A stretch of DNA of 64,000 nt from Haliotis rufescens (taxonomy: Eukaryota), in contig NW_025963802.1 of the NCBI RefSeq assembly GCF_023055435.1, forward strand, positions 30,256,001-30,320,000, in the 5' to 3' direction. Under the pieces are notes generated by a model. That model worked only from the letters and a program-made list of their open reading frames with translations, did not search any database and had not been told where the DNA came from. The translations under genes and the position numbers were made by a program. Shown piece by piece: positions 1 through 64,000 of the stretch. How positions within the stretch are numbered: the stretch's first letter is position 1; every line of letters begins with the position of its first letter.

Positions 1-112
1 AATAAAAATAAAAATCCAAATAGAGTCCAGCACAAAACTTAATTTCAGCAGAGGCAATCTGGACTTGCCATATCATTCTAGACTTGACTATACTCTTTTA
101 AGAAATGTCATA

Positions 113-327
113 TGTCTTGGTACATCTGTGTACAAGATGATGGTTAGGTCCTAAGTTGCACAGTTGGATCACTCCATTATATGTCCATTCAGTTTTATTA
201 AAACAGACAGACTATACTTTTTAAATAAATTTAATATGTCTGGGTACATCTGTGTACAAGATGATGGTTAGGTCCTAAGTTGTACAGTTGGATGACTCCA
301 TTATATGTCCATTTAATTTTATTAAAA
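113..327. repeat. Direct duplication (~90 bp, period ~123)
   Basis: ATGTCT.GGTACATCTGTGTACAAGATGATGGTTAGGTCCTAAGTTG occurs twice. Confidence 0.85.
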
Positions 328-2322
328 TTCTGTTTGAAGATATGTGGGTATTCCTTCAGAGTGTTAAGATATCCAGCGACATTCAGAGGTACTGCCGGTA
401 TCTCCCCAGCAATCTATAAAATATTGGACGTTCCTCAAACACTAAAATATTTTGACATAATAATATGTCCAATAATGTGGAAACATCTTCATTAAGGAAA
501 GTACGGGGTACCCATCACATTTTCGAAATGTTTCTTTTTTCAAGTTCGGGAAACTCATGGGGCTGTTTAGGCATGCCTTTGGAATTAAATAGTGCCGACA
601 TGAAGAATATCTTCATACATTAAACAATATGCGATTCGAAATCTTTGTCTTGTATTCTTGAGATCAATATTCTGTTACAATTGTTTGGGTCACAGGTCAC
701 GAAAGTCAATTTACCCTGTTTCCTGGAACCATCATCTTCAAACTGGGTGAATGTCATTTCCAGCGTCATAATAAGCATTTGTAATGTAGAAAGTAAGTAC
801 GTTTCTCTTCGTTGACAAGGATAACACCTTTTACATATTTGAATTCCAAGCTTTTGTGAATCTTAATGTGTATTGTACACGTTCATTATGTACTATGGTC
901 ATTTTTTATGTGTTTCTCCTGATTACTTTTGCGAACGAACATTTTTCACTGGCGTTGCTTAATAAATATTGTCAGAGGGTATCTTTAATTTATTTTTTAT
1001 TTCTATTTGTTTCTTCAGTTTGTTTGTTGTTTAAAGCCGCACTCAGCAATATGCCAGCTATATGACGGCGGTTATCATGAGCATGACGGTAAGCATGGGT
1101 TGCTGAAGATCTATTCTACCCCGGATCTTCACGGGTCCCACGGTATTGCAAATGTCCACCCCAGCGATTGTTACATTTAAATCAATGGTCCCCTTATGTT
1201 TTGTAGGTAGAATGCTGTAGTCACCCTACTGATAAAAAAACCCCAATGTTCACAGTACAGAGTGAGTGTGGTTTTACGCCGCTTTTAGCAATATTCCAGC
1301 AATACCACGGCAGTGGACAGTAGAAATAGGCTTCACACATTGTACTCGTGTGGGGAATATAAACCAGGTCTTCCGCATGAAGACCCAACACTTTAACCAC
1401 GAGGCTACCCCACCGCCCCCAAAGTTTACAGTAACCTACGCTGGCCGTAAGAGGGGACCAGACAAATCAGGTGGTCAGACTCGGTGACATCGTGGATTGT
1501 GTGCCTTCCTACCCCGACGGCGTGGATCACTGCTCTTAATATCAGTCATTAGATTGTCTGGTTCACACATGATTATTTAAAGCCGCCCTCATACAGCTGG
1601 CATATTGTTAAGTGCGGCGTAAAACAACAAATGCAATGCATAAACAGCATGTTAACGTAGAAAGCCCAGCGTTATACTGTTATCAACTACTGAAATTGTA
1701 ATCACCGTATTTCCATATACTGAATAAAAATGAAAATGCCTCGATTGTATTCGATCAATTGTCATACCCCCTGAAAGTGATTCAGTATAAAGCAATATGG
1801 ATGCCGTTGCTGCCAGATTTGCCAACACAACAGGGTGCTAAAGAGAAGCGCTGATAATTAATAATAAATAATAATTATGACACTTAAACACACAGGAATG
1901 AGGTCGTGTAGATCACCTTCAGAGAAAGACATGTGTTACTAACATTAGATAAATTTCAAATAATTTTAAATAAACGGACGGACAGTTCAATGACCGACAT
2001 CGAATTTGAAGTGGCTTCTGAGAAAATAACAAAATGTAATATAACTTGGCGCAAGGTGATAAATTATGTGAAAGGGAAAACAGGGCCAGGCGTTTACAAC
2101 TGTTAGGGAGACCCATTACCAATTATGGTGCTGACAGATCAAGGGCCATAATCGGGGCGAATCTGGGATTTTGAATCCAAGATCAGAGGATCCTGGCATG
2201 ACTAAGTGAAGGCACTCTGCACAGTAAAATACGGCCCCTCGGACGCCCCAAGAAGATTAATTGAGGATTATTATGAACAGACATTAACTCGTGGCGTTTC
2301 AAACCCAAACTCATATATGATG

Positions 2323-2570
2323 GACCCGTGAAAATCCGGGGTAGAGGTCTGCGGCAAGCCATTCCTGCCGTAAAAGGCGACTATGCTTGTCGTTAGATGC
2401 GACTATCGCCATTGGGTGGTCAGACTTGGTTGATGCATGTCATTGCATCTCTATTGCGTGGATCGATGCTCATGATGTCAATGACTGGATTGTCTGGTCC
2501 AGACTCGATTACCTACAGACCGCCGTCATATAGTTGGAATACTGCTGAGTGCGGCGATAAACAAGAAACA
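2323..2570 (+). mobile_element. SINE-like family 1 (non-tRNA head GACCCGTGAAGATCCGGGGTAG; (AAAC)n tail)
   Basis: ~250-bp repeat. Other copies or fragments at ~1020-1138(-), 1437-1630(+), 3775-4038(-), 9130-9396(-), 9756-9945(+), 11745-12016(+), 31403-31620(-), 40222-40430(-), 40690-40865(+), 53735-53912(-), 55987-56180(+), 57088-57277(-), 58950-59219(-), 61845-62022(-), 62520-62731(-). Confidence 0.85.
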
Positions 2571-3774
2571 AAATCATATCTAATGAGCTAGAGACTGAGT
2601 TCATGTCGTCACCACTATTTCCGTTGTTTCATCGCTGAATGTAAGTCATCAACCAGTGGTTCATACCATCAGCAACCATCAGCAACCATCAGCAAGGTCA
2701 CATTTTGAAACCAAACATTCCTCATTCGTCGGCAGGCATGGGTTGCCGATCGAAAACAGTTACAACTGATACTACAGTCCAACGAAACCTACTTTTTGCT
2801 TTATTAAGCGGAAAAGCATCTCTTAAATTATCACTCAATTAGTTTTGAATATACTTTTTACACAGCACCATGTTCTGACTATATACTAGCGCTTTTCTAG
2901 ATCTAAAAAAAGGGGGGGGGGGGGGGGGGGGGCTTTGGATTTTGTATGGAGACAATATATTTCTTCTATATGTTCTTAATTAAAGCTATGTGTCTATATG
3001 TTTTTAAAAAAAAACACATTCTGAAACAAATTATTTTCAAGCATGTTCTGGAAAAGAAATATTTCCCGATAAAATCCCTGGCTTAAATGGTCGGCCAATT
3101 ATTTATCGTATGTACTATAACACTAGTGTACAATATTAGAAAGCTAAGGTTCTCTGCAGCTCGTCCATGAGTGTGATGTCCAAATTAATTACATTTCATC
3201 CTATTGTGGACATTGTCCCAAATTCCGTTTCCGATAAATGCCACCAGGCAGGAAATTAAATAATGAATTAAAGTCACCAGGAATCGACAGGAACGTGTGA
3301 CATTCAATGATCTGATGTATAAGTACGAAGTAAATGACTTCAGCTCATCCCCTAGCTCCAGGGTATACTAGGTGCGGGGTTGTGGCACACACACACTGTG
3401 TGATTGAGCACGCATTAGTAGCTGCATTCTTGCCAAATAGTTGCCTCAATACATGCACGACTTCTGTTAGTTTGCCTGAATACATGCTTGACTTCTGTTG
3501 AGTTATTTCCGAAATAATCTCAACGAATGGGCCGTTATTTAAAGATGTCAGAGCTATATAATAGAAATTATAAAAAACAACAACTATTTTTACATCTCTT
3601 TTCTGACGCTTTGGTTTGGTTTGTTTTTTGTTTAACGCCGCACTCAGCAAATATTCCATCTATATGCGGCGGTCCTTTTCTGACGTAAATCAGCAGATTT
3701 TCTTCACGCTGTGTACACTGCGTATGGCTATACTTACATATAAAAACACTCAACATTGAAATATCCACATTCAT

Positions 3775-4038
3775 GTTTGTTTGTTGTTTAACGCCGCACT
3801 TAGTAATATTTCAGCTATATGACGGTGGTCTGTAAATAACCGAGTCTGGACCATACATTCCAGTGATTGACATCATGAGCATCGATCCACGCAATTGGGA
3901 TGCGATGACATGCATCATCTAAGTCAGCGAGACTGGCCACCCGATCCCGTTAGTCGCCTCTTATGTACGACAAGCATAGTCGCCTTTAACGGCAAGCATG
4001 GGTTGCTGAAGACCTATTCTACCCCGGGTCCTCACGGA
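3775..4038 (-). mobile_element. SINE-like family 1 copy
   Basis: Near full-length match to the family, minus orientation. Confidence 0.85.
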
Positions 4039-6561
4039 TATCATATACATAAACACTCGCTATACAAATGTAGCAGCAATTATTATACTACATGAACAAC
4101 AAACTCAACTGTCAATGTGCATTCAATGTCTCATTATTAAATATAAATACCTGTCAGCGCTAGCTATACATCACGAACTAATTGAATAACAATAGTCGAT
4201 ATAACAAGAATCGCAAATTTAACACGTTACAGTCGAAATATAGGAAGTTATATTAACATATAGGTGTATACAATCGTGATATTAATCTAAAATATTACAC
4301 TGACAATTGATATTTTAATCGTATTATAACATAAAATACAATTTGAATGTATGTACGCATTTTCTAAAAAATCCGACAGTGTGTCTTTAATGCCTTCACA
4401 ACAATGAATCATGGGTCCCGATCTTATGATAAGGACGAGACTTGGCCACAGTAATTGCCGTGTACCGCTCTACTCGCTCCTAACACTGCCTATACAGCAT
4501 GGGCCGCAGTTTTAAACACTGGCGCCGAATGCTACAAATGAAAGGTGTCATACCATATCCCTTTCATTGAATAACAGCTATCATTTTGTTAGGTGCAACC
4601 ACGTGTGGTCCCCTCGCACTCGCTTCAGCTGCTTGTGTGCCATTAGGCATTATATGCACGCATGATCCGTCGCCAAGTGATTATCGGAATACGGTTGAAT
4701 TCTATCCTATACACTTACCTAATGGAGATAGGAGTCCTCTATAGCTCTGCTGCGGTTTGACGACGATGTTGATACATTGCCATACCATCAAATTCGCGTA
4801 TATTCACTCCAAATCATTGTTGATATTCGGTCCCTTATCATTTCCGGGTTGCTCTCGTCGAAGTGGATAATCTCCCTTTGGTCCGGTCGTTCCGCATCGT
4901 TAAGTAGCTAGGCTACCGTTTGGCGAGCGAAGTGATCGCTATGCGGGAAATGCTTTGCCGTTTTTCTAGAGCTTTCGTTGACAGGGGCGAAATATTTGGG
5001 GTCGTATTGTGAGAGAAATATAGAAACATCCTCTATTTCTCGTTGGCATGTTGCTTTTACCTTGATTGAGTTTACACTGTGACGAAATATTGATTTTTTA
5101 AAAGTGGAAATTATTCCCGTTCGCAATGCAACAGAACAATTTCCCTTTTAATTCACGTTTAATTTGATATTTTCTTAACCAAATATTTAGATTTAATTGG
5201 AAGTATGGATTTCATTGAAAATATTTGATTGCATTTTTGTAAATGCATTAGTGCATTCTCTGTGTGGATTGTGAGAGTTGAACCTAGGCTTGAGAGGCGC
5301 ATGTATGCATGAGAGGGGACATATTGATCATGTATTCATAAAGAGAGGTGTTATCGACCTAACTGTTTATAAATAGGAAACAGTAGTGAGAGGTGAATTC
5401 ACCACACCAGCAGAATTTCTTTGAACTATTGTAGGGATATTGAAAACTTATAAAACGTCTCGTGTTTCAATACAGAGCACAAAAGGACTTGAACGGAGAA
5501 ATGCAGTTGAAATCAATACGTCATTCCTGCTTCGTCAATGCTAGAGACTTAAGGGACCTAGCTAGTTGTTGTGTAAGGCACTGTGCGGTGTCAAGAGGCA
5601 GGTCCCGGGTAATGAAAAAAGAGGGTGTTGGGTGGTTGGGTCTCGGCCGGAGGATTTAGGGGAGTGGGTAGGGGGATAGGAATTGTAACCACTCCCGCCT
5701 CTGGATCCGCTAGTGTGTACCATATGGTATTGTGTGGTGTTTGGGGTGAGCAGGGACCATATAATCTATTATATGGTCCCTGGGGTGAGGTGGCGGGGGG
5801 TGGCGCAACTCTCGGTCCCCCGGGGCCTGTGTTACTAATAGTTGGTGACCCCCTTTGCTACCTACAACTTCCAAAATATCGAAATCATTCCCTCAACTAT
5901 AAAAGGGTAAACAATAGTTGATATATTTTGTCACCCACATTTGAACTTATGCGACCCTCCCTTATGACTCCGGCCCATACATTCCTACAACAAATGACCG
6001 CTCCCGAACTCGGCTGTGGCAGTGGGTGGTCTGATATACAGCATACCATATATAGGGCTAAACTTCTCTCTACACGGCCGTTTAATCCCATGGAGATTGC
6101 TGTAAAAAACAGGTTCATGAGAATAACATAACAGCAAAAATCACTCCATTTACTTTTATGGCTGGATTAATTCAGCGAAATAGCGTTTGTCTTATAACGA
6201 GGTATGGATGTATAGTTACCCGTTTTAACGATCTGTAAGTGGCATGAACACAAACACATAGTGTTGTCTCCAGGTGTGGAGAAGTTTTAATGAGAATAGA
6301 ATAATCACATTGTGAGTATTCGATACCACAACCATTTGACAGCCTTCCCATGATTGATACCTCAGAAAGGACTTCCGAGAAAATGTTGACACAAAATCAA
6401 TTTTCTCTTTGATTTCGTTTCTAAACATTTATTATATCCATACTATCAATGTTATGTTTCTGTTTTAAACTTGGTTTATAGTTCCTTGTTTATTGTTATT
6501 CATGTCATGCTAATTTGCATCACGACTTTCTAAATCAACGTCCGTTTGCTGGTTTTACATT

Positions 6562-7122
6562 CCTACCGGCGGTCACGATGTGGCTGAAATATTGCCGATG
6601 TGACGTAATGCACTCACTCACTCCTACCGGCGGTCACGATGTGGCTGAAATACTGCCGATGTGACGTAAAGCACTCACTCACTCCTACTGACGGTCACGA
6701 TGTGGCTGAAATACTGCCGATGTGACGTAAAGCACTCACTCACTCCTACTGACGGTCACGATGTGGCTGAAATACTGCCGATGTGACGTAAAGCACTCAC
6801 TCACTCCTACCGGCGGTCACGATGTGGCTGAAATACTGCCGATGTGACGTAAAGCACTCACTCACTCCTACCGGCGGTCACGATGTGGCTGAAATACTGC
6901 CGATGTGACGTAAAGCACTCACTCACTCCTACCGGCGGTCACGATGTGGCTGAAATATTGCCGATGTGACGTAAAGCACTCACTCACTCCTACTGACGGT
7001 CACGATGTGGCTGAAATATTGCCGATGTGACGTAAAGCACTCACTCACACCTACCGGCGGTCACGATGTGGCTGAAATATTGCCGATGTGACGTAAAGCA
7101 CTCACTCACTCCTACCGACGGT
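6562..7122 (+). repeat. 61-bp minisatellite, ~9 copies, derived from a SINE/LINE 3' tail
   Basis: Unit CCTACCGGCGGTCACGATGTGGCTGAAATACTGCCGATGTGACGTAAAGCACTCACTCACT. Confidence 0.95.
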
Positions 7123-7144
7123 TCATCGTGTATAATGTTTACTG

Positions 7145-7412
7145 GGGGGCAGGGGTGGCCCAGTCGTCTAAGGCGCCGCGATTCGCTGTGCAGAGTTGCG
7201 TCCCTTGGGCACGCCCGAAACCTATGATTGTGGGTTTGAATGCCGGTTCGCTCCGATTATGTTTCTAGGTTTGTGAGCACCACACCCGTGCTCGTGGGTA
7301 AATGTCTGAGACCTGCATCACTTCGGGCTTTCCTCCCACGTTCAGCTGACACGCCGTGATATAACTGGAATACTGTTAAAAGCGGCGTTACACCCAACTC
7401 CCTCACTCACTC
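7145..7412 (+). mobile_element. SINE family 3 copy
   Basis: Full-length with 12-bp TSD. Confidence 0.85.
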
Positions 7413-7538
7413 AAACACTAATGTTTACTGTAATATAGTGTCTGCCCGCATTAGGATAACATCAAACTTAGACCACTTTCCGACTTTAATTCTTATTTTC
7501 TTTGTGACGATAAACCGTTTTCCCCCGTCCTTAAGTAA

Positions 7539-7691
7539 AGTGAGACCCTGTTAAACCGGACGGTAAGCTCCAAGTAAATTCATACGGATTAACGAATTTA
7601 GTTCCTTTAACGAATAGAGACGTTCCCAACAGTAATTACCAGAAAGGATGTTTTCGGATTAATCGGGTCCGTTCTAACGACGTCTCACTGC
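7539..7691. mobile_element. Tc1/pogo-type MITE remnant (CAGTGAAACC-like TIR)
   Basis: AGTGAGAC...CCGGAC / GTCCG...GTCTCACTG; related ends at 34133-34328 and 38126. Confidence 0.5.
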
Positions 7692-9129
7692 ATTCCACAG
7701 CACACTGAAACCCATAACCTTCTATGTTTGTCTGATTGCAACTAACAAACATGTTACGTCGATATTTCTAGACGTATTATCCTCGGGGCATATGAGTGGG
7801 TGTCAAATCTAAAACACAGTATGATTACAACATGTCATGAGTTCTCCCTTTTTAAAAACTGTTTATGTTGGTGAAAATCAGCACACGCCGCTGTATGATA
7901 ATATAGAAGGAAATAATGCCCGCCGGTAAAGTAGACCTCGAATACGTTACACATGTCAAATAAAATTGAATCTGTGAAAGAAAATATTTTAGGATTTTCT
8001 TTTGTTAAATTGTATTTTAATGTTTAATAGAAAGGAGCCCTGATAAGTTAGCTCTTCCTGAAACTGTTGACATTTTGACTTTTGAATTTTCTGACATTTG
8101 GGTTGCATGGTATGTATGAGAGACATCAATCAAATGCTGGGAAGTATTTTCATGACATTTGTATTGATATTTTCTCGATGTCAATGTCAATTTAAGACAA
8201 TTTGAATATAGAGAAAAGCTTTGGAAAATAATTTTGCTCGAATGAAATAACATAAATGTCGTCGTCATTGTGCTGTGTGAATATGAAAGCTCCCGGGCTT
8301 GAGATACTGGTGGCAGATTGTTGGCTCCATCATAGTCGCTAGGTCTGACCCTGAACACAGGGCTCGCTGTTGTATTGACACGGATAGAGTGGGATTTGTT
8401 TACTTTGATTTCAGCTCTTGATAAAGATTATTCATGGACTGTTCTCATACGATATGTGTCCTAATATTGACTTACAGTCGTGCTGAAAGAAAAAAATATT
8501 GATTGGCATGTTTGGAGTCAACCGTAAACGTCCTCGGAAAGAAAGGGGAATATTTTACGGGCGGTTCTGTCGTTTTTAATCCGGCTACACGCTTCATGGT
8601 TAAAGGTAGGGTGTAGCAGCACAGTGGTTAACGTGTTCGCTCATCACACTAACAACCAGGTTTGATTTCACTCATGGTACAATATGTGCAGCTTATTGCT
8701 TTTACTTGTCCCTGGCGTGAAATTGTTCGAATGTTGCTTAAAAACGATGTGAAACCGACTCACTTTCTAAATGGGGGCACGGGAGACCATGTCGTCTGAG
8801 GTGCCGTAATCCGTTGTGCAGAGACGCTGGGCCTAAATGATGTTTCTGGGTTTGTCAGCACCACATCCGGGGTCGTGGGTTTCGTCAAGGTGGCAAACGA
8901 CTTAGGCCTGCATCACTTCGGGCTTTCCTTCCACATCAAGCTGACACGCCATGATATAACGCGAATGCTGCTAAAAGCGGCGGAAACCAGACTCATTCAT
9001 TTACTTACTGTGTGATCTTAACCGCATAGTTCAGATACCTGGTAAGTTTAAAGTGTAGCTAGATGTTTGTAATATGCTCCTCTACTTATAACAGAAGTAC
9101 TATTAATGTACTCAATACACAATCTTGTA

Positions 9130-9396
9130 TGGTTGGTTGGTTAGTTGTTAAATGCCGCACTCAGCAATGTTCCAGCTATATGACAGCGGTCTGTAAATAA
9201 TCGAGTCTGGACCAGACAATCCAGTGATTGATATCATGAGCATCGATCCACGCAGTTGGGATACGATGACATGCATAAACCAAGTCAGCGAGTCTGACCA
9301 CCCGATCCCGTTAGTCGCCTTTTACGAAAAGAATAGTCGCCTTTTACAGCAAGCATGGGTTGCTGAAGACCTATTCTACCCCGGATCTTCATGGGT
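9130..9396 (-). mobile_element. SINE-like family 1 copy
   Basis: Full-length, microsatellite tail. Confidence 0.85.
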
Positions 9397-12054
9397 GCAA
9401 TACACAATCTACTACAGGTCAACGCATATAGCAAAAGCTGATGTCTCTTTTTGTTTGGTTTGTTGTTTTAGATCGTAATTGACACTATTCTACCTACAAA
9501 TATATATCACGGTAGCCTATATACAATCCACATAAACCAGTGGTTGAAATAATGAGCAACTTCAGGGAACAAAGGCGTGTAATCAACAAAGTCACCCAGT
9601 CCTTTTCAGTCGCCTCTTACAAGCATAGGTTTCTGGAGACATATCCCCGAGCGCAATCACCGGGGAAACAGGCAAAGAAAAGCTACTGGTGACTCCAGAG
9701 CCTCGACGACAGACAAAGCAAGGCCATGCTTTCTAGGTTCAATCAGCCACAAATAACCCATGCTTGTCGTAAGAGGCAATTAACGGGATCGGGTGGTCAG
9801 GCTCGCTGACTTGGTTGATGCCATCGTATCCCAATTGCAGGATGCTCCGGATGTCAATCACTGGATTGTTTAGTCCGGACTCGATTATTTGCAGACCGCC
9901 GTCATATAGCTGGAAAATTGTTGAGTGCGGCGTTAAACAACAAACAGTCCATAGAGGCTTACGGAGTGAATGTGATTTAACACCGCTTCTTCCAATAATT
10001 CAGCCACATCTAGACAGGGGAAACGGAGACTGTGCTTCACACAATATGTTGTTGTTAAACATCACACAAACAAAACATCAACCAGCCATCATATATTGCA
10101 CGCTGAACATATTAACGAACAAAATATGTCACTGGTTATTAAGATTTAATTTCGTCAGTAGTCAAGTGTATATATCCCTTCCTTTCTACACGGTGCCCTC
10201 TTTCAAACAACTTGGGCTCAATATATTTTGAAGATCTTAATTCACTTCAACATAATACCTGTATGTCTCATGTTGCGTATATGCAAACAACAAAACCATA
10301 ATCAGGCATCAGATCCTAATGTTTGGCGGCTCTTATGATAAACTTGCATTTGGAGTCCAAAAGACATTTGTAAAAACAAATAAACACAAAAGCCTTTAGG
10401 AAAAAGCAATGAGGGTAGAGCAGTACACGTCAATCGGTAAAGGGAGCGGCATTCAAAAAAATTAATTTAAATCTCAATGATGATGCATTTGCAATTACGC
10501 ATTTTCGTGACGATTCTGGTTCGCTGGTCACAGCGTGGCCAACGTAATACTGTTTCTGCCGATAATTTTGGGATATATGCAGACTAGTAGTTATGGGATG
10601 TTATCAGAAATTATTGTAAACTTCAGAACACAAAGTTCATCGTTCTGATTCTAATTGATTATTCTGTCAAACATATTTCTTCAGGTTCTTTAGGTGCTTG
10701 AAAATTGCATGTTGTCGCCTCTTTGGTGTCCATTATTCGTTCACCTTGTCAGTGATTGGTTTAGATGAACACAGCTGTTGTTAGGCATCTGAAAGGAAAC
10801 GTACCAGTAAGAAGGCGTTCGCCAATATGTCATAATATATAGAGCATGAACCCCAAGCAAAACAGTTCAGTCATATCACGACGTGTCAACTTAATGTGGG
10901 GAAAACGTCAAAGTGATGGAAGCCTGAGATTGAATTCACACTACGACCGTTGTTTTATGCGTCATTTAATATGATTTTGTTTTAGAAAAGACAGGAGTGG
11001 GTTGGCCTTACACGCGCGCATGTAGGTCTGTTCAGTTTTTAGTGCAGAACCCCTTGTAATAACAGGCATTTATATTTGGCACAACCAAATACATGAGAGT
11101 TTGTTAAACGTTTTCTCTTCTTCATTACGATGTCTGTAATTATGGGGGCGGTCGGGTAGCCTATTGGTTAAAGCGTTCCCGACATGGGTACAATGTGTGA
11201 AGCCCATTTCTGGTGTCCCCCGCCGTCATATTGCTGGAATATTGCTAAAAGCGGCGTAAAACCATACTCACTCACTGTAATTATGACGAGGAGTTGGTAT
11301 AAACAAATAAACCACTTTCATGTCATTTAAGACGAATTGCTGCTTTCGGATTTATATCGATTTTGAATTTCATCGGTACGATTTTGCAAAAAAACGGACT
11401 GATGTTGGACTTAGTATGCCAAAAGAGTACCTTTTAAAGCATTGTTGTCATGGAGACAGACCTACCTCTAATTTATCCCCCGAACATCCGACAAAGTACC
11501 AACAATTATGATCCGTTTTGGTGCACGGGTGGCCCAGTCATCAAAGACACCTCCATTGCATTGCTGTGCCAGAAATAAATGTTCGTGGGACCAAATCTCA
11601 GATTCGTCCTGATTATGTTTTCGGCTTTTAGAACCACACCCTTGCTCGTGGGTTTCACCGAAGCGGTATACGTCTCAGACCTGCATCATCTCGGGCTTTC
11701 GTCATCAATACTGACAGTCGTCATACATGTAATACTATTCAAAACACCTGTGAAGATCTCAGGTAGAATAGGTCTTCAGCAACCCATGCTTGCCGTAACT
11801 GGCGACTATATAATTCTTGTCGTAAGAGGCGACTAACGGGATCGGGTGGTCAAGCTCGCTGACTTGGTTGATGATGCATGTCATGGTATCCCAATTGCGT
11901 GGATCGATGCTGATGATGTCAATTACTGGAATTGTCAGGTCCAGACTCGAATATTTACAGCCCGCCATCATATTGCTGGAATATTGCTGAGTGCGGCATT
12001 AAACAACAAACAAACAAAGAAATACTGTTAAAAAAATCATTCACTCGCTATTAC

Positions 12055-12460
12055 CTGTTTTACAGAATATCTCGTACACGTTGTACCCCCACTCATAAAC
12101 TGCAGCATTGGAAATAACTTTGGCAGATGCAGAGTTGGCAGATGCAAAGGAAAGCTGAAGAGAACCTGCCATACAAGTACATTCCCCTGTGACGCTCTGG
12201 TATCCAAAATACTGACGCTCGTTCAGAGTGCAGGGAGCGACGCTCAGGGATTCCATATCCGGACACTCACCAGCAGAGGGAGCGCAGGCTATGGCACATT
12301 CAATTCGGTTGACTGTGGACTGTGGCGTTAACGTGACTCCCTTCTGATGTTTTGGTCTCATATTTTCAAAGCCAGGTATCTGCGTCATCTTACACGTGCG
12401 ACACGTTTCAATACTGCTGCTACAGCCTACAAATAGAACGAAGATGAACCTTCCGACCAT
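12055..12460 (-). CDS. Small secreted Cys-rich PAN/apple-like protein, main exon (135 codons)
   Basis: Hydrophobic N-terminus; PAN-like 'RIECAIAC' and 'FGYQSVTGECTC'; donor CAG|GTAATA at 12055. Candidate last exon is 10788-10781 (…CKTDA*), alternatively ~8350-8265. TATA-like TATTTATA at 12545-12538. Confidence 0.6.
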
Positions 12461-14032
12461 GTCTACGTCTGTGTTGCATTGGGTGACTACGGGTCTGTTG
12501 TTTAGTTGTTGGCATCACCACTGTTTCCAGTATCTCCTATAAATACTGAGTACATTGTATGGTTGTTGCGCCTGTCTGTTTTATTGTTATCCGACATGTA
12601 AATTGAAACTGTGTTAGCGGGTGATTCATAGACACACTTTTCATCTGTCAACAGCGTGTTCAATAAATCTTGAGTTAAGTGGCAAAAGGCGTTACGCTGA
12701 CCCTGGGTTACGCGAGGTCGATGACAACGTTGGGGCTCACGGGTTGCCCAATCGTCCAAGACGCTGCAATTCGCTGTGAAGTCCCCCTTGGGCACGCCAG
12801 AAACCTACGATTGTGGGTTCGATTCCCGGTTCGCCCCGACTATGTTTCTAGGCCTGTCAGCGCCATACTGACGCCAGTGGGTTTCACTGCATCACTTCAG
12901 GCTTTCATCCGACATTATGCCGACACACCGTGATATAACTGGAATATTGTTAAAAGCGGCGTTAAACCAGACTCACTCACTCATTCGATGTCTAATATCA
13001 CTAAGGATTGACTTTGAATTGAATGGGGTATATATTCTAAGGTGTATGTTTCAACATGGGTATACTGTTTGACTTACTTTTTCGTTTGGCCAAAAAATAT
13101 TTTTTTGTACTTTTGACACATCCCACTTTCTCACTCAGTCAGGCGCCCGGGGGCGATTCCCCAAATATGTGATGCCCATTTCTTGTGTCCTTCGCACTGA
13201 CATTGCTGAATTATGGTAAAAGCGTCGAAAAACTTAATTCGCTCGCTCAGTCCTTTTCGGGTGTTAAGTATCTGAAGGTTTATATTTTAAACTTTACACA
13301 GGGAACGAGTGACCTCGTGGTCCGCAGTTCACTAAGTTATGTCAGAATCTCTGAGATTCACAATGAATATGGTCCTTAGTTTGTCAGCATCATATCCGTT
13401 CACCCTGGATTTTTACCAAAATGGCAGATGTCTGCTACTTGCATCCCTTTTTCCTTCCTCTCAAATAAACGTGACACACCGTAAAAAATAATGTTCAAAG
13501 CGGCGTTGAAACCGACTCACTCACTTTATCAGAACGGATACACCGTGTATGTAGATTTGCCTGCAACATATGTGCACAAGTATGAGATAGCTTCGCGATA
13601 AATCGCAAAGAACAATGAAGAACGAAGCGTTGTTTATTTCACGATAAACCATTGTTATATCATGACGTCATTTCTGGAGATTCGAACATGCCCTCGCAAC
13701 TTGATAAATTGGACGACGATATGTTTGAGAGAGAAGCGTCTAGTGAGTTGTTCCGCATAGATGTAGCTGGACAGCGCAGATGAACGCAATGACCGAACGA
13801 TCGTACCCAAAAGTGGAAGAGATCTGACAACTGGTAATGGGAGAAAAGGTGCAGATAGTCGATCTGAAAATTGTGAGACTACCACAAACGTACATTAATG
13901 CAGTTGTCCGACATTGCCGAGGTCGGATTGTATTCAGGGAGTCATTATTATTTAAATTTGGGTAAATGTTTGTAAAGCTTGTACAATTTATTGACAACCT
14001 AAAAAAGCTGAACAAAATGTTGATATCTCATA

Positions 14033-14181
14033 TAAGAAATAAACAACTCGTGGTCGTTGTTTATCGCACAATAAAACACTGTAGGGAGAATAAACAAATC
14101 GGGTCTGCGCCCCTCATGGTTTATTCTCCCTGCAGTGTTTTATTGTACGATAAACAATTCCCACTCGTCGTTTATTTCTTA
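14033..14181. mobile_element. Palindromic MITE-like element
   Basis: ~60-bp imperfect inverted arms TAAGAAATAAAC...GGGAGAATAAAC / GTTTATTCTCCC...GTTTATTTCTTA. Confidence 0.65.
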
Positions 14182-16913
14182 AATAGAACACGTGAATTTT
14201 ACTGTCAATTTATCTGTGCAGGTACACGTGTCTCGAAAACACACTCAGGTTAAAATGACCCGATGGGGGTTCCGAATAGATTCCCAGCAACATCAACTGG
14301 AAGGCGACTTAATGGCGCGAATGGTCAGACATCGATTTTGCTATTATGAGAATAAAACGAAACAAGAAATACGAGTCTCCGGTTTCTGTGTAAGAATAAC
14401 CATTATGCTTGTGGTTCCTGTATCGCTCAATAAGTCACCAGCAACCTATGCTGGTCATAGGAGGTGGTCAGACTTGGTGACTTGGTGGTGTGCGTGTCAT
14501 CGTGCATCACGACGCCGGGCGTTGCTCACAATATCAAATCACGGGATTGTCTGGTCCAGACTCGATTATGTACAGGCCGTCGCAATATGACTACACAGCA
14601 ATCCGCCAAAACATGGTGCCAGTCCACCCGATCCCCATTCTACGTACTGGCGTACTGGGAACAGGGGAAACTCAGACTGGCGGTAGGTTAATGTAATCTA
14701 TCAGCCGAGTGGAGTTCACCTCGCATCCAACGTGATGAAGATGACTAAGTCATCCTTTGTCATCAACATGTATGGGTATCTTAAAAAAAACCTGTATACT
14801 TCTAATAATGACCCGGGTTCGATTCCCCACATGGGTACAATGTGCAAAGCCCATTTCTGGTGTCCCCCGCTCTGACATTGCTGGAATATGGCTAAAAGCG
14901 GCGTCAAATCATACTCACTCACTCTAATAATGAATCATGTTAGAGATATCGATGTTACTGAGTGACAGTGTTGAATGCATGACAAAAACATTTATCACTA
15001 TCTATCTATCAAGGTCCGTCAGGTCAAAATTGTTGGACAAAATGGCGGATTCGGTATCACTTTGGACTTTCTGATTGGTTAATCATATTGCTTGATTGAC
15101 ATGTGACGAGATAATTGTGAGGACTGATACAGTCATGCGTGTATACCCCATATTGGCTGGACACAGTAATGTTGACGTCATTAAATCCTGCTCGTTACAG
15201 CAGTGACTCGTGTAACCTTTAAACAAGTACTTGATATGTACGAGTGATGAATGTGACGTTACTGATTACAGTTGGTGTATTTACTGTAAACTATTTACTT
15301 TTGGTAATTGTGTACACGAAACACGACCTCCCATGAGGTTCCTGTTGTTGCACGAACGTGTTCATGTCACGGCAGAATGTATTTGGAGAGACATGGTCAT
15401 GTTGTAAAGTTGTCAGGCACCACAACCGCTAATCGAGCGACATTACTGATTATGTTGTGAGTGTACATGTTTTGGAGAACAACCTACACCACGGGGAATT
15501 ACGGAATATATGTCCCGCTGACATAAACGTACAAGGTTATTTTCAAGAGGGATTCATCCCTAAATCCAAGTGTCGAGTGGTTTTTTTTCATATTACATCC
15601 TGTGTGTTCATAGATGCTCCGCACCTTCATGGTGTAAAGACGCGTGTTTAGCACAAGGTGAAGATTCTAAGTTATGTAAGGCCACATAGATAAAGATCGT
15701 GTTTCTCGTCTCTTAAAAGAGACACGTAGTTGCTAAGTTGCAATTGCTGAGTGCGGAATTAACTAAAACATCCAAAACAATAATTTCACATAATGTTCCA
15801 GTTAGCCAACTCAGTATGACAATGTGCTGCTCTCTTTCTGATACATTACTGAAAGGTTCAAGGGCCATGGGATAGATATTGGTTAAAGTATTAGCTCGTC
15901 ATGCCGAATACCCGGGTTCGAATCCCAACATGGATACAATGTCTAAAGCCCATTCTTGATTTCATCGACACGTGGCTTGAATATGGCATAAACTCAATCC
16001 AATTAAATAAAACAAGAGTCACACATCCAGATTTTTTATTTCCTTACAATATGTCGGCGCGCGAATATAATTTATTTTTATATAAAAAAATATCTCTTCA
16101 TTTCTTGTATCATGTTTACATCAACACGTTGACGGATGTCGCCTCAGTACCCTTTCGTTATCTTCCTCGGACACCTGTCGAAGACCAGCTGAAGAATAGA
16201 TGTATGTACATGTACGTTTAGGAGTGAATGATGAAACAATACAACACCACAATGTCATTACTTTGCCTACGTCAGATGGTGATGCGGGTATTCTTTTTTA
16301 TAACTTGTGGTTAAACGTTAAATAAAAGTCTAACAAGTAAAAACGTTAAATAAATTTATATACACACTAAACTTCTTATTTAAACGAATCATAATCAACA
16401 TTATATTAAAACATTAATAACTGCATGTTAAAGATATAACATTCATCACATAAGTATAGCTTCGTTGTTCACCACAGTTCTGTTAAAATAAACACCATAA
16501 CACTCGTCTGGTTTGACGAGTGTGAAATGAAATTTAACTGGAAGCACTCGTACAATCTCCAACAGCAGTCGTTGCGGATTCTGTGAAGAAATACGCACAG
16601 AATGTTTGTCGTACTGACAAGGATCGAGTGGTTACACTATATACCGTGTATTATGAGGGGCCCGGGGCAGCTGGTTTGCCTGACTGACCAGGCTCTGAGA
16701 CGTAGCTGATAGTGCATCATTGTACCGCGACGATGTGGGACGTTGACATGATATCGAGAATTGGTTTGTCTGACTTGATTTGTCGCCTTGTTACAGCTGA
16801 AACGTTGCTGGTAGTGGCGTAAAACAACACTCACTCACTAACTCCTCAAAGCTGAGGGTTACTGAGTAGCATGCAAGGTCCGTGGTAACATGGTTTTAGG
16901 TGAATAGTTTTCA

Positions 16914-19900
16914 TTATTTTGTGTCAGTTATTACCGAATCAATTTCCCCATAGTAATCATCCAGGTAGCCAAGTGCACTTGCTCCGGCCCCAATGTAGAG
17001 GGGTTCATTGCTCACTGCAGGTATCCGCCCATAGGCTGTGGAATAGCAATCAATGTGTTTAAAGTAATGTTGGGGCGGTGGGGTAGCCTAGTGGTTAAAG
17101 TATTCGCTTGTCACGCCAAATACCCGGGTTCGATTCCCCACGTGGGTACAATCAGTGAAGCCCATTTTCTGGTGTCCCCCATATTGCTGGAATAGTGCTA
17201 AAGTGGCGTAGAAGAATACTCACTCACTCAAAGTCATGTTCCATTTGATGAACAACAAAAATTATATTAAACTCACGATAATACAACAAATCTATAAAAA
17301 AATTAATGCATACTGATAATAATGTCAAAATATACATTTCAGGACAATGTTTTGGGGTAAACAAAATATATATTATTTCCAGGACGCATGTTAAAAAATA
17401 ATATATTCCAGCATAATATTATTTTTCTATTCACCAGAAAAATAATTTCTAGGGACTTAATTAAAAATTCATTGCTATTTGACACTTCTTGATTTACAAT
17501 AAAACTGCATAATTCATGAGGGTTGTGAATTTAAATGTGAAGGTCTCCGTGCAGCCCAAACCCTCTTCAAAAGCCTTCCACCTTACAGCCCGAGGCACTC
17601 TCACCGTACACCGCCCTATCTCCGACCGTCAGCTTCACCGTGACATCGTCTTGCTCCACCGAGACGTACGTAAACGATCCCTGTAATATATGTACATAAA
17701 ATATCACAGCTGTCGCCGATCGTTTAATGCTTTGAACAACTACTACATTGTCGATTTACAAGAATCTCGGGGTAACGTAAATGCACATTTGTTGGTGAAA
17801 ACATGTTAACATGGGGTAAGACTTGCGTTATAGTGCTGGGCTAATGTTGCTGTAGAAATGTAACCAGCAATCAAATGCATTGTAACATCCAGACATCGCC
17901 GAGATCGATTGATAGTCCCTTTCGGAATAATGACGCAACCATTACAGCTCCACTTTTATTGATTGCTGGCTCTCGGTGAATATTGATATGGCTCTAAAAG
18001 GGTTGCAGTTAGGTGCATAGGTTGCACTGTATTTTGTCGCTTCAACTAAGGCCATGTATTATGTAGACACCTTACCTTGACTCTTTCTCACCGGGAGCTT
18101 ATGTTCAAATAACCTGGGCCCTGTTTCATGAGGCGTCTTAGCTCTATGACGAGCGTAACTTTCAATCTTTATTGCTGTTTCTCGACACGTTTTTTTCTCA
18201 CTGCCTTCACAGTGCAATCAAGCAACTACTGAGGTCAGAGGTCATGACTTCCAACCCTCGCTCATCCCCTCGAATTCAATGTTATGAATAAGCCCGCAGT
18301 GTGTACCGTTTTAGCGCGTATAGTCGTAATTATGCACGTAGCTTTGTGGAAGGATCTCAGATCACCGGACTTTCTCTCTATGAATGGGAACAAAAAAACT
18401 ATTTCAAGCGATAAATTCTTCAGCAATCATGCACCGCAAATAATTAAGGCAAGGAAAGATAACTCTTTGGTAAAGATCCGGACAAACCGAACTGTTGTTA
18501 ATACCGGACTGTTTACCGGACAGAACCAACTATTGACCGTACTGAAATCCTTTACACTTTTGAAATGACCCACACGATTATTAGTATAAGATGGTCCAAA
18601 TGGTATTGTGATTCTGCCATTTCATGAACTTACCTGATTGATCGGGAGAGATAAAACCACAGGTTTCCTAGTCTGTTTATATCTATATTCCTTCCCGTAT
18701 CGTGGTATTATAACCAGTTGTATTTTGTTCCCAATCAAAGCCAGACTGAAGGTACTTGATGTCCGAGAGAAGCTGTTGCTGACGATAGCTTGGTTTGATG
18801 ACCCTGAAGACTTTGCTTTCACCAGTAGAGTGAGGCGGTATGCAGGTCGGAGGTCATTTCCGGTGAAGAATGGAATGAAAAGATGTCCCCCCTGAAAGGC
18901 TGCAGCTCCGTCATGAGTAAACACATTTCCTTCCCTCCCCATCCATATCCTGTTGTAACGCTCAGTAAACGGGCGGTTTCCTTCGAAGTCAAAAGAGAAT
19001 TCCGGTTGACACTTCTTTGCTGAAAAAAAGAAGTTTAATTAAGAGTCATGTCAACATCTAAAGTTGACGAATGGACAAATTTACAAAAATAAAATCTTAT
19101 TACCCAATATTGTGAATTTACGCATTTGCTTTATCTAACTGACCAAGGGAACTGACGCATGGGTGTTCCAGCTATCTAAGTCCTCGTACTTTGCTTTGCA
19201 GGAGTTGCGTGTCTCAGTTGCCAAAATTGTTGATCGTGGGTTCCAATGCTACATGTTAGCAACGCGTATTAGCTTAGGTGTGTCAGCACAATGCCAGTGA
19301 GTTTCTCCATACACGTACATTGTTACGACCTGATTCATTTCGGGCTTTCCTTTCCTTTCCTCATTAAGCTGACACGCCGTGATACAACTGGAATACTGTA
19401 AAAAGCGGCGTTAAACCAAACTCACTCACTTCACACCAACCTGGTACACCGTTGCATGAATGGCTTTTGATTTGATTGGCTTAGCCAGCAACTGTTTTTG
19501 AGTTTTTTCCATAAATCGAAAAATCAGGCCACGCCCACAAATGGACTACTTTAATTGGCTGATAATAGTGTGGGTGGAGCTTGGGTTGCATTATTGTACT
19601 GGACGATGTCACTGATTTTTTATTGTTTTTCTACAGAATTTTTGTTTTGTGTTAATGATAAAATATAAAGTCTGTGTTATTATTGTTGACTTATTTATTT
19701 ATAAGAATTGATTTCAATATCTTTTTCCATGTGGCGTTATGAACACAAAATAAGGTCCACACTGAGGTATGAATGACGTCAACAATCCGAGGTGGGTGTG
19801 AAATTTGGTAAGAAATTTTGTCTATTTACAAATTTTGATGACTACTAAAATATATATATACTTACCTACATGCTCCTTGAGTAATACACGGGGGGACGCA

Positions 19901-20340
19901 AGGTGTGGGTAAGGGCTTGACTGCGTCTGGCTGTTGTCATAGTAACCCAGCTTAACAGGAGAAGTATCATAACTCTGACTGTCACCGCCGTAAGGATTGC
20001 CGTTGTCATGGTAATCCTTGCCACCACCCAACCCTCCAATTTTACTGTCTGTGTTTTGGTTGGCAAGGTCGTTTTCGTCGTCGTTAAAGCCGTTGTCAAG
20101 GTCGATGTCGTTGAAGAAATCGTCGCTAGGAAACAGACTCAAGGGCCATTCTAGATCACCACGACTGGGAAATATGGAGTTTTCGTCGGTGGTGTCATCG
20201 CCTTTCGGTGAAGGGGACTGTGGGTCGCCGAAAATAAAATCGAGATTGTAAGAGTCCTCGTCGTTGGCATTGAACGGGAAGGCAGATACACAGAAGGATA
20301 GATAGAGTGTGAATATAGCGGCGATGCATGTGTCTGCCAT
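16914..20340 (-). CDS. Secreted acidic (Asp-rich) protein with C-terminal laminin G3/concanavalin A-like domain (Pif/BMSP C-terminal-like), ~355 aa
   Basis: Coding exons 20340-19866, 19019-18634, 17680-17587 (alternative donor 17605), 17035-16935/16914. All are GT-AG with phases 1/0/1. Signal peptide MADTCIAAIFTLYLSFCVSA. LamG3-like motifs FSFDFE, DGAAAFQGGHLFIPFF, QAIVSN, PLYIGAG...YYGEIDSV. The 3' end is uncertain: read-through TAA at 16916-16914, or a further exon near 16580. Confidence 0.75.
17072..17230 (+). mobile_element. tRNA-derived SINE family 2 copy
   Basis: A/B boxes, (ACTC)n tail, TSD AAAGT(A/C)ATGTT. Confidence 0.85.
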
Positions 20341-20797
20341 TGTGATCACCAGCTAGTCCTGGAAAGAGATAATGCAACTCAGTCACTGGTTGATACATAA
20401 CGTATCTGCTCGTTGTTTGTTATTTAACGCGGCAGTCAGAAATAATTCAATTACATCAAGGCGGCTTGGACATAGTTGAGTCATGGCCAGGAAAATCAGA
20501 CAAATTTGATATACATGGTATCTTAAAGTCACTGTATTAATTTCCAGCTACAGATATGACAACCATTTGGTGATATCCAAAGTTCGTGATCCATAATCAA
20601 CAAAACCATTGGCGACCTCGGCTCGGGAATAAATCGCGTTTGTTTCCCCCGGGGTTGCGGCACCTTGGACGACTGGACCACCCGCATAGTCCAGGCAGGT
20701 CCAGACTCGATTATCTACAGACAGCTGTCAAATAACTGGAATATTGCTGAGTGCGGCGTTAAACAACGAACCACAACAACTGAACATAACCACGTGC

Positions 20798-20800
<3 letters not shown>

Positions 20801-20847
<47 letters not shown>
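20801..20847. repeat. (CA)n microsatellite
   Basis: Direct reading. Others: 33058-33090 (CA)n, 37395-37474 (CA/CACG)n, 30303-30353 (GCACTGCGCT)n, 35690-35776 (GAY/TAT)n, 59647-59700 (ATA/GAT)n. Confidence 0.95.
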
Positions 20848-20849
<2 letters not shown>

Positions 20850-20863
20850 CAATATCAACCTAC

Positions 20864-20972
20864 CTGAACTGTCAATTGATGAACCGCAATAGAAAGGCAA
20901 CAAGCGATCCCTTTCTTTTATATCCACCTTAATTGCATGACTCGTTTTGATTGGTTACCATAAATGACGTCA
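20864..20972 (-). promoter_or_regulatory. Promoter and non-coding first exon of the acidic LamG3 gene
   Basis: On the minus strand: palindromic CRE TGACGTCA at 20965-20972, CCAAT at ~20950-20954, TATAAAA at 20922-20916, then a short exon ending CAG|GTAGGT at 20864 that splices to the acceptor at 20358. Confidence 0.65.
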
Positions 20973-22392
20973 TCAAGAGGTTTTAAACATTTGAACTTCC
21001 AGGCATGGTTGAAGGAATGCTCCAATGAAATAAATAATATATGGGATAATGTATACTGTCTTCCTCAACCCAATCCTTTCTATTAATGCCTCCTTAAGAT
21101 TCACGTAAACGTCATTGAGTGCTTGTTTTAGGGTGAAGGTCAGTGGGACATGACGTGTCCAAGTGAGGATCGGTATTCGATTTTGTGAAAGTTATATGTC
21201 CTTTCATTTGGTTTTACTGAACTACAAATTATGCAAAATTATGATAGTTTCATGAACCGGACATATTTGGTGTGTTCACCATTAATAAAAAAGGATATTG
21301 TCTGACATAAACGGAATATTTAAGTTGAAATGATGACGGACAGTATCTGAATTACACTTCACACACATTAATAGCGTGCCAAAGTGGATAATATGAACGG
21401 CAGTGAAATTACTAAAAATATATTTAACTATATGTCAACAAGTAAATAATCAGGTATGTTTTGCACAGAGGTCATGGTCATTATCATCGTTAGGCTTTTC
21501 CACCCTCCATCTGGATCTTTTCCTAATCGTCATGATGACGGTGGTTTAATCCGATAACAGAGCTATGAATAACAAAGATAATTTACTAAAAAAAACTACC
21601 ACACGTTCCATATTGTCATTTTATCGCGTAACTTTAAAATTCCAGAATTTCGTTGATAGAGTAAAATAGGATTTGGTTTTGTTTATTATAAATTCAAATA
21701 TTGGAGTTAGTTTTTCACATTCAAGTCAGATATGCTTTAGAAGGTTATAATATCACTCAATGTCGAATGAGTGAGTGAGTGTTCTTTAACGCAACTTCCA
21801 GCATTATTCAGGCTTTATCACAGCTGGATAAGAGACTCCACCGATATGTTGCTCCTAATTGTAATAAAGTAGTTCATCTTTAATCTTATCATTATTTAAT
21901 ACTCCAACTTCTTAATGCCTCTCAAAGAACTTAATACTTCGATATTTTCTGAATGCATGTACATGTACAGTAGACAATATATAACAATATTCTGTAATCA
22001 TTATACCATCAAATTTACCATGAATAATCCAATTAGTGTCGATGTCAGGAGATCTTTTAAGCCAGGAATATATCTGGATAGCTGGATAATATAAGATTAT
22101 AAATGTCTAAGTTATTATCATATTCTATATTGCATTTCAGATTTTATCAAAGAAGGTAAGAAAAAGAAGATCGCGCATAAATTAAAATTCATTATACGTG
22201 GCTTTTAGGAAGGGCGGTTTCTGTAAGTGTGTCAAGTGTTCACGGAAGTACATGGATCAAGTAAGCTGCATTAATGCTGGAATGATAAAACTTGCGCATT
22301 TCAAACTTTATACACACCAGACACACTGTCAGAACGCTAAAAGTCTTGTGAATAAAGAGTCCTTGGACAGTGCCAGCATTGATACTGCCATT

Positions 22393-22562
22393 GGGCGGTC
22401 GGGTAGCCTAGTGGTTAAAACGTTGGCTCGTCACGCCAAAGACCCGGGTTCGATTCCCGACATGGGTACAATGTGTGAAGCCCATTTCTTGTGTCCCCCG
22501 CCGTGATATTGCTGGACTATTGCTAAAAGCGGCGTAAAACCGTACTCACTCACTCACTCACT
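22393..22562 (+). mobile_element. tRNA-derived SINE family 2 (~165 bp, (ACTC)n tail)
   Basis: A box TAGCCTAGTGG, B box GGTTCGATTCC, TSD TGATACTGCCAT. Other copies at 1261-1420(-), 8606-8764, 11145-11275 (TSD CTGTAATTATG), 14810-14923 (TSD TCTAATAATGA), 17072-17230, 52898-53058(-). Confidence 0.88.
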
Positions 22563-23402
22563 GATACTGCCATAACGTTAAGCAATGATGAATGAGCGCA
22601 TGGACGGGATGGCGTCCGGTGGTTGTGCTGATCGATGTGAGCTTGAACATAGCTCAAAACTGACACATGTAATAGGTCGCCTGGATGGACGAATGAGATG
22701 CAGAATAATCACACAGGAATGGGGAGGATTAGATCAGCCAGGGAGGATTAGGTTTCAATACTTGCTGGTTCTTCTCTCGGGAGATGAACATTCAGGCAAG
22801 CAAAAGCCCAGACCAATATCTGTCTTGGGTTATCGATGAACATGCTCTAAATGTCGAAACGTACAAGAAAACTGAAAAACAAAAATGACGTAGTTCATTT
22901 ACAATATGTTTGTTTTGAATATATTCTTTTTGTCCCAACTAATATTTTAATTATCTTCGGAATTTAACGTCAGTACTATTTTGTTTAACGTCAAATCGAG
23001 GAGATTTCCTAAAACAATAATATATTTTGGTGCAGCCATAATTGTTAAACATGGTAGAAGTTTGGTTTCTGTAGTTTGAAAGTTTTTGTTTTCGGAGGTG
23101 CAAATACAAAAAGTAATTCCAACAATATCCGTGTTAAACAGTTTTTATTACGTAGGACGAAGGTATCGATATTTGTTTTCAGTCCAGTTGCCAAATTCTG
23201 GATATCTGTAACTTCGTTGCCAGATTGATGACAATATGCGTCTTTTAGTTGTATTCTATGCCGATGATACTGTTACCATTACTGATAAACTTAAGTTTAC
23301 ATGTCTATGTGCTATAGTCATATTATTGACATACCTATAAGCGAGAGGGACGGGATAAAACCTAGATAAAACCATAGTGAGTGAAGCGTGTAGACTGGCT
23401 AT

Positions 23403-23578
23403 GTCAGTACATCAGTATATTGATTGTTGGTCAGTACATCAGTACATTGATTGTTGGTCAGTACATGAGGATATTGATTGTTGGTCAGTCCATCAGTATA
23501 TTGATTGTTGGTCAGTACATCAGTATATTGATTGTTGGTCAGTACATCAGTATATTGATTGTTGGTCAGTACATCAGT
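23403..23578. repeat. 27-bp minisatellite, ~6.5 copies
   Basis: Unit GTCAGTACATCAGTATATTGATTGTTG. Confidence 0.95.
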
Positions 23579-25298
23579 GATATCGTATCCGAGTAAAATT
23601 TTGGTTCTGATTGAAATGAGATCATTCCAGGGGACGTTATCAAAAGAGGTGACACAATAGAATCAAGTTTACATTTATGGATCTATATACTTATACAAAC
23701 AAACAAGACAAACAAAATATTGTTGGAAGCATGCTTACTATGTCGTATACGTGTATTGGTGATGCACGTGCTTAACATGAAGTTCTTGAGTGTGACCAGA
23801 TGGCAATGTACTTACATTCATAGTTGTGTGTACATCGTAATCCGTTTGGTGGGGCCGAATGTAAACAATAACAGAACTGTTTTAAAAGGAGTTGGTATTT
23901 TTTCTTCTTTAAAAGCGAAAATTTAGTGAGAAATAGGAAACAAAAATCTGTATCCATACCCGGTAATGCGCCAGTCAGTCATATGTATTATATTAATCAA
24001 TGACGTACGCTTGTGTATTGATTGAAATCTCGATTCCATATTGAATGAGATTTTGCACCGTTTTCAGCATCATTCCAGCCACAACAACAGAAGACAGAGA
24101 AATACGAAACCTTGCTTAATATTGTTTGTTGTTTAACGCAGCACTCCACAATAATCCAACTATTCTCACAATTCATCAATGTGACAAACATGGTTCGTGC
24201 AGTGAAAACGCGTTAATCACCACGTAAACACATTAGCAGGTGTATTCCAGAAGGTCATAGTAGTGAGTGAGTGAGTGAGTTGGGTTTCACGCTGCTTTGA
24301 ACAATATTCCAGTTATATCACGGCGTCTCAGCTTAATGTTGGAGGAAAGCCTGAAGTGGTGCAGGTCTTAGACGTTAACCACCTTGTTAAACCCACGTTC
24401 ACGACTGAGAGAACCAGAAACATAATCGGAGCGAACTGGGATTCGAACCCAGAGTTATGACCTTTAAGTAAATGGTCCATATATGAGGTAATGCAGTCCA
24501 GATGTCAAGGAATAAATAATGAAAACATATCCAGTTGTGTGGGCATATTTGGCAGGTCTTTATTTACAGGGAGTAACAATGACGTAACCTGAAAAGCAAC
24601 ATGTCATTGTACATGTAGACAAAGTTAATCACAATATTATAGGAAGCAACTGTATTAAGTACCGGGTGTTATATGTAATTAAGTTTTATATACACTCAAA
24701 GTAACTAGCTACACTGGCATGGAGTTGTACTTTAGAGAGGATTATATTGTACAGTTCGTATTTACTTTACATGTACACGTTTATTAACGGAGGAGATGGA
24801 GATCCAAAGTGCACCGCTCTGTAGAGATTTGTGAACGGCAATCTGTGGCTGGGTAATTTTGTGTAGATGTGTACTGTTTCAATTAAGTCTGGGTTGAGAA
24901 AGGAATCTGCAACTACATGACTTCCACCATGTTTCAGATGTTCCAAATTATGTCAAAAAAAGCCATCAGCAATATTTTGTCCATTATTATTTTATTTTTG
25001 AAAGTTTTAAAACAAATTATATTTTAAAAAATACACCTAGAAGTATTCTTTGAGTGCTGATTAAGCGCCAGTACAGTTCATGTTTTGGATATAATATCGT
25101 TAACTTAAGACATTTTCAATTGAAATTCTATTGTTTCATTACATCCAAGTCAAGCAAATGCAATATTAAATTCTCAACAAAGATGTCCATATATGTAGAT
25201 TCATTGAAATGTATTCCAATTCAAATATAATTCATTATCAATTGAAGATGCAATGATGTCTAATATGACGTATGATAAATGATTAAGCTACGGTTCAA

Positions 25299-26292
25299 TT
25301 AATAATGATTTTGTCGAAATAAATAGTGATTGAGATGGTGTGGGCCGACAATACTATTTTTTGGTTTGATTGTATAGACAGCCTCCATTCCAAACTTCAC
25401 GTGATCCCCGAGGTGACAGTGCACCAGCCACGTGCCGGGGTTATCAGTGAACATCTCCACCGTCTCGGTTGTGGAAGGAAATACCTCTATGACGTCATTG
25501 CGGTGAGCCTTGTCCGTGCGGTGTATAAACGTCTGACCGTGAAAGTGGACAGGATGAATGTCAGCAGAACTGCCGAGACCAAGAATGTGCCAGGCAACAG
25601 ACTCTCCTTCCTTCATGGTTAATCCACGAACATTCCCGTATATAAGTCCATTGATGGAATGCATCTGATTGCTGTCTCTAAAATCGGCATCGCCAACGTT
25701 AGTTCTATTTGGTGCGAACGTCGCAGCATTTTCCTGCAAATAATGGCTATCGTTTTCGTTGAATATTACAAAAAGAAGAGCAAATTCGCGATTTATCTTG
25801 TCGGTGCGTTTACCATAAGCATTCAACTGCCCCCGTCTACAGATAACGAGGGGTCCGACCAGTCCACTATTAATATCCTTGGTCGAATCAACGGACGAAT
25901 GATACAACCAGCTGATGCAGTTGGGGTCATTTTTGCCAGGACCGGACCTCTTTGGTACCTCCCAATGGTACACGTATGTCTGACCTGGTGGCACCGCATT
26001 GTCTCCAGTGAAGGTACTGCCATCTTGATACTGTGCTCCTTCGTTGGCCTTGTTGTAAAATAATCCCTCGGGTGTAATCGAGTAGGCTCTAGTGGCCAGG
26101 TTCCTGAAGACAACCTCAACGATGTCCCCTACTTCCGCTCGGATAAACGGCCCAAGGGTTCCTAGATGTTCTGTTTCCGGCCCGCGTGGTATTTGTGTTG
26201 TGAAGGTGCTGTCTGTGTATTGACGGTACAAGGCCTTCTTATATTTACTGCCAATGAAATTTGGGCCGCCTTTTATGAACTTGTATCCGTCC
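25299..26292 (-). CDS. MCO-A terminal exon (domains 5-6)
   Basis: HPVHFHG and [12 protein letters not shown] multicopper oxidase signatures; TAA at 25301-25299. Confidence 0.95.
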
Positions 26293-29200
26293 CTGCGATA
26301 CAAAAGGAAGTCATTTAGGACATTCGCAATTTAATTTAAGAAGAAATACTTAGTAACAATTTCCTTTCGCCCAAACTTGGTCCAGATCCACAAAACCTTT
26401 GTAGCGCTACGACTGTAGTAAATATAAAACGTCAATGCAAGAGAATAACCAGTCTTGATTAAAGGCCGAAACAGATTTTATTTGGCGTAAAGGGAAAAAC
26501 TAGTTGTGAAAATCAGTGATTACAGCAGATGTTTAAAGTTATATTAGACTTACGGCTGTCGTTTCGTTACCGCTTTGTTGATGAAGGCTTTGTGCAATGA
26601 GCCTTGGCCACGGTTAACAAGGCACTCGTAGCAATACGACTACGGCCAATGTATTAGCATGGACGTATGCCTGTCGTATCGCTACAAACGCTTTGAAGAT
26701 CGGGATCCATATTACTAGTACAGAAGCACGATACTCACAGTGAGGTGTTGGTCAGGGGCAGTCCAGTGACCAGGTCAACCAGGACTGGGGCGTAGTCCCA
26801 CACAACTTCAACAGCGGCAATGTAGTAACGTCGCACATGACGTCGCTGATGCCCCCACTGCTTGGAGTGGTGTGCACCGCAAGAGAAGACGTCGTACAGA
26901 GCGACCATGCCGTTGGTAAAGTGGAAGTTGGTGCGGCAGTGGACTGACCAGCGACCTGAAGAACATAATACAAATGTGACAAAATGCTTGTTCTGGCTTC
27001 AACGGATTTTCTTGGTGAACATGAACATGGGCGGGAGGTAAGATTTACAAAACAACAATTCAGGATGAAAATAAATTCTTTTCAATATGAAAGATCAAGA
27101 AAAAGCATTTTTCAAAATGTGTTTCTTGCTCCCTGCAATATTAGATAACAAGCACAAGTAATAAACATGATGTGGCCTTAAGACACAACGACCCACATTT
27201 CTTCGCACATTTTTGACAAATGTCATGTGATCGATTTATCAATAACAACAAATATGTTGTTGTTGTGCCTTCATCCGGTTGTATATGCTGTTATTTCATC
27301 ATATTTATCGATATTTATACGTCTGCAGATAAATTGACTTTGCCATTACACAAACAGTCGAATTACTTCTACGCCCGTCTCAGCTCTATATTTTTTACAC
27401 AAGACTCGGTGGCATACCGAGTTTCCGACATACTGACCAACACTGTCCGGAATGGAATGGAGAGTGACCCCGGACCCGGGGATGATGACCTTCCCCTCCA
27501 CGTGGTTGCCGTCCACCTCCAGTGTTTGACCGTTGAAGTTGACGCCGTGGTTGTCCCGGAAAGCCCCCAGGCCAAACAGGTGCCATGTCACGTGATCACC
27601 AACGCACATATCTAGTCCTTGCAGGTTGGCGAATGTTCGGCCATTTATGGCTGAAGTATTAAGGAATCGTGTTAAACAAATGGATTTAATGTGCTGTATG
27701 TTCAACAGTAGCTGCGCTGATGTATTTTAGGGGTAATTCAGACCCTCTTCTGGAGGCCATGTGTCTGTTAGATGTTGTTCGTCTGGAAAGGACTTATGAC
27801 CCATTTCGCATATTCGTTACAGAAGCCAATTGTCGTCATGGTGATACACAATGGATGCTGCCCGTTCTATTGTTGTGGTGATTTACTTTACCATCTGAAT
27901 GTTTGGATATCATCGCCATTTGACACTCTTTACAATCTGCGACATTTGACATCCCTTACTTTCTGCGGCATTTGACTCTATTCACTACCTGCGCCATTGG
28001 ACACCCTTTACAATCCGCGACATTGAACGCGCTTTACTTTCTGTGCATTTGACACCATTTACTCTCTGCGACCGAATACCCCTTAACTATCTGCGCCCCT
28101 GGACACGCTTTTCGTTCCGCGCCCTTGCGTACCCTTTACAATCTGGGTCCTCAGAACCCTTCACTAAATGCGCTCTTCAACTCCCTTAATTATTCGCGCC
28201 CATGACGATATTTACTATCTGTGCCGTTAGGCGATCTGTACTATCTGAGCTCTTGGATACCCTTCACTATCTGCGCCCTTTCTTCTCCCTTCACTATCTG
28301 CGCCCTTTCTTCTCCCTTCACTCTCTGCGCCGTTTCTTTTCCCTTCACTCTCTGCGCCCTTTCTTCTCCCTTCACTCTCTGCGCCCTTTCTTCTCCCTTC
28401 ACTCTCTGCGCCCTTTCTTCTCGCTTCACTCTCTGCACCCTTTCTCCGCCCTTCACTCTCTGCGCCCTTTCTCTTCCCTTCACTATTTGCACCCTTCCTT
28501 CTCCCTTCGTTATCTGCGCCCTTTCTTCTCCCTTCACTATCTGCGCCCTTTCTCCTCCCTTTACTATCTGCGCCCGTTCTTCTCTCGTCAGTATCTGCGC
28601 CCTTTCTTCTCCCTTTACTCTCTGCGCCCTTTCTTTTCGCTTCACTATCTGCGCCCTTTCTTCGCCCTTCACTATCTGCGCCCTTTGTTCTCCCTCCACT
28701 ATCTGCGCCCTTTCTCCGCCCTTCACTATCTGCGCCCTTTCTTTTCCCTTCACTATTTGCACCCTTCCTTCTCCCTTCGTTATCCGCGCACTTTCTTCTC
28801 CCTTCACTATCTGCGCCCTTTCTCCTCCCTTTACTATCTGCGCCCGTTCTTCTCCCGTCAGTACCTGCGCCCTTTCTTTTCCCTTCACTCTCTGCGCCCT
28901 TTCTTCGCCCTTCACTATCTGCACCCTTTCTTTTCCCTTCACTATCTGCGCCCTTTCTCCGCCCTTCACTCTCTGCGCCCTTTCTCTTCCCTTCACTATT
29001 TGCACCCTTCCTTCTCCCTTCGTTATCTGCGCCCTTTCTTCTCCCTTCACTATCTGCGCCCTTTCTTTTCCCTTCACTATCTGCGCCCTTTCTTTTCCCT
29101 TCACTCTCTGCGCCCTTTCTTTTCCCTTCACTATCTGCGCCCTTTCTCCTCCCTTTACTATCTGCGCCCGTTCTTCTCCCGTCAGTTCCTGCGCCCTTTC

Positions 29201-32200
29201 TTTTCCCTTCACTCTCTGCGCCCTTTCTTTTCCCTTCACTCTCTGCGCCCTTTCTTTTCCCTTCACTATCTGCGCCCTTTCTTCGCCCTTCACTATCTGC
29301 GCCCTTTCTTCGCCCTTCACTATCTGCGCCCTTTCCTCTCCCTCCACTATCTGCGCCCTGTCTTTTCCCTTCACTCTCTGCGCCCTTTCTCCTCCCTTTA
29401 CTATCTGCGCCCTTTCTGCGCCCTTCACTCTCGGCGCCCTTTCTTCTCCCTTCAATATCTTTGGCACCTTTCTATTCTTGTTGTCAGATTTATGCGTTGG
29501 TCAGTGACATCCATACAGAATCTCACTTCTTCATGAATCATTATTGTAATTTATTTTTAAGACATATATCACACTCATCTGAGTCCGATAATAGAAGGGA
29601 ATCTTACATACATGATAGCTTTTATAAGAATAGTTATGCTCTTATCTTAACTCACAGAACATGGTGTTTGAGAGTATAAACCCAGAATTGGTCTTGTCGA
29701 CGATTGAGGGATTCAGAGCAAATCTCTGTATGTTCTCGTCAATGTACCAGGACTCGTTCTCGTTCAGGGTGAGGATTAGGAGGAAGAACTCCCGGTCTGT
29801 GGGGGACCCAGTGCTGCTCCAGTGTCCTGGTCCACCCTGCAGGGGTTGGAGGTCAACATGAGTGGGTGAGTCAATAGTGTTGAACGGCGAAAGCACTTAC
29901 ATTCCAGCTACATCACAATTGCCTATAAAACGTTTGTACCAGCAAAACCAGTGACGGAAAACGCGATAAAAAATCTACGACATCGGAACACGATGGCACG
30001 CAATGAGGGCAGACGCCTTCAGAGTCTGACCATCCATTGCAGATGGCTCTTATATTACAACAAGCCTGGGGTCGCTGGGGTACCCCCATTTGACCACAGC
30101 AAGATATGGTTTAGCTCATAGGGGCAGAAATATCCCCAGTATTCCATTGTTTTAAACGTTGTCAGTGTGTTGATGGCAAAAAGTTAAAAGGGACGCAGGT
30201 GGGGTACGTTTGCTGAAGTCTGAGGTGACAGACCAATCTGAATGTGAACCCGTTATTAGCGGATACTGGCAAGTCCACTGAGTCACCGACCAGTCACGTA
30301 GACACTGCACTGCGCTGCACTGCGCTGCACTGCGCTGCACTGCGCTGCACTGCATGAGACGGAAACCACGGCGCGACTACACCATTTTTGACCAAACATG
30401 ATTTTTTTAATCGATTTAATTATAAATATATTAGTGCAATTGGATCGACGTGTTTTAACCGTACATGAACATGTTGAAATAAACATGATTTATTATTTCA
30501 TAACAGTGAAATATTTACACACACTACTTACTCCCTAGCTCACTCACGCACCCACACAATTAATTACTCACTCACTCACGCACCCACTCAATCAATTACT
30601 CGCTCACTTAATTACTTACGAAACTTAAAAAGAAACTTTAAACTGTTATCAACGTCTTATCACTGGCACTGTTGTACTACCCATTCACAAAGAAACGTTC
30701 AGATACATACCTCGGACTTCCAGTCAAAGCTATGTCCCTTCCTACAGATGACCACTGGTCCGATGAGTCCGGTGTACACGTCCTTGACAACGTCCACGGC
30801 GGAGTGATACGTGTACGTGAGACAAGGTGGGTCATCCTCGGTGGGGGCCACGCTGTCGGTCACCTCGAACCTGTACACCACTGTCTCACCAGGTCGTGCG
30901 AACTTACCCACTGTCCCGTTGCCTACACAGACACATAATTATAGAGAATGAGGTTCTTTACCGCCATATAGACAACTATATCGTAAAGGTCTGAATATGG
31001 GTCAGACAAACATTTGTCGAGAGCATGAACAACGATCCACTCGATCCTTATTACTCGGATCCAATGACAAGCATGGGATACCTGGGAAAAAGACAGAATA
31101 GGACTCTCAATCTCAATATATTGATAAATGGATGACTGGTATATCTTATATATCTACATGTGAACACCAATGCTATAGTTGAGATTTAAATGAGCCACAT
31201 CAAACGCATCCAAACACGTCTCCAAACACAATTTACATTCAATCTTTATATCTTCAACATTATGTTGTTAATAAAGAAAAAGAAACATTTCAGTTCCAAA
31301 GGACAATGTTATGTGGAAGGAACATTGCTACATTTAATGTTCCTTTGGGTGCAATCAGTTAAGTCTGGTTTTAACATAAAGCCGATCCAGGGAGTATGTC
31401 AGTTTGTTTGTGGGTTATTGAACCGCCGCACACAGCATTATTCTAGCAATATGACGGCGGTCGGTGAATAATCGAGTCTGGGACAGACAATCCAGTGATT
31501 GACAGTATGAGCATCGATCTATGCAATTGGGATACGTTCACATGATTCAACAAAGTCAGCCAGCCTGACCACCCCATCCCGTTAGTCGCCTCTTACGACA
31601 AGCATGGGTTGCTGAAGACCGGTACCCAAAAGGTATACATTGCAAGAATAACCTGGGTCCGTCCTTTGCATGATGAATAATGAGAGCACAACTGTCTATC
31701 CTGATTTCATGACTCACTGTAAGGGTCTTTTGTGACGAATCCCTCCTGTTCCTTGGGGAAGGTGACTCCGTGGACGTACACGGAGTAGTTGCGGTCGGCT
31801 CTGTTGAGAAAGACTATCTCCACTGTTTCACCGACCTCGGCCTTGATAACAGGACCCAGCAGCCCAAGATGTATCTGAGAAACGAATGACTAGGATCACG
31901 AGACAATGCATTTGAACAATACTAAACCAATGGCATGTACACAAATTGCAAGGTACATGCCATCCCACCTAATAAAGCATCCTTATCAACTGGGGGGCAC
32001 GGGTGGCCCAGTCGTCTAAGGCGCTGCGATTCGCTGTGCAGAGTTGCGTCCCTTGGGCACGCCAGAGACCTATGATTGTGGGTCCGAATCCCGGTTCGCC
32101 CCGATTATGTTTCTAGGTTTGTCAGCACCATACCCGTGCTCATGGGTTCACTGAAGTGGTAAACGTCTGAGACCTGCATCACTTCGGGCTTTCCTCCCAC

Positions 32201-33056
32201 ATTAAGCTGACACGCCGCGATATAACTGGAATACTGTTAAAAGCGGCGTTAAACCCAACTCACTCACTCACACTTATCAACTGACATATCAATGAATCAA
32301 CGAAATGTTGAGTTCCACGGCGATATCCTGGAAACCACCCAACTACAAGAAATACAGAGTGTTGACGTGACGTACCTTGTCTGGAGTCCGGAACTTCTTC
32401 TGCGTGAAGGTGGCGTCGGTATATTCTATGTACAGAGCCTTCACGTACTGACCGCCGATGGTGCTGTTGCCGCGGGTGAAGTAGGTCGATGCCGTGCTGT
32501 CGAGTAGAAAGTGAATGTGATTTTGCATGTTGTTCCGTGTATAAAAATTCCAACTCATGCTCACGCTTTGGTAAATACACTGGCACCGAAGTTTGCTGTT
32601 TGCGAAGTATCGTCCCTAAGTCGCATCAGAATCAGCTAATTGTTGTTCGAAACGATGATCGCCGGCATAAATTTCATCACCATACCCGTTCACACTGATT
32701 TCACTGAAGGGCACACATCTACACCCCTTTCATATCATATTTGTTATTCAGATAATTGTTTACATATTAACATGTACTGTCGTATTTCTCACTTCAGTTT
32801 CATGCCTCTACACTTATACCAGACTCCTTCTAACTAGATTTCCGGAGAGCGGAAAGTCGCATCATACGAAAAGACGTTTAAAGATGGTACTTGTTGTTAC
32901 CCTGCCTGTCGCGCGGATATAATGCGCTCAAACAAGGACTGGTCGGTTCGGAGTCAGTATACTGTGTCTGAGTGGGGTATTCATGTTAAACTGAGGCATG
33001 GTATCTCAGTGGGCCAGCACTATAAAATCGGCATCAGTGCAGACGTAAACAAGCAG

Positions 33057-33092
<36 letters not shown>

Positions 33093-36000
33093 CGCTATAT
33101 AAGTGCAAAATCTTGGACGCGGTGTTAAACTCCATTTCACCACACCTCAGCACCTTCTTATAAGTCTTAGAAAAAGATATATTCCATCTCCTGCCTCACC
33201 TGTTGGGGTTCGTCAGCGACCCTCCAAAGTACAGGTCCTGGCCAGACGGACCGTAATCCCACACCACCTTCTCTGCTGCGATGAAGTACCGCTTGACTGG
33301 CCGGATGTCATCGTGGTAAGGGAGGAAACTCCCGGAATGTCCATCATGAATAGATAATCCAGGCAAATGGTCACGTGACAGGAAGTCACTGGCGGAATAG
33401 TAAGGCGACAGAGAACCGTAACCGCCTTTCTGTCGTGGTTTAATGAGGACGTATGCTTGCATGCCATCTATAACAATAGTACCTGGGTCTTAGTCTGATT
33501 ACACAGTGGCTCATTCTGAACGTCATTCCGGTCAAGTAAACAGCTTAGAGATCTTTACATGTATTCAATCATACATATATGAAGAGAGGGTGAATGGTTT
33601 TGTTTGGCTGAAGGCAGCAAAATTATAGCTATAGTATTACATCCTGTAACAACGGGAACCAGTGGTTGACAGCATGAGCAACGTATGACGTCACATCGTA
33701 ACCCATCGATCCCCATTAGTCCGTTCTTACAGCAAGGGTTCAGGAATCTTTCCGTCATTTAATCCTTTAAATATCATATAATGTATAATTTTCTACAATA
33801 TATCGCATCCATAATAAGACCCTGTTAGTCCAGACTCCGTTATATCAGAAACTAAACATTTTAGACAATTACTGATTTTGAGGTCCACATCATCTCCCCG
33901 AGGCAATGGAGTTAACTGACTGTAAAGCTCCAGTTAGGACTGTTATAGTCACTTAACTCCCTTGCCTCGGGAAGATGAGTCCACATATACTGAAAGGGAT
34001 AGTTTAATGTACCCACGGTGTGGATTAACTGGGTTTTAGTGTATGTAATTAATGTTTGTGACATTAAATATCGAAACGGTCATGTATATCATGTGGAGAT
34101 TTCCCATCATATCTGCATATGTCCATCTCATTAAGTGAAACCTCATTTATCCGGATGGCACCGTTCCCGGTGAAATCGCCAGGTACATGAATTGTCAAAT
34201 TAACAAATCAGTGGTATGTAGACTATAATAAAGTCTGTCCTATTACTACTGACAGACGTTCCCAATAAGAATCGTTCGGAAGACGGGTTCCCTGATTAAC
34301 GGTGTCTGGAATAGGGAGGACACACTGTATATCCCTCCACCAGGTTGTGAATCTCCTTATATATCAATACACTGATGCTGTTGGTGATGCTGTTATCAAC
34401 GTCTGTGCAAGATATACGTTGTATGTAAGGTGTGGAGGGACAAGTATTAAAATGAACTAACTTACACTAAGAATTAAAAAATAATATTAGGTATCGCCTG
34501 GGCGAATTACTCACTCCTGTACCAGGTCGAGATTCTGGACGCAAAGAGCCAGACACCTGGATTTTCGGGTATCATCAGCGCTGACCGGAACGTGGCGGGA
34601 TAAAACGTGATTGTGTTCATTCTGAAACACGTCATACAATAGTAGAAATATTCAATACTCATGACGTAGATTGTGAAGTGATCGTACAGGCAAATACATG
34701 TACATCGATATCTGACATAGACAAAAATAAATAAAGCAAAAATACTGTCGAAAAAATGCGACATATAGTCATTTTCATTAACAATGATACAAATATCGAG
34801 TGAGTGAGTGTGTGCGGCTGTACGCCGCTTTCAGTTATACTTAAGTAATATTACAGAGGTCGGGTGGCCACAAGAAATGGGCTTCACATATTGGCTTACC
34901 CACCACCTTACTAGGAATATCATATAATATTACTATCCCTTTTATAGTTTGGGCTGTCAGAAAGGGTCATGGGAGCATTTGATTTGGGGTACCTAAAATT
35001 ATGGAATATCTAAATTTAGATTAAATTAATTAAAATTAAAATTGAAATGATGTAATGTTTGTAATTAAAATATTTTAAAGATCTCCAAGTTCGATGCAAC
35101 ATTCGTTTCCACGTGAGTAATAGTTAAAGTTACTAGTTCTTATCAGATCCAAGTATGATACCAAATATATTTTATACCAATTTGAATTTATATGTATTTG
35201 TGAACAGAACATTTTATGACAGCGTAATTCTATGTGTGCAGTGCACTATTTTATATGTATTTTAAGGGCAATATAAATAATGACAGACATAATTCAACCC
35301 TGTCAATTGTGTCTAAGTTCGTATTCTGACCACTGGTCACAGCATGGTCATAAATGCCACGGCTTATGTGACACACCCTGAAACAGTGAAACAGTGGGCG
35401 CCCACATACATCTCCTGGACAGACACTCTAGACGGAGGGTCACCTCGGTCATATTACAAGCTGGGGCTGTTTATGGTGTAAACTGATCGTTACTGTTGTG
35501 TTGAACACTCAACAAGGGGCTGTGATTCTCATTGTTGTTGGGCCTCAGGGAAGGTGCTGCGCACATTTAAATACTTCAGTATAACATATTAAACTTGGGT
35601 TCATGTGAAACCCATTCTTGGCGTACCAATCGTGATACTGTTAAGAGCAGCGTAAATCCCTATTCCCTCATTTAGAGATGACAAAGACGCAGACGACGAC
35701 GATGATGACGACGACGATAATGATGATGATGATTATTGTTATCATTATTATTATCATCATTATTATTATTATCATCACTTTACTGCTGATTAGAATGATG
35801 TTTCGCCTATCATGATAAAAATCATGTTCTTTGATTTCGTGAGTGAATGAATCTGTTGTTTACTTGCACTGTCAGCAATATTCCAGTTATATATCGGCGA
35901 TTTGGAAATAACAGAACAAGCGCAAGAACAACGATCCACGTAGTCGGGATACGAAGACATGCAATTAGCCGTGACATAGAGCCTGGCAACACGATCCTAT

Positions 36001-37443
36001 TTAGTCCTCTCTTGAACAAGCATGGAGTTTGCGGCCTACTTTACCCCAGAATCCCCCGGGGCTCTTTCATTACGAACGCCCATGGTTAGACTAATATACT
36101 GCTACGACGCAAGGTGTATTTAACCTTGTGTGTCACCCAGACCCTAGAGAATAAATTAAAAAAGAGAGTCCAGTCTAGAATGATTTGGCAAATTCAGATT
36201 GCCTCAGCTGCTCTGAAATTATGGATTGGATTTGGATTTTAATGGGGTTTTTTTATATTGTGGATATATATGTTTAATTAAGATAACTTTATTTCTGGGA
36301 CTAAATGTCAGTCTATATTTAACCCTGCATCACTTGCTTGATGTTTGAAGTGAATTTACACGCCACATGTAAGATATTTGTGAACAAAATCTCAGATTTT
36401 ACGCCGCTTATATCAACTTGACCCAACACAATGCACACATGGCGAATCGACCCGGTTCTTCGGTGTTAAAAACCTGACATTTACTATTTGCGATTTTACC
36501 TATGATTTTGAACCAACAAAACTTGTCCGTTGATGTGAGCGCTCTGTAAGCCAGCGTTGAGAGAGAAGAAATGCCACACAACTTTCTCGCCGACGTTCAC
36601 CACGAGACCAGGGAGGTTGCCGTACATGCAGCCGTTCATGTGAGCCATGGTGTTTGAGGCAGCGAAGGCGGCGTCCTCGTTGTCGAGAAGTCGCGTACAC
36701 TCGGTGACGTTGAGGCAGTTGTTGAGGCTGGATCTGATACACCAACTGTTCTGTTCCTCAACGACGTCCTGGTATATAATGAACTCCTTGTCGACGTCAC
36801 GCCGTTTTCCACTGGAGTCAAGTGTTCCTGGAAAGTAACCACTTAAACCTGATAGACACTAATATCTTAACACATGTTTGTGATTTAGGTTTTTTTTAGG
36901 CTGCCTAAAATAAATTAAATGTTTCTCGGACACGTTTCTCTTACAAGTGAGAAGGTAGGTTTTTAATTATTTTTAAAAAACAAACAGAAGTAATGAGAGA
37001 TTTTATGGCTTTCACACCAAGAATATCAACACAAATCGAAAAGTGCTCTGTAGTCAGTTGTCAAGAAAGGCATTTTAAGGAGAACAGGTTATGCTTCATA
37101 TGGCGCAGGAAATTTGAAAAATATTTTCTTTAATGGGCCATGTAAGTGACTGACTGAGAATTTAAATATAAAAAGTCCAGCCAGTGAACAACCTCTCACG
37201 ATTATACGACGCAACAGATTCCATTGGGTGAAAACAGCAAAACAGCGGTGAAAGACATATGAATGGATCACTGAAAATTAGTGATGACACCAGGTATTCG
37301 CGTCGATCCCCTGTGGTAGCCTTACATGATGGCCAAACACGTTTGATTTTTACGGAGGAGGTATGTTTCCATCACATCACACCCACCCACCCATACACAC
37401 ACACACACACACAAACGCACGCACACACGCACGCACGCACACA

Positions 37444-37474
<31 letters not shown>

Positions 37475-40400
37475 GTACCCCTCTTGCACGTGAGGAACAT
37501 GCCGACGAGGCCGGTGTCGACATCCCTGGTAGATACACGATGTGAGTGGTAGGCCCAGGGTAGACAGTTCTCATCCTCGGCAGTCGGGGCAAACGTTTCT
37601 CGAACAACCCACTCATATACATACACCTGGCCAGGCGCCACGGCATCATCCAGCTTGTCGCTGCCGCTTGTGTTGTCCTCATATCCGGCACCTGTGGTGA
37701 GATGTTAATCCAAATTGAATCAGGGCGGTATATTAACACGCCTTCAGACGACAGGGCATCTTTCAGTGTCTTTATGTTGTTGTAGACGAAAACGTAGACG
37801 TTATTTTAAATTGTCCAGTGTATAATGTTAAGCGACATTGTCTCACAAACAAGTGACACGAGTTAGACTCAAATTTTATCAACCTGTGTGATGTTCAGAA
37901 AACAGCTTATATTTTGTCCGATAATATTTTATATCCTGCAATGGTATTTTACCCAAAAATGAAACGTGTTTTATACAGTTGCTAGTCAGCTTTTATTTTT
38001 ATTCTGTATAGTAAATATGTGAATACGTTTTAGAAGAGTCTCTTTACTCCGTATGGAGTGGCACATGTATATGTATTTTATCATTCTTCATCTGCCTGTC
38101 TGTCTGTTAATGTCCTACCTACACACAGTGAAGCCCCGTTAATCCGGACGGTGTACTTTTGAAATTGTCCTGAATAACAAATCATGATATCCCTAAGGCT
38201 GTACAAAGATTGATATTCCGATTGAGCTATTCAAGGTAACGTGTCATTGTCCCTGTAGTCACTTGTATATATAAACCGTTCCAACTGTAACAGGANNNNN
38301 NNNNNNNNNNNNNNNNNNNNNNNNNNNNNNNNNNNNNNNNNNNNNNNNNNNNNNNNNNNNNNNNNNNNNNNNNNNNNNNNNNNNNNNNNNNNNNNNNNNN
38401 NNNNNNNNNNNNNNNNNNNNNNNNNNNNNNNNNNNNNNNNNNNNNNNNNNNNNNNNNNNNNNNNNNNNNNNNNNNNNNNNAGTACAAATGTTACCCACAC
38501 ATAAAAGTTAAATAATTTGTTTCACTTCCGAAAATCTATTTAGCATTTCTTCATCATATTATTTCGTATACTGCAAACATATTTTAACCTTTTACAACAA
38601 CAGCTATTACAGTAACCCATCAACGACCTCATATTGAAATTTGTATTTAAATCTTAATAATTCATTAACTTCAGGGTATCTTGTTATCGTACCCTCAGGC
38701 TTTTTCTTGATTGGTTTGCGGATTTTCTTTCAAACTTTGAGTGATTGAAATAAAACTAAACCTATAACCAGGCCCTTTAAGTTATACACAGTGTAACTAC
38801 GTGAGGAATCGAACCCGGGTCTTCGGAGATTCCTTCAGTGACTCGACTACCACAGATCTCCCTTTCATCATGGACGCCAGGCTACTTAACGTGGAAAGTG
38901 TGTTTCACCCACCTTCAGCATTCTTCAAATAGAAGATTCCATGGGAGTGTAGTGTAAAGGATTGGTTGCATCTGAAGGCCAGGTTGGCGAATCTGATGAG
39001 GATGGTATCTCCGACCTCAGCTCTGAACACTGGACCAAGGTAGCCCAACCAGGCAGGCCTAGGAGCTTGATACAAGAAGCTGTTGTCTGTATACTCTCTG
39101 TATACAACCTTCTTGTATTTGCTGCCTATACGATTCGGACCTTGTTGGATGAAGTTATTTGCGACACTGGAATAGAGCATCACCGAGTGAACTCACAAAT
39201 TAAAAATTAAAAAAGAACAATTACAAAAAAACGTATAAAGAAATGAGCATGCCTTTTTTAAACTGACGGTTTCATATTTGACAATATACATAAACTATAT
39301 CTTATTAAAGGATATGTTTAACAAAGATTAAGTTCAAATAGTTATGAATCAAATAAATATTTTGCAAAAATGTATGCATTCACCGAATCCAATATTAACA
39401 CTTACTGTAACGGTAAACCTTTTATATAATTACATCCATATATATCCTGTAAACTATACTTAGTCTATATTTAATAATAATAATCATTAAAGTGTAATTG
39501 CATAACTATAAGACCGAAGGACAGTGTATGGGTCGTTATTTCGAATTGTAGCTAATGCATTATATGGTATACATGTATATAATACCGCACAGAGCGTTGT
39601 CCATACAATGATGCCATCGATCGGATGTATGGTTAGGTACAGAATACAAATTCTGAATGATAATCTTCTATTTCGCTATATTATTGTATTTTATATTGCA
39701 ATACCGACATCAGTAATGTATAAGCTACATCTGTCCTGTTTATTAAATATGATTTTACAGTTTAAAGTCCATTTCATAATAAAGATGTATTCAATTTAAT
39801 TGATGGGCATAAATTTGATAATGATAAGGCTTTCCTGTCATGCTGTCATGTTCTTGTTTAAATTGTTGTAAATTTCGAGAACGTCCTCACCCCTTGTCAG
39901 TTAATCAATACAAAATTAAGTGCTTATATTAATAACATAAGCACTTAATTTTGTATTGTAATATGAATGTCATAACGGGGTGTAGGGGACTCTACAAGCT
40001 GAATGTTCGTGTGCTCCCTTCGACCGAAGTGTGTAGGTCAGCTTTCAAATAACAGCTACTTATCTTCATGCAAATGTTAATTTTGTTCAACTTTCACTTT
40101 TTTATAACATTCAGATAGACACCAATATAGTCAAAAGAATATATTTCCTTCAGGTAAAACCAGTTTAGCCTAAAGTTACGTGCACCTCAATACTCCAAGG
40201 AGTAATGTTTGTTTGTTTATTGTTTGTTTGTTGTTTAACGCCGCATTCAACAATATTCCAGCTATATGACCGTGAACTGTATGTAAATAATCGAGTCTGG
40301 AACAGACAATCCGGCGATTGACATCATGAGCATTGATCCACGCAATTGGGATACGATGACATGCATCAAACCAAGTCAGCGAGCCTTACCACCCGATCCC

Positions 40401-41069
40401 GTTAGTCGCCTCTTACGACAAGCATAGTCGATGAATAGAATAATTACCACGCGACCGATTAAAATCAAACTTCATTTTCATTTTAGAAGCAATAAAGACA
40501 TCGTACATTTATGGGTTTTCCAACGGAGATGCTTACAGTTGTATGTGAAGTTATAGGGCCATGCCAGGTTAACCATAGTCATATGAAAAATCGGGTGTTG
40601 TTTCACTTCTTATGGGTAGTATATATTCTACTACATATACTGGTGATACGAATGATTAACTAGATGTGGACAGGACAGTCTCAAGGAATATGTGAAGATA
40701 CGGGTTAGAGCAGGCCTTCAGCAACACATTCTTGTCGGACAGGCGACTAACGGGATTTGGTGGTCAGGCTCGCTTTCTTGGTTGATGTATGTCATCGTTT
40801 ACAGACTGCCGTCATATAGCTTAAATATTGTAGAGTTCAGCTTTAAACAACAAACAAACAAACAATCTCAAAACACTTAAAGAGATCAACAAGCTGCTGA
40901 ATCATACTCACGGGTCATCGTTGACAAGGTTACCAAGAGGCGCATAATCCCAATCAATGTCGACAGCTGCTATGTTGATTACTCGGGTTCTTCCAATAGT
41001 TTTACTAGTGTGAATAGGATGTCCATAGCTGAGGTGAAATAGTGAATACAGTACTAACACTACCCACAT
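25299..41069 (-). CDS. Hephaestin/ceruloplasmin-like six-domain multicopper oxidase, paralog A (secreted, 1140 aa, 13 coding exons)
   Basis: Exons: 41069-40912, 39166-38913, 37691-37479, 36827-36500, 34621-34515, 33467-33200, 32496-32376, 31874-31718, 30922-30711, 29836-29656, 27650-27438, 26955-26739, 26292-25299. All introns are GT-AG, phases are consistent and the total is 3423 nt. Signal peptide [16 protein letters not shown]. Cu motifs [51 protein letters not shown]. Confidence 0.93.
26739..26955 (-). CDS. MCO-A exon 12
   Basis: [17 protein letters not shown] (type-1 C/H/M)...[16 protein letters not shown]. Confidence 0.92.
27438..27650 (-). CDS. MCO-A exon 11
   Basis: [28 protein letters not shown]...[10 protein letters not shown]; 213 nt as in B. 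Confidence 0.92.
27915..29465. repeat. 27-bp pyrimidine-rich minisatellite in MCO-A intron 10
   Basis: Unit CCCTTCACTATCTGCGCCCTTTCTTCT; homogeneous from 28260 to 29460, degenerate from 27915 to 28260. Confidence 0.95.
29656..29836 (-). CDS. MCO-A exon 10 (domain 4)
   Basis: [23 protein letters not shown]...SNTMF. Confidence 0.9.
30711..30922 (-). CDS. MCO-A exon 9
   Basis: PGETVVYRF...[14 protein letters not shown]...[12 protein letters not shown]. Confidence 0.92.
31718..31874 (-). CDS. MCO-A exon 8
   Basis: [37 protein letters not shown]; not in the ORF track. Confidence 0.9.
31992..32272 (+). mobile_element. tRNA-derived SINE family 3 (~280 bp, (ACTC)n tail)
   Basis: A box TGGCCCAGTCG, B-like box GGTCCGAATCC, GGGCTTTCCTCCCAC core, TSD CTTATCAACTG. 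Other copies at 7145-7412 (TSD TAATGTTTACTG), 8773-9005, 11520-11745, 12732-12984, 19150-19430, 63800-63950. Confidence 0.85.
32376..32496 (-). CDS. MCO-A exon 7
   Basis: [40 protein letters not shown]. Confidence 0.9.
33200..33467 (-). CDS. MCO-A exon 6 (His-rich linker, start of domain 3)
   Basis: GMQAYV...[18 protein letters not shown]; tag| acceptor, AG|GTGAGG donor. Confidence 0.9.
33891..33977. mobile_element. 87-bp deletion derivative (MITE) of the same TIR family
   Basis: Same TIRs as 49853-50365; flanked by direct repeat GTCCACAT (33883-33890 / 33979-33986). Confidence 0.8.
34515..34621 (-). CDS. MCO-A exon 5
   Basis: [35 protein letters not shown]; 107 nt as in B. Confidence 0.9.
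36500..36827 (-). CDS. MCO-A exon 4 (domain 2)
   Basis: [11 protein letters not shown]...[18 protein letters not shown]...[10 protein letters not shown]; 328 nt as in B. Confidence 0.9.
37479..37691 (-). CDS. MCO-A exon 3
   Basis: [14 protein letters not shown]...CLPWAYHSH...[12 protein letters not shown]; 213 nt. Confidence 0.93.
38296..38480. other. Assembly gap (N run) in MCO-A intron 2
   Basis: N bases. Confidence 1.
38913..39166 (-). CDS. MCO-A exon 2 (cupredoxin domain 1)
   Basis: [16 protein letters not shown]...[14 protein letters not shown]...TLHSHG; 254 nt, same as paralog B exon 2. Confidence 0.93.
40912..41069 (-). CDS. MCO-A coding exon 1 (signal peptide; [16 protein letters not shown])
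   Basis: ATG at 41069, donor CC|GTGAGT, ceruloplasmin-type N-terminal WDYAP motif; not in the ORF track. Confidence 0.88.
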
Positions 41070-41212
41070 ATTGACTGTCAACTGAGACTCGACAAAACTA
41101 AATTGTTTGTCCGAAACAAACCAAATCGCAAAGATCTGTGTATAAGTACTTACAACATGATGCGCGCGAGGAAGTAGGGTGGTAGAGCTTGGTGTTCAAT
41201 ATTCCCAGCTCC

Positions 41213-41219
41213 TTATATA
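41213..41219 (-). promoter_or_regulatory. Putative TATA box of MCO-A
   Basis: TATATAA about 145 nt upstream of the ATG at 41069; a possible short 5'UTR intron starts GTAAGT at 41153. Confidence 0.4.
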
Positions 41220-42021
41220 TTGCAATAGGACAATAGAAAAGTAATAAAATATACCACATTCTATTTCCACGATTCATTGAATAACTAACAGGTGTAGGAC
41301 GGTTCAATGAAATAGAATAGCCATACCTTAAATCTCAATAATGTCCACCGCTATTGCATTATGCGTTTAATGTATAGAGAAGCCTGTCCTATAACCTTGA
41401 CATTAATATTCTTCACATGGGTATTTGTCAATGAGATTTATGCACAGTCGGACAGACATTGAATTCGTTATAATAGCCGCAATTGGGATGTTTCGTTATC
41501 TGTTGGCTTAAACAGTGCGCAGAATGGATACGTGATTCATTGATATTCCGTTTCATTGAAAACATCGCAATGGTGGATCATTATTACAGCCTTCCTACAT
41601 TCACGGTTCTGCGCATGCAGCAGCATTTATAACAAGGGTTAAGCGTGATTGATGTTTACGAGAGTGTAATACTCCATGTTGAAGTAAATGAAAGGACACT
41701 TGAATCCTCTGGCTTACTTTGCTCTCTTTGTAGGAAACCTGTAACTATTTTGATTGCCATTAGATGTAATGTCAGACAAGACGCCTGCTGCGGTTAACCA
41801 TATCATTAAATGGCTGAATCTGAATCTGGTAACGCGGGATGACGCTTTTACTTGCGGGGCGTGCAATTGGACGATTTCTGTGCCGTTGGTTTATTTGTAT
41901 TTAGTGTCTGGTAAACCTTATCAATAGATAATTGTGGGGAGAAATAAATTCGCAGTACACATGATCTTGCAATGTATTCAATAACCCATTGTCACAAGCA
42001 TCTGTTTTACTGTTCTCAAAG

Positions 42022-42186
42022 NNNNNNNNNNNNNNNNNNNNNNNNNNNNNNNNNNNNNNNNNNNNNNNNNNNNNNNNNNNNNNNNNNNNNNNNNNNNNNN
42101 NNNNNNNNNNNNNNNNNNNNNNNNNNNNNNNNNNNNNNNNNNNNNNNNNNNNNNNNNNNNNNNNNNNNNNNNNNNNNNNNNNNNNN
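42022..42186. other. Assembly gap (N run)
   Basis: N bases. Confidence 1.
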
Positions 42187-43367
42187 GTAGATAATATATA
42201 CATCTTCCACAGATATATATGTTCGACGCTTCTTCCATCCACTATATCCGTTTCTCGCGACCTTCATGAAGTAAACTCTTCTTTCTGTATATGCTGTAAA
42301 GAACATTTTATTTTACATACATGCAAGCACAGTACACTGCAATTTCTTATATTACATTCTATATATATGAGTAAAGAATCCATGATACATTAAGTTGATA
42401 TTAACCCATATCGGGACAGGTGTTGTATGCAAACTGTACACAGCTGATATGTATACCTACTCTGAACAATTATTACCTTCATATACAATTTCAGGGCTGT
42501 TGGTAATTATTGGAGCCATTGAGTATTTACTCTCGTCTGATACACTTTGGGTATTAAAAGTTTTCTTTGGGTATTAAAAGTTTTCTTTGGGTATTCCATA
42601 TATAGTATACTCACTGGTCCAGTCTAGATCTCATGGGTATTTTTAAACAAATGACCGATTTTCAAAAAAAATATAAGACCGATTCTCTTTGAATTCCTTA
42701 CGGATGAAACGGAATAAACAGACAGCACACTGGGATGTAACTAACATTGAAATCAAACCCAACCTCACTCACTCCCTGGTGAGCCCGCGGAGATTACAGA
42801 TCAGATAGAGAATAGGTCACCAATACTCCATGCATGCTTGTCGTATTTAAAATGAGGATGGGTCACCATGTAACGAAGACCTTCCAAAAGGCAGACCGAG
42901 TAGTAAAGTTAAATATATAACAGATGAGAGTCAACCCCAGTTATTTAATAGACCTCCCAAACATTGTAATAAATCATACCCTGGCGTCTCTTTTCTGTTC
43001 ATCCATAAGAACATTCTGTTGAACTTTGAATGGCGACTTATCTTGTATATTATTATAAGTTGAAAACACTATTGTAAAACCTGAAAGAAACTATGATTTT
43101 CCAGTATCTCTATATAATTGTTATCAACATATATGGGATTAAGACACCTTCTAGCTTCTCATTTTCTACCCACTCTTACGTTTAAAGAGTATCATGCTAA
43201 CATCAGCAGAATGTTCCAACTCAATTAACAGTTGAGAAACGGTCAGAAAACTCCTGCTGAGTTTCTAGATGTTGTGGGACATTTAATTAAATTAAGTTGA
43301 ATAGTTCAGTGACCAATGCTGTCAAAATTCTAGAGGATGTTAACTATGTGTCAACACAATGACCATT

Positions 43368-44140
43368 CAGTAGCAGTATAGGTCATTTGTTTCATGTATT
43401 TTGTGTCAATCCAATGTATTATGACTGCAAAGTCAGTAGCAGTATATGCCATTTGTTTCATGTTTTTGGTGTCAATCAAATGTATTATGACTGCAAAGTC
43501 AGTAGCAGTTTATGCCATTTGTTTCATGTATTTGGTGTCAATCCAATATATTATGACTGCAAAGTCAGTAGCAGTATATGCCATTTGTTTCATGTATTTT
43601 GTGTCAATCCAATGTATTATGACTGCAAAGTCAGTAGCAGTATATGCCATTTGTTTCATGTATTTTGTGTCAATCCAATGTATTATGACTGCAAAGTCAG
43701 TAGCAGTATATGCCATTTGTTTCATGTATTTTGTGTCAATCCAATGTATTATGACTGCAAAGTCAGTAGCAGTATATGCCATTTGTTTCATGTATTTTGT
43801 GTCAATCCAATGTATTATGACTGCAAAATCAGTAGCAGTATATGCCATTTGTTTCATGTATTTTGTGTCAATCCAATGTATTATGACTGCAAAGTCAGTA
43901 GCAGTATATGTCATTTGTTCCATGTATTTTGTGTCAATCCAATGTATTATGACTGCAAAGTCAGTAGCAGTATATGCCATTTGTTTCATGTATTTTGTGT
44001 CAATCCAATGAATTATGACTGCAAAGTCAGTAGCAGTATATGCCATTTGTTCCATGTATTTTGTGTCAATCCAATGTATTATGACTGCAAAGTCAGTAGC
44101 AGTATATGCCATTTGTTTCATATTTTATGTGTCAATCTAA
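43368..44140. repeat. 66-bp minisatellite, ~11.7 copies
   Basis: Unit CAGTAGCAGTATATGCCATTTGTTTCATGTATTTTGTGTCAATCCAATGTATTATGACTGCAAAGT. Confidence 0.95.
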
Positions 44141-45169
44141 TGTGGCCTGCATTTTGGGAGGACACAATGAGACCTGGTTGATTTGTGTTCTAGCACCCTT
44201 ATGTACAGTGTGGTTCGTTCTTTGTGTTATCAGTCATTGGATTGCCTGGCCCAGACATAAATATTGGAGTTACTTCCAATCGCTCTTTCTCTATGACTAT
44301 TTCACCATCCTCTTCAAAAAAGCTAAATATAGAAGTTATATAACCACTACATTTACAGCACATGTTGCAGTTTAACATTCCCGACTGTAGTGTGGGGAAA
44401 GTGCTTTGTTTTAATTACATTTCTGTACAGTGATTGCATCTCACAGACAGGTATTTTGGTTTGCTATATTTCAATATTCCAACATATTCTAGCATATCCA
44501 CATACATCACGCTGTCGAGTCTCACGCAGTGATCTCGTATTTCATCACAGACTAAGGTCCGCCTGCGTGGTCTAGTGGATAGAGCGTCTTACCGCAGAGC
44601 AGAGGGTTTACTGCCTTAAAACAAAATACGATAAACGATAGAATAACGTTTAGTCCCTGAAAATATATAATTTGGAAGGAAACAAATAACTCCATTTAAA
44701 TTGAAGAGGAGCCCCAGTGAGCCAGGAGATTAATCAAGACATGTTTCATTTGGGGATTTTGTATTTCAGAAATGGTTTTGGAGAAGGAAAAATAATAAGG
44801 TTCAGGGACTGTGAGACAGACTAGTTACAAATAGTTCTTGTTGTTTCGTCTTTAAGGGGTAAAACAAGGACTGGCATGGTCGGCCCTGAGTCAATGTACT
44901 GTGTCTGAGAGGGGTATCATGTTACACTGCGCATGGTATCCCAGTTGGATAGCACTATATATAAAACCAACAATAGACCGGACCAGTACACACTCATACA
45001 CGTGTATACACGTCGCTCGGTTTGAAATACCCGTTGTATTATATTCTATAAATACAAAAGCGACAAAACCCTTCTCATATTCATAAGAAATATCTGCTAA
45101 AAGCAGAGTCGATTGTTCGATTTCGACTTCATCATAAGCATGTGTTTATGAATCACTATCAAATAGTGA

Positions 45170-45540
45170 TGATACCAGGTGTTCGCTAAAAGGTGAGCGT
45201 ATCCTGCCCCACCGGTGGCACCCGTGTCACAAACATATCAAAAGGCAAGTCAATTGTTCACCTGAAACAAATGGTATATGTTAAACTAGGGAATTGCATC
45301 GGACGTAATTTTTGTCACTGATGTGTCAAATTTGGAAATGCCCCCCACACCATAAAACGTTTTGAAAGCTTTAGTGATGCCTTGAATGTTGTAACCTTGA
45401 TCAAACAACTTCTAAGCAAGAGTCGTATGATGCTCTTTGGAATCTTGGTAGAAAGAGCAAAACTATATCTATAAACTATATTGTTGAAGAGTTCCAATAC
45501 GTTAATGATAATAAAATTCACCGATAAATCTTCCAAATCT
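45170..45540 (-). mobile_element. Decayed Penelope-like retroelement RT C-terminal fragment
   Basis: Minus-strand frame FYQDSKEHHTTLA*KLFDQGYNIQGITKAFKTFYG resembles the PLE RT thumb motif (YxDFxxRxxxLxxKLLxQGY...FxKFYG); has a stop codon and frameshifts. Confidence 0.55.
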
Positions 45541-46556
45541 ATGAATGCTTAGAATGCTCACACAGGGTTGGAATGTAGAGGGATGGATGCGCACCCATGC
45601 GCTTCTCATCTGGATTGGAGAACGTCAGAGTATTTATACCCTCAGGCTCTGTTGCTCTAATCCATTCGTGATATCGCCGGGACAAAATCGTAGTTATCTT
45701 GCCGGGCAAAAGAAAGTATACACTTGAAACTTGTATTTGACCAAAACAAGTACAAACGTTTACTTGCTTGGCTGAAAACACTCTCCGAATCACTGCATAC
45801 GTTAGGTAAAAACAACAACTACGATACTTGTATCAAGTACATCACCATTGAATAACCATTTCTTGTTTCATTTTCAGGCACCATCAAACATAGCAGCAAA
45901 CTTCGTTTCCCCTTGCTTAAGTTTGCGAATGCAATAAATGTTCACCTCATTCAATAACAACCATCAACATACTAGGAAATATTCTTTATTGCAAAAAACG
46001 TTAAAATAAAATATTATGAGAAAAAGATATCAGTGTATCTGATATCTTGTAAACACATTTGGAATGAGACATATAATAAACTACATGACATATATTATGA
46101 CACATTCGTAACAAAGAAATATCTATATGCAACATTATCACAGAATTTTCTTCGATCATATAAATATTACACAAATCGAAAATATTGCAAAATACGGATA
46201 TGTATATTCACGACACTTGACAAGCAATCACACCAATAATAATATATAAAATTCGATTAAATCGTCCATTTCATAAAGAAATACGTATGAAATAATAATC
46301 ATAAAATTTATCAAAATCTGATTATGGGAGATCGAGGTTTTTTTTATCTCAACAGTAAGTAAGCATGATTTATGTAATAAAACTGTTGACAACATAATCT
46401 TCAAAATTTAAAATGAAAGCTCATGAGAAAATGATAGAAGCTGACTTGTAACTTGAAGATGTTTTCCATTCAATCGTCTTGTGATTCTATTATACTGGGA
46501 ACCAATGTACATATATTAAGATCTTCTACAACCTGTCTTTAATGAAATATCAAACA

Positions 46557-46967
46557 ACAGTGATGATGTAATACCACTAAACTACGGCTTGAAACTCACT
46601 CACTCACTCACTTTTCTCTAATAAATTAAAGGATTTTGTAATTCTTACACGCTCAACAAAGACCCTTTAGCCCATTTTTCAGAGATTCTGAAAACCACAG
46701 TGATGATGAAATACCACTAAACTACGGCTTGAAACTCACTCACTCACTTTTCTCTAATAAATTAAAGGATTTCGAAATTCTTACACGCTCAACAAAGACC
46801 ATTTGCCCATATTTGAGAGATTCTGAAAACCACAGTGATGATGTAATACCATAATACTACGGCTTGAAACTCACTCACTTACTTTTCTCTCAATAAATGT
46901 AATGGGTTTCGTTATTCTAACATGCTCAACAAAGACCATTTGCCCGCATTTGAGAGATACTGAAAAC
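46557..46967. repeat. ~137-bp tandem triplication downstream of the MCO-B stop
   Basis: ACAGTGATGATG.AATACCA...ACGGCTTGAAACTCACTCAC...GCTCAACAAAGACC x3. Confidence 0.9.
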
Positions 46968-47201
46968 GCATACACTTTTATGCTCATGAAAGAACATTAA
47001 ATTATGAATACTGTCGTATGGGACACTTGATAACATGATGAAAACGATTTTTTAGTTCACAGCTAAACTAGCACTTCATGTAAACATCACATGGTAAGAA
47101 ATATTATGGGATGCCAAATCCGGCGCCACATTAATTGTCTCTTCGGACTTTCCTCCCCCATTAAATAGACACGACAAAATGCGGCGCTAAGCCCAACTCA
47201 C

Positions 47202-48162
47202 TCACGCTGTGTAACTACCGGCGTACTGTGGCGATGGGCGAACGGTGTACGTTACTTCCATGCCGCTCTTCACATGCTCACTGAAGTGACAATGCAGGAT
47301 CCACGTGCCGGGGTTGTCCGTCAGCATCGTCACCACCTGTGTCGTCGACGGGAATACCTCAATAACGTCACCTCTGTGAACTTTGTCCGTTCTAAACAGG
47401 AACGTCTGTCCGTGGAAATGAACGGGATGATAGTCAAATGTTGATCCAAGTCCAAGAATAAACCAGTCAACACAGTCCCCTTCATCCATGACCAGACCAT
47501 CCAGGTTACCATAGATACGACCGTTGATGGAATTCATGGAATTGCTTGCTCGGAACTCAGCATCACCAAGATCCGTTCTTTGCGGTGCGAATCTGTTGAC
47601 ATTGTCTTGGAGATACCAGCTGTCGTTCTCATCAAACACAAAGAAGAGGATGGCGAATTCTCGATCAACGTCGCGTCTTGTATCATCGTAATCCAGAGTC
47701 CCGGTGCTGCAGATGATCAACGGACCAACCAAACCGCTGTTCATGTCCTTGACAGAGTCCACGGACGAAAAATACATCCAGGATATACAGTCAGGGTCAT
47801 TTTTTCCAGGACCGGCTCTACTGGGCACCTCCCAACGGTAGGTGAATGTTTGACCCGGAAGTACTCCGTCGTCACCTTTCTGACTGGTTCCGTCGTTGTA
47901 AAGCGATCCCTCATTGGCCTTGTCGTACCGGACCCCCTGAGGATGAATAGAGTACGGTCTGGTGGCCTTATTTTTGAAAACTACCTCTATGACATCCCCG
48001 ACCTCACCTCTGATGACGGGTCCGAGAACCCCCAGGTGTTCCTGATTGGTTGTGCGGGTTTTGCAAGTATTAAATGTTGCATCTGTGTACTCCCGATAAA
48101 CAGCCTTCTTGTAGGTACTACCAATGAAAAAGTCATCTTCCTTGACGAACAAGTTTCCTGGC
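47202..48162 (-). CDS. MCO-B terminal coding exon (domains 5-6)
   Basis: HPVHFHG, HCHFSEHVKSGM; TGA at 47204-47202. Confidence 0.93.
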
Positions 48163-51100
48163 CTGAAAAATAAGTGAAAAGCATTTGGGAGACGGTTCTA
48201 GAAGCGGACGTTAAATCACACAGCTTGCTTGTGCTTGTGTGTGTACAGTGAAACACTTCTAATCCAAGGCAGGTAAGAATTTACACCTCACTCAAACAAT
48301 ATTCAAGATATACAACGTTGTCCTGTAAATAATCGAGTCTGGACCAGGCAAATCAGTGATTGATATCATGAGCAACGTACCACGCCGTTGGGGTATGATG
48401 ATTAGATTTTAATCGTGAACAGTAGATCAACATCTTTTATATCGCAATATAGGTGCATATTTCTAAAGATAAAAGATGCACATTTCAAATACAATATGAT
48501 TCCAGTGATAAATTCTAATATATATGTACATATTATAGATATTCCCAACCCATTAAAAAAAATATGTTTAAACTAATCATATGGTTTCAGTTACACTTAC
48601 AAAGAAGGATCTGTCAAGTTCTCCCCTGTCACGAGATCTCGCAGGATCGGAGCGTAGTCCCAGTCTACCTCCTCTGCAGCAATGAAGTACTTCCGAGTTT
48701 TGCTGCCTACGAAAGGCTTCTGCTGGGCCCCACACGATTTGACGTCATACAGAGCAACCATCCCTGTCTTCAAATGGAAGTTAGTCCGGCATACAAGTGC
48801 CCATTTACCTAGGAATGAGATATAACAGGGTCAAACATTGCTGAAATATATTTGCTTGTAACAAACGCAACTGGCTGCAACCATGTTGATTCTGAGAGGA
48901 TATGACATGATAATCTCATCAAGTCTTATTTTCATCAATATTGCCAAATATATCAACAAATGAATCTGTATTTGAATGGTGTGCCTTATGATTCCAGGCA
49001 TATAAATTCATGTCAATGGCATGGACCAATCTTCTAGACTTGATTGATACAGTAATTATCGATTTTCTTTCGTGTTCCTTACCATAGGGGAATACAAATA
49101 AATACATAAATATACAAGGTCCCAAGCTTTCGGCCTCTCGGCTTTCATCAGGCGCACTCTTTTGGTTTAGCACTACATTATTGGAGATGGTCTCATTGCT
49201 GTAATTTTTCATTACGTAATTATTTTTTAAAATGATATCACATGAACTTTGTTGGAATTTGCAATCTTTTAATTGGGATGACAACTTAGTTAAGTATATC
49301 ACATTGTTAATATAACCAGCTCCCAATAAACCCGTGACTGACACTGACAAACGAGCCACTGACCAACTTTATCCGGTGTTGACAACAGAGTAACCGCTGA
49401 GCCAGGGATGATTTCTTTGCCCTCCACTTTTGTCCCCAGATAATCCAGCGTTTGTCCGTTGAAGTTCACCCCGTGCATGTCAAACCATCCCCCAAAGCCG
49501 ATGATGTGCCAGGCAACTTCATTCCCCTGGCACATCTCCAGACCCTCCAGGTTGCCAAACATTCGCCCATTGATGGCTGTCATGAAGAAAGGAATATGCA
49601 ATAGGCATAAATCGAACACAACTTTCCTAGTATCACGATAGATTTTTTTATTTATGACTTCCACACATGAACAACATATATACATCTCTGCTCTGACAAA
49701 TTAACGTCCTTCTGATACATAAAATTATCAAACATATTCAACGATGGCACAGGTAAACGATAACCGTTCATATCAATAGATATATACAAATATTTACTTG
49801 TGTGTAATGGAATCAATATGTCGAAAATAATGCATTTTTACAACAGTAACTACATCTTCCCGACGCAAGAGAGTTAACTGACTATAAAGACCAGTTTCCA
49901 CCCTTGCCGAAATAGGCTGGAATTCCTGGGCTCGATCTTGGCGCCACCAGTGGATGCTATGAGTTATGTCCCTTCTGAGTTTCTCCTGTGGACCAATCCG
50001 ATTCAATCACTTGCATTTGTTTCGAACAAAATGGCGCCGCCCAGACAAGACGATCTGATCGATAATCAAGGTCTATATTGTGATAAAACGGGTCTTACAT
50101 CGCGCATCAAATCACGCGAGCACCTTGATTAAAAACGTGAAAAAGTTTGGAAAATATCTGTAGACAACGAGTTGGCGGGGCACATGCTTTGCAAATCCTG
50201 CAATCGACCGACAGTTTACGAACCGGATTTCGATTCGATTTCGTTGCGAGATTTTGATTGGACTATGCATAGACTCGTTAGTCCACAATACCAGCCTATA
50301 GCTAGCTCGGCAAGGCAGGAAACTGGACTTTTAAAGTCAGTTAACTCTCTTGCCTCGGGAACATGCAGCTACTACTACCTATACCACAACTGTCGTCTGG
50401 TTTAGACATTAGACCGAACTAGTATGTCATATATCATTTTAAACACTCATTCGTCGATTACAGCTCTACGAGGACTGACACTGCTTTTTGTCACCTACCA
50501 TGTTTTCGGTTTGAGCCGAAGAAGGCAGGGTCATCCTTGTTGACGGACGCTGGGTCCGTTGTGAAGGTCTGGATGTTGTGGTCAATATACCATGACCTGT
50601 TCTCGTCCACTGTCATGAACAAAAGGTACAGGTGGGTCAGACGACTGAACCAGGTGGGTCGTCTCCTTCTGAACAAGAACCCAGACTGAAAGGAAAAGGC
50701 GTTTGTGAGTGAGCAGGTGTGGTTCTGAACCGTTTTTAGCAACACTCACAACCATATCACTTCGCGGGCACCAAGAATGACCATGGGTTTTACATATAAT
50801 TGTAATTTTGGGGGGAATGGAACATGGTCTCCTTGTTGACTCATCAAGCTTCAACCAACTGACTACCCTCCCTTTCCCAAAAGACATTTGCAGTACATGT
50901 CACCCATCATGTTTTCTGGTGCCCGTTGGGCAACAACAATTTACTCAATTTGGATAAAAAGTATATACGGCCAGTTGTAAAAGGATTTGTTTCAATATGT
51001 TATGTCAGTCTCAGTTAGTAAAGAAATTATGTTGATAGAAATATGAAGAAATTAGTGGTCTGGTATGAAAATGTCAGTAACCGGCTCACCGATTGTTTTT

Positions 51101-54100
51101 TAAGTTGGCCTCTATTGCAGACGAGGAGAGGACCAAGGAGGCCTGAGTGCACGTCTCTGATTGGGTCAACCGCGGAGTGATACGTGTGCGTCAAACACTC
51201 GAGGTCATCTCGTGTAGGTCCCATAATCTGGGGGACCCGGAACTTGTAGGTGATTGTCTCCCCTGGCTGTGCTACTTTCCCCGTCGTCTGATTGCCTGAA
51301 ACGAAAACATGTAAAATGTATACCGTATTGTTATACAGATTCCGACGTGAGAAAGTGAATTTTGTTTCACGCCGCATCATTTCAGCGATATTTTAGTTAG
51401 TTTTTGTCCAATGTGTGGCGATGTCTCTTTTGAATACACAATGCCTTTTGTTTCTCGGACAATCGGGTTATATAATTCAAGTACGTTTTTAGGTATTATT
51501 TAGCGAATAAATATATAACTTGGGATCACATCTGTGTAAGCTCGTGGCGTGTTCACTTTAAGTTGGAGCAAAGTTCGAATAGCACGGTTTGTAGATGGTA
51601 CCGCTTCGATGAAACTTACGAGCAAGGCATGGTTGTGACCGGCCACCACTAAACCAAAGAGCAACGGATCTTAGCAACTAAGGGACGCAACTCTATACAA
51701 TGAACTACGCGTTGAACAACATGGACACTGATTTTGAATGATGCAAATTAAAACTGCTTGAACAATGTCGGATGTTTTAGCGACAAAAGCTCTATACTTA
51801 CTCTTGGGGTTTTTGTAAAGGAAACCTTCATTTTCTTTTGTAAACATAACGCCGTGTGGATATACTGAGTACTGCCTATCGGCGTTATTGCGGAACACGA
51901 TCTCGATTGTCTCCCCTTCCTCGGCTGCAATGACAGGTCCCATGAATCCCAAGTGTTTCTCGTTATCCTCCCGTTGTTTCTTCGTCCGGAAACTATCATC
52001 AGTATATTCCACATACACAGCTTTCTGATACACTCCCCCTATGCGGTCTGGTCCTCGGGTAAAATACTGGCTCGCGGTGCTGAAACATTGAACATTCAAA
52101 CTTGAAATATATGTGATTTTAGGGAGGGATATAGCTAGGCCAAGGTAAAATGCCAATATCCGTTAAATACTATATCATACACTCAACTTATTTATGATGC
52201 ATATCCATCGTGTGGTTAATATTAGAAAAACTGAGCAGAGAAATGCCTCAGTTTCATGTCACGAATTACAAGATCAAGACCCAGACTTAAATTTGGTGAC
52301 AAACCGTTGAGTGCAGACACCTTTTAGGCCGTCATTATACGTGTGTTAAAAACATGTTCTCTTCTTGACGTTAATAACATGAAAGTGCTTACCCTACAGA
52401 ATCATCAGTGAGATTTCCTCCATTGAACAAATCTTTACCGGAAGGACCATAATCCCACTCGATGAGCTCCGCAGCAAGATAGTATTTCCTGTTCCTGGAT
52501 CTGCCGTAGCCCCATGGAAGCCTCGGGGATTCGAACAAACTAACATGTCTCTTCCCACGCCAGCCTCTGCGAGGGTTGACATTCAGGAATGCGTGCATGC
52601 CACCTGAGGATAGTGAGAAATATATCCTTTTTCTAATTGGAAATAAACAATTGCAAACGTCCTTACGTATATGTCGAAGCGACTGACATGTTAAAATACA
52701 CGTACATTGTAAACTATCTTCAGAAAGTGAATGATTCAAAATGGTTTCACACCACAGTATTCCAGCATTATAACGGCGGAGATCACACATCGGGGGACAC
52801 TAGAAATAGTAAGGATTCGAACCAGTCGAACGTTTGTAAACCTACGGACCTTTTCTTCCTGTGTGTTCATACCTATCTTATAGTCTAACCTTATAGTTAG
52901 TGAGTGAGTATGGTTTTACGCCGCTTTGAGCAATATTCCAGCAATATCACTGCGGACACCAGAAATTGGCTTCACACATTGTACCCATGTGGGGAATCGA
53001 ACCCGAGACTTCGTCATGACGATCGAATGCTTTGACCACAAGGCTACCTCACCGCCCCTTAATTTATAACATTTATTTACTGGGGGATAAAATCCATATT
53101 TCCACATTTTTTCCTTGATTAACATCTAAGTATTGGCTGATGCGAATCGACACAGTAAGGAAGGTATTGTAACAAGAATTCCACCTACCGTCGAATGCCT
53201 CGGCGATCCTACTGGACAGCAGCCACGTGCCTGTGTTGATGGGCGTCATACGAGCTGATACAAACGTAGCTGGGTAGAAGGTGACCGTGTCCACTCTGTA
53301 GCAGACCCAGAACATAGGTAATTATGAGTACAGATGGTCAATGTAAGGCCAATATTCTGGGTTTTACTCATAATACTACGGTATGGAACTGAACCTCGTC
53401 AGAATCAGATCAACACGTCACAAGAGAAAGACTAAACCTTAGAATATATCTAAAGGAAAGCTTTGTCACTGGATGGGGAATTCTCACCCCTTACCGTTTT
53501 CGTTTTGGTAGCTTCCTGAAACCACCTTAAGGGCAGTTTGCTCGAGCACATTGACAATTTGATCAATTTTTGTAAATGTTGCTACAGCACTTTGTTTGCT
53601 CACGCAATCTTTAAGATGTATATAAATTGGAGCTGTTAATAATCCACAGCTAACATATAGACAGTGTCTAAGTTCGTTTGTTTGTTGATTGGTGCCGCAG
53701 AGAGAGAAACACTTTTTTAAAGTCTTATGTAATGTTTGTTTGTTTGTTTGTTTGTTTGTTTAACGCCGCACTCAGCACTATTCCAGCTATATAACGGCGT
53801 TCTGTAAATAATCGAGACTGGACCAGTCAATCCAGTGATTGATATTATGAGCATCAACCTACGCAAGTGGGATACGATGACATGCACCAGTCAAGTCACG
53901 GAGCTTGACCACAGTGTCTGGGTCTATCACAAGGCACGAAACACAACGTTTAGTCCAAGACTGGTATTGAATAGACAGTAGAATATAGTCTTTAGTCTTA
54001 TCTTATCGACTTCCATCATTTTTTAGTCATACCACGTACCTGTGGTTTCTGAACGTCAGGACTTGTCCGCTGAAGTGGGCACTCTGAATCCCGGTGTTCA

Positions 54101-57100
54101 GTGAGAGGAAGTGGAAGACGACGTCATCACGCTGTCTCACATCGAGGCCAGGCAGGTTTCCGTACATATAGCCGTTAACGTGGAACAGCAAGTTGGACGT
54201 TTGGAAGGAGCCATCGTTATTGTTGCTGAGGGACAAGCATGCGGAAGGATTGCCACATTTGTCAAGGTTTTGGGAGAGGAGCCAACTCTGTCCTTCGTTC
54301 GTCTGGTCCATGTACAGCACAAATTCTTTGTCAATGTCACGGCGTGTGTTGCCAAAACGAAGCGTTCCTTTAATATATAAAGACATATACTGACGTTTTG
54401 TCCAGCGTCTAGTGTTTAACAAGAGACGTTAAAGCCGCTGGGGACCGACTATTTGTTATGGTATATACATGTATGTTGAAATCCCGAGACAAACATACGT
54501 AAATTCATATATATGTTGAAACCCCGTGATACATGCTAGATTAGGCAGGAATTGGGGATGAATATAAATACTGTTAATAATTATGAGCCTGGAATAATTC
54601 AAATTAGAGAAGTGTAGTTAATAATTATACAATATTTTGTATATCATTTGATATTGATGAAGTAGAACTGCAGCAATATGAGTATTAAACCCTTTTGCAT
54701 GAGTTTGGGTAAAGATTTTGTAAAGAGTTTTGCCCCTTAGTAGTGCCAGGGTCAGCTGATCGTGTGTTCGTTTCCCAATATCCAGACATATGCATGTGTC
54801 AGGCAGTGTCAGCCTTCCCCAAAACAGTAAGCTCATTCTCCATAATATGTAAATGAAACACTGTTTTTGGTGGCGTTATATAAGACTCTGTTGCTGCGAT
54901 CATGCGTACTCACCTTTCTTGCAGGTCATGAGAACGCCGACCAATCCGCTGTCTACATCCTGGACCGGGAACACGTGGGAGTGATAGGCCCAGGCCAGAC
55001 ACCGCGAGTCGTCGCTTGTTGGGGCGAAGTTGGACGTCACCCGCCAGACATATGTGAACGTCTCCCCGGGAGCTACACCGTCATCGGCCTTGTCTGAACC
55101 TGTCGTCGCGTCCACGTAAAGTGCACCTTAAAATGACAAAAACAAATTAACAAAACACAAACATAAAAATAATAATAATAATAATAATGCCTGACTGTGC
55201 CAGGATCACCCAAACTCTCCTTGCTCCATTTATTCATTTTAATCTGTATAATAATCATAATTAGTAGTATTGGTATTTATCATCATCATTATCACCATAA
55301 TAAGTTTTTAAGATATATAACCACTTGGCTTACTCTCCCGCTGAGACCCTGGTTAGACTAAGTATGCAGTATTCCATTGCTTTCGAGTGGCAACTTAATT
55401 GGATCCGGTGGTCAGACTCGTTGCGTGTCACCGAACCCTGACACCGAGAGACGTTGCTCATACTATCAACCACTGGATTTTCCAGTCCACACCAAATTAC
55501 TTTCCATAAGCCGTGAGGTAACCGCAATATTGATGACAGCGGGGATATACAAAGAAACAAACAAGGCAGCACTGCCATCACTACATCAATGACAACATAC
55601 TACTACATCTGAAAAAAACATCATCTCTGTGACAAGGAAAACGATCATAGCTTCAACAATAAAACTAACCTTCGGCATCTTTGTTGTACTGGACTCCGTG
55701 TGGATGGACACTAAAATTTCGCCCTGCAGTCATCGCCATATTCTTGAAGTAGACTTTGATAGTGTCTCCAACCTCGGCCCTCAGGATTGGGCCAACGTAT
55801 CCCAGACTTGCTGCATGGGGACGCTGCTTCGTGAAACTCCCATCCGTGAATTCCCGATATACTATTTTCCTATACACACTTCCTATACGGTCCTGTCCCG
55901 GCTTGAGATACGTGTCAAAATCACTGGGAAAAAGAATAAATAGATTTGATACTGGTATATACCAGGTATATCCCAAAAGGTTCCATGGTAGAATAGGTCT
56001 TCAGCAACCCATGCTTGCCGTAAAAGGCGACTATGCATGTAAGAGGCGACTAAAGGGATCGGGTGATCAGGCTCGCTGACTCGGTTGATGCATGTCATCC
56101 CAAATGCGTGGGTCGATGCTCATGATGTCAATCACTGGATCGCTGGTCGAGACTCGATTATTTAAATACCGCCATCATACTGATGGCATAGACAAGCATA
56201 GTTTGTTGGCACCTATATTCGTTTACCCGGAATCCTCACCGATCCACTCAATCGGGTTACATTTACACATCACCAACCAAGCCACCAAACCTGGACCCCT
56301 GACCATTTACTCCCCTCGCTGAGGATTCAAACCTGGAATCCCGACGGAGTAATGTCATGGTAGAATAGGGAATGATGCACCTCCCTCAGTGAATACAAGT
56401 TTAATAACGGCACTGTTTACAGTTGTTAGATATTCCACAGCGTGTGATCATGAAAGAGAGCAGTTGACAATAAAAGTGATCATACAGTTCAGAAATCAAT
56501 TAAATACTCAGTTTTCCACATGTAATATACCTTGTCTGTGGTTACTTAATCCTCAATGTCTACAGGTCACGTGACTGCTCATTCTCGGGATAACGTGAAA
56601 CATGAAGGAAGATTTCGGGTTTGTGGGAGGTCAGATTTCCTTATACCTAATTGATTGCTAATAGGAGTTAAATAGTAGACTCACTCGGCCACGTTACGAC
56701 GGTCGATATTGTATTGTATTTACAGACCGCCGTCATATGGCTGGAATAATGCTTAGTGCAGCGTTAAACAACAAACAAACAAATTATCTGCAAAGGGGGT
56801 GTTCAAGCTTACGACCAACGTCAATACTTCATAATGTAGGTTTTGTATACACTACGTTCAATAAATTTTGAACTGAAAAAAAGGATTCCCCTCTTTAAGG
56901 AAAGTTTCTGAGAACACACGATACACATGACACGATGTGCAAGTTCAACGAGGGATTACACAAATCAAATATCTGCCTTGAGAGAAAAAACAATAATTTA
57001 ATTTTCCACGTTTTATTCGGTAATATAAACTGCCGAGCAGAAGAAAATATACACTTGAAAATTGGATTTTACCAACATATTACATTGTTGGTTTGTTGTT

Positions 57101-57723
57101 TAGCGCCGCACTCAGCAATATTCCAGCTTTATGGCGGCGGTCTGTAAATAATCGAGTCTGGACCAGCAAATCCAGTGATTGATATCATGAGCATCGATCC
57201 ACGCACTTGGGATCGATGACATGCATCAACCAAGCCTGACCAAGCCTGACCACCCGATCCCGTTAGTCGCCTTTTACCCAAATATTACAAACATAATAAA
57301 ACGTTACTAAGCTTGAAACAGTCACCGAAGCACTACTAACTGTTCAAAACAGAACTATAAAACCCGTATCAAATCATCGCGATAAAATAACCATTTTTTG
57401 TTCGTTAATTTTTTGCCACCGTTAAACCCGATTGTGTTTTTTCTTTTGTCCAGCATGTTATATGTAAATCTAGCAACACAATAAAGTTCGAAAGCAACAA
57501 AACAAGGACAATTAAAAAATAATATCCTTAGGTACAAGCGACAGAACATGTATTAAATATTAAATATTTTACATTCGAAAAATACCTACCTGTTGTTATT
57601 CACCATGTTTCCATTGGGCGCATAGTTCCAGTTAATTTCAACAGCGCCAATGCAGTACTCGCGCATTCGAGCATTCGCTAAATTAAATAGAGTCAATACG
57701 CAAAACAAAACGAAAAACTTCAT
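47202..57723 (-). CDS. Hephaestin/ceruloplasmin-like six-domain multicopper oxidase, paralog B (secreted, 1099 aa, 12 coding exons)
   Basis: Exons: 57723-57590, 55923-55670, 55126-54914, 54367-54040, 53295-53189, 52603-52393, 52079-51802, 51295-51090, 50685-50499, 49576-49364, 48808-48601, 48162-47202. All introns are GT-AG, phases are consistent and the total is 3300 nt. Signal peptide MKFFVLFCVLTLFNLANA. Motifs SVHPHG, YHSH, DMHGVNFNG, CRTNFHLKTGM, YHPVHFHG, HCHFSEHVKSGM. Confidence 0.93.
48601..48808 (-). CDS. MCO-B exon 11
   Basis: GKWALVCRTNFHLKTGM...RKYFIAAEEVDWDYAP. Confidence 0.92.
49364..49576 (-). CDS. MCO-B exon 10
   Basis: INGRMFGNLEGLEMC...[12 protein letters not shown]. Confidence 0.92.
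49853..50365. mobile_element. Non-autonomous DNA transposon with ~45-bp TIRs
   Basis: CATCTTCCCGACGCAAGAGAGTTAACTGACTATAAAGACCAGTTTCC at the left end is the reverse complement of the right end. Confidence 0.8.
50499..50685 (-). CDS. MCO-B exon 9
   Basis: LFMTVDENRSWYIDHNI...FFGSNRKH. Confidence 0.9.
51090..51295 (-). CDS. MCO-B exon 8
   Basis: QPGETITYKF...CLTHTYHSAVD...GLLGPLLVC. Confidence 0.92.
51802..52079 (-). CDS. MCO-B exon 7 (equals A exons 7+8)
   Basis: RIGGVYQKAVYVEYTD...HLGFMGPVIAAEEG; 278 nt = 121+157. Confidence 0.92.
52393..52603 (-). CDS. MCO-B exon 6 (basic linker)
   Basis: GMHAFLNV...RKYYLAAELIEWDYGPSG; GG|GTAAGC donor. Confidence 0.88.
53189..53295 (-). CDS. MCO-B exon 5
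   Basis: VDTVTFYPATFVSARMTPINTGTWLLSSRIAEAFD. Confidence 0.9.
54040..54367 (-). CDS. MCO-B exon 4
   Basis: RRDIDKEFVLY...[11 protein letters not shown]...GIQSAHFSGQ. Confidence 0.9.
54914..55126 (-). CDS. MCO-B exon 3
   Basis: VAPGETFTYVW...CLAWAYHSH...GLVGVLMTCKKG. Confidence 0.93.
55670..55923 (-). CDS. MCO-B exon 2
   Basis: RIGSVYRKIVYREFTD...GPILRAEVGD...SVHPHG. Confidence 0.93.
55987..56670 (+). repeat. Left arm of ~680-bp inverted duplication
   Basis: Near-identical reverse complement of 62032-62716; spurious ORFs 56389+ and 62127- differ by one residue. Confidence 0.92.
57590..57723 (-). CDS. MCO-B coding exon 1 (signal peptide)
   Basis: MKFFVLFCVLTLFNLANARMREYCIGAVEINWNYAP; AG|GTAGGT donor. 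An upstream acceptor near 57748 implies a 5'UTR exon. Confidence 0.9.
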
Positions 57724-58949
57724 TTCATGAAAAAATAAAATCTCAATCTGAAAGGAATTCAAATTGCAATTTTCTTGCAATGTCAAAAATATATCACCGA
57801 ACTAAAACTATATACCAGCTTTCAGTGATTCGATGCCCGTTGTGTTCCGAAGCTTAACGTTTGTCCATTTTATAGCTTTTCCAAACCGGATGAGGCACAT
57901 GAATGGCATTGACGTGTACTGTTGACGTACCAGGAAGGCGTGGACAGATCCGTGATAAGGAGGTTGGTATTGGACTTTCCAGAATAGTCGGATATGTAAC
58001 TAAATTTAGGAACAACTTTAAAGTTTTCACCTGTAGATTGCGACACAGTATTTAGCTTTAGCTCCCACCTGTGTTCAGTCACGTCCGCAAGAGGTTACTC
58101 AGTGAACCTGATATACGCGGGTTCCTCATACAAACAACATAAAGGCAGCTTTTATTCTGCGGTGCTTAATATTATCGTTACAATAGGTGTGACTATTAGA
58201 ATCGTTTCATATGAATTCATACTTGGTTTATTTGATATTGTTTTTTATTGATTCAGGTCTCTATTTGTGAGATCAATTTATACATTTACCCTCTCCCTTT
58301 CTTGTAACAGTTTTATTTGTCCACCCTTATAACTATGTCGATTTATCTCATCATGAATCTTAGTGTGGCTATGCATATTGTTTAACAAAGCCATTTGTTT
58401 TGTTTTATTTTTGATCATTTTTATTAATTCCTCCTATTAATTCGTTTACCCTTTATTAAAATAGGTTCCATAATATATTTACCTAACTATAAGAAATATC
58501 AATAATATAAGTATTCGTTTATATTTTACTCTGCGACCCTAAATCTCTTTGTTATCGAATATCAGTAATAAGTATCGTTTTATGTCGATGCATATGTTTA
58601 TATGACAATTTTTATTCATTCACTCTTCTTATTAATTCGTTCACCCTTTATTTAAGAAAGTATCTTAATGCACTTTTATTATACAATTACCTAACATATT
58701 TGTAATATAATATAGTATCATTAATATAAATATTCTTATCTATTTTACTCTTTAAGTAAATATCATTTACCGGAATATCAGTAATACATGTAAAACTGTT
58801 TATTTACTTGATCATTTGTTTTCATTGACTCGTTTCTTCTTTCTGTATATCTACCCATGGGTATGTCTCTCGATCCATCTTGTCTCTGAACAAACATATG
58901 AATATTATTCACGAATACATTAACAACTCTTTCTCTCATGTTGTACAGG

Positions 58950-59219
58950 GTTGGTTGGTTGGTTTGTTGTTTAACGCCGCACTCAGCAATATTCAAGCTA
59001 TATGACAGCGGTCTGTAAATAATCGAGTCTGGACCAGACAATCCAATGATTAATATAATGAGCATCGATCCACGCAATTGGGATCGATGACATGCATCAA
59101 CCAAGTCAGCGAGCCCGACCACCCGATCCCGTTAGTCGCCTTTTACGACAAGCATAGTCGCCTTTTACGGCAAGCATGGGTTGCTGCAGATCTATTCTAC
59201 CCCGGACCTTCACAGGGAC
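58950..59219 (-). mobile_element. SINE-like family 1 copy
   Basis: Full-length, (AACC)n tail. Confidence 0.85.
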
Positions 59220-62031
59220 CCACAATGATAAAATCGGAGTGTTAAAGTGTTGTATTTTCTTAAATACTAAAAAAAATTGCTCAATTTGAAAAATGAAAAA
59301 TATAAAAAGTAACTGTGTGATTTGTAATTTTTTTTAGTATTACTCCTTCAAGGAAAAGCCTGGAAATGCGTGTTGATATTAAAATAAAATGCGTGTTGAT
59401 TATAAAAGTCCATGTCCTGGTAGCCATTTAGATGTCTTAGTTTTGATTGGCTTTTTATACCTGTGCTGGATCATATTTCCGCCACCGTATATAGGTGTAT
59501 ATTTAAATACCACCCGAGGCGTTTCTTGATTGAGACCCAAGGCAAACATGTGACGATAAGGCATAACTCCCTGTAGCATGGAAAAACCATGGCTGTTTGA
59601 AAGTTAGAAAATTAAGCGGAACAAGGAAACAAAGTAAGCTTTAAACATAATAATGATAATGATAATGATAATAATAATGATAATGATGATGATGATGATA
59701 TGGGAATATTAAATACGCTTACATTTTGTAAACGTATTATAAAGATAAACCATGACTATATATATGGCGACCTACGTAGATATTCAATGCATATAATAAG
59801 AAATATCAGAATAATAAGATATTGGTTTGAATTATTACAAATCTTAAAATGCTTGTTTTTAAAAATAGCATAGATATTCATTAGATACATTTGATAAAAC
59901 CCACAGCCTGTTTAAACAAATACATTTTGTTCCATTAAAGAGCAATGACTAATTGATATATTTGTCCAAAATGGTTCAATGACATATCTCAAAACAGCAA
60001 ATGTAAAATGGATAATATTATGGTATTCGACTTCAACTTAAAATAACCCATTGAACTGAATTTTAAACATTGAGCATTTTTCAACATTAAATTAGCTGAA
60101 TCTAATGCTGAATCATAAAAAATATAGTAATTTAAGATTTATTTCCACATTAAAGTAAAGCGATTTTTTCTGTAAATAAATACAGGGTTCTACAAGTGGC
60201 ATTTCCTCTGTCGCAATCGTGTACAATGGCTCATTGTATTATAAGATGCCAGGCAGGTGCATGCTAATTACATATCATAAGTTGTTAACATAACAGTCAT
60301 GTGTGTAACAAACAGGGCGTGTAATTATATTAGCAGCCTTGTAACTATCCAAGTTGTGTCTGACACTTATATATTTAGAACTAAACAAAAAGTTGTCACG
60401 AATTAACATTAAATGGTCACGATTCTGATCCGAAATCTCTATGGGAATAATAAATCAAGACGCCTGTTGTTAAATAGCTGAAAACCCAAGGCCCCTCTGA
60501 GATTATATCCCATACTCATAAGATCCTGCCACCCTAAGGGACGCAACTCTATACAGCCAGCGAATCGTGGCGCTTTAGACGACTTGGTTACCCGTATATA
60601 TGAAGACCTCCTACAAATACGTGGCGCATGCGAAGTTTGATAAAGCGACGCTGAGTACGCCCTCTGTCAACACGGAATCTCTACACGCATAATTATGAGG
60701 ATGACACACAAAGAGACAGCTGAGACGACGACACAGAACATAGCTTTACTACTGTAAGACCAGGAAGTTTCACGAGGACAGTTTCAAAGAACAGGATCTA
60801 GCATCTACCCGACACTAGCCAAATCCAGTAACACACAGTTAAAAAACAAATCAAAAAGAGTTGGGAATGCAATTGTATCGGGTAACAATTATGCGAATAT
60901 TGTATTCATATACATAACTCGGGGTTATATTCTGAATCAAACGATGCATCAGCAACGTATAGGTTAAGCTAACGACACGTGATAGACTTGAACCGGATAC
61001 CCCATGTATGTCAACCGAGCATATGTCGTTATATGATATCGACACCACACAGCTGACTTTAGTGAGTAGGTTAGTCAATTGAGATATACATAAAGATGCT
61101 AGGGAGGAGAGAGAACTGTTTCATGAGTGACTGATCATGACTCACCCAGACTTCTCAATATGTTCAGTGATTTCGTATTATTATATGACGCGTTATTAAT
61201 ATTTCCATGAAATTAGTACCCCGCTTTTAGTCTGAACCCGTTTGCACATAGATAATTTATATTTAGCGCTGGGGTTATTGTAAGTTAATTTTTAGCTTTG
61301 TGTGGGTCTAAGTGGACCTTTAGGTGACAAACAGGTTGAAACGGTTTCCCATCAGCTGAGTCGCGTATCTTGTCGAGTCAACAACGAGTATGTTGCACGT
61401 GCAGTACGTGCTTGCGCTGTTCCTCCGACCGCTGTGCCCCCTCCGTTCAAGATGTAAACGTCTGCACACAACATGATTGTTTCTTAAACAACTTTTTCCG
61501 TGGTGGGAATAAAAATAACAAACTGCAGATATTGTTGGGTACAGGGTATTCATTGCCGTGTACCGTACTGACAGTTAAAAGACTAATCCCGATTTTGTGT
61601 TATGTTGCTATTCATTCTTCTTATTTTGAGCCAAACGGACTGTAGTTTTTAGCTTGTATCACTTGGCATAGAGGGAGGGGTGAGGTGGGGGTTTGTGTGG
61701 CCCCTGAATTGGGCTTAATACAATGTACCCATGTGGGGAAACGAAACTGGCCGGACGAGCGGACGCCTTAAACACAAAACTGTCCAACCCCCTCTGTGAA
61801 GCGCCTCTTACTAAGCGGGAGAAGTATGTTTGTTCGTTTGTTTGTTTGTTGCTGTTATTTAACGCCGCACTCAGCAATACTCCAGATATTGGACGGCGGT
61901 CTGTAAATGATCGAGTCTGGAGTAGACAATCCACTTATTGACACTTATGTGCATCGATCCACCCCATTAGGATACGATGAAATGCATCAACCAAGTCAGC
62001 GAGCCTGACCACCCGATCCCGTCACAGCATG

Positions 62032-62716
62032 TAACTCCTATTAGCAATCAATTAAGTATAAGGAAATCTGACCTCCCACAAACCCGAAATATTCCTTCAT
62101 ATTCAGGTTATCCCTAGAATGAGCAGTCACGTGACCTGTAGACACTGAGGATTAAGTAACCACAGACAAGGTATATTACATGTGGAAAACTGAGTATTTA
62201 ATTGATTTCTGAACTGTATGGTCACTTTTATTGTCAACTGCTCTCTTTCATGATCACACGCTGTGGAATATCTAACAACTGTAAACAGTGCCGTTATTAA
62301 ACTTGTATTCACTGAGGGAGGTGCATCATTCCTTATTCTACCATGACAATACTCCGTCGGGATTCCAGGTTTGAATCCTCAGCGAGGGGAGTAAATGGTC
62401 AGGGGTCCAGGTTTGGTTGCTTGGTTGGTGATGTGTCAATGTAACCCGATTGAGTGGATCGGTCAGGATTCCGGGTAAACGAATATAGGTGCCAACAAAC
62501 TATGCTTGTCTATGCCATCTATATGATGGCGGTATTTAAATAATCGAGTCTCGACCAGACAATCCAGTGATTGACATCATGAGCATCGACCCACGCATTT
62601 GTGATGACATGCATCAACCGAGTCAGCGAGCCTGACCACCCGATCCCTTTAGTCGTCTCTTACATGCATAGTCGCCTTTTACGGCAAGCATGGGTTGCTG
62701 AAGACATATTCTATCC
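62032..62716 (-). repeat. Right arm of ~680-bp inverted duplication
   Basis: Reverse complement of 55987-56670. Confidence 0.92.
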
Positions 62717-63544
62717 CGGATCTTGACGGGTCGGGAGAAGTGACTGCCCTAAAATAGCAGTGTGCTTTGTGCTCCGTTTGAGCTGCAGCATGTGATCCTT
62801 CAAACGGAGGTAGGTTTTATTAATTATATCATTACAAAACCTGTCAACCCAAAATTTTATGGCTGGAATTAATAAACAATACTTTGAGAACAGTCTGCAA
62901 TTTCCCCGTTTGATACTCAATAATAAAAATTCCTTTTAAAGTAGAACAACATAACATAAGCTATCTTCTCTCTCTTCCACTCTCGTGAACAACTGCAGTT
63001 CATCTGTAACGAATTGAAACTTTACTGTCCAACTTTCTGCGATACAAATTTTAAGCTCATGCAGTAATTCTAAGCTCGCGCATTACGAATGTATTGGCTA
63101 CAACGATTAAAACGCACAAAATGCACGGGCAGTAGAATGTGCGGGCACGTTCAAATGTTGCACGGATGTCGAATTCACAAAGTTAGAGATTCTCAAGTAT
63201 TGCGATTGTACCGCCTGCAAATTCCGTGATTCATATTTATGTTGTATTTATTTCATTTATTTATGGATATATTTCAACTTTCAGGCTTATTTTAAATCTT
63301 ATTACAACGTATGTTTTATATTGATGCTGTATTTTCAGTCCGATAACGTAGGCGTAACTGGATATTCATTAGAAAAAATGATACTCGCGAGCATCGCTTC
63401 ATACATTATTTGTATCGAATGTCCAGTTATATTCTCAACGGATTCTGTCTAAACCGGACTTGCGTGAGATCGTCATGTAAGTCCGGTTTAGACAGTAGTT
63501 CATTCAATGTTGCATTCTCTTCTCCCTGGCGAGATTCTGCCAGG

Positions 63545-63740
63545 GGAGCGGAAGGTCCGGAGTAATACCAAAAGACGTAAAAAGATGGTACTTGTTGTTA
63601 CCCTGCCTTGCGCACGGCATTAAGGGGCTAAAACATGTACTGGTCGGCTCGGTCAGTATACTGTGTCTGAGTGGGGTATTCATGTTAAACTGCGGCATGG
63701 TATCTCAGTGGGCTAGCACTATAAACCCGGCATTGAGCTG
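63545..63740 (+). mobile_element. SINE family 4 (Nin/Deu-domain-like core)
   Basis: AAAAGATGGTACTTGTTGTTACCCTGCC...CAGTGGGCTAGCACTATAAA recurs at 32880-33050 and 44845-44970. The domain assignment is from memory and was not searched. Confidence 0.6.
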
Positions 63741-64000
63741 AGTCCCGGAGGCGCACAAGACGCCTCTCATCATGGTTCGTATCCCAGATATGTGTCTCAG
63801 TTTGTCAACACAATGTCCGTGCTCGTGGGTTTCTCCAAAATGTGAAACCTCGGATCTCTTCTGTTGGATTTCCTCCCAAATTCCAGCTGACACGCCTTGA
63901 TATAACTGAAATACTGCGGCGTTAAACCAAACTCACTCACTCACTCATTCACTATCAACCAGGTCACGCATTAAAACAATCAAATCTTCAATAGTCGGTT

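What the first reader, a model, noticed from the sequence alone, without database searches (positions are those of the whole stretch)
25299..57723. Two 'hephaestin-like' oxidases that have lost the ferroxidase iron-binding residues: candidate six-domain oxidases of organic substrates
Seen: the trinuclear ligands (HxH in domains 1 and 6, HCH) and the domain-4/6 type-1 H/C/H/M ligands are intact, so O2 reduction should work. Known: human ceruloplasmin binds Fe(II) through acidic/His residues in FxESNxMH, GMGNExDxH and CxxxDH (E272/E935/H940/D1025 and E597/H602/D684/E971). By eye alignment, domain 4 reads FILSNTMF + CRTNFH in A and FFGSNRKH + CRTNFH in B, so Asp becomes Phe in both. The partner loops are [27 protein letters not shown] and GFGGWFDMH, where Glu is replaced by small or aromatic residues. 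Domain 6 is partly retained in A ([14 protein letters not shown]) but largely lost in B (FRASNSMN). Inference: hydrophobic, aromatic pockets suit phenolic, catechol, amine or pigment substrates (laccase-like), and A and B may differ in substrate.
Basis: partly seen in the sequence, partly recalled or inferred. Interest (0 to 1): 0.78.

Follow-up and report, generated by a model that had tools for sequence, protein, structure and literature searches.

The report
Abalone ceruloplasmin-like oxidases without iron sites
Two neighbouring red-abalone genes encode copper oxidases built like the blood iron-oxidising enzyme ceruloplasmin, but the pockets that hold iron have been rebuilt, so their database label of ferroxidase is probably wrong.

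Summary
Two intact minus-strand genes, A (25299-41069) and B (47202-57723), encode secreted six-domain ceruloplasmin-type multicopper oxidases. All eight trinuclear-cluster His are present, as are the type-1 copper ligands of domains 4 and 6. The domain-2 type-1 site is lost.

Mapped on human ceruloplasmin numbering:
- Domain-4 Fe(II) site: 0 of 4 ligands in A and 1 of 4 in B.
- Domain-6 site: 3 of 4 in A (Glu to Asp, and no Glu272 equivalent) and 1 of 4 in B (Asp to Glu).

Both N gaps lie outside coding sequence, one in an intron and one upstream of A.

B is transcribed and spliced in 4 of 4 runs laid. A has no RNA evidence here.

The loss is not local decay. B has well-supported caenogastropod orthologs with the same replacement residues, and unionid bivalves share them. 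The same genome, Haliotis rufescens, holds 11 loci of this family, of which 4 or 5 keep canonical residues.

That the substrate is organic remains an untested inference.

Verdict: a new variant of a known kind, of moderate interest. A first-reader note (s1-812883) covers the same stretch. Nothing like it was noted on other DNA.

The parts
25299..41069 (-). Gene A: 13 coding exons, ATG at 41069, stop at 25299-25301. Secreted six-domain multicopper oxidase.
   Evidence: tblastn of its own terminal exon and of full-length relatives covers all six domains in order in open frames. Canonical splice signals stand where homology ends. ATG and hydrophobic N-terminus. No RNA evidence was obtained for A.
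40912..41069 (-). A exon 1: start codon, signal-peptide-like N-terminus, start of domain 1.
   Evidence: ATG position and a GTGAGT donor after 40912.
38296..38480 (.). Assembly gap 1, inside the intron between A exons 2 and 3.
   Evidence: The flanking exons are contiguous on two relatives, so no coding sequence is missing.
42022..42186 (.). Assembly gap 2, between the genes, 953 nt upstream of A's ATG.
36535..36570 (-). A domain-2 loop, the Glu272 equivalent. It aligns with a two-column gap and has no acidic residue.
   Evidence: Coordinates worked out by hand from the translation.
29656..29836 (-). A exon 10 (domain 4, first part). E597 equivalent is Leu (29672-29674). H602 equivalent is Phe (29657-29659).
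   Evidence: PDB alignment. Junction read from DNA. Same phase as the RNA-proven junction of B.
27438..27650 (-). A exon 11 (domain 4, middle), with the type-1 His and domain 4's own loop.
   Evidence: Its 213 nt equal the length of B's RNA-defined exon.
26739..26955 (-). A exon 12 (end of domain 4, start of domain 5). Type-1 Cys, His and Met present. D684 equivalent is Phe (26924-26926).
25302..26292 (-). A exon 13 (domains 5 and 6). E935 equivalent is Asp (25674-25676). H940 is His (25659-25661). E971 equivalent is Ser (25566-25568). D1025 is Asp (25404-25406). Four trinuclear His and the type-1 His, Cys, His, Met are present.
   Evidence: Pfam Cu-oxidase_2 61.2 bits, Cu-oxidase_3 41.5 bits. 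Acceptor site.
47202..57723 (-). Gene B: 12 coding exons, ATG at 57723, stop at 47202-47204. The 3' UTR reaches at least 47100.
   Evidence: The last six exons are defined by spliced transcripts and adjusted to GT-AG.
57590..57723 (-). B exon 1: start codon and signal-peptide-like N-terminus.
54075..54110 (-). B domain-2 loop, the Glu272 equivalent. It aligns with a two-column gap and has no acidic residue.
   Evidence: Coordinates worked out by hand.
50499..50685 (-). B exon 9 (domain 4, first part). E597 equivalent is Gly (50515-50517). H602 is His (50500-50502).
49364..49576 (-). B exon 10 (domain 4, middle), with the type-1 His.
48601..48808 (-). B exon 11 (end of domain 4, start of domain 5). 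D684 equivalent is Phe (48777-48779).
47205..48162 (-). B exon 12 (domains 5 and 6). E935 equivalent is Ala (47547-47549). H940 equivalent is Asn (47532-47534). E971 equivalent is Thr (47439-47441). D1025 equivalent is Glu (47277-47279). Copper ligands intact.
   Evidence: Cu-oxidase_2 76.4 bits. AlphaFold model pLDDT 88.6. Foldseek TM 0.91-0.93 to ceruloplasmin.

Best explanation
WHAT THEY ARE. A and B are functional genes for soluble, secreted six-cupredoxin-domain multicopper oxidases of the ceruloplasmin lineage.

SHOWN.
- O2 can be reduced at the trinuclear copper cluster between domains 1 and 6, because all eight His are present.
- Electrons can enter through type-1 copper in domain 6 and in domain 4, because His, Cys, His and Met are present in both.
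- The domain-2 type-1 site is gone.
- In ceruloplasmin, Fe(II) docks beside each type-1 His on two Glu, one Asp and one His. Here that quartet is replaced.
  - Domain 4 reads Leu, Phe, Phe, Ser in A and Gly, His, Phe, Thr in B.
  - Domain 6 reads Asp, His, Asp with no Glu272 equivalent in A, and Ala, Asn, Glu with none in B.
- The replacement residues recur in orthologs across gastropods and in unionid bivalves.

INFERRED.
- The sites were rebuilt for another reductant rather than decaying.
- High-affinity ceruloplasmin-type Fe(II) oxidation is lost at domain 4 in both proteins and at domain 6 in B.
- The true substrate is most likely a small organic reductant that sits in a less acidic, more aromatic pocket and passes electrons to the type-1 His. 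Candidates are phenolic or catecholic compounds, ascorbate-like compounds or pigments.
- Iron oxidation in the animal is left to paralogs that keep the quartet.
For: - Fold and family: E = 3.8e-252 and 1.7e-257 to ceruloplasmin chains. Pfam families score above their cut-offs. The model of B's domains 5-6 has pLDDT 88.6 and TM 0.91-0.93 to ceruloplasmin.
- Copper ligands are present and iron ligands replaced.
- The ceruloplasmin ligand lists match the passages read in PMC3738974.
- Genes intact: every homologous piece lies in an open frame with canonical splice signals.
- B is spliced and transcribed in 4 of 4 runs laid, three of organism A and one of organism D.
- B against organism D shows 9 synonymous and 13 non-synonymous changes, pN/pS 0.41, no stop in 683 codons, and no change at a site residue.
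- Conservation across A, B and 11 database relatives with an intact domain-4 type-1 site: Asp684 equivalent in 0 of 13 (Phe in 8), Glu971 equivalent in 0 of 13, and Asn at the His940 position in 10 of 13. Glu272 equivalent is present in 0 of 12 that have a domain-2 unit.
- B groups with the Nucella, Littorina and Batillaria proteins at 99/95 support.
- The quartet is the common state. It is fully present in 30 of 72 terminal units of the 150 representatives, and in the 3 of 3 bacterial two-domain relatives I checked.
- Same genome: 11 loci have a domain-6 piece. Five keep the Glu, His, Asp triad and four of those also keep Glu971. Both genes on contig C190 also keep the Glu272 equivalent.
Against: - No activity, substrate or tissue was tested. 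The runs are coded and carry no tissue label.
- A keeps 3 of 4 domain-6 ligands, so it may still bind Fe(II).
- Multicopper oxidases often oxidise Fe(II) slowly without a dedicated site (general knowledge, recalled).
- The tools give no residue-level 3D comparison, so carboxylates brought in from elsewhere in the fold cannot be excluded.
- pN/pS of 0.41 rests on only 22 changes and is not strongly purifying.
- A has no RNA evidence and no well-supported ortholog. Its place in the careful tree is unresolved.
- The 18-row mollusc group is not supported by bootstrap. The AU test merely fails to reject it (p = 0.40), and I named the group after seeing a tree.
Confidence: 0.55

Rival explanations
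1. They are still ferroxidases. Fe(II) would be oxidised at A's partly kept domain-6 site (Asp, His, Asp), or by outer-sphere transfer at lower affinity in both proteins. This would serve iron handling in hard tissues such as shell or radula, as the mollusc literature assumes from the name.
For: - A keeps 3 of 4 domain-6 ligands. B keeps His602 and a Glu at the 1025 position.
- In the passages read, hephaestin-like proteins of chiton radula and coral skeleton are taken to be ferroxidases.
- Yeast Fet3p manages with three acidic residues (recalled, not from a call).
Against: - Domain 4 has 0 of 4 ligands in A and 1 of 4 in B, and B's domain 6 has 1 of 4.
- The Glu272 equivalent is absent in both. 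PMC3738974 describes this residue as predicted to take part in electron transfer to the type-1 copper.
- The closest A-type fragments have Phe, Phe, Ser, Ser and Phe, Phe, Asn, Ile.
- Canonical paralogs exist in the same genome.
- The papers I saw argue from the name, not from residues or assays.
Confidence: 0.2
2. They oxidise another inorganic ion, such as Cu(I) or Mn(II), rather than iron or an organic compound.
For: - Several bacterial two-domain relatives of the terminal exon are labelled manganese oxidase by their source.
- Ceruloplasmin has cuprous oxidase activity (recalled).
Against: - Cation substrates also need carboxylate or Met-rich ligands.
- The rebuilt sites lost carboxylates and gained Phe, Leu, Gly and Trp, and they are not Met-rich.
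- The three bacterial relatives I checked keep the Glu, His, Glu, Asp quartet.
Confidence: 0.07
3. Their main role is not catalytic. They would act as a copper carrier or store, or as a matrix component of shell or radula, with the oxidase machinery kept as a by-product.
For: - Hephaestin-like proteins are found occluded in biominerals (passages).
- Coagulation factors V and VIII show that this fold can take non-oxidase roles.
Against: - All 8 trinuclear His and both type-1 sites are conserved in A, B and their relatives. A carrier or a matrix protein would not need them.
- In the main text of the Haliotis laevigata shell proteome paper, the terms multicopper, ceruloplasmin, copper and ferroxidase occur 0 times. 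I did not see its supplements.
Confidence: 0.08
4. One or both genes are decaying duplicates or assembly artefacts.
For: - Two N gaps lie within the span.
- A has no RNA evidence here.
- pN/pS is 0.41 for B.
Against: - Both gaps lie outside coding sequence.
- There are no in-frame stops or frame breaks in any homologous piece.
- B is spliced in 4 of 4 runs, with 0 mismatches in three of them.
- The copper ligands are intact, and the replacement residues are conserved between classes of molluscs.
Confidence: 0.03

Closest known systems
Vertebrate ceruloplasmin (PDB 1KCW, 4ENZ, 5N0K)
   Same: - Soluble and secreted, with six cupredoxin domains.
- Trinuclear cluster between domains 1 and 6, and type-1 copper in domains 4 and 6.
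- 43-44% identity over domains 5-6, and the model superposes at TM 0.91-0.93.
   Different: - Ceruloplasmin has Glu, His, Asp, Glu quartets beside the type-1 copper of domains 4 and 6, and a type-1 copper in domain 2.
- A and B lack most of the quartets and the domain-2 copper site.
Hephaestin and HEPHL1 (zyklopen), the names under which the mollusc relatives found here are filed (for example P0016, P0018, P0077)
   Same: Same six-domain family and the same copper ligands.
   Different: - The vertebrate proteins keep the Glu597, His602 and Glu971 equivalents. The Mugil HEPHL1 also keeps Asp684, while the horse hephaestin aligns a Ser there.
- They carry a C-terminal membrane anchor (recalled, and passages's paper).
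- A and B end without a hydrophobic segment.
Mollusc orthologs P0160, P0159 (Littorina), P0014 (Nucella), P0055 (Batillaria), P0190, P0006/P0151 (unionid mussels), P0300 (98% identical to B)
   Same: - Phe (Met in Nucella) at the Asp684 position, Ser at Glu971, and Asn at His940 (Phe in P0190).
- Domain-2 loop with an alignment gap at the Glu272 position, where a domain-2 unit is available.
- Lost domain-2 type-1 Cys.
   Different: - They come from other species.
- A differs from all of them by keeping His940 and having Phe at His602.
- None has been characterised as far as my searches show.
Coagulation factors V and VIII (A domains)
   Same: A six-domain ceruloplasmin fold that changed function.
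   Different: Those proteins lost the copper and oxidase machinery and gained B and C domains. A and B keep the machinery and changed only the substrate sites.
Insect three-domain multicopper oxidases sorted into laccase or ferroxidase types by their iron-binding residues (Anopheles MCO3, PMC3313952; search listing and abstract only)
   Same: The same reasoning: absence of iron-binding residues predicts a laccase-type substrate.
   Different: Three-domain enzymes of a different lineage. I did not read that paper's residue analysis.

Membership tests
Six-domain ceruloplasmin-type multicopper oxidase | Three tandem two-domain units homologous to ceruloplasmin | tested here: met
   Each terminal exon matches all three ceruloplasmin units. 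Exon pieces for domains 1 to 6 lie in order in both genes.
Six-domain ceruloplasmin-type multicopper oxidase | Eight His of the trinuclear cluster, four in domain 1 and four in domain 6 | tested here: met
   Domain 6. Domain 1: the ORF translations set against the 1kcw alignment, compared by eye.
Six-domain ceruloplasmin-type multicopper oxidase | Type-1 copper ligands (His, Cys, His, Met) in domains 4 and 6 | tested here: met
Six-domain ceruloplasmin-type multicopper oxidase | Type-1 copper site in domain 2 | tested here: not met
   The type-1 His position is Gln in A and B. Ser stands in place of the Cys by my reading of the open segments. Orthologs also have Ser at the Cys position. The family tolerates this loss in some members (passage of PMC3600357).
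Six-domain ceruloplasmin-type multicopper oxidase | Pfam Cu-oxidase_2 and Cu-oxidase_3 above the gathering score | tested here: met
   61.2 and 41.5 bits for A, 76.4 and 43.5 bits for B, against cut-offs of 20.4 and 21.
Multicopper ferroxidase (ceruloplasmin, hephaestin, HEPHL1; EC 1.16.3.1) | Domain-6 Fe(II) quartet: Glu272, Glu935, His940, Asp1025 | tested here: not met
   A has none, Asp, His, Asp. B has none, Ala, Asn, Glu.
Multicopper ferroxidase (ceruloplasmin, hephaestin, HEPHL1; EC 1.16.3.1) | Domain-4 Fe(II) quartet: Glu597, His602, Asp684, Glu971 | tested here: not met
   A has Leu, Phe, Phe, Ser. B has Gly, His, Phe, Thr.
Multicopper ferroxidase (ceruloplasmin, hephaestin, HEPHL1; EC 1.16.3.1) | Low-Km Fe(II) oxidase activity | not testable with these tools
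   Needs purified protein.
Hephaestin proper | C-terminal transmembrane anchor | tested here: not met
   The highest 19-residue hydropathy window in the terminal exons is 1.0-1.2 and lies far from the C-terminus. Both proteins end in short polar tails.
Laccase-like oxidase of organic substrates (a functional class, not a lineage) | Turnover of phenols or diamines, with a hydrophobic pocket beside the type-1 His | not testable with these tools
   The residues at the former iron site are hydrophobic or aromatic. No geometry or activity is available.

The most novel reading that the evidence does not exclude
A and B belong to an old, mollusc-wide subfamily of secreted six-domain copper oxidases. 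The subfamily has a conserved signature: Phe in place of Asp684, Ser in place of Glu971, Asn in place of His940, and a shortened domain-2 loop. It would have swapped the cation site of ceruloplasmin for an aromatic, less acidic pocket, and would work on organic reductants in hard-tissue or pigment chemistry, such as cross-linking of shell, periostracum or radula, or oxidation of ascorbate or bilin-type pigments. If so, at least part of the "hephaestin-like ferroxidases" reported from mollusc biomineral and radula studies are not ferroxidases.
Probability: 0.3. Interest if true: 0.65.

Novelty: new variant of a known kind. Interest (0 to 1): 0.5.

Why it matters
- Databases name the mollusc relatives found here hephaestin-like or ferroxidase HEPHL1-like. 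In the passages I read, papers on shells, radulae and coral skeletons build iron-handling hypotheses on that name.
- A conserved subfamily that keeps the O2-reducing machinery but has rebuilt both substrate sites makes those hypotheses testable. It may overturn them for this subfamily.
- It also offers a natural experiment on how substrate choice is set in six-domain multicopper oxidases. One genome holds canonical and rebuilt paralogs side by side.
- The claim can be tested directly with recombinant protein.

Tried and rejected
1. Assembly artefact or pseudogene: rejected. See the gap test, the open frames and the RNA evidence.

2. Recent tandem duplication: rejected. A and B are only 62-64% identical in domains 5-6. 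B is closer to caenogastropod proteins than to A.

3. Full-length abalone models of A and B.
   - (P0014, residues 559-1243) returned mostly vertebrate proteins and no Haliotis model of A or B.
   - (A's terminal exon) returned no identical fragment.
   - So I had no ready-made full-length protein of the window, and I handed no spliced model of my own to any search or fold tool.

4. One clade for all rebuilt mollusc proteins.
   - The quick trees gave SH-aLRT 85 and 90.
   - The careful tree left the backbone unresolved.
   - The AU test gave p = 0.40. I therefore claim orthology only for B.

5. Structure.
   - I folded only B's domains 5-6 and ran one Foldseek search.

6. Literature.
   - Eight searches and passages from seven papers turned up no description of lost iron ligands in mollusc six-domain oxidases.
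   - I did not ask for supplements. Tissue and proteome tables there may name these proteins, for example in the chiton radula paper and the abalone shell proteome paper.

7. Tissue of expression: not obtainable, because the run names are coded.

Full report
WHAT IS THERE.
The window is G000:C24:30256001-30320000 of a 1.33-Gb genome. The genome is Haliotis rufescens. Protein P0077 is 100% identical to own-genome locus L006, carries that species' name, and sits on a contig of 2,461,003 bases, exactly the length of G000 contig C577.

Two genes lie head to tail on the minus strand.
- Gene A runs from the ATG at 41069 to the stop at 25299-25301 in 13 coding exons.
- Gene B runs from the ATG at 57723 to the stop at 47202-47204 in 12 coding exons.
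- A has one extra intron in domain 3.

Each terminal exon encodes domains 5 and 6 in one piece.
- They match ceruloplasmin chains at E = 3.8e-252 (A) and 1.7e-257 (B), each with three matched stretches.
- Pfam Cu-oxidase_2 and Cu-oxidase_3 score above their cut-offs.
- A model of B's domains 5-6 (pLDDT 88.6, pTM 0.87) superposes on rat and human ceruloplasmin at TM 0.91-0.93 and rmsd 1.4-2.3 Å over 309-318 columns.

Both proteins start with a hydrophobic signal-like segment and end without one. They are therefore soluble, secreted, ceruloplasmin-like proteins rather than membrane-anchored hephaestins.

THE GAPS.
There are two N runs, 38296-38480 and 42022-42186.
- The first lies in the intron between A's exons 2 and 3. 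These exons cover neighbouring residues of two full-length relatives with nothing missing and have canonical splice signals.
- The second lies 953 nt upstream of A's ATG.
- No coding conclusion depends on either. I did not try to fill them.

THE OBSERVATION.
On mature human numbering:

Domain-4 site (Glu597, His602, Asp684, Glu971)
- A: Leu, Phe, Phe, Ser.
- B: Gly, His, Phe, Thr.

Domain-6 site (Glu272, Glu935, His940, Asp1025)
- A: none, Asp, His, Asp.
- B: none, Ala, Asn, Glu.

The His602 position lies on a phase-1 splice junction. I read it from the DNA in both genes. For B the junction is proven by transcripts.

The eight trinuclear His and the type-1 ligands of domains 4 and 6 are intact. 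The domain-2 type-1 site is lost, as first-reader note s1-812883 also says.

Two corrections apply.
2. In A and B it aligns with a two-column gap against A's domain-6 loop and has no acidic residue.

ARE THE GENES ALIVE?
Nineteen of the 24 listed runs, from 7 studies, hold at least half of the sampled words of B's terminal exon.

I laid four runs on 47100-52200.
- Each contains a contig that joins 47100-48161, 48600-48806, 49362-49576, 50499-50685 and 51090-51294/5 without the introns. Two of them (X6, X11) run on into 51801-52080. In X1 and X3 that exon lies on separate contigs.
- Three runs of organism A have 0 mismatches. One run of organism D has a few.
- After shifting ambiguous bases, all junctions are GT-AG.

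Against organism D, B shows 9 synonymous and 13 non-synonymous changes in 683 codons. pN/pS is 0.41, there is no stop, and no change falls at a site residue. The counts are small.

A's last four exons have the same phases as B's, and one has the same length, all with canonical signals.

IS THE LOSS LOCAL OR OLD?
The search of 1.84 billion representatives found 4,583 relatives. Among the best 150, 72 terminal units bind the trinuclear cluster.
- 30 of the 72 have all four canonical residues at the Glu935, His940, Glu971 and Asp1025 positions.
- 36 of the 72 have Glu, His and Asp.
- The vertebrate ceruloplasmin and HEPHL1 checked and an octopus protein are canonical in domains 4 and 6. The horse hephaestin aligns Asp, His, Ser, Asp at the domain-4 positions and keeps Glu935, His940 and Asp1025.
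- The 3 of 3 bacterial two-domain relatives I checked are canonical too.

I compared A, B and 11 mollusc proteins that have an intact domain-4 type-1 site. These are unionids, Batillaria, Nucella, Littorina, Gigantopelta, Lottia, two Patella and two unnamed proteins.
- Asp684 equivalent: present in 0 of 13, with Phe in 8.
- Glu971 equivalent: present in 0 of 13, with Ser in 9.
- His940 position: Asn in 10 of 13.
- Glu597 equivalent: present in 3 of 13.
- Glu272 equivalent: present in 0 of the 12 that have a domain-2 unit (names).

The stretch from the domain-4 type-1 Cys to the type-1 His is identical in A, B and four gastropod proteins (P0055, P0159, P0160, P0190), and differs by one residue in the unionids.

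In the careful tree, B groups with the caenogastropod proteins at 99/95 support. A is unresolved. An 18-row mollusc group seen in the quick trees is neither supported by bootstrap nor rejected by the AU test, p = 0.40.

Other close relatives:
- P0300 is 98% identical to B and carries the same site residues.
- P0299 is 74% identical to A and has Phe, Phe, Ser, Ser at the four domain-6-unit positions.
- P0301 is 68% identical to A and has Phe, Phe, Asn, Ile.
- So A's Asp, His, Asp is not a conserved feature of its nearest relatives.

THE REST OF THE FAMILY IN THIS GENOME.
Eleven loci carry a domain-6 piece.
- Five keep Glu935, His940 and Asp1025. Four of these also keep Glu971.
- The two genes on contig C190 also have the Glu272 equivalent.
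- The other six, A and B among them, do not keep the triad.
- Canonical ferroxidase-type paralogs are therefore available to the animal.

HOW IT MOST LIKELY WORKS.
Shown:
- The oxidase machinery is intact, with a trinuclear cluster and two type-1 coppers.
- The cation sites are rebuilt.
- The new residues are conserved, and B is expressed.

Inferred:
- The proteins still reduce O2 but no longer bind Fe(II) in the ceruloplasmin manner at domain 4. B does not do so at domain 6 either.
- The pockets lost three or four carboxylates and gained Phe, Leu, Gly or Trp. This suits an uncharged or anionic organic reductant better than a cation.

Which compound is the substrate remains open. I put 0.55 on this reading, 0.2 on residual ferroxidase function (mainly through A's domain 6), and less on other metal ions, a non-catalytic role or decay.

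COMPARISON WITH WHAT IS KNOWN.
A and B are members of the six-domain ceruloplasmin lineage. They fail both residue tests for the ferroxidase class and the anchor test for hephaestin.

In eight searches and the passages of seven papers I found no description of this loss in molluscs.
- The 2013 phylogeny of six-domain proteins holds no occurrence of the mollusc terms I searched, and the passages shown deal with copper sites, not iron ligands.
- The mollusc and coral papers use the ferroxidase name without checking residues.

VERDICT.
- This is a new variant of a known kind, with interest 0.5.

Noticed in passing
window 28260-29460: A 27-nt minisatellite of 44.5 copies (86% matches) lies inside A's intron between the first and middle domain-4 exons. 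It causes the strong GC and AT skew of the 28001-30000 bin.
   Followed up: partly
window 43367-44143 and 46552-46967: A 66-nt tandem repeat of 11.8 copies (96% matches) and a 135-nt repeat of 3 copies lie between genes A and B.
   Followed up: no
window 48297-48467 and 49836-50519: Two stretches in B's introns collect contig depths in the hundreds to tens of thousands, far above the neighbouring bins, in all four transcriptome-like runs, with many odd joints. They look like copies of a very abundant, transcribed repeat family, perhaps the SINE-like family of note s1-812813.
   Followed up: partly
G000:C24:34.47-34.89 Mb; C190:6.64-6.70 Mb; C577:1.07-1.08 Mb: The genome holds at least 11 loci of six-domain ceruloplasmin-type genes. 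One cluster lies about 4.2 Mb from the window on the same contig. Some loci have canonical iron ligands and some have other replacements, for example Asn, His, Gln, Asn.
   Followed up: partly
proteins P0324, P0331, P0337 and many others: Bacterial and metagenomic two-domain multicopper oxidases of about 360-390 residues are 45-51% identical to A's domains 5-6. The three I checked keep the Glu, His, Glu, Asp quartet. Some are labelled manganese oxidase or hephaestin by their source.
   Followed up: partly
window 31715-32500 against 51802-52080: A splits the first part of domain 3 into two exons where B has one. An intron was gained or lost since the duplication.
   Followed up: no
window 37372-37477: A GT/GC-rich microsatellite starts directly after the donor of A's exon 3 and reads as an open frame on both strands.
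   Followed up: no
window 19822-20349 (minus strand): An ORF with a signal-like start is followed by an acidic low-complexity stretch, downstream of gene A. It is the gene of first-reader note s1-812884 and resembles shell-matrix-type proteins.
   Followed up: no
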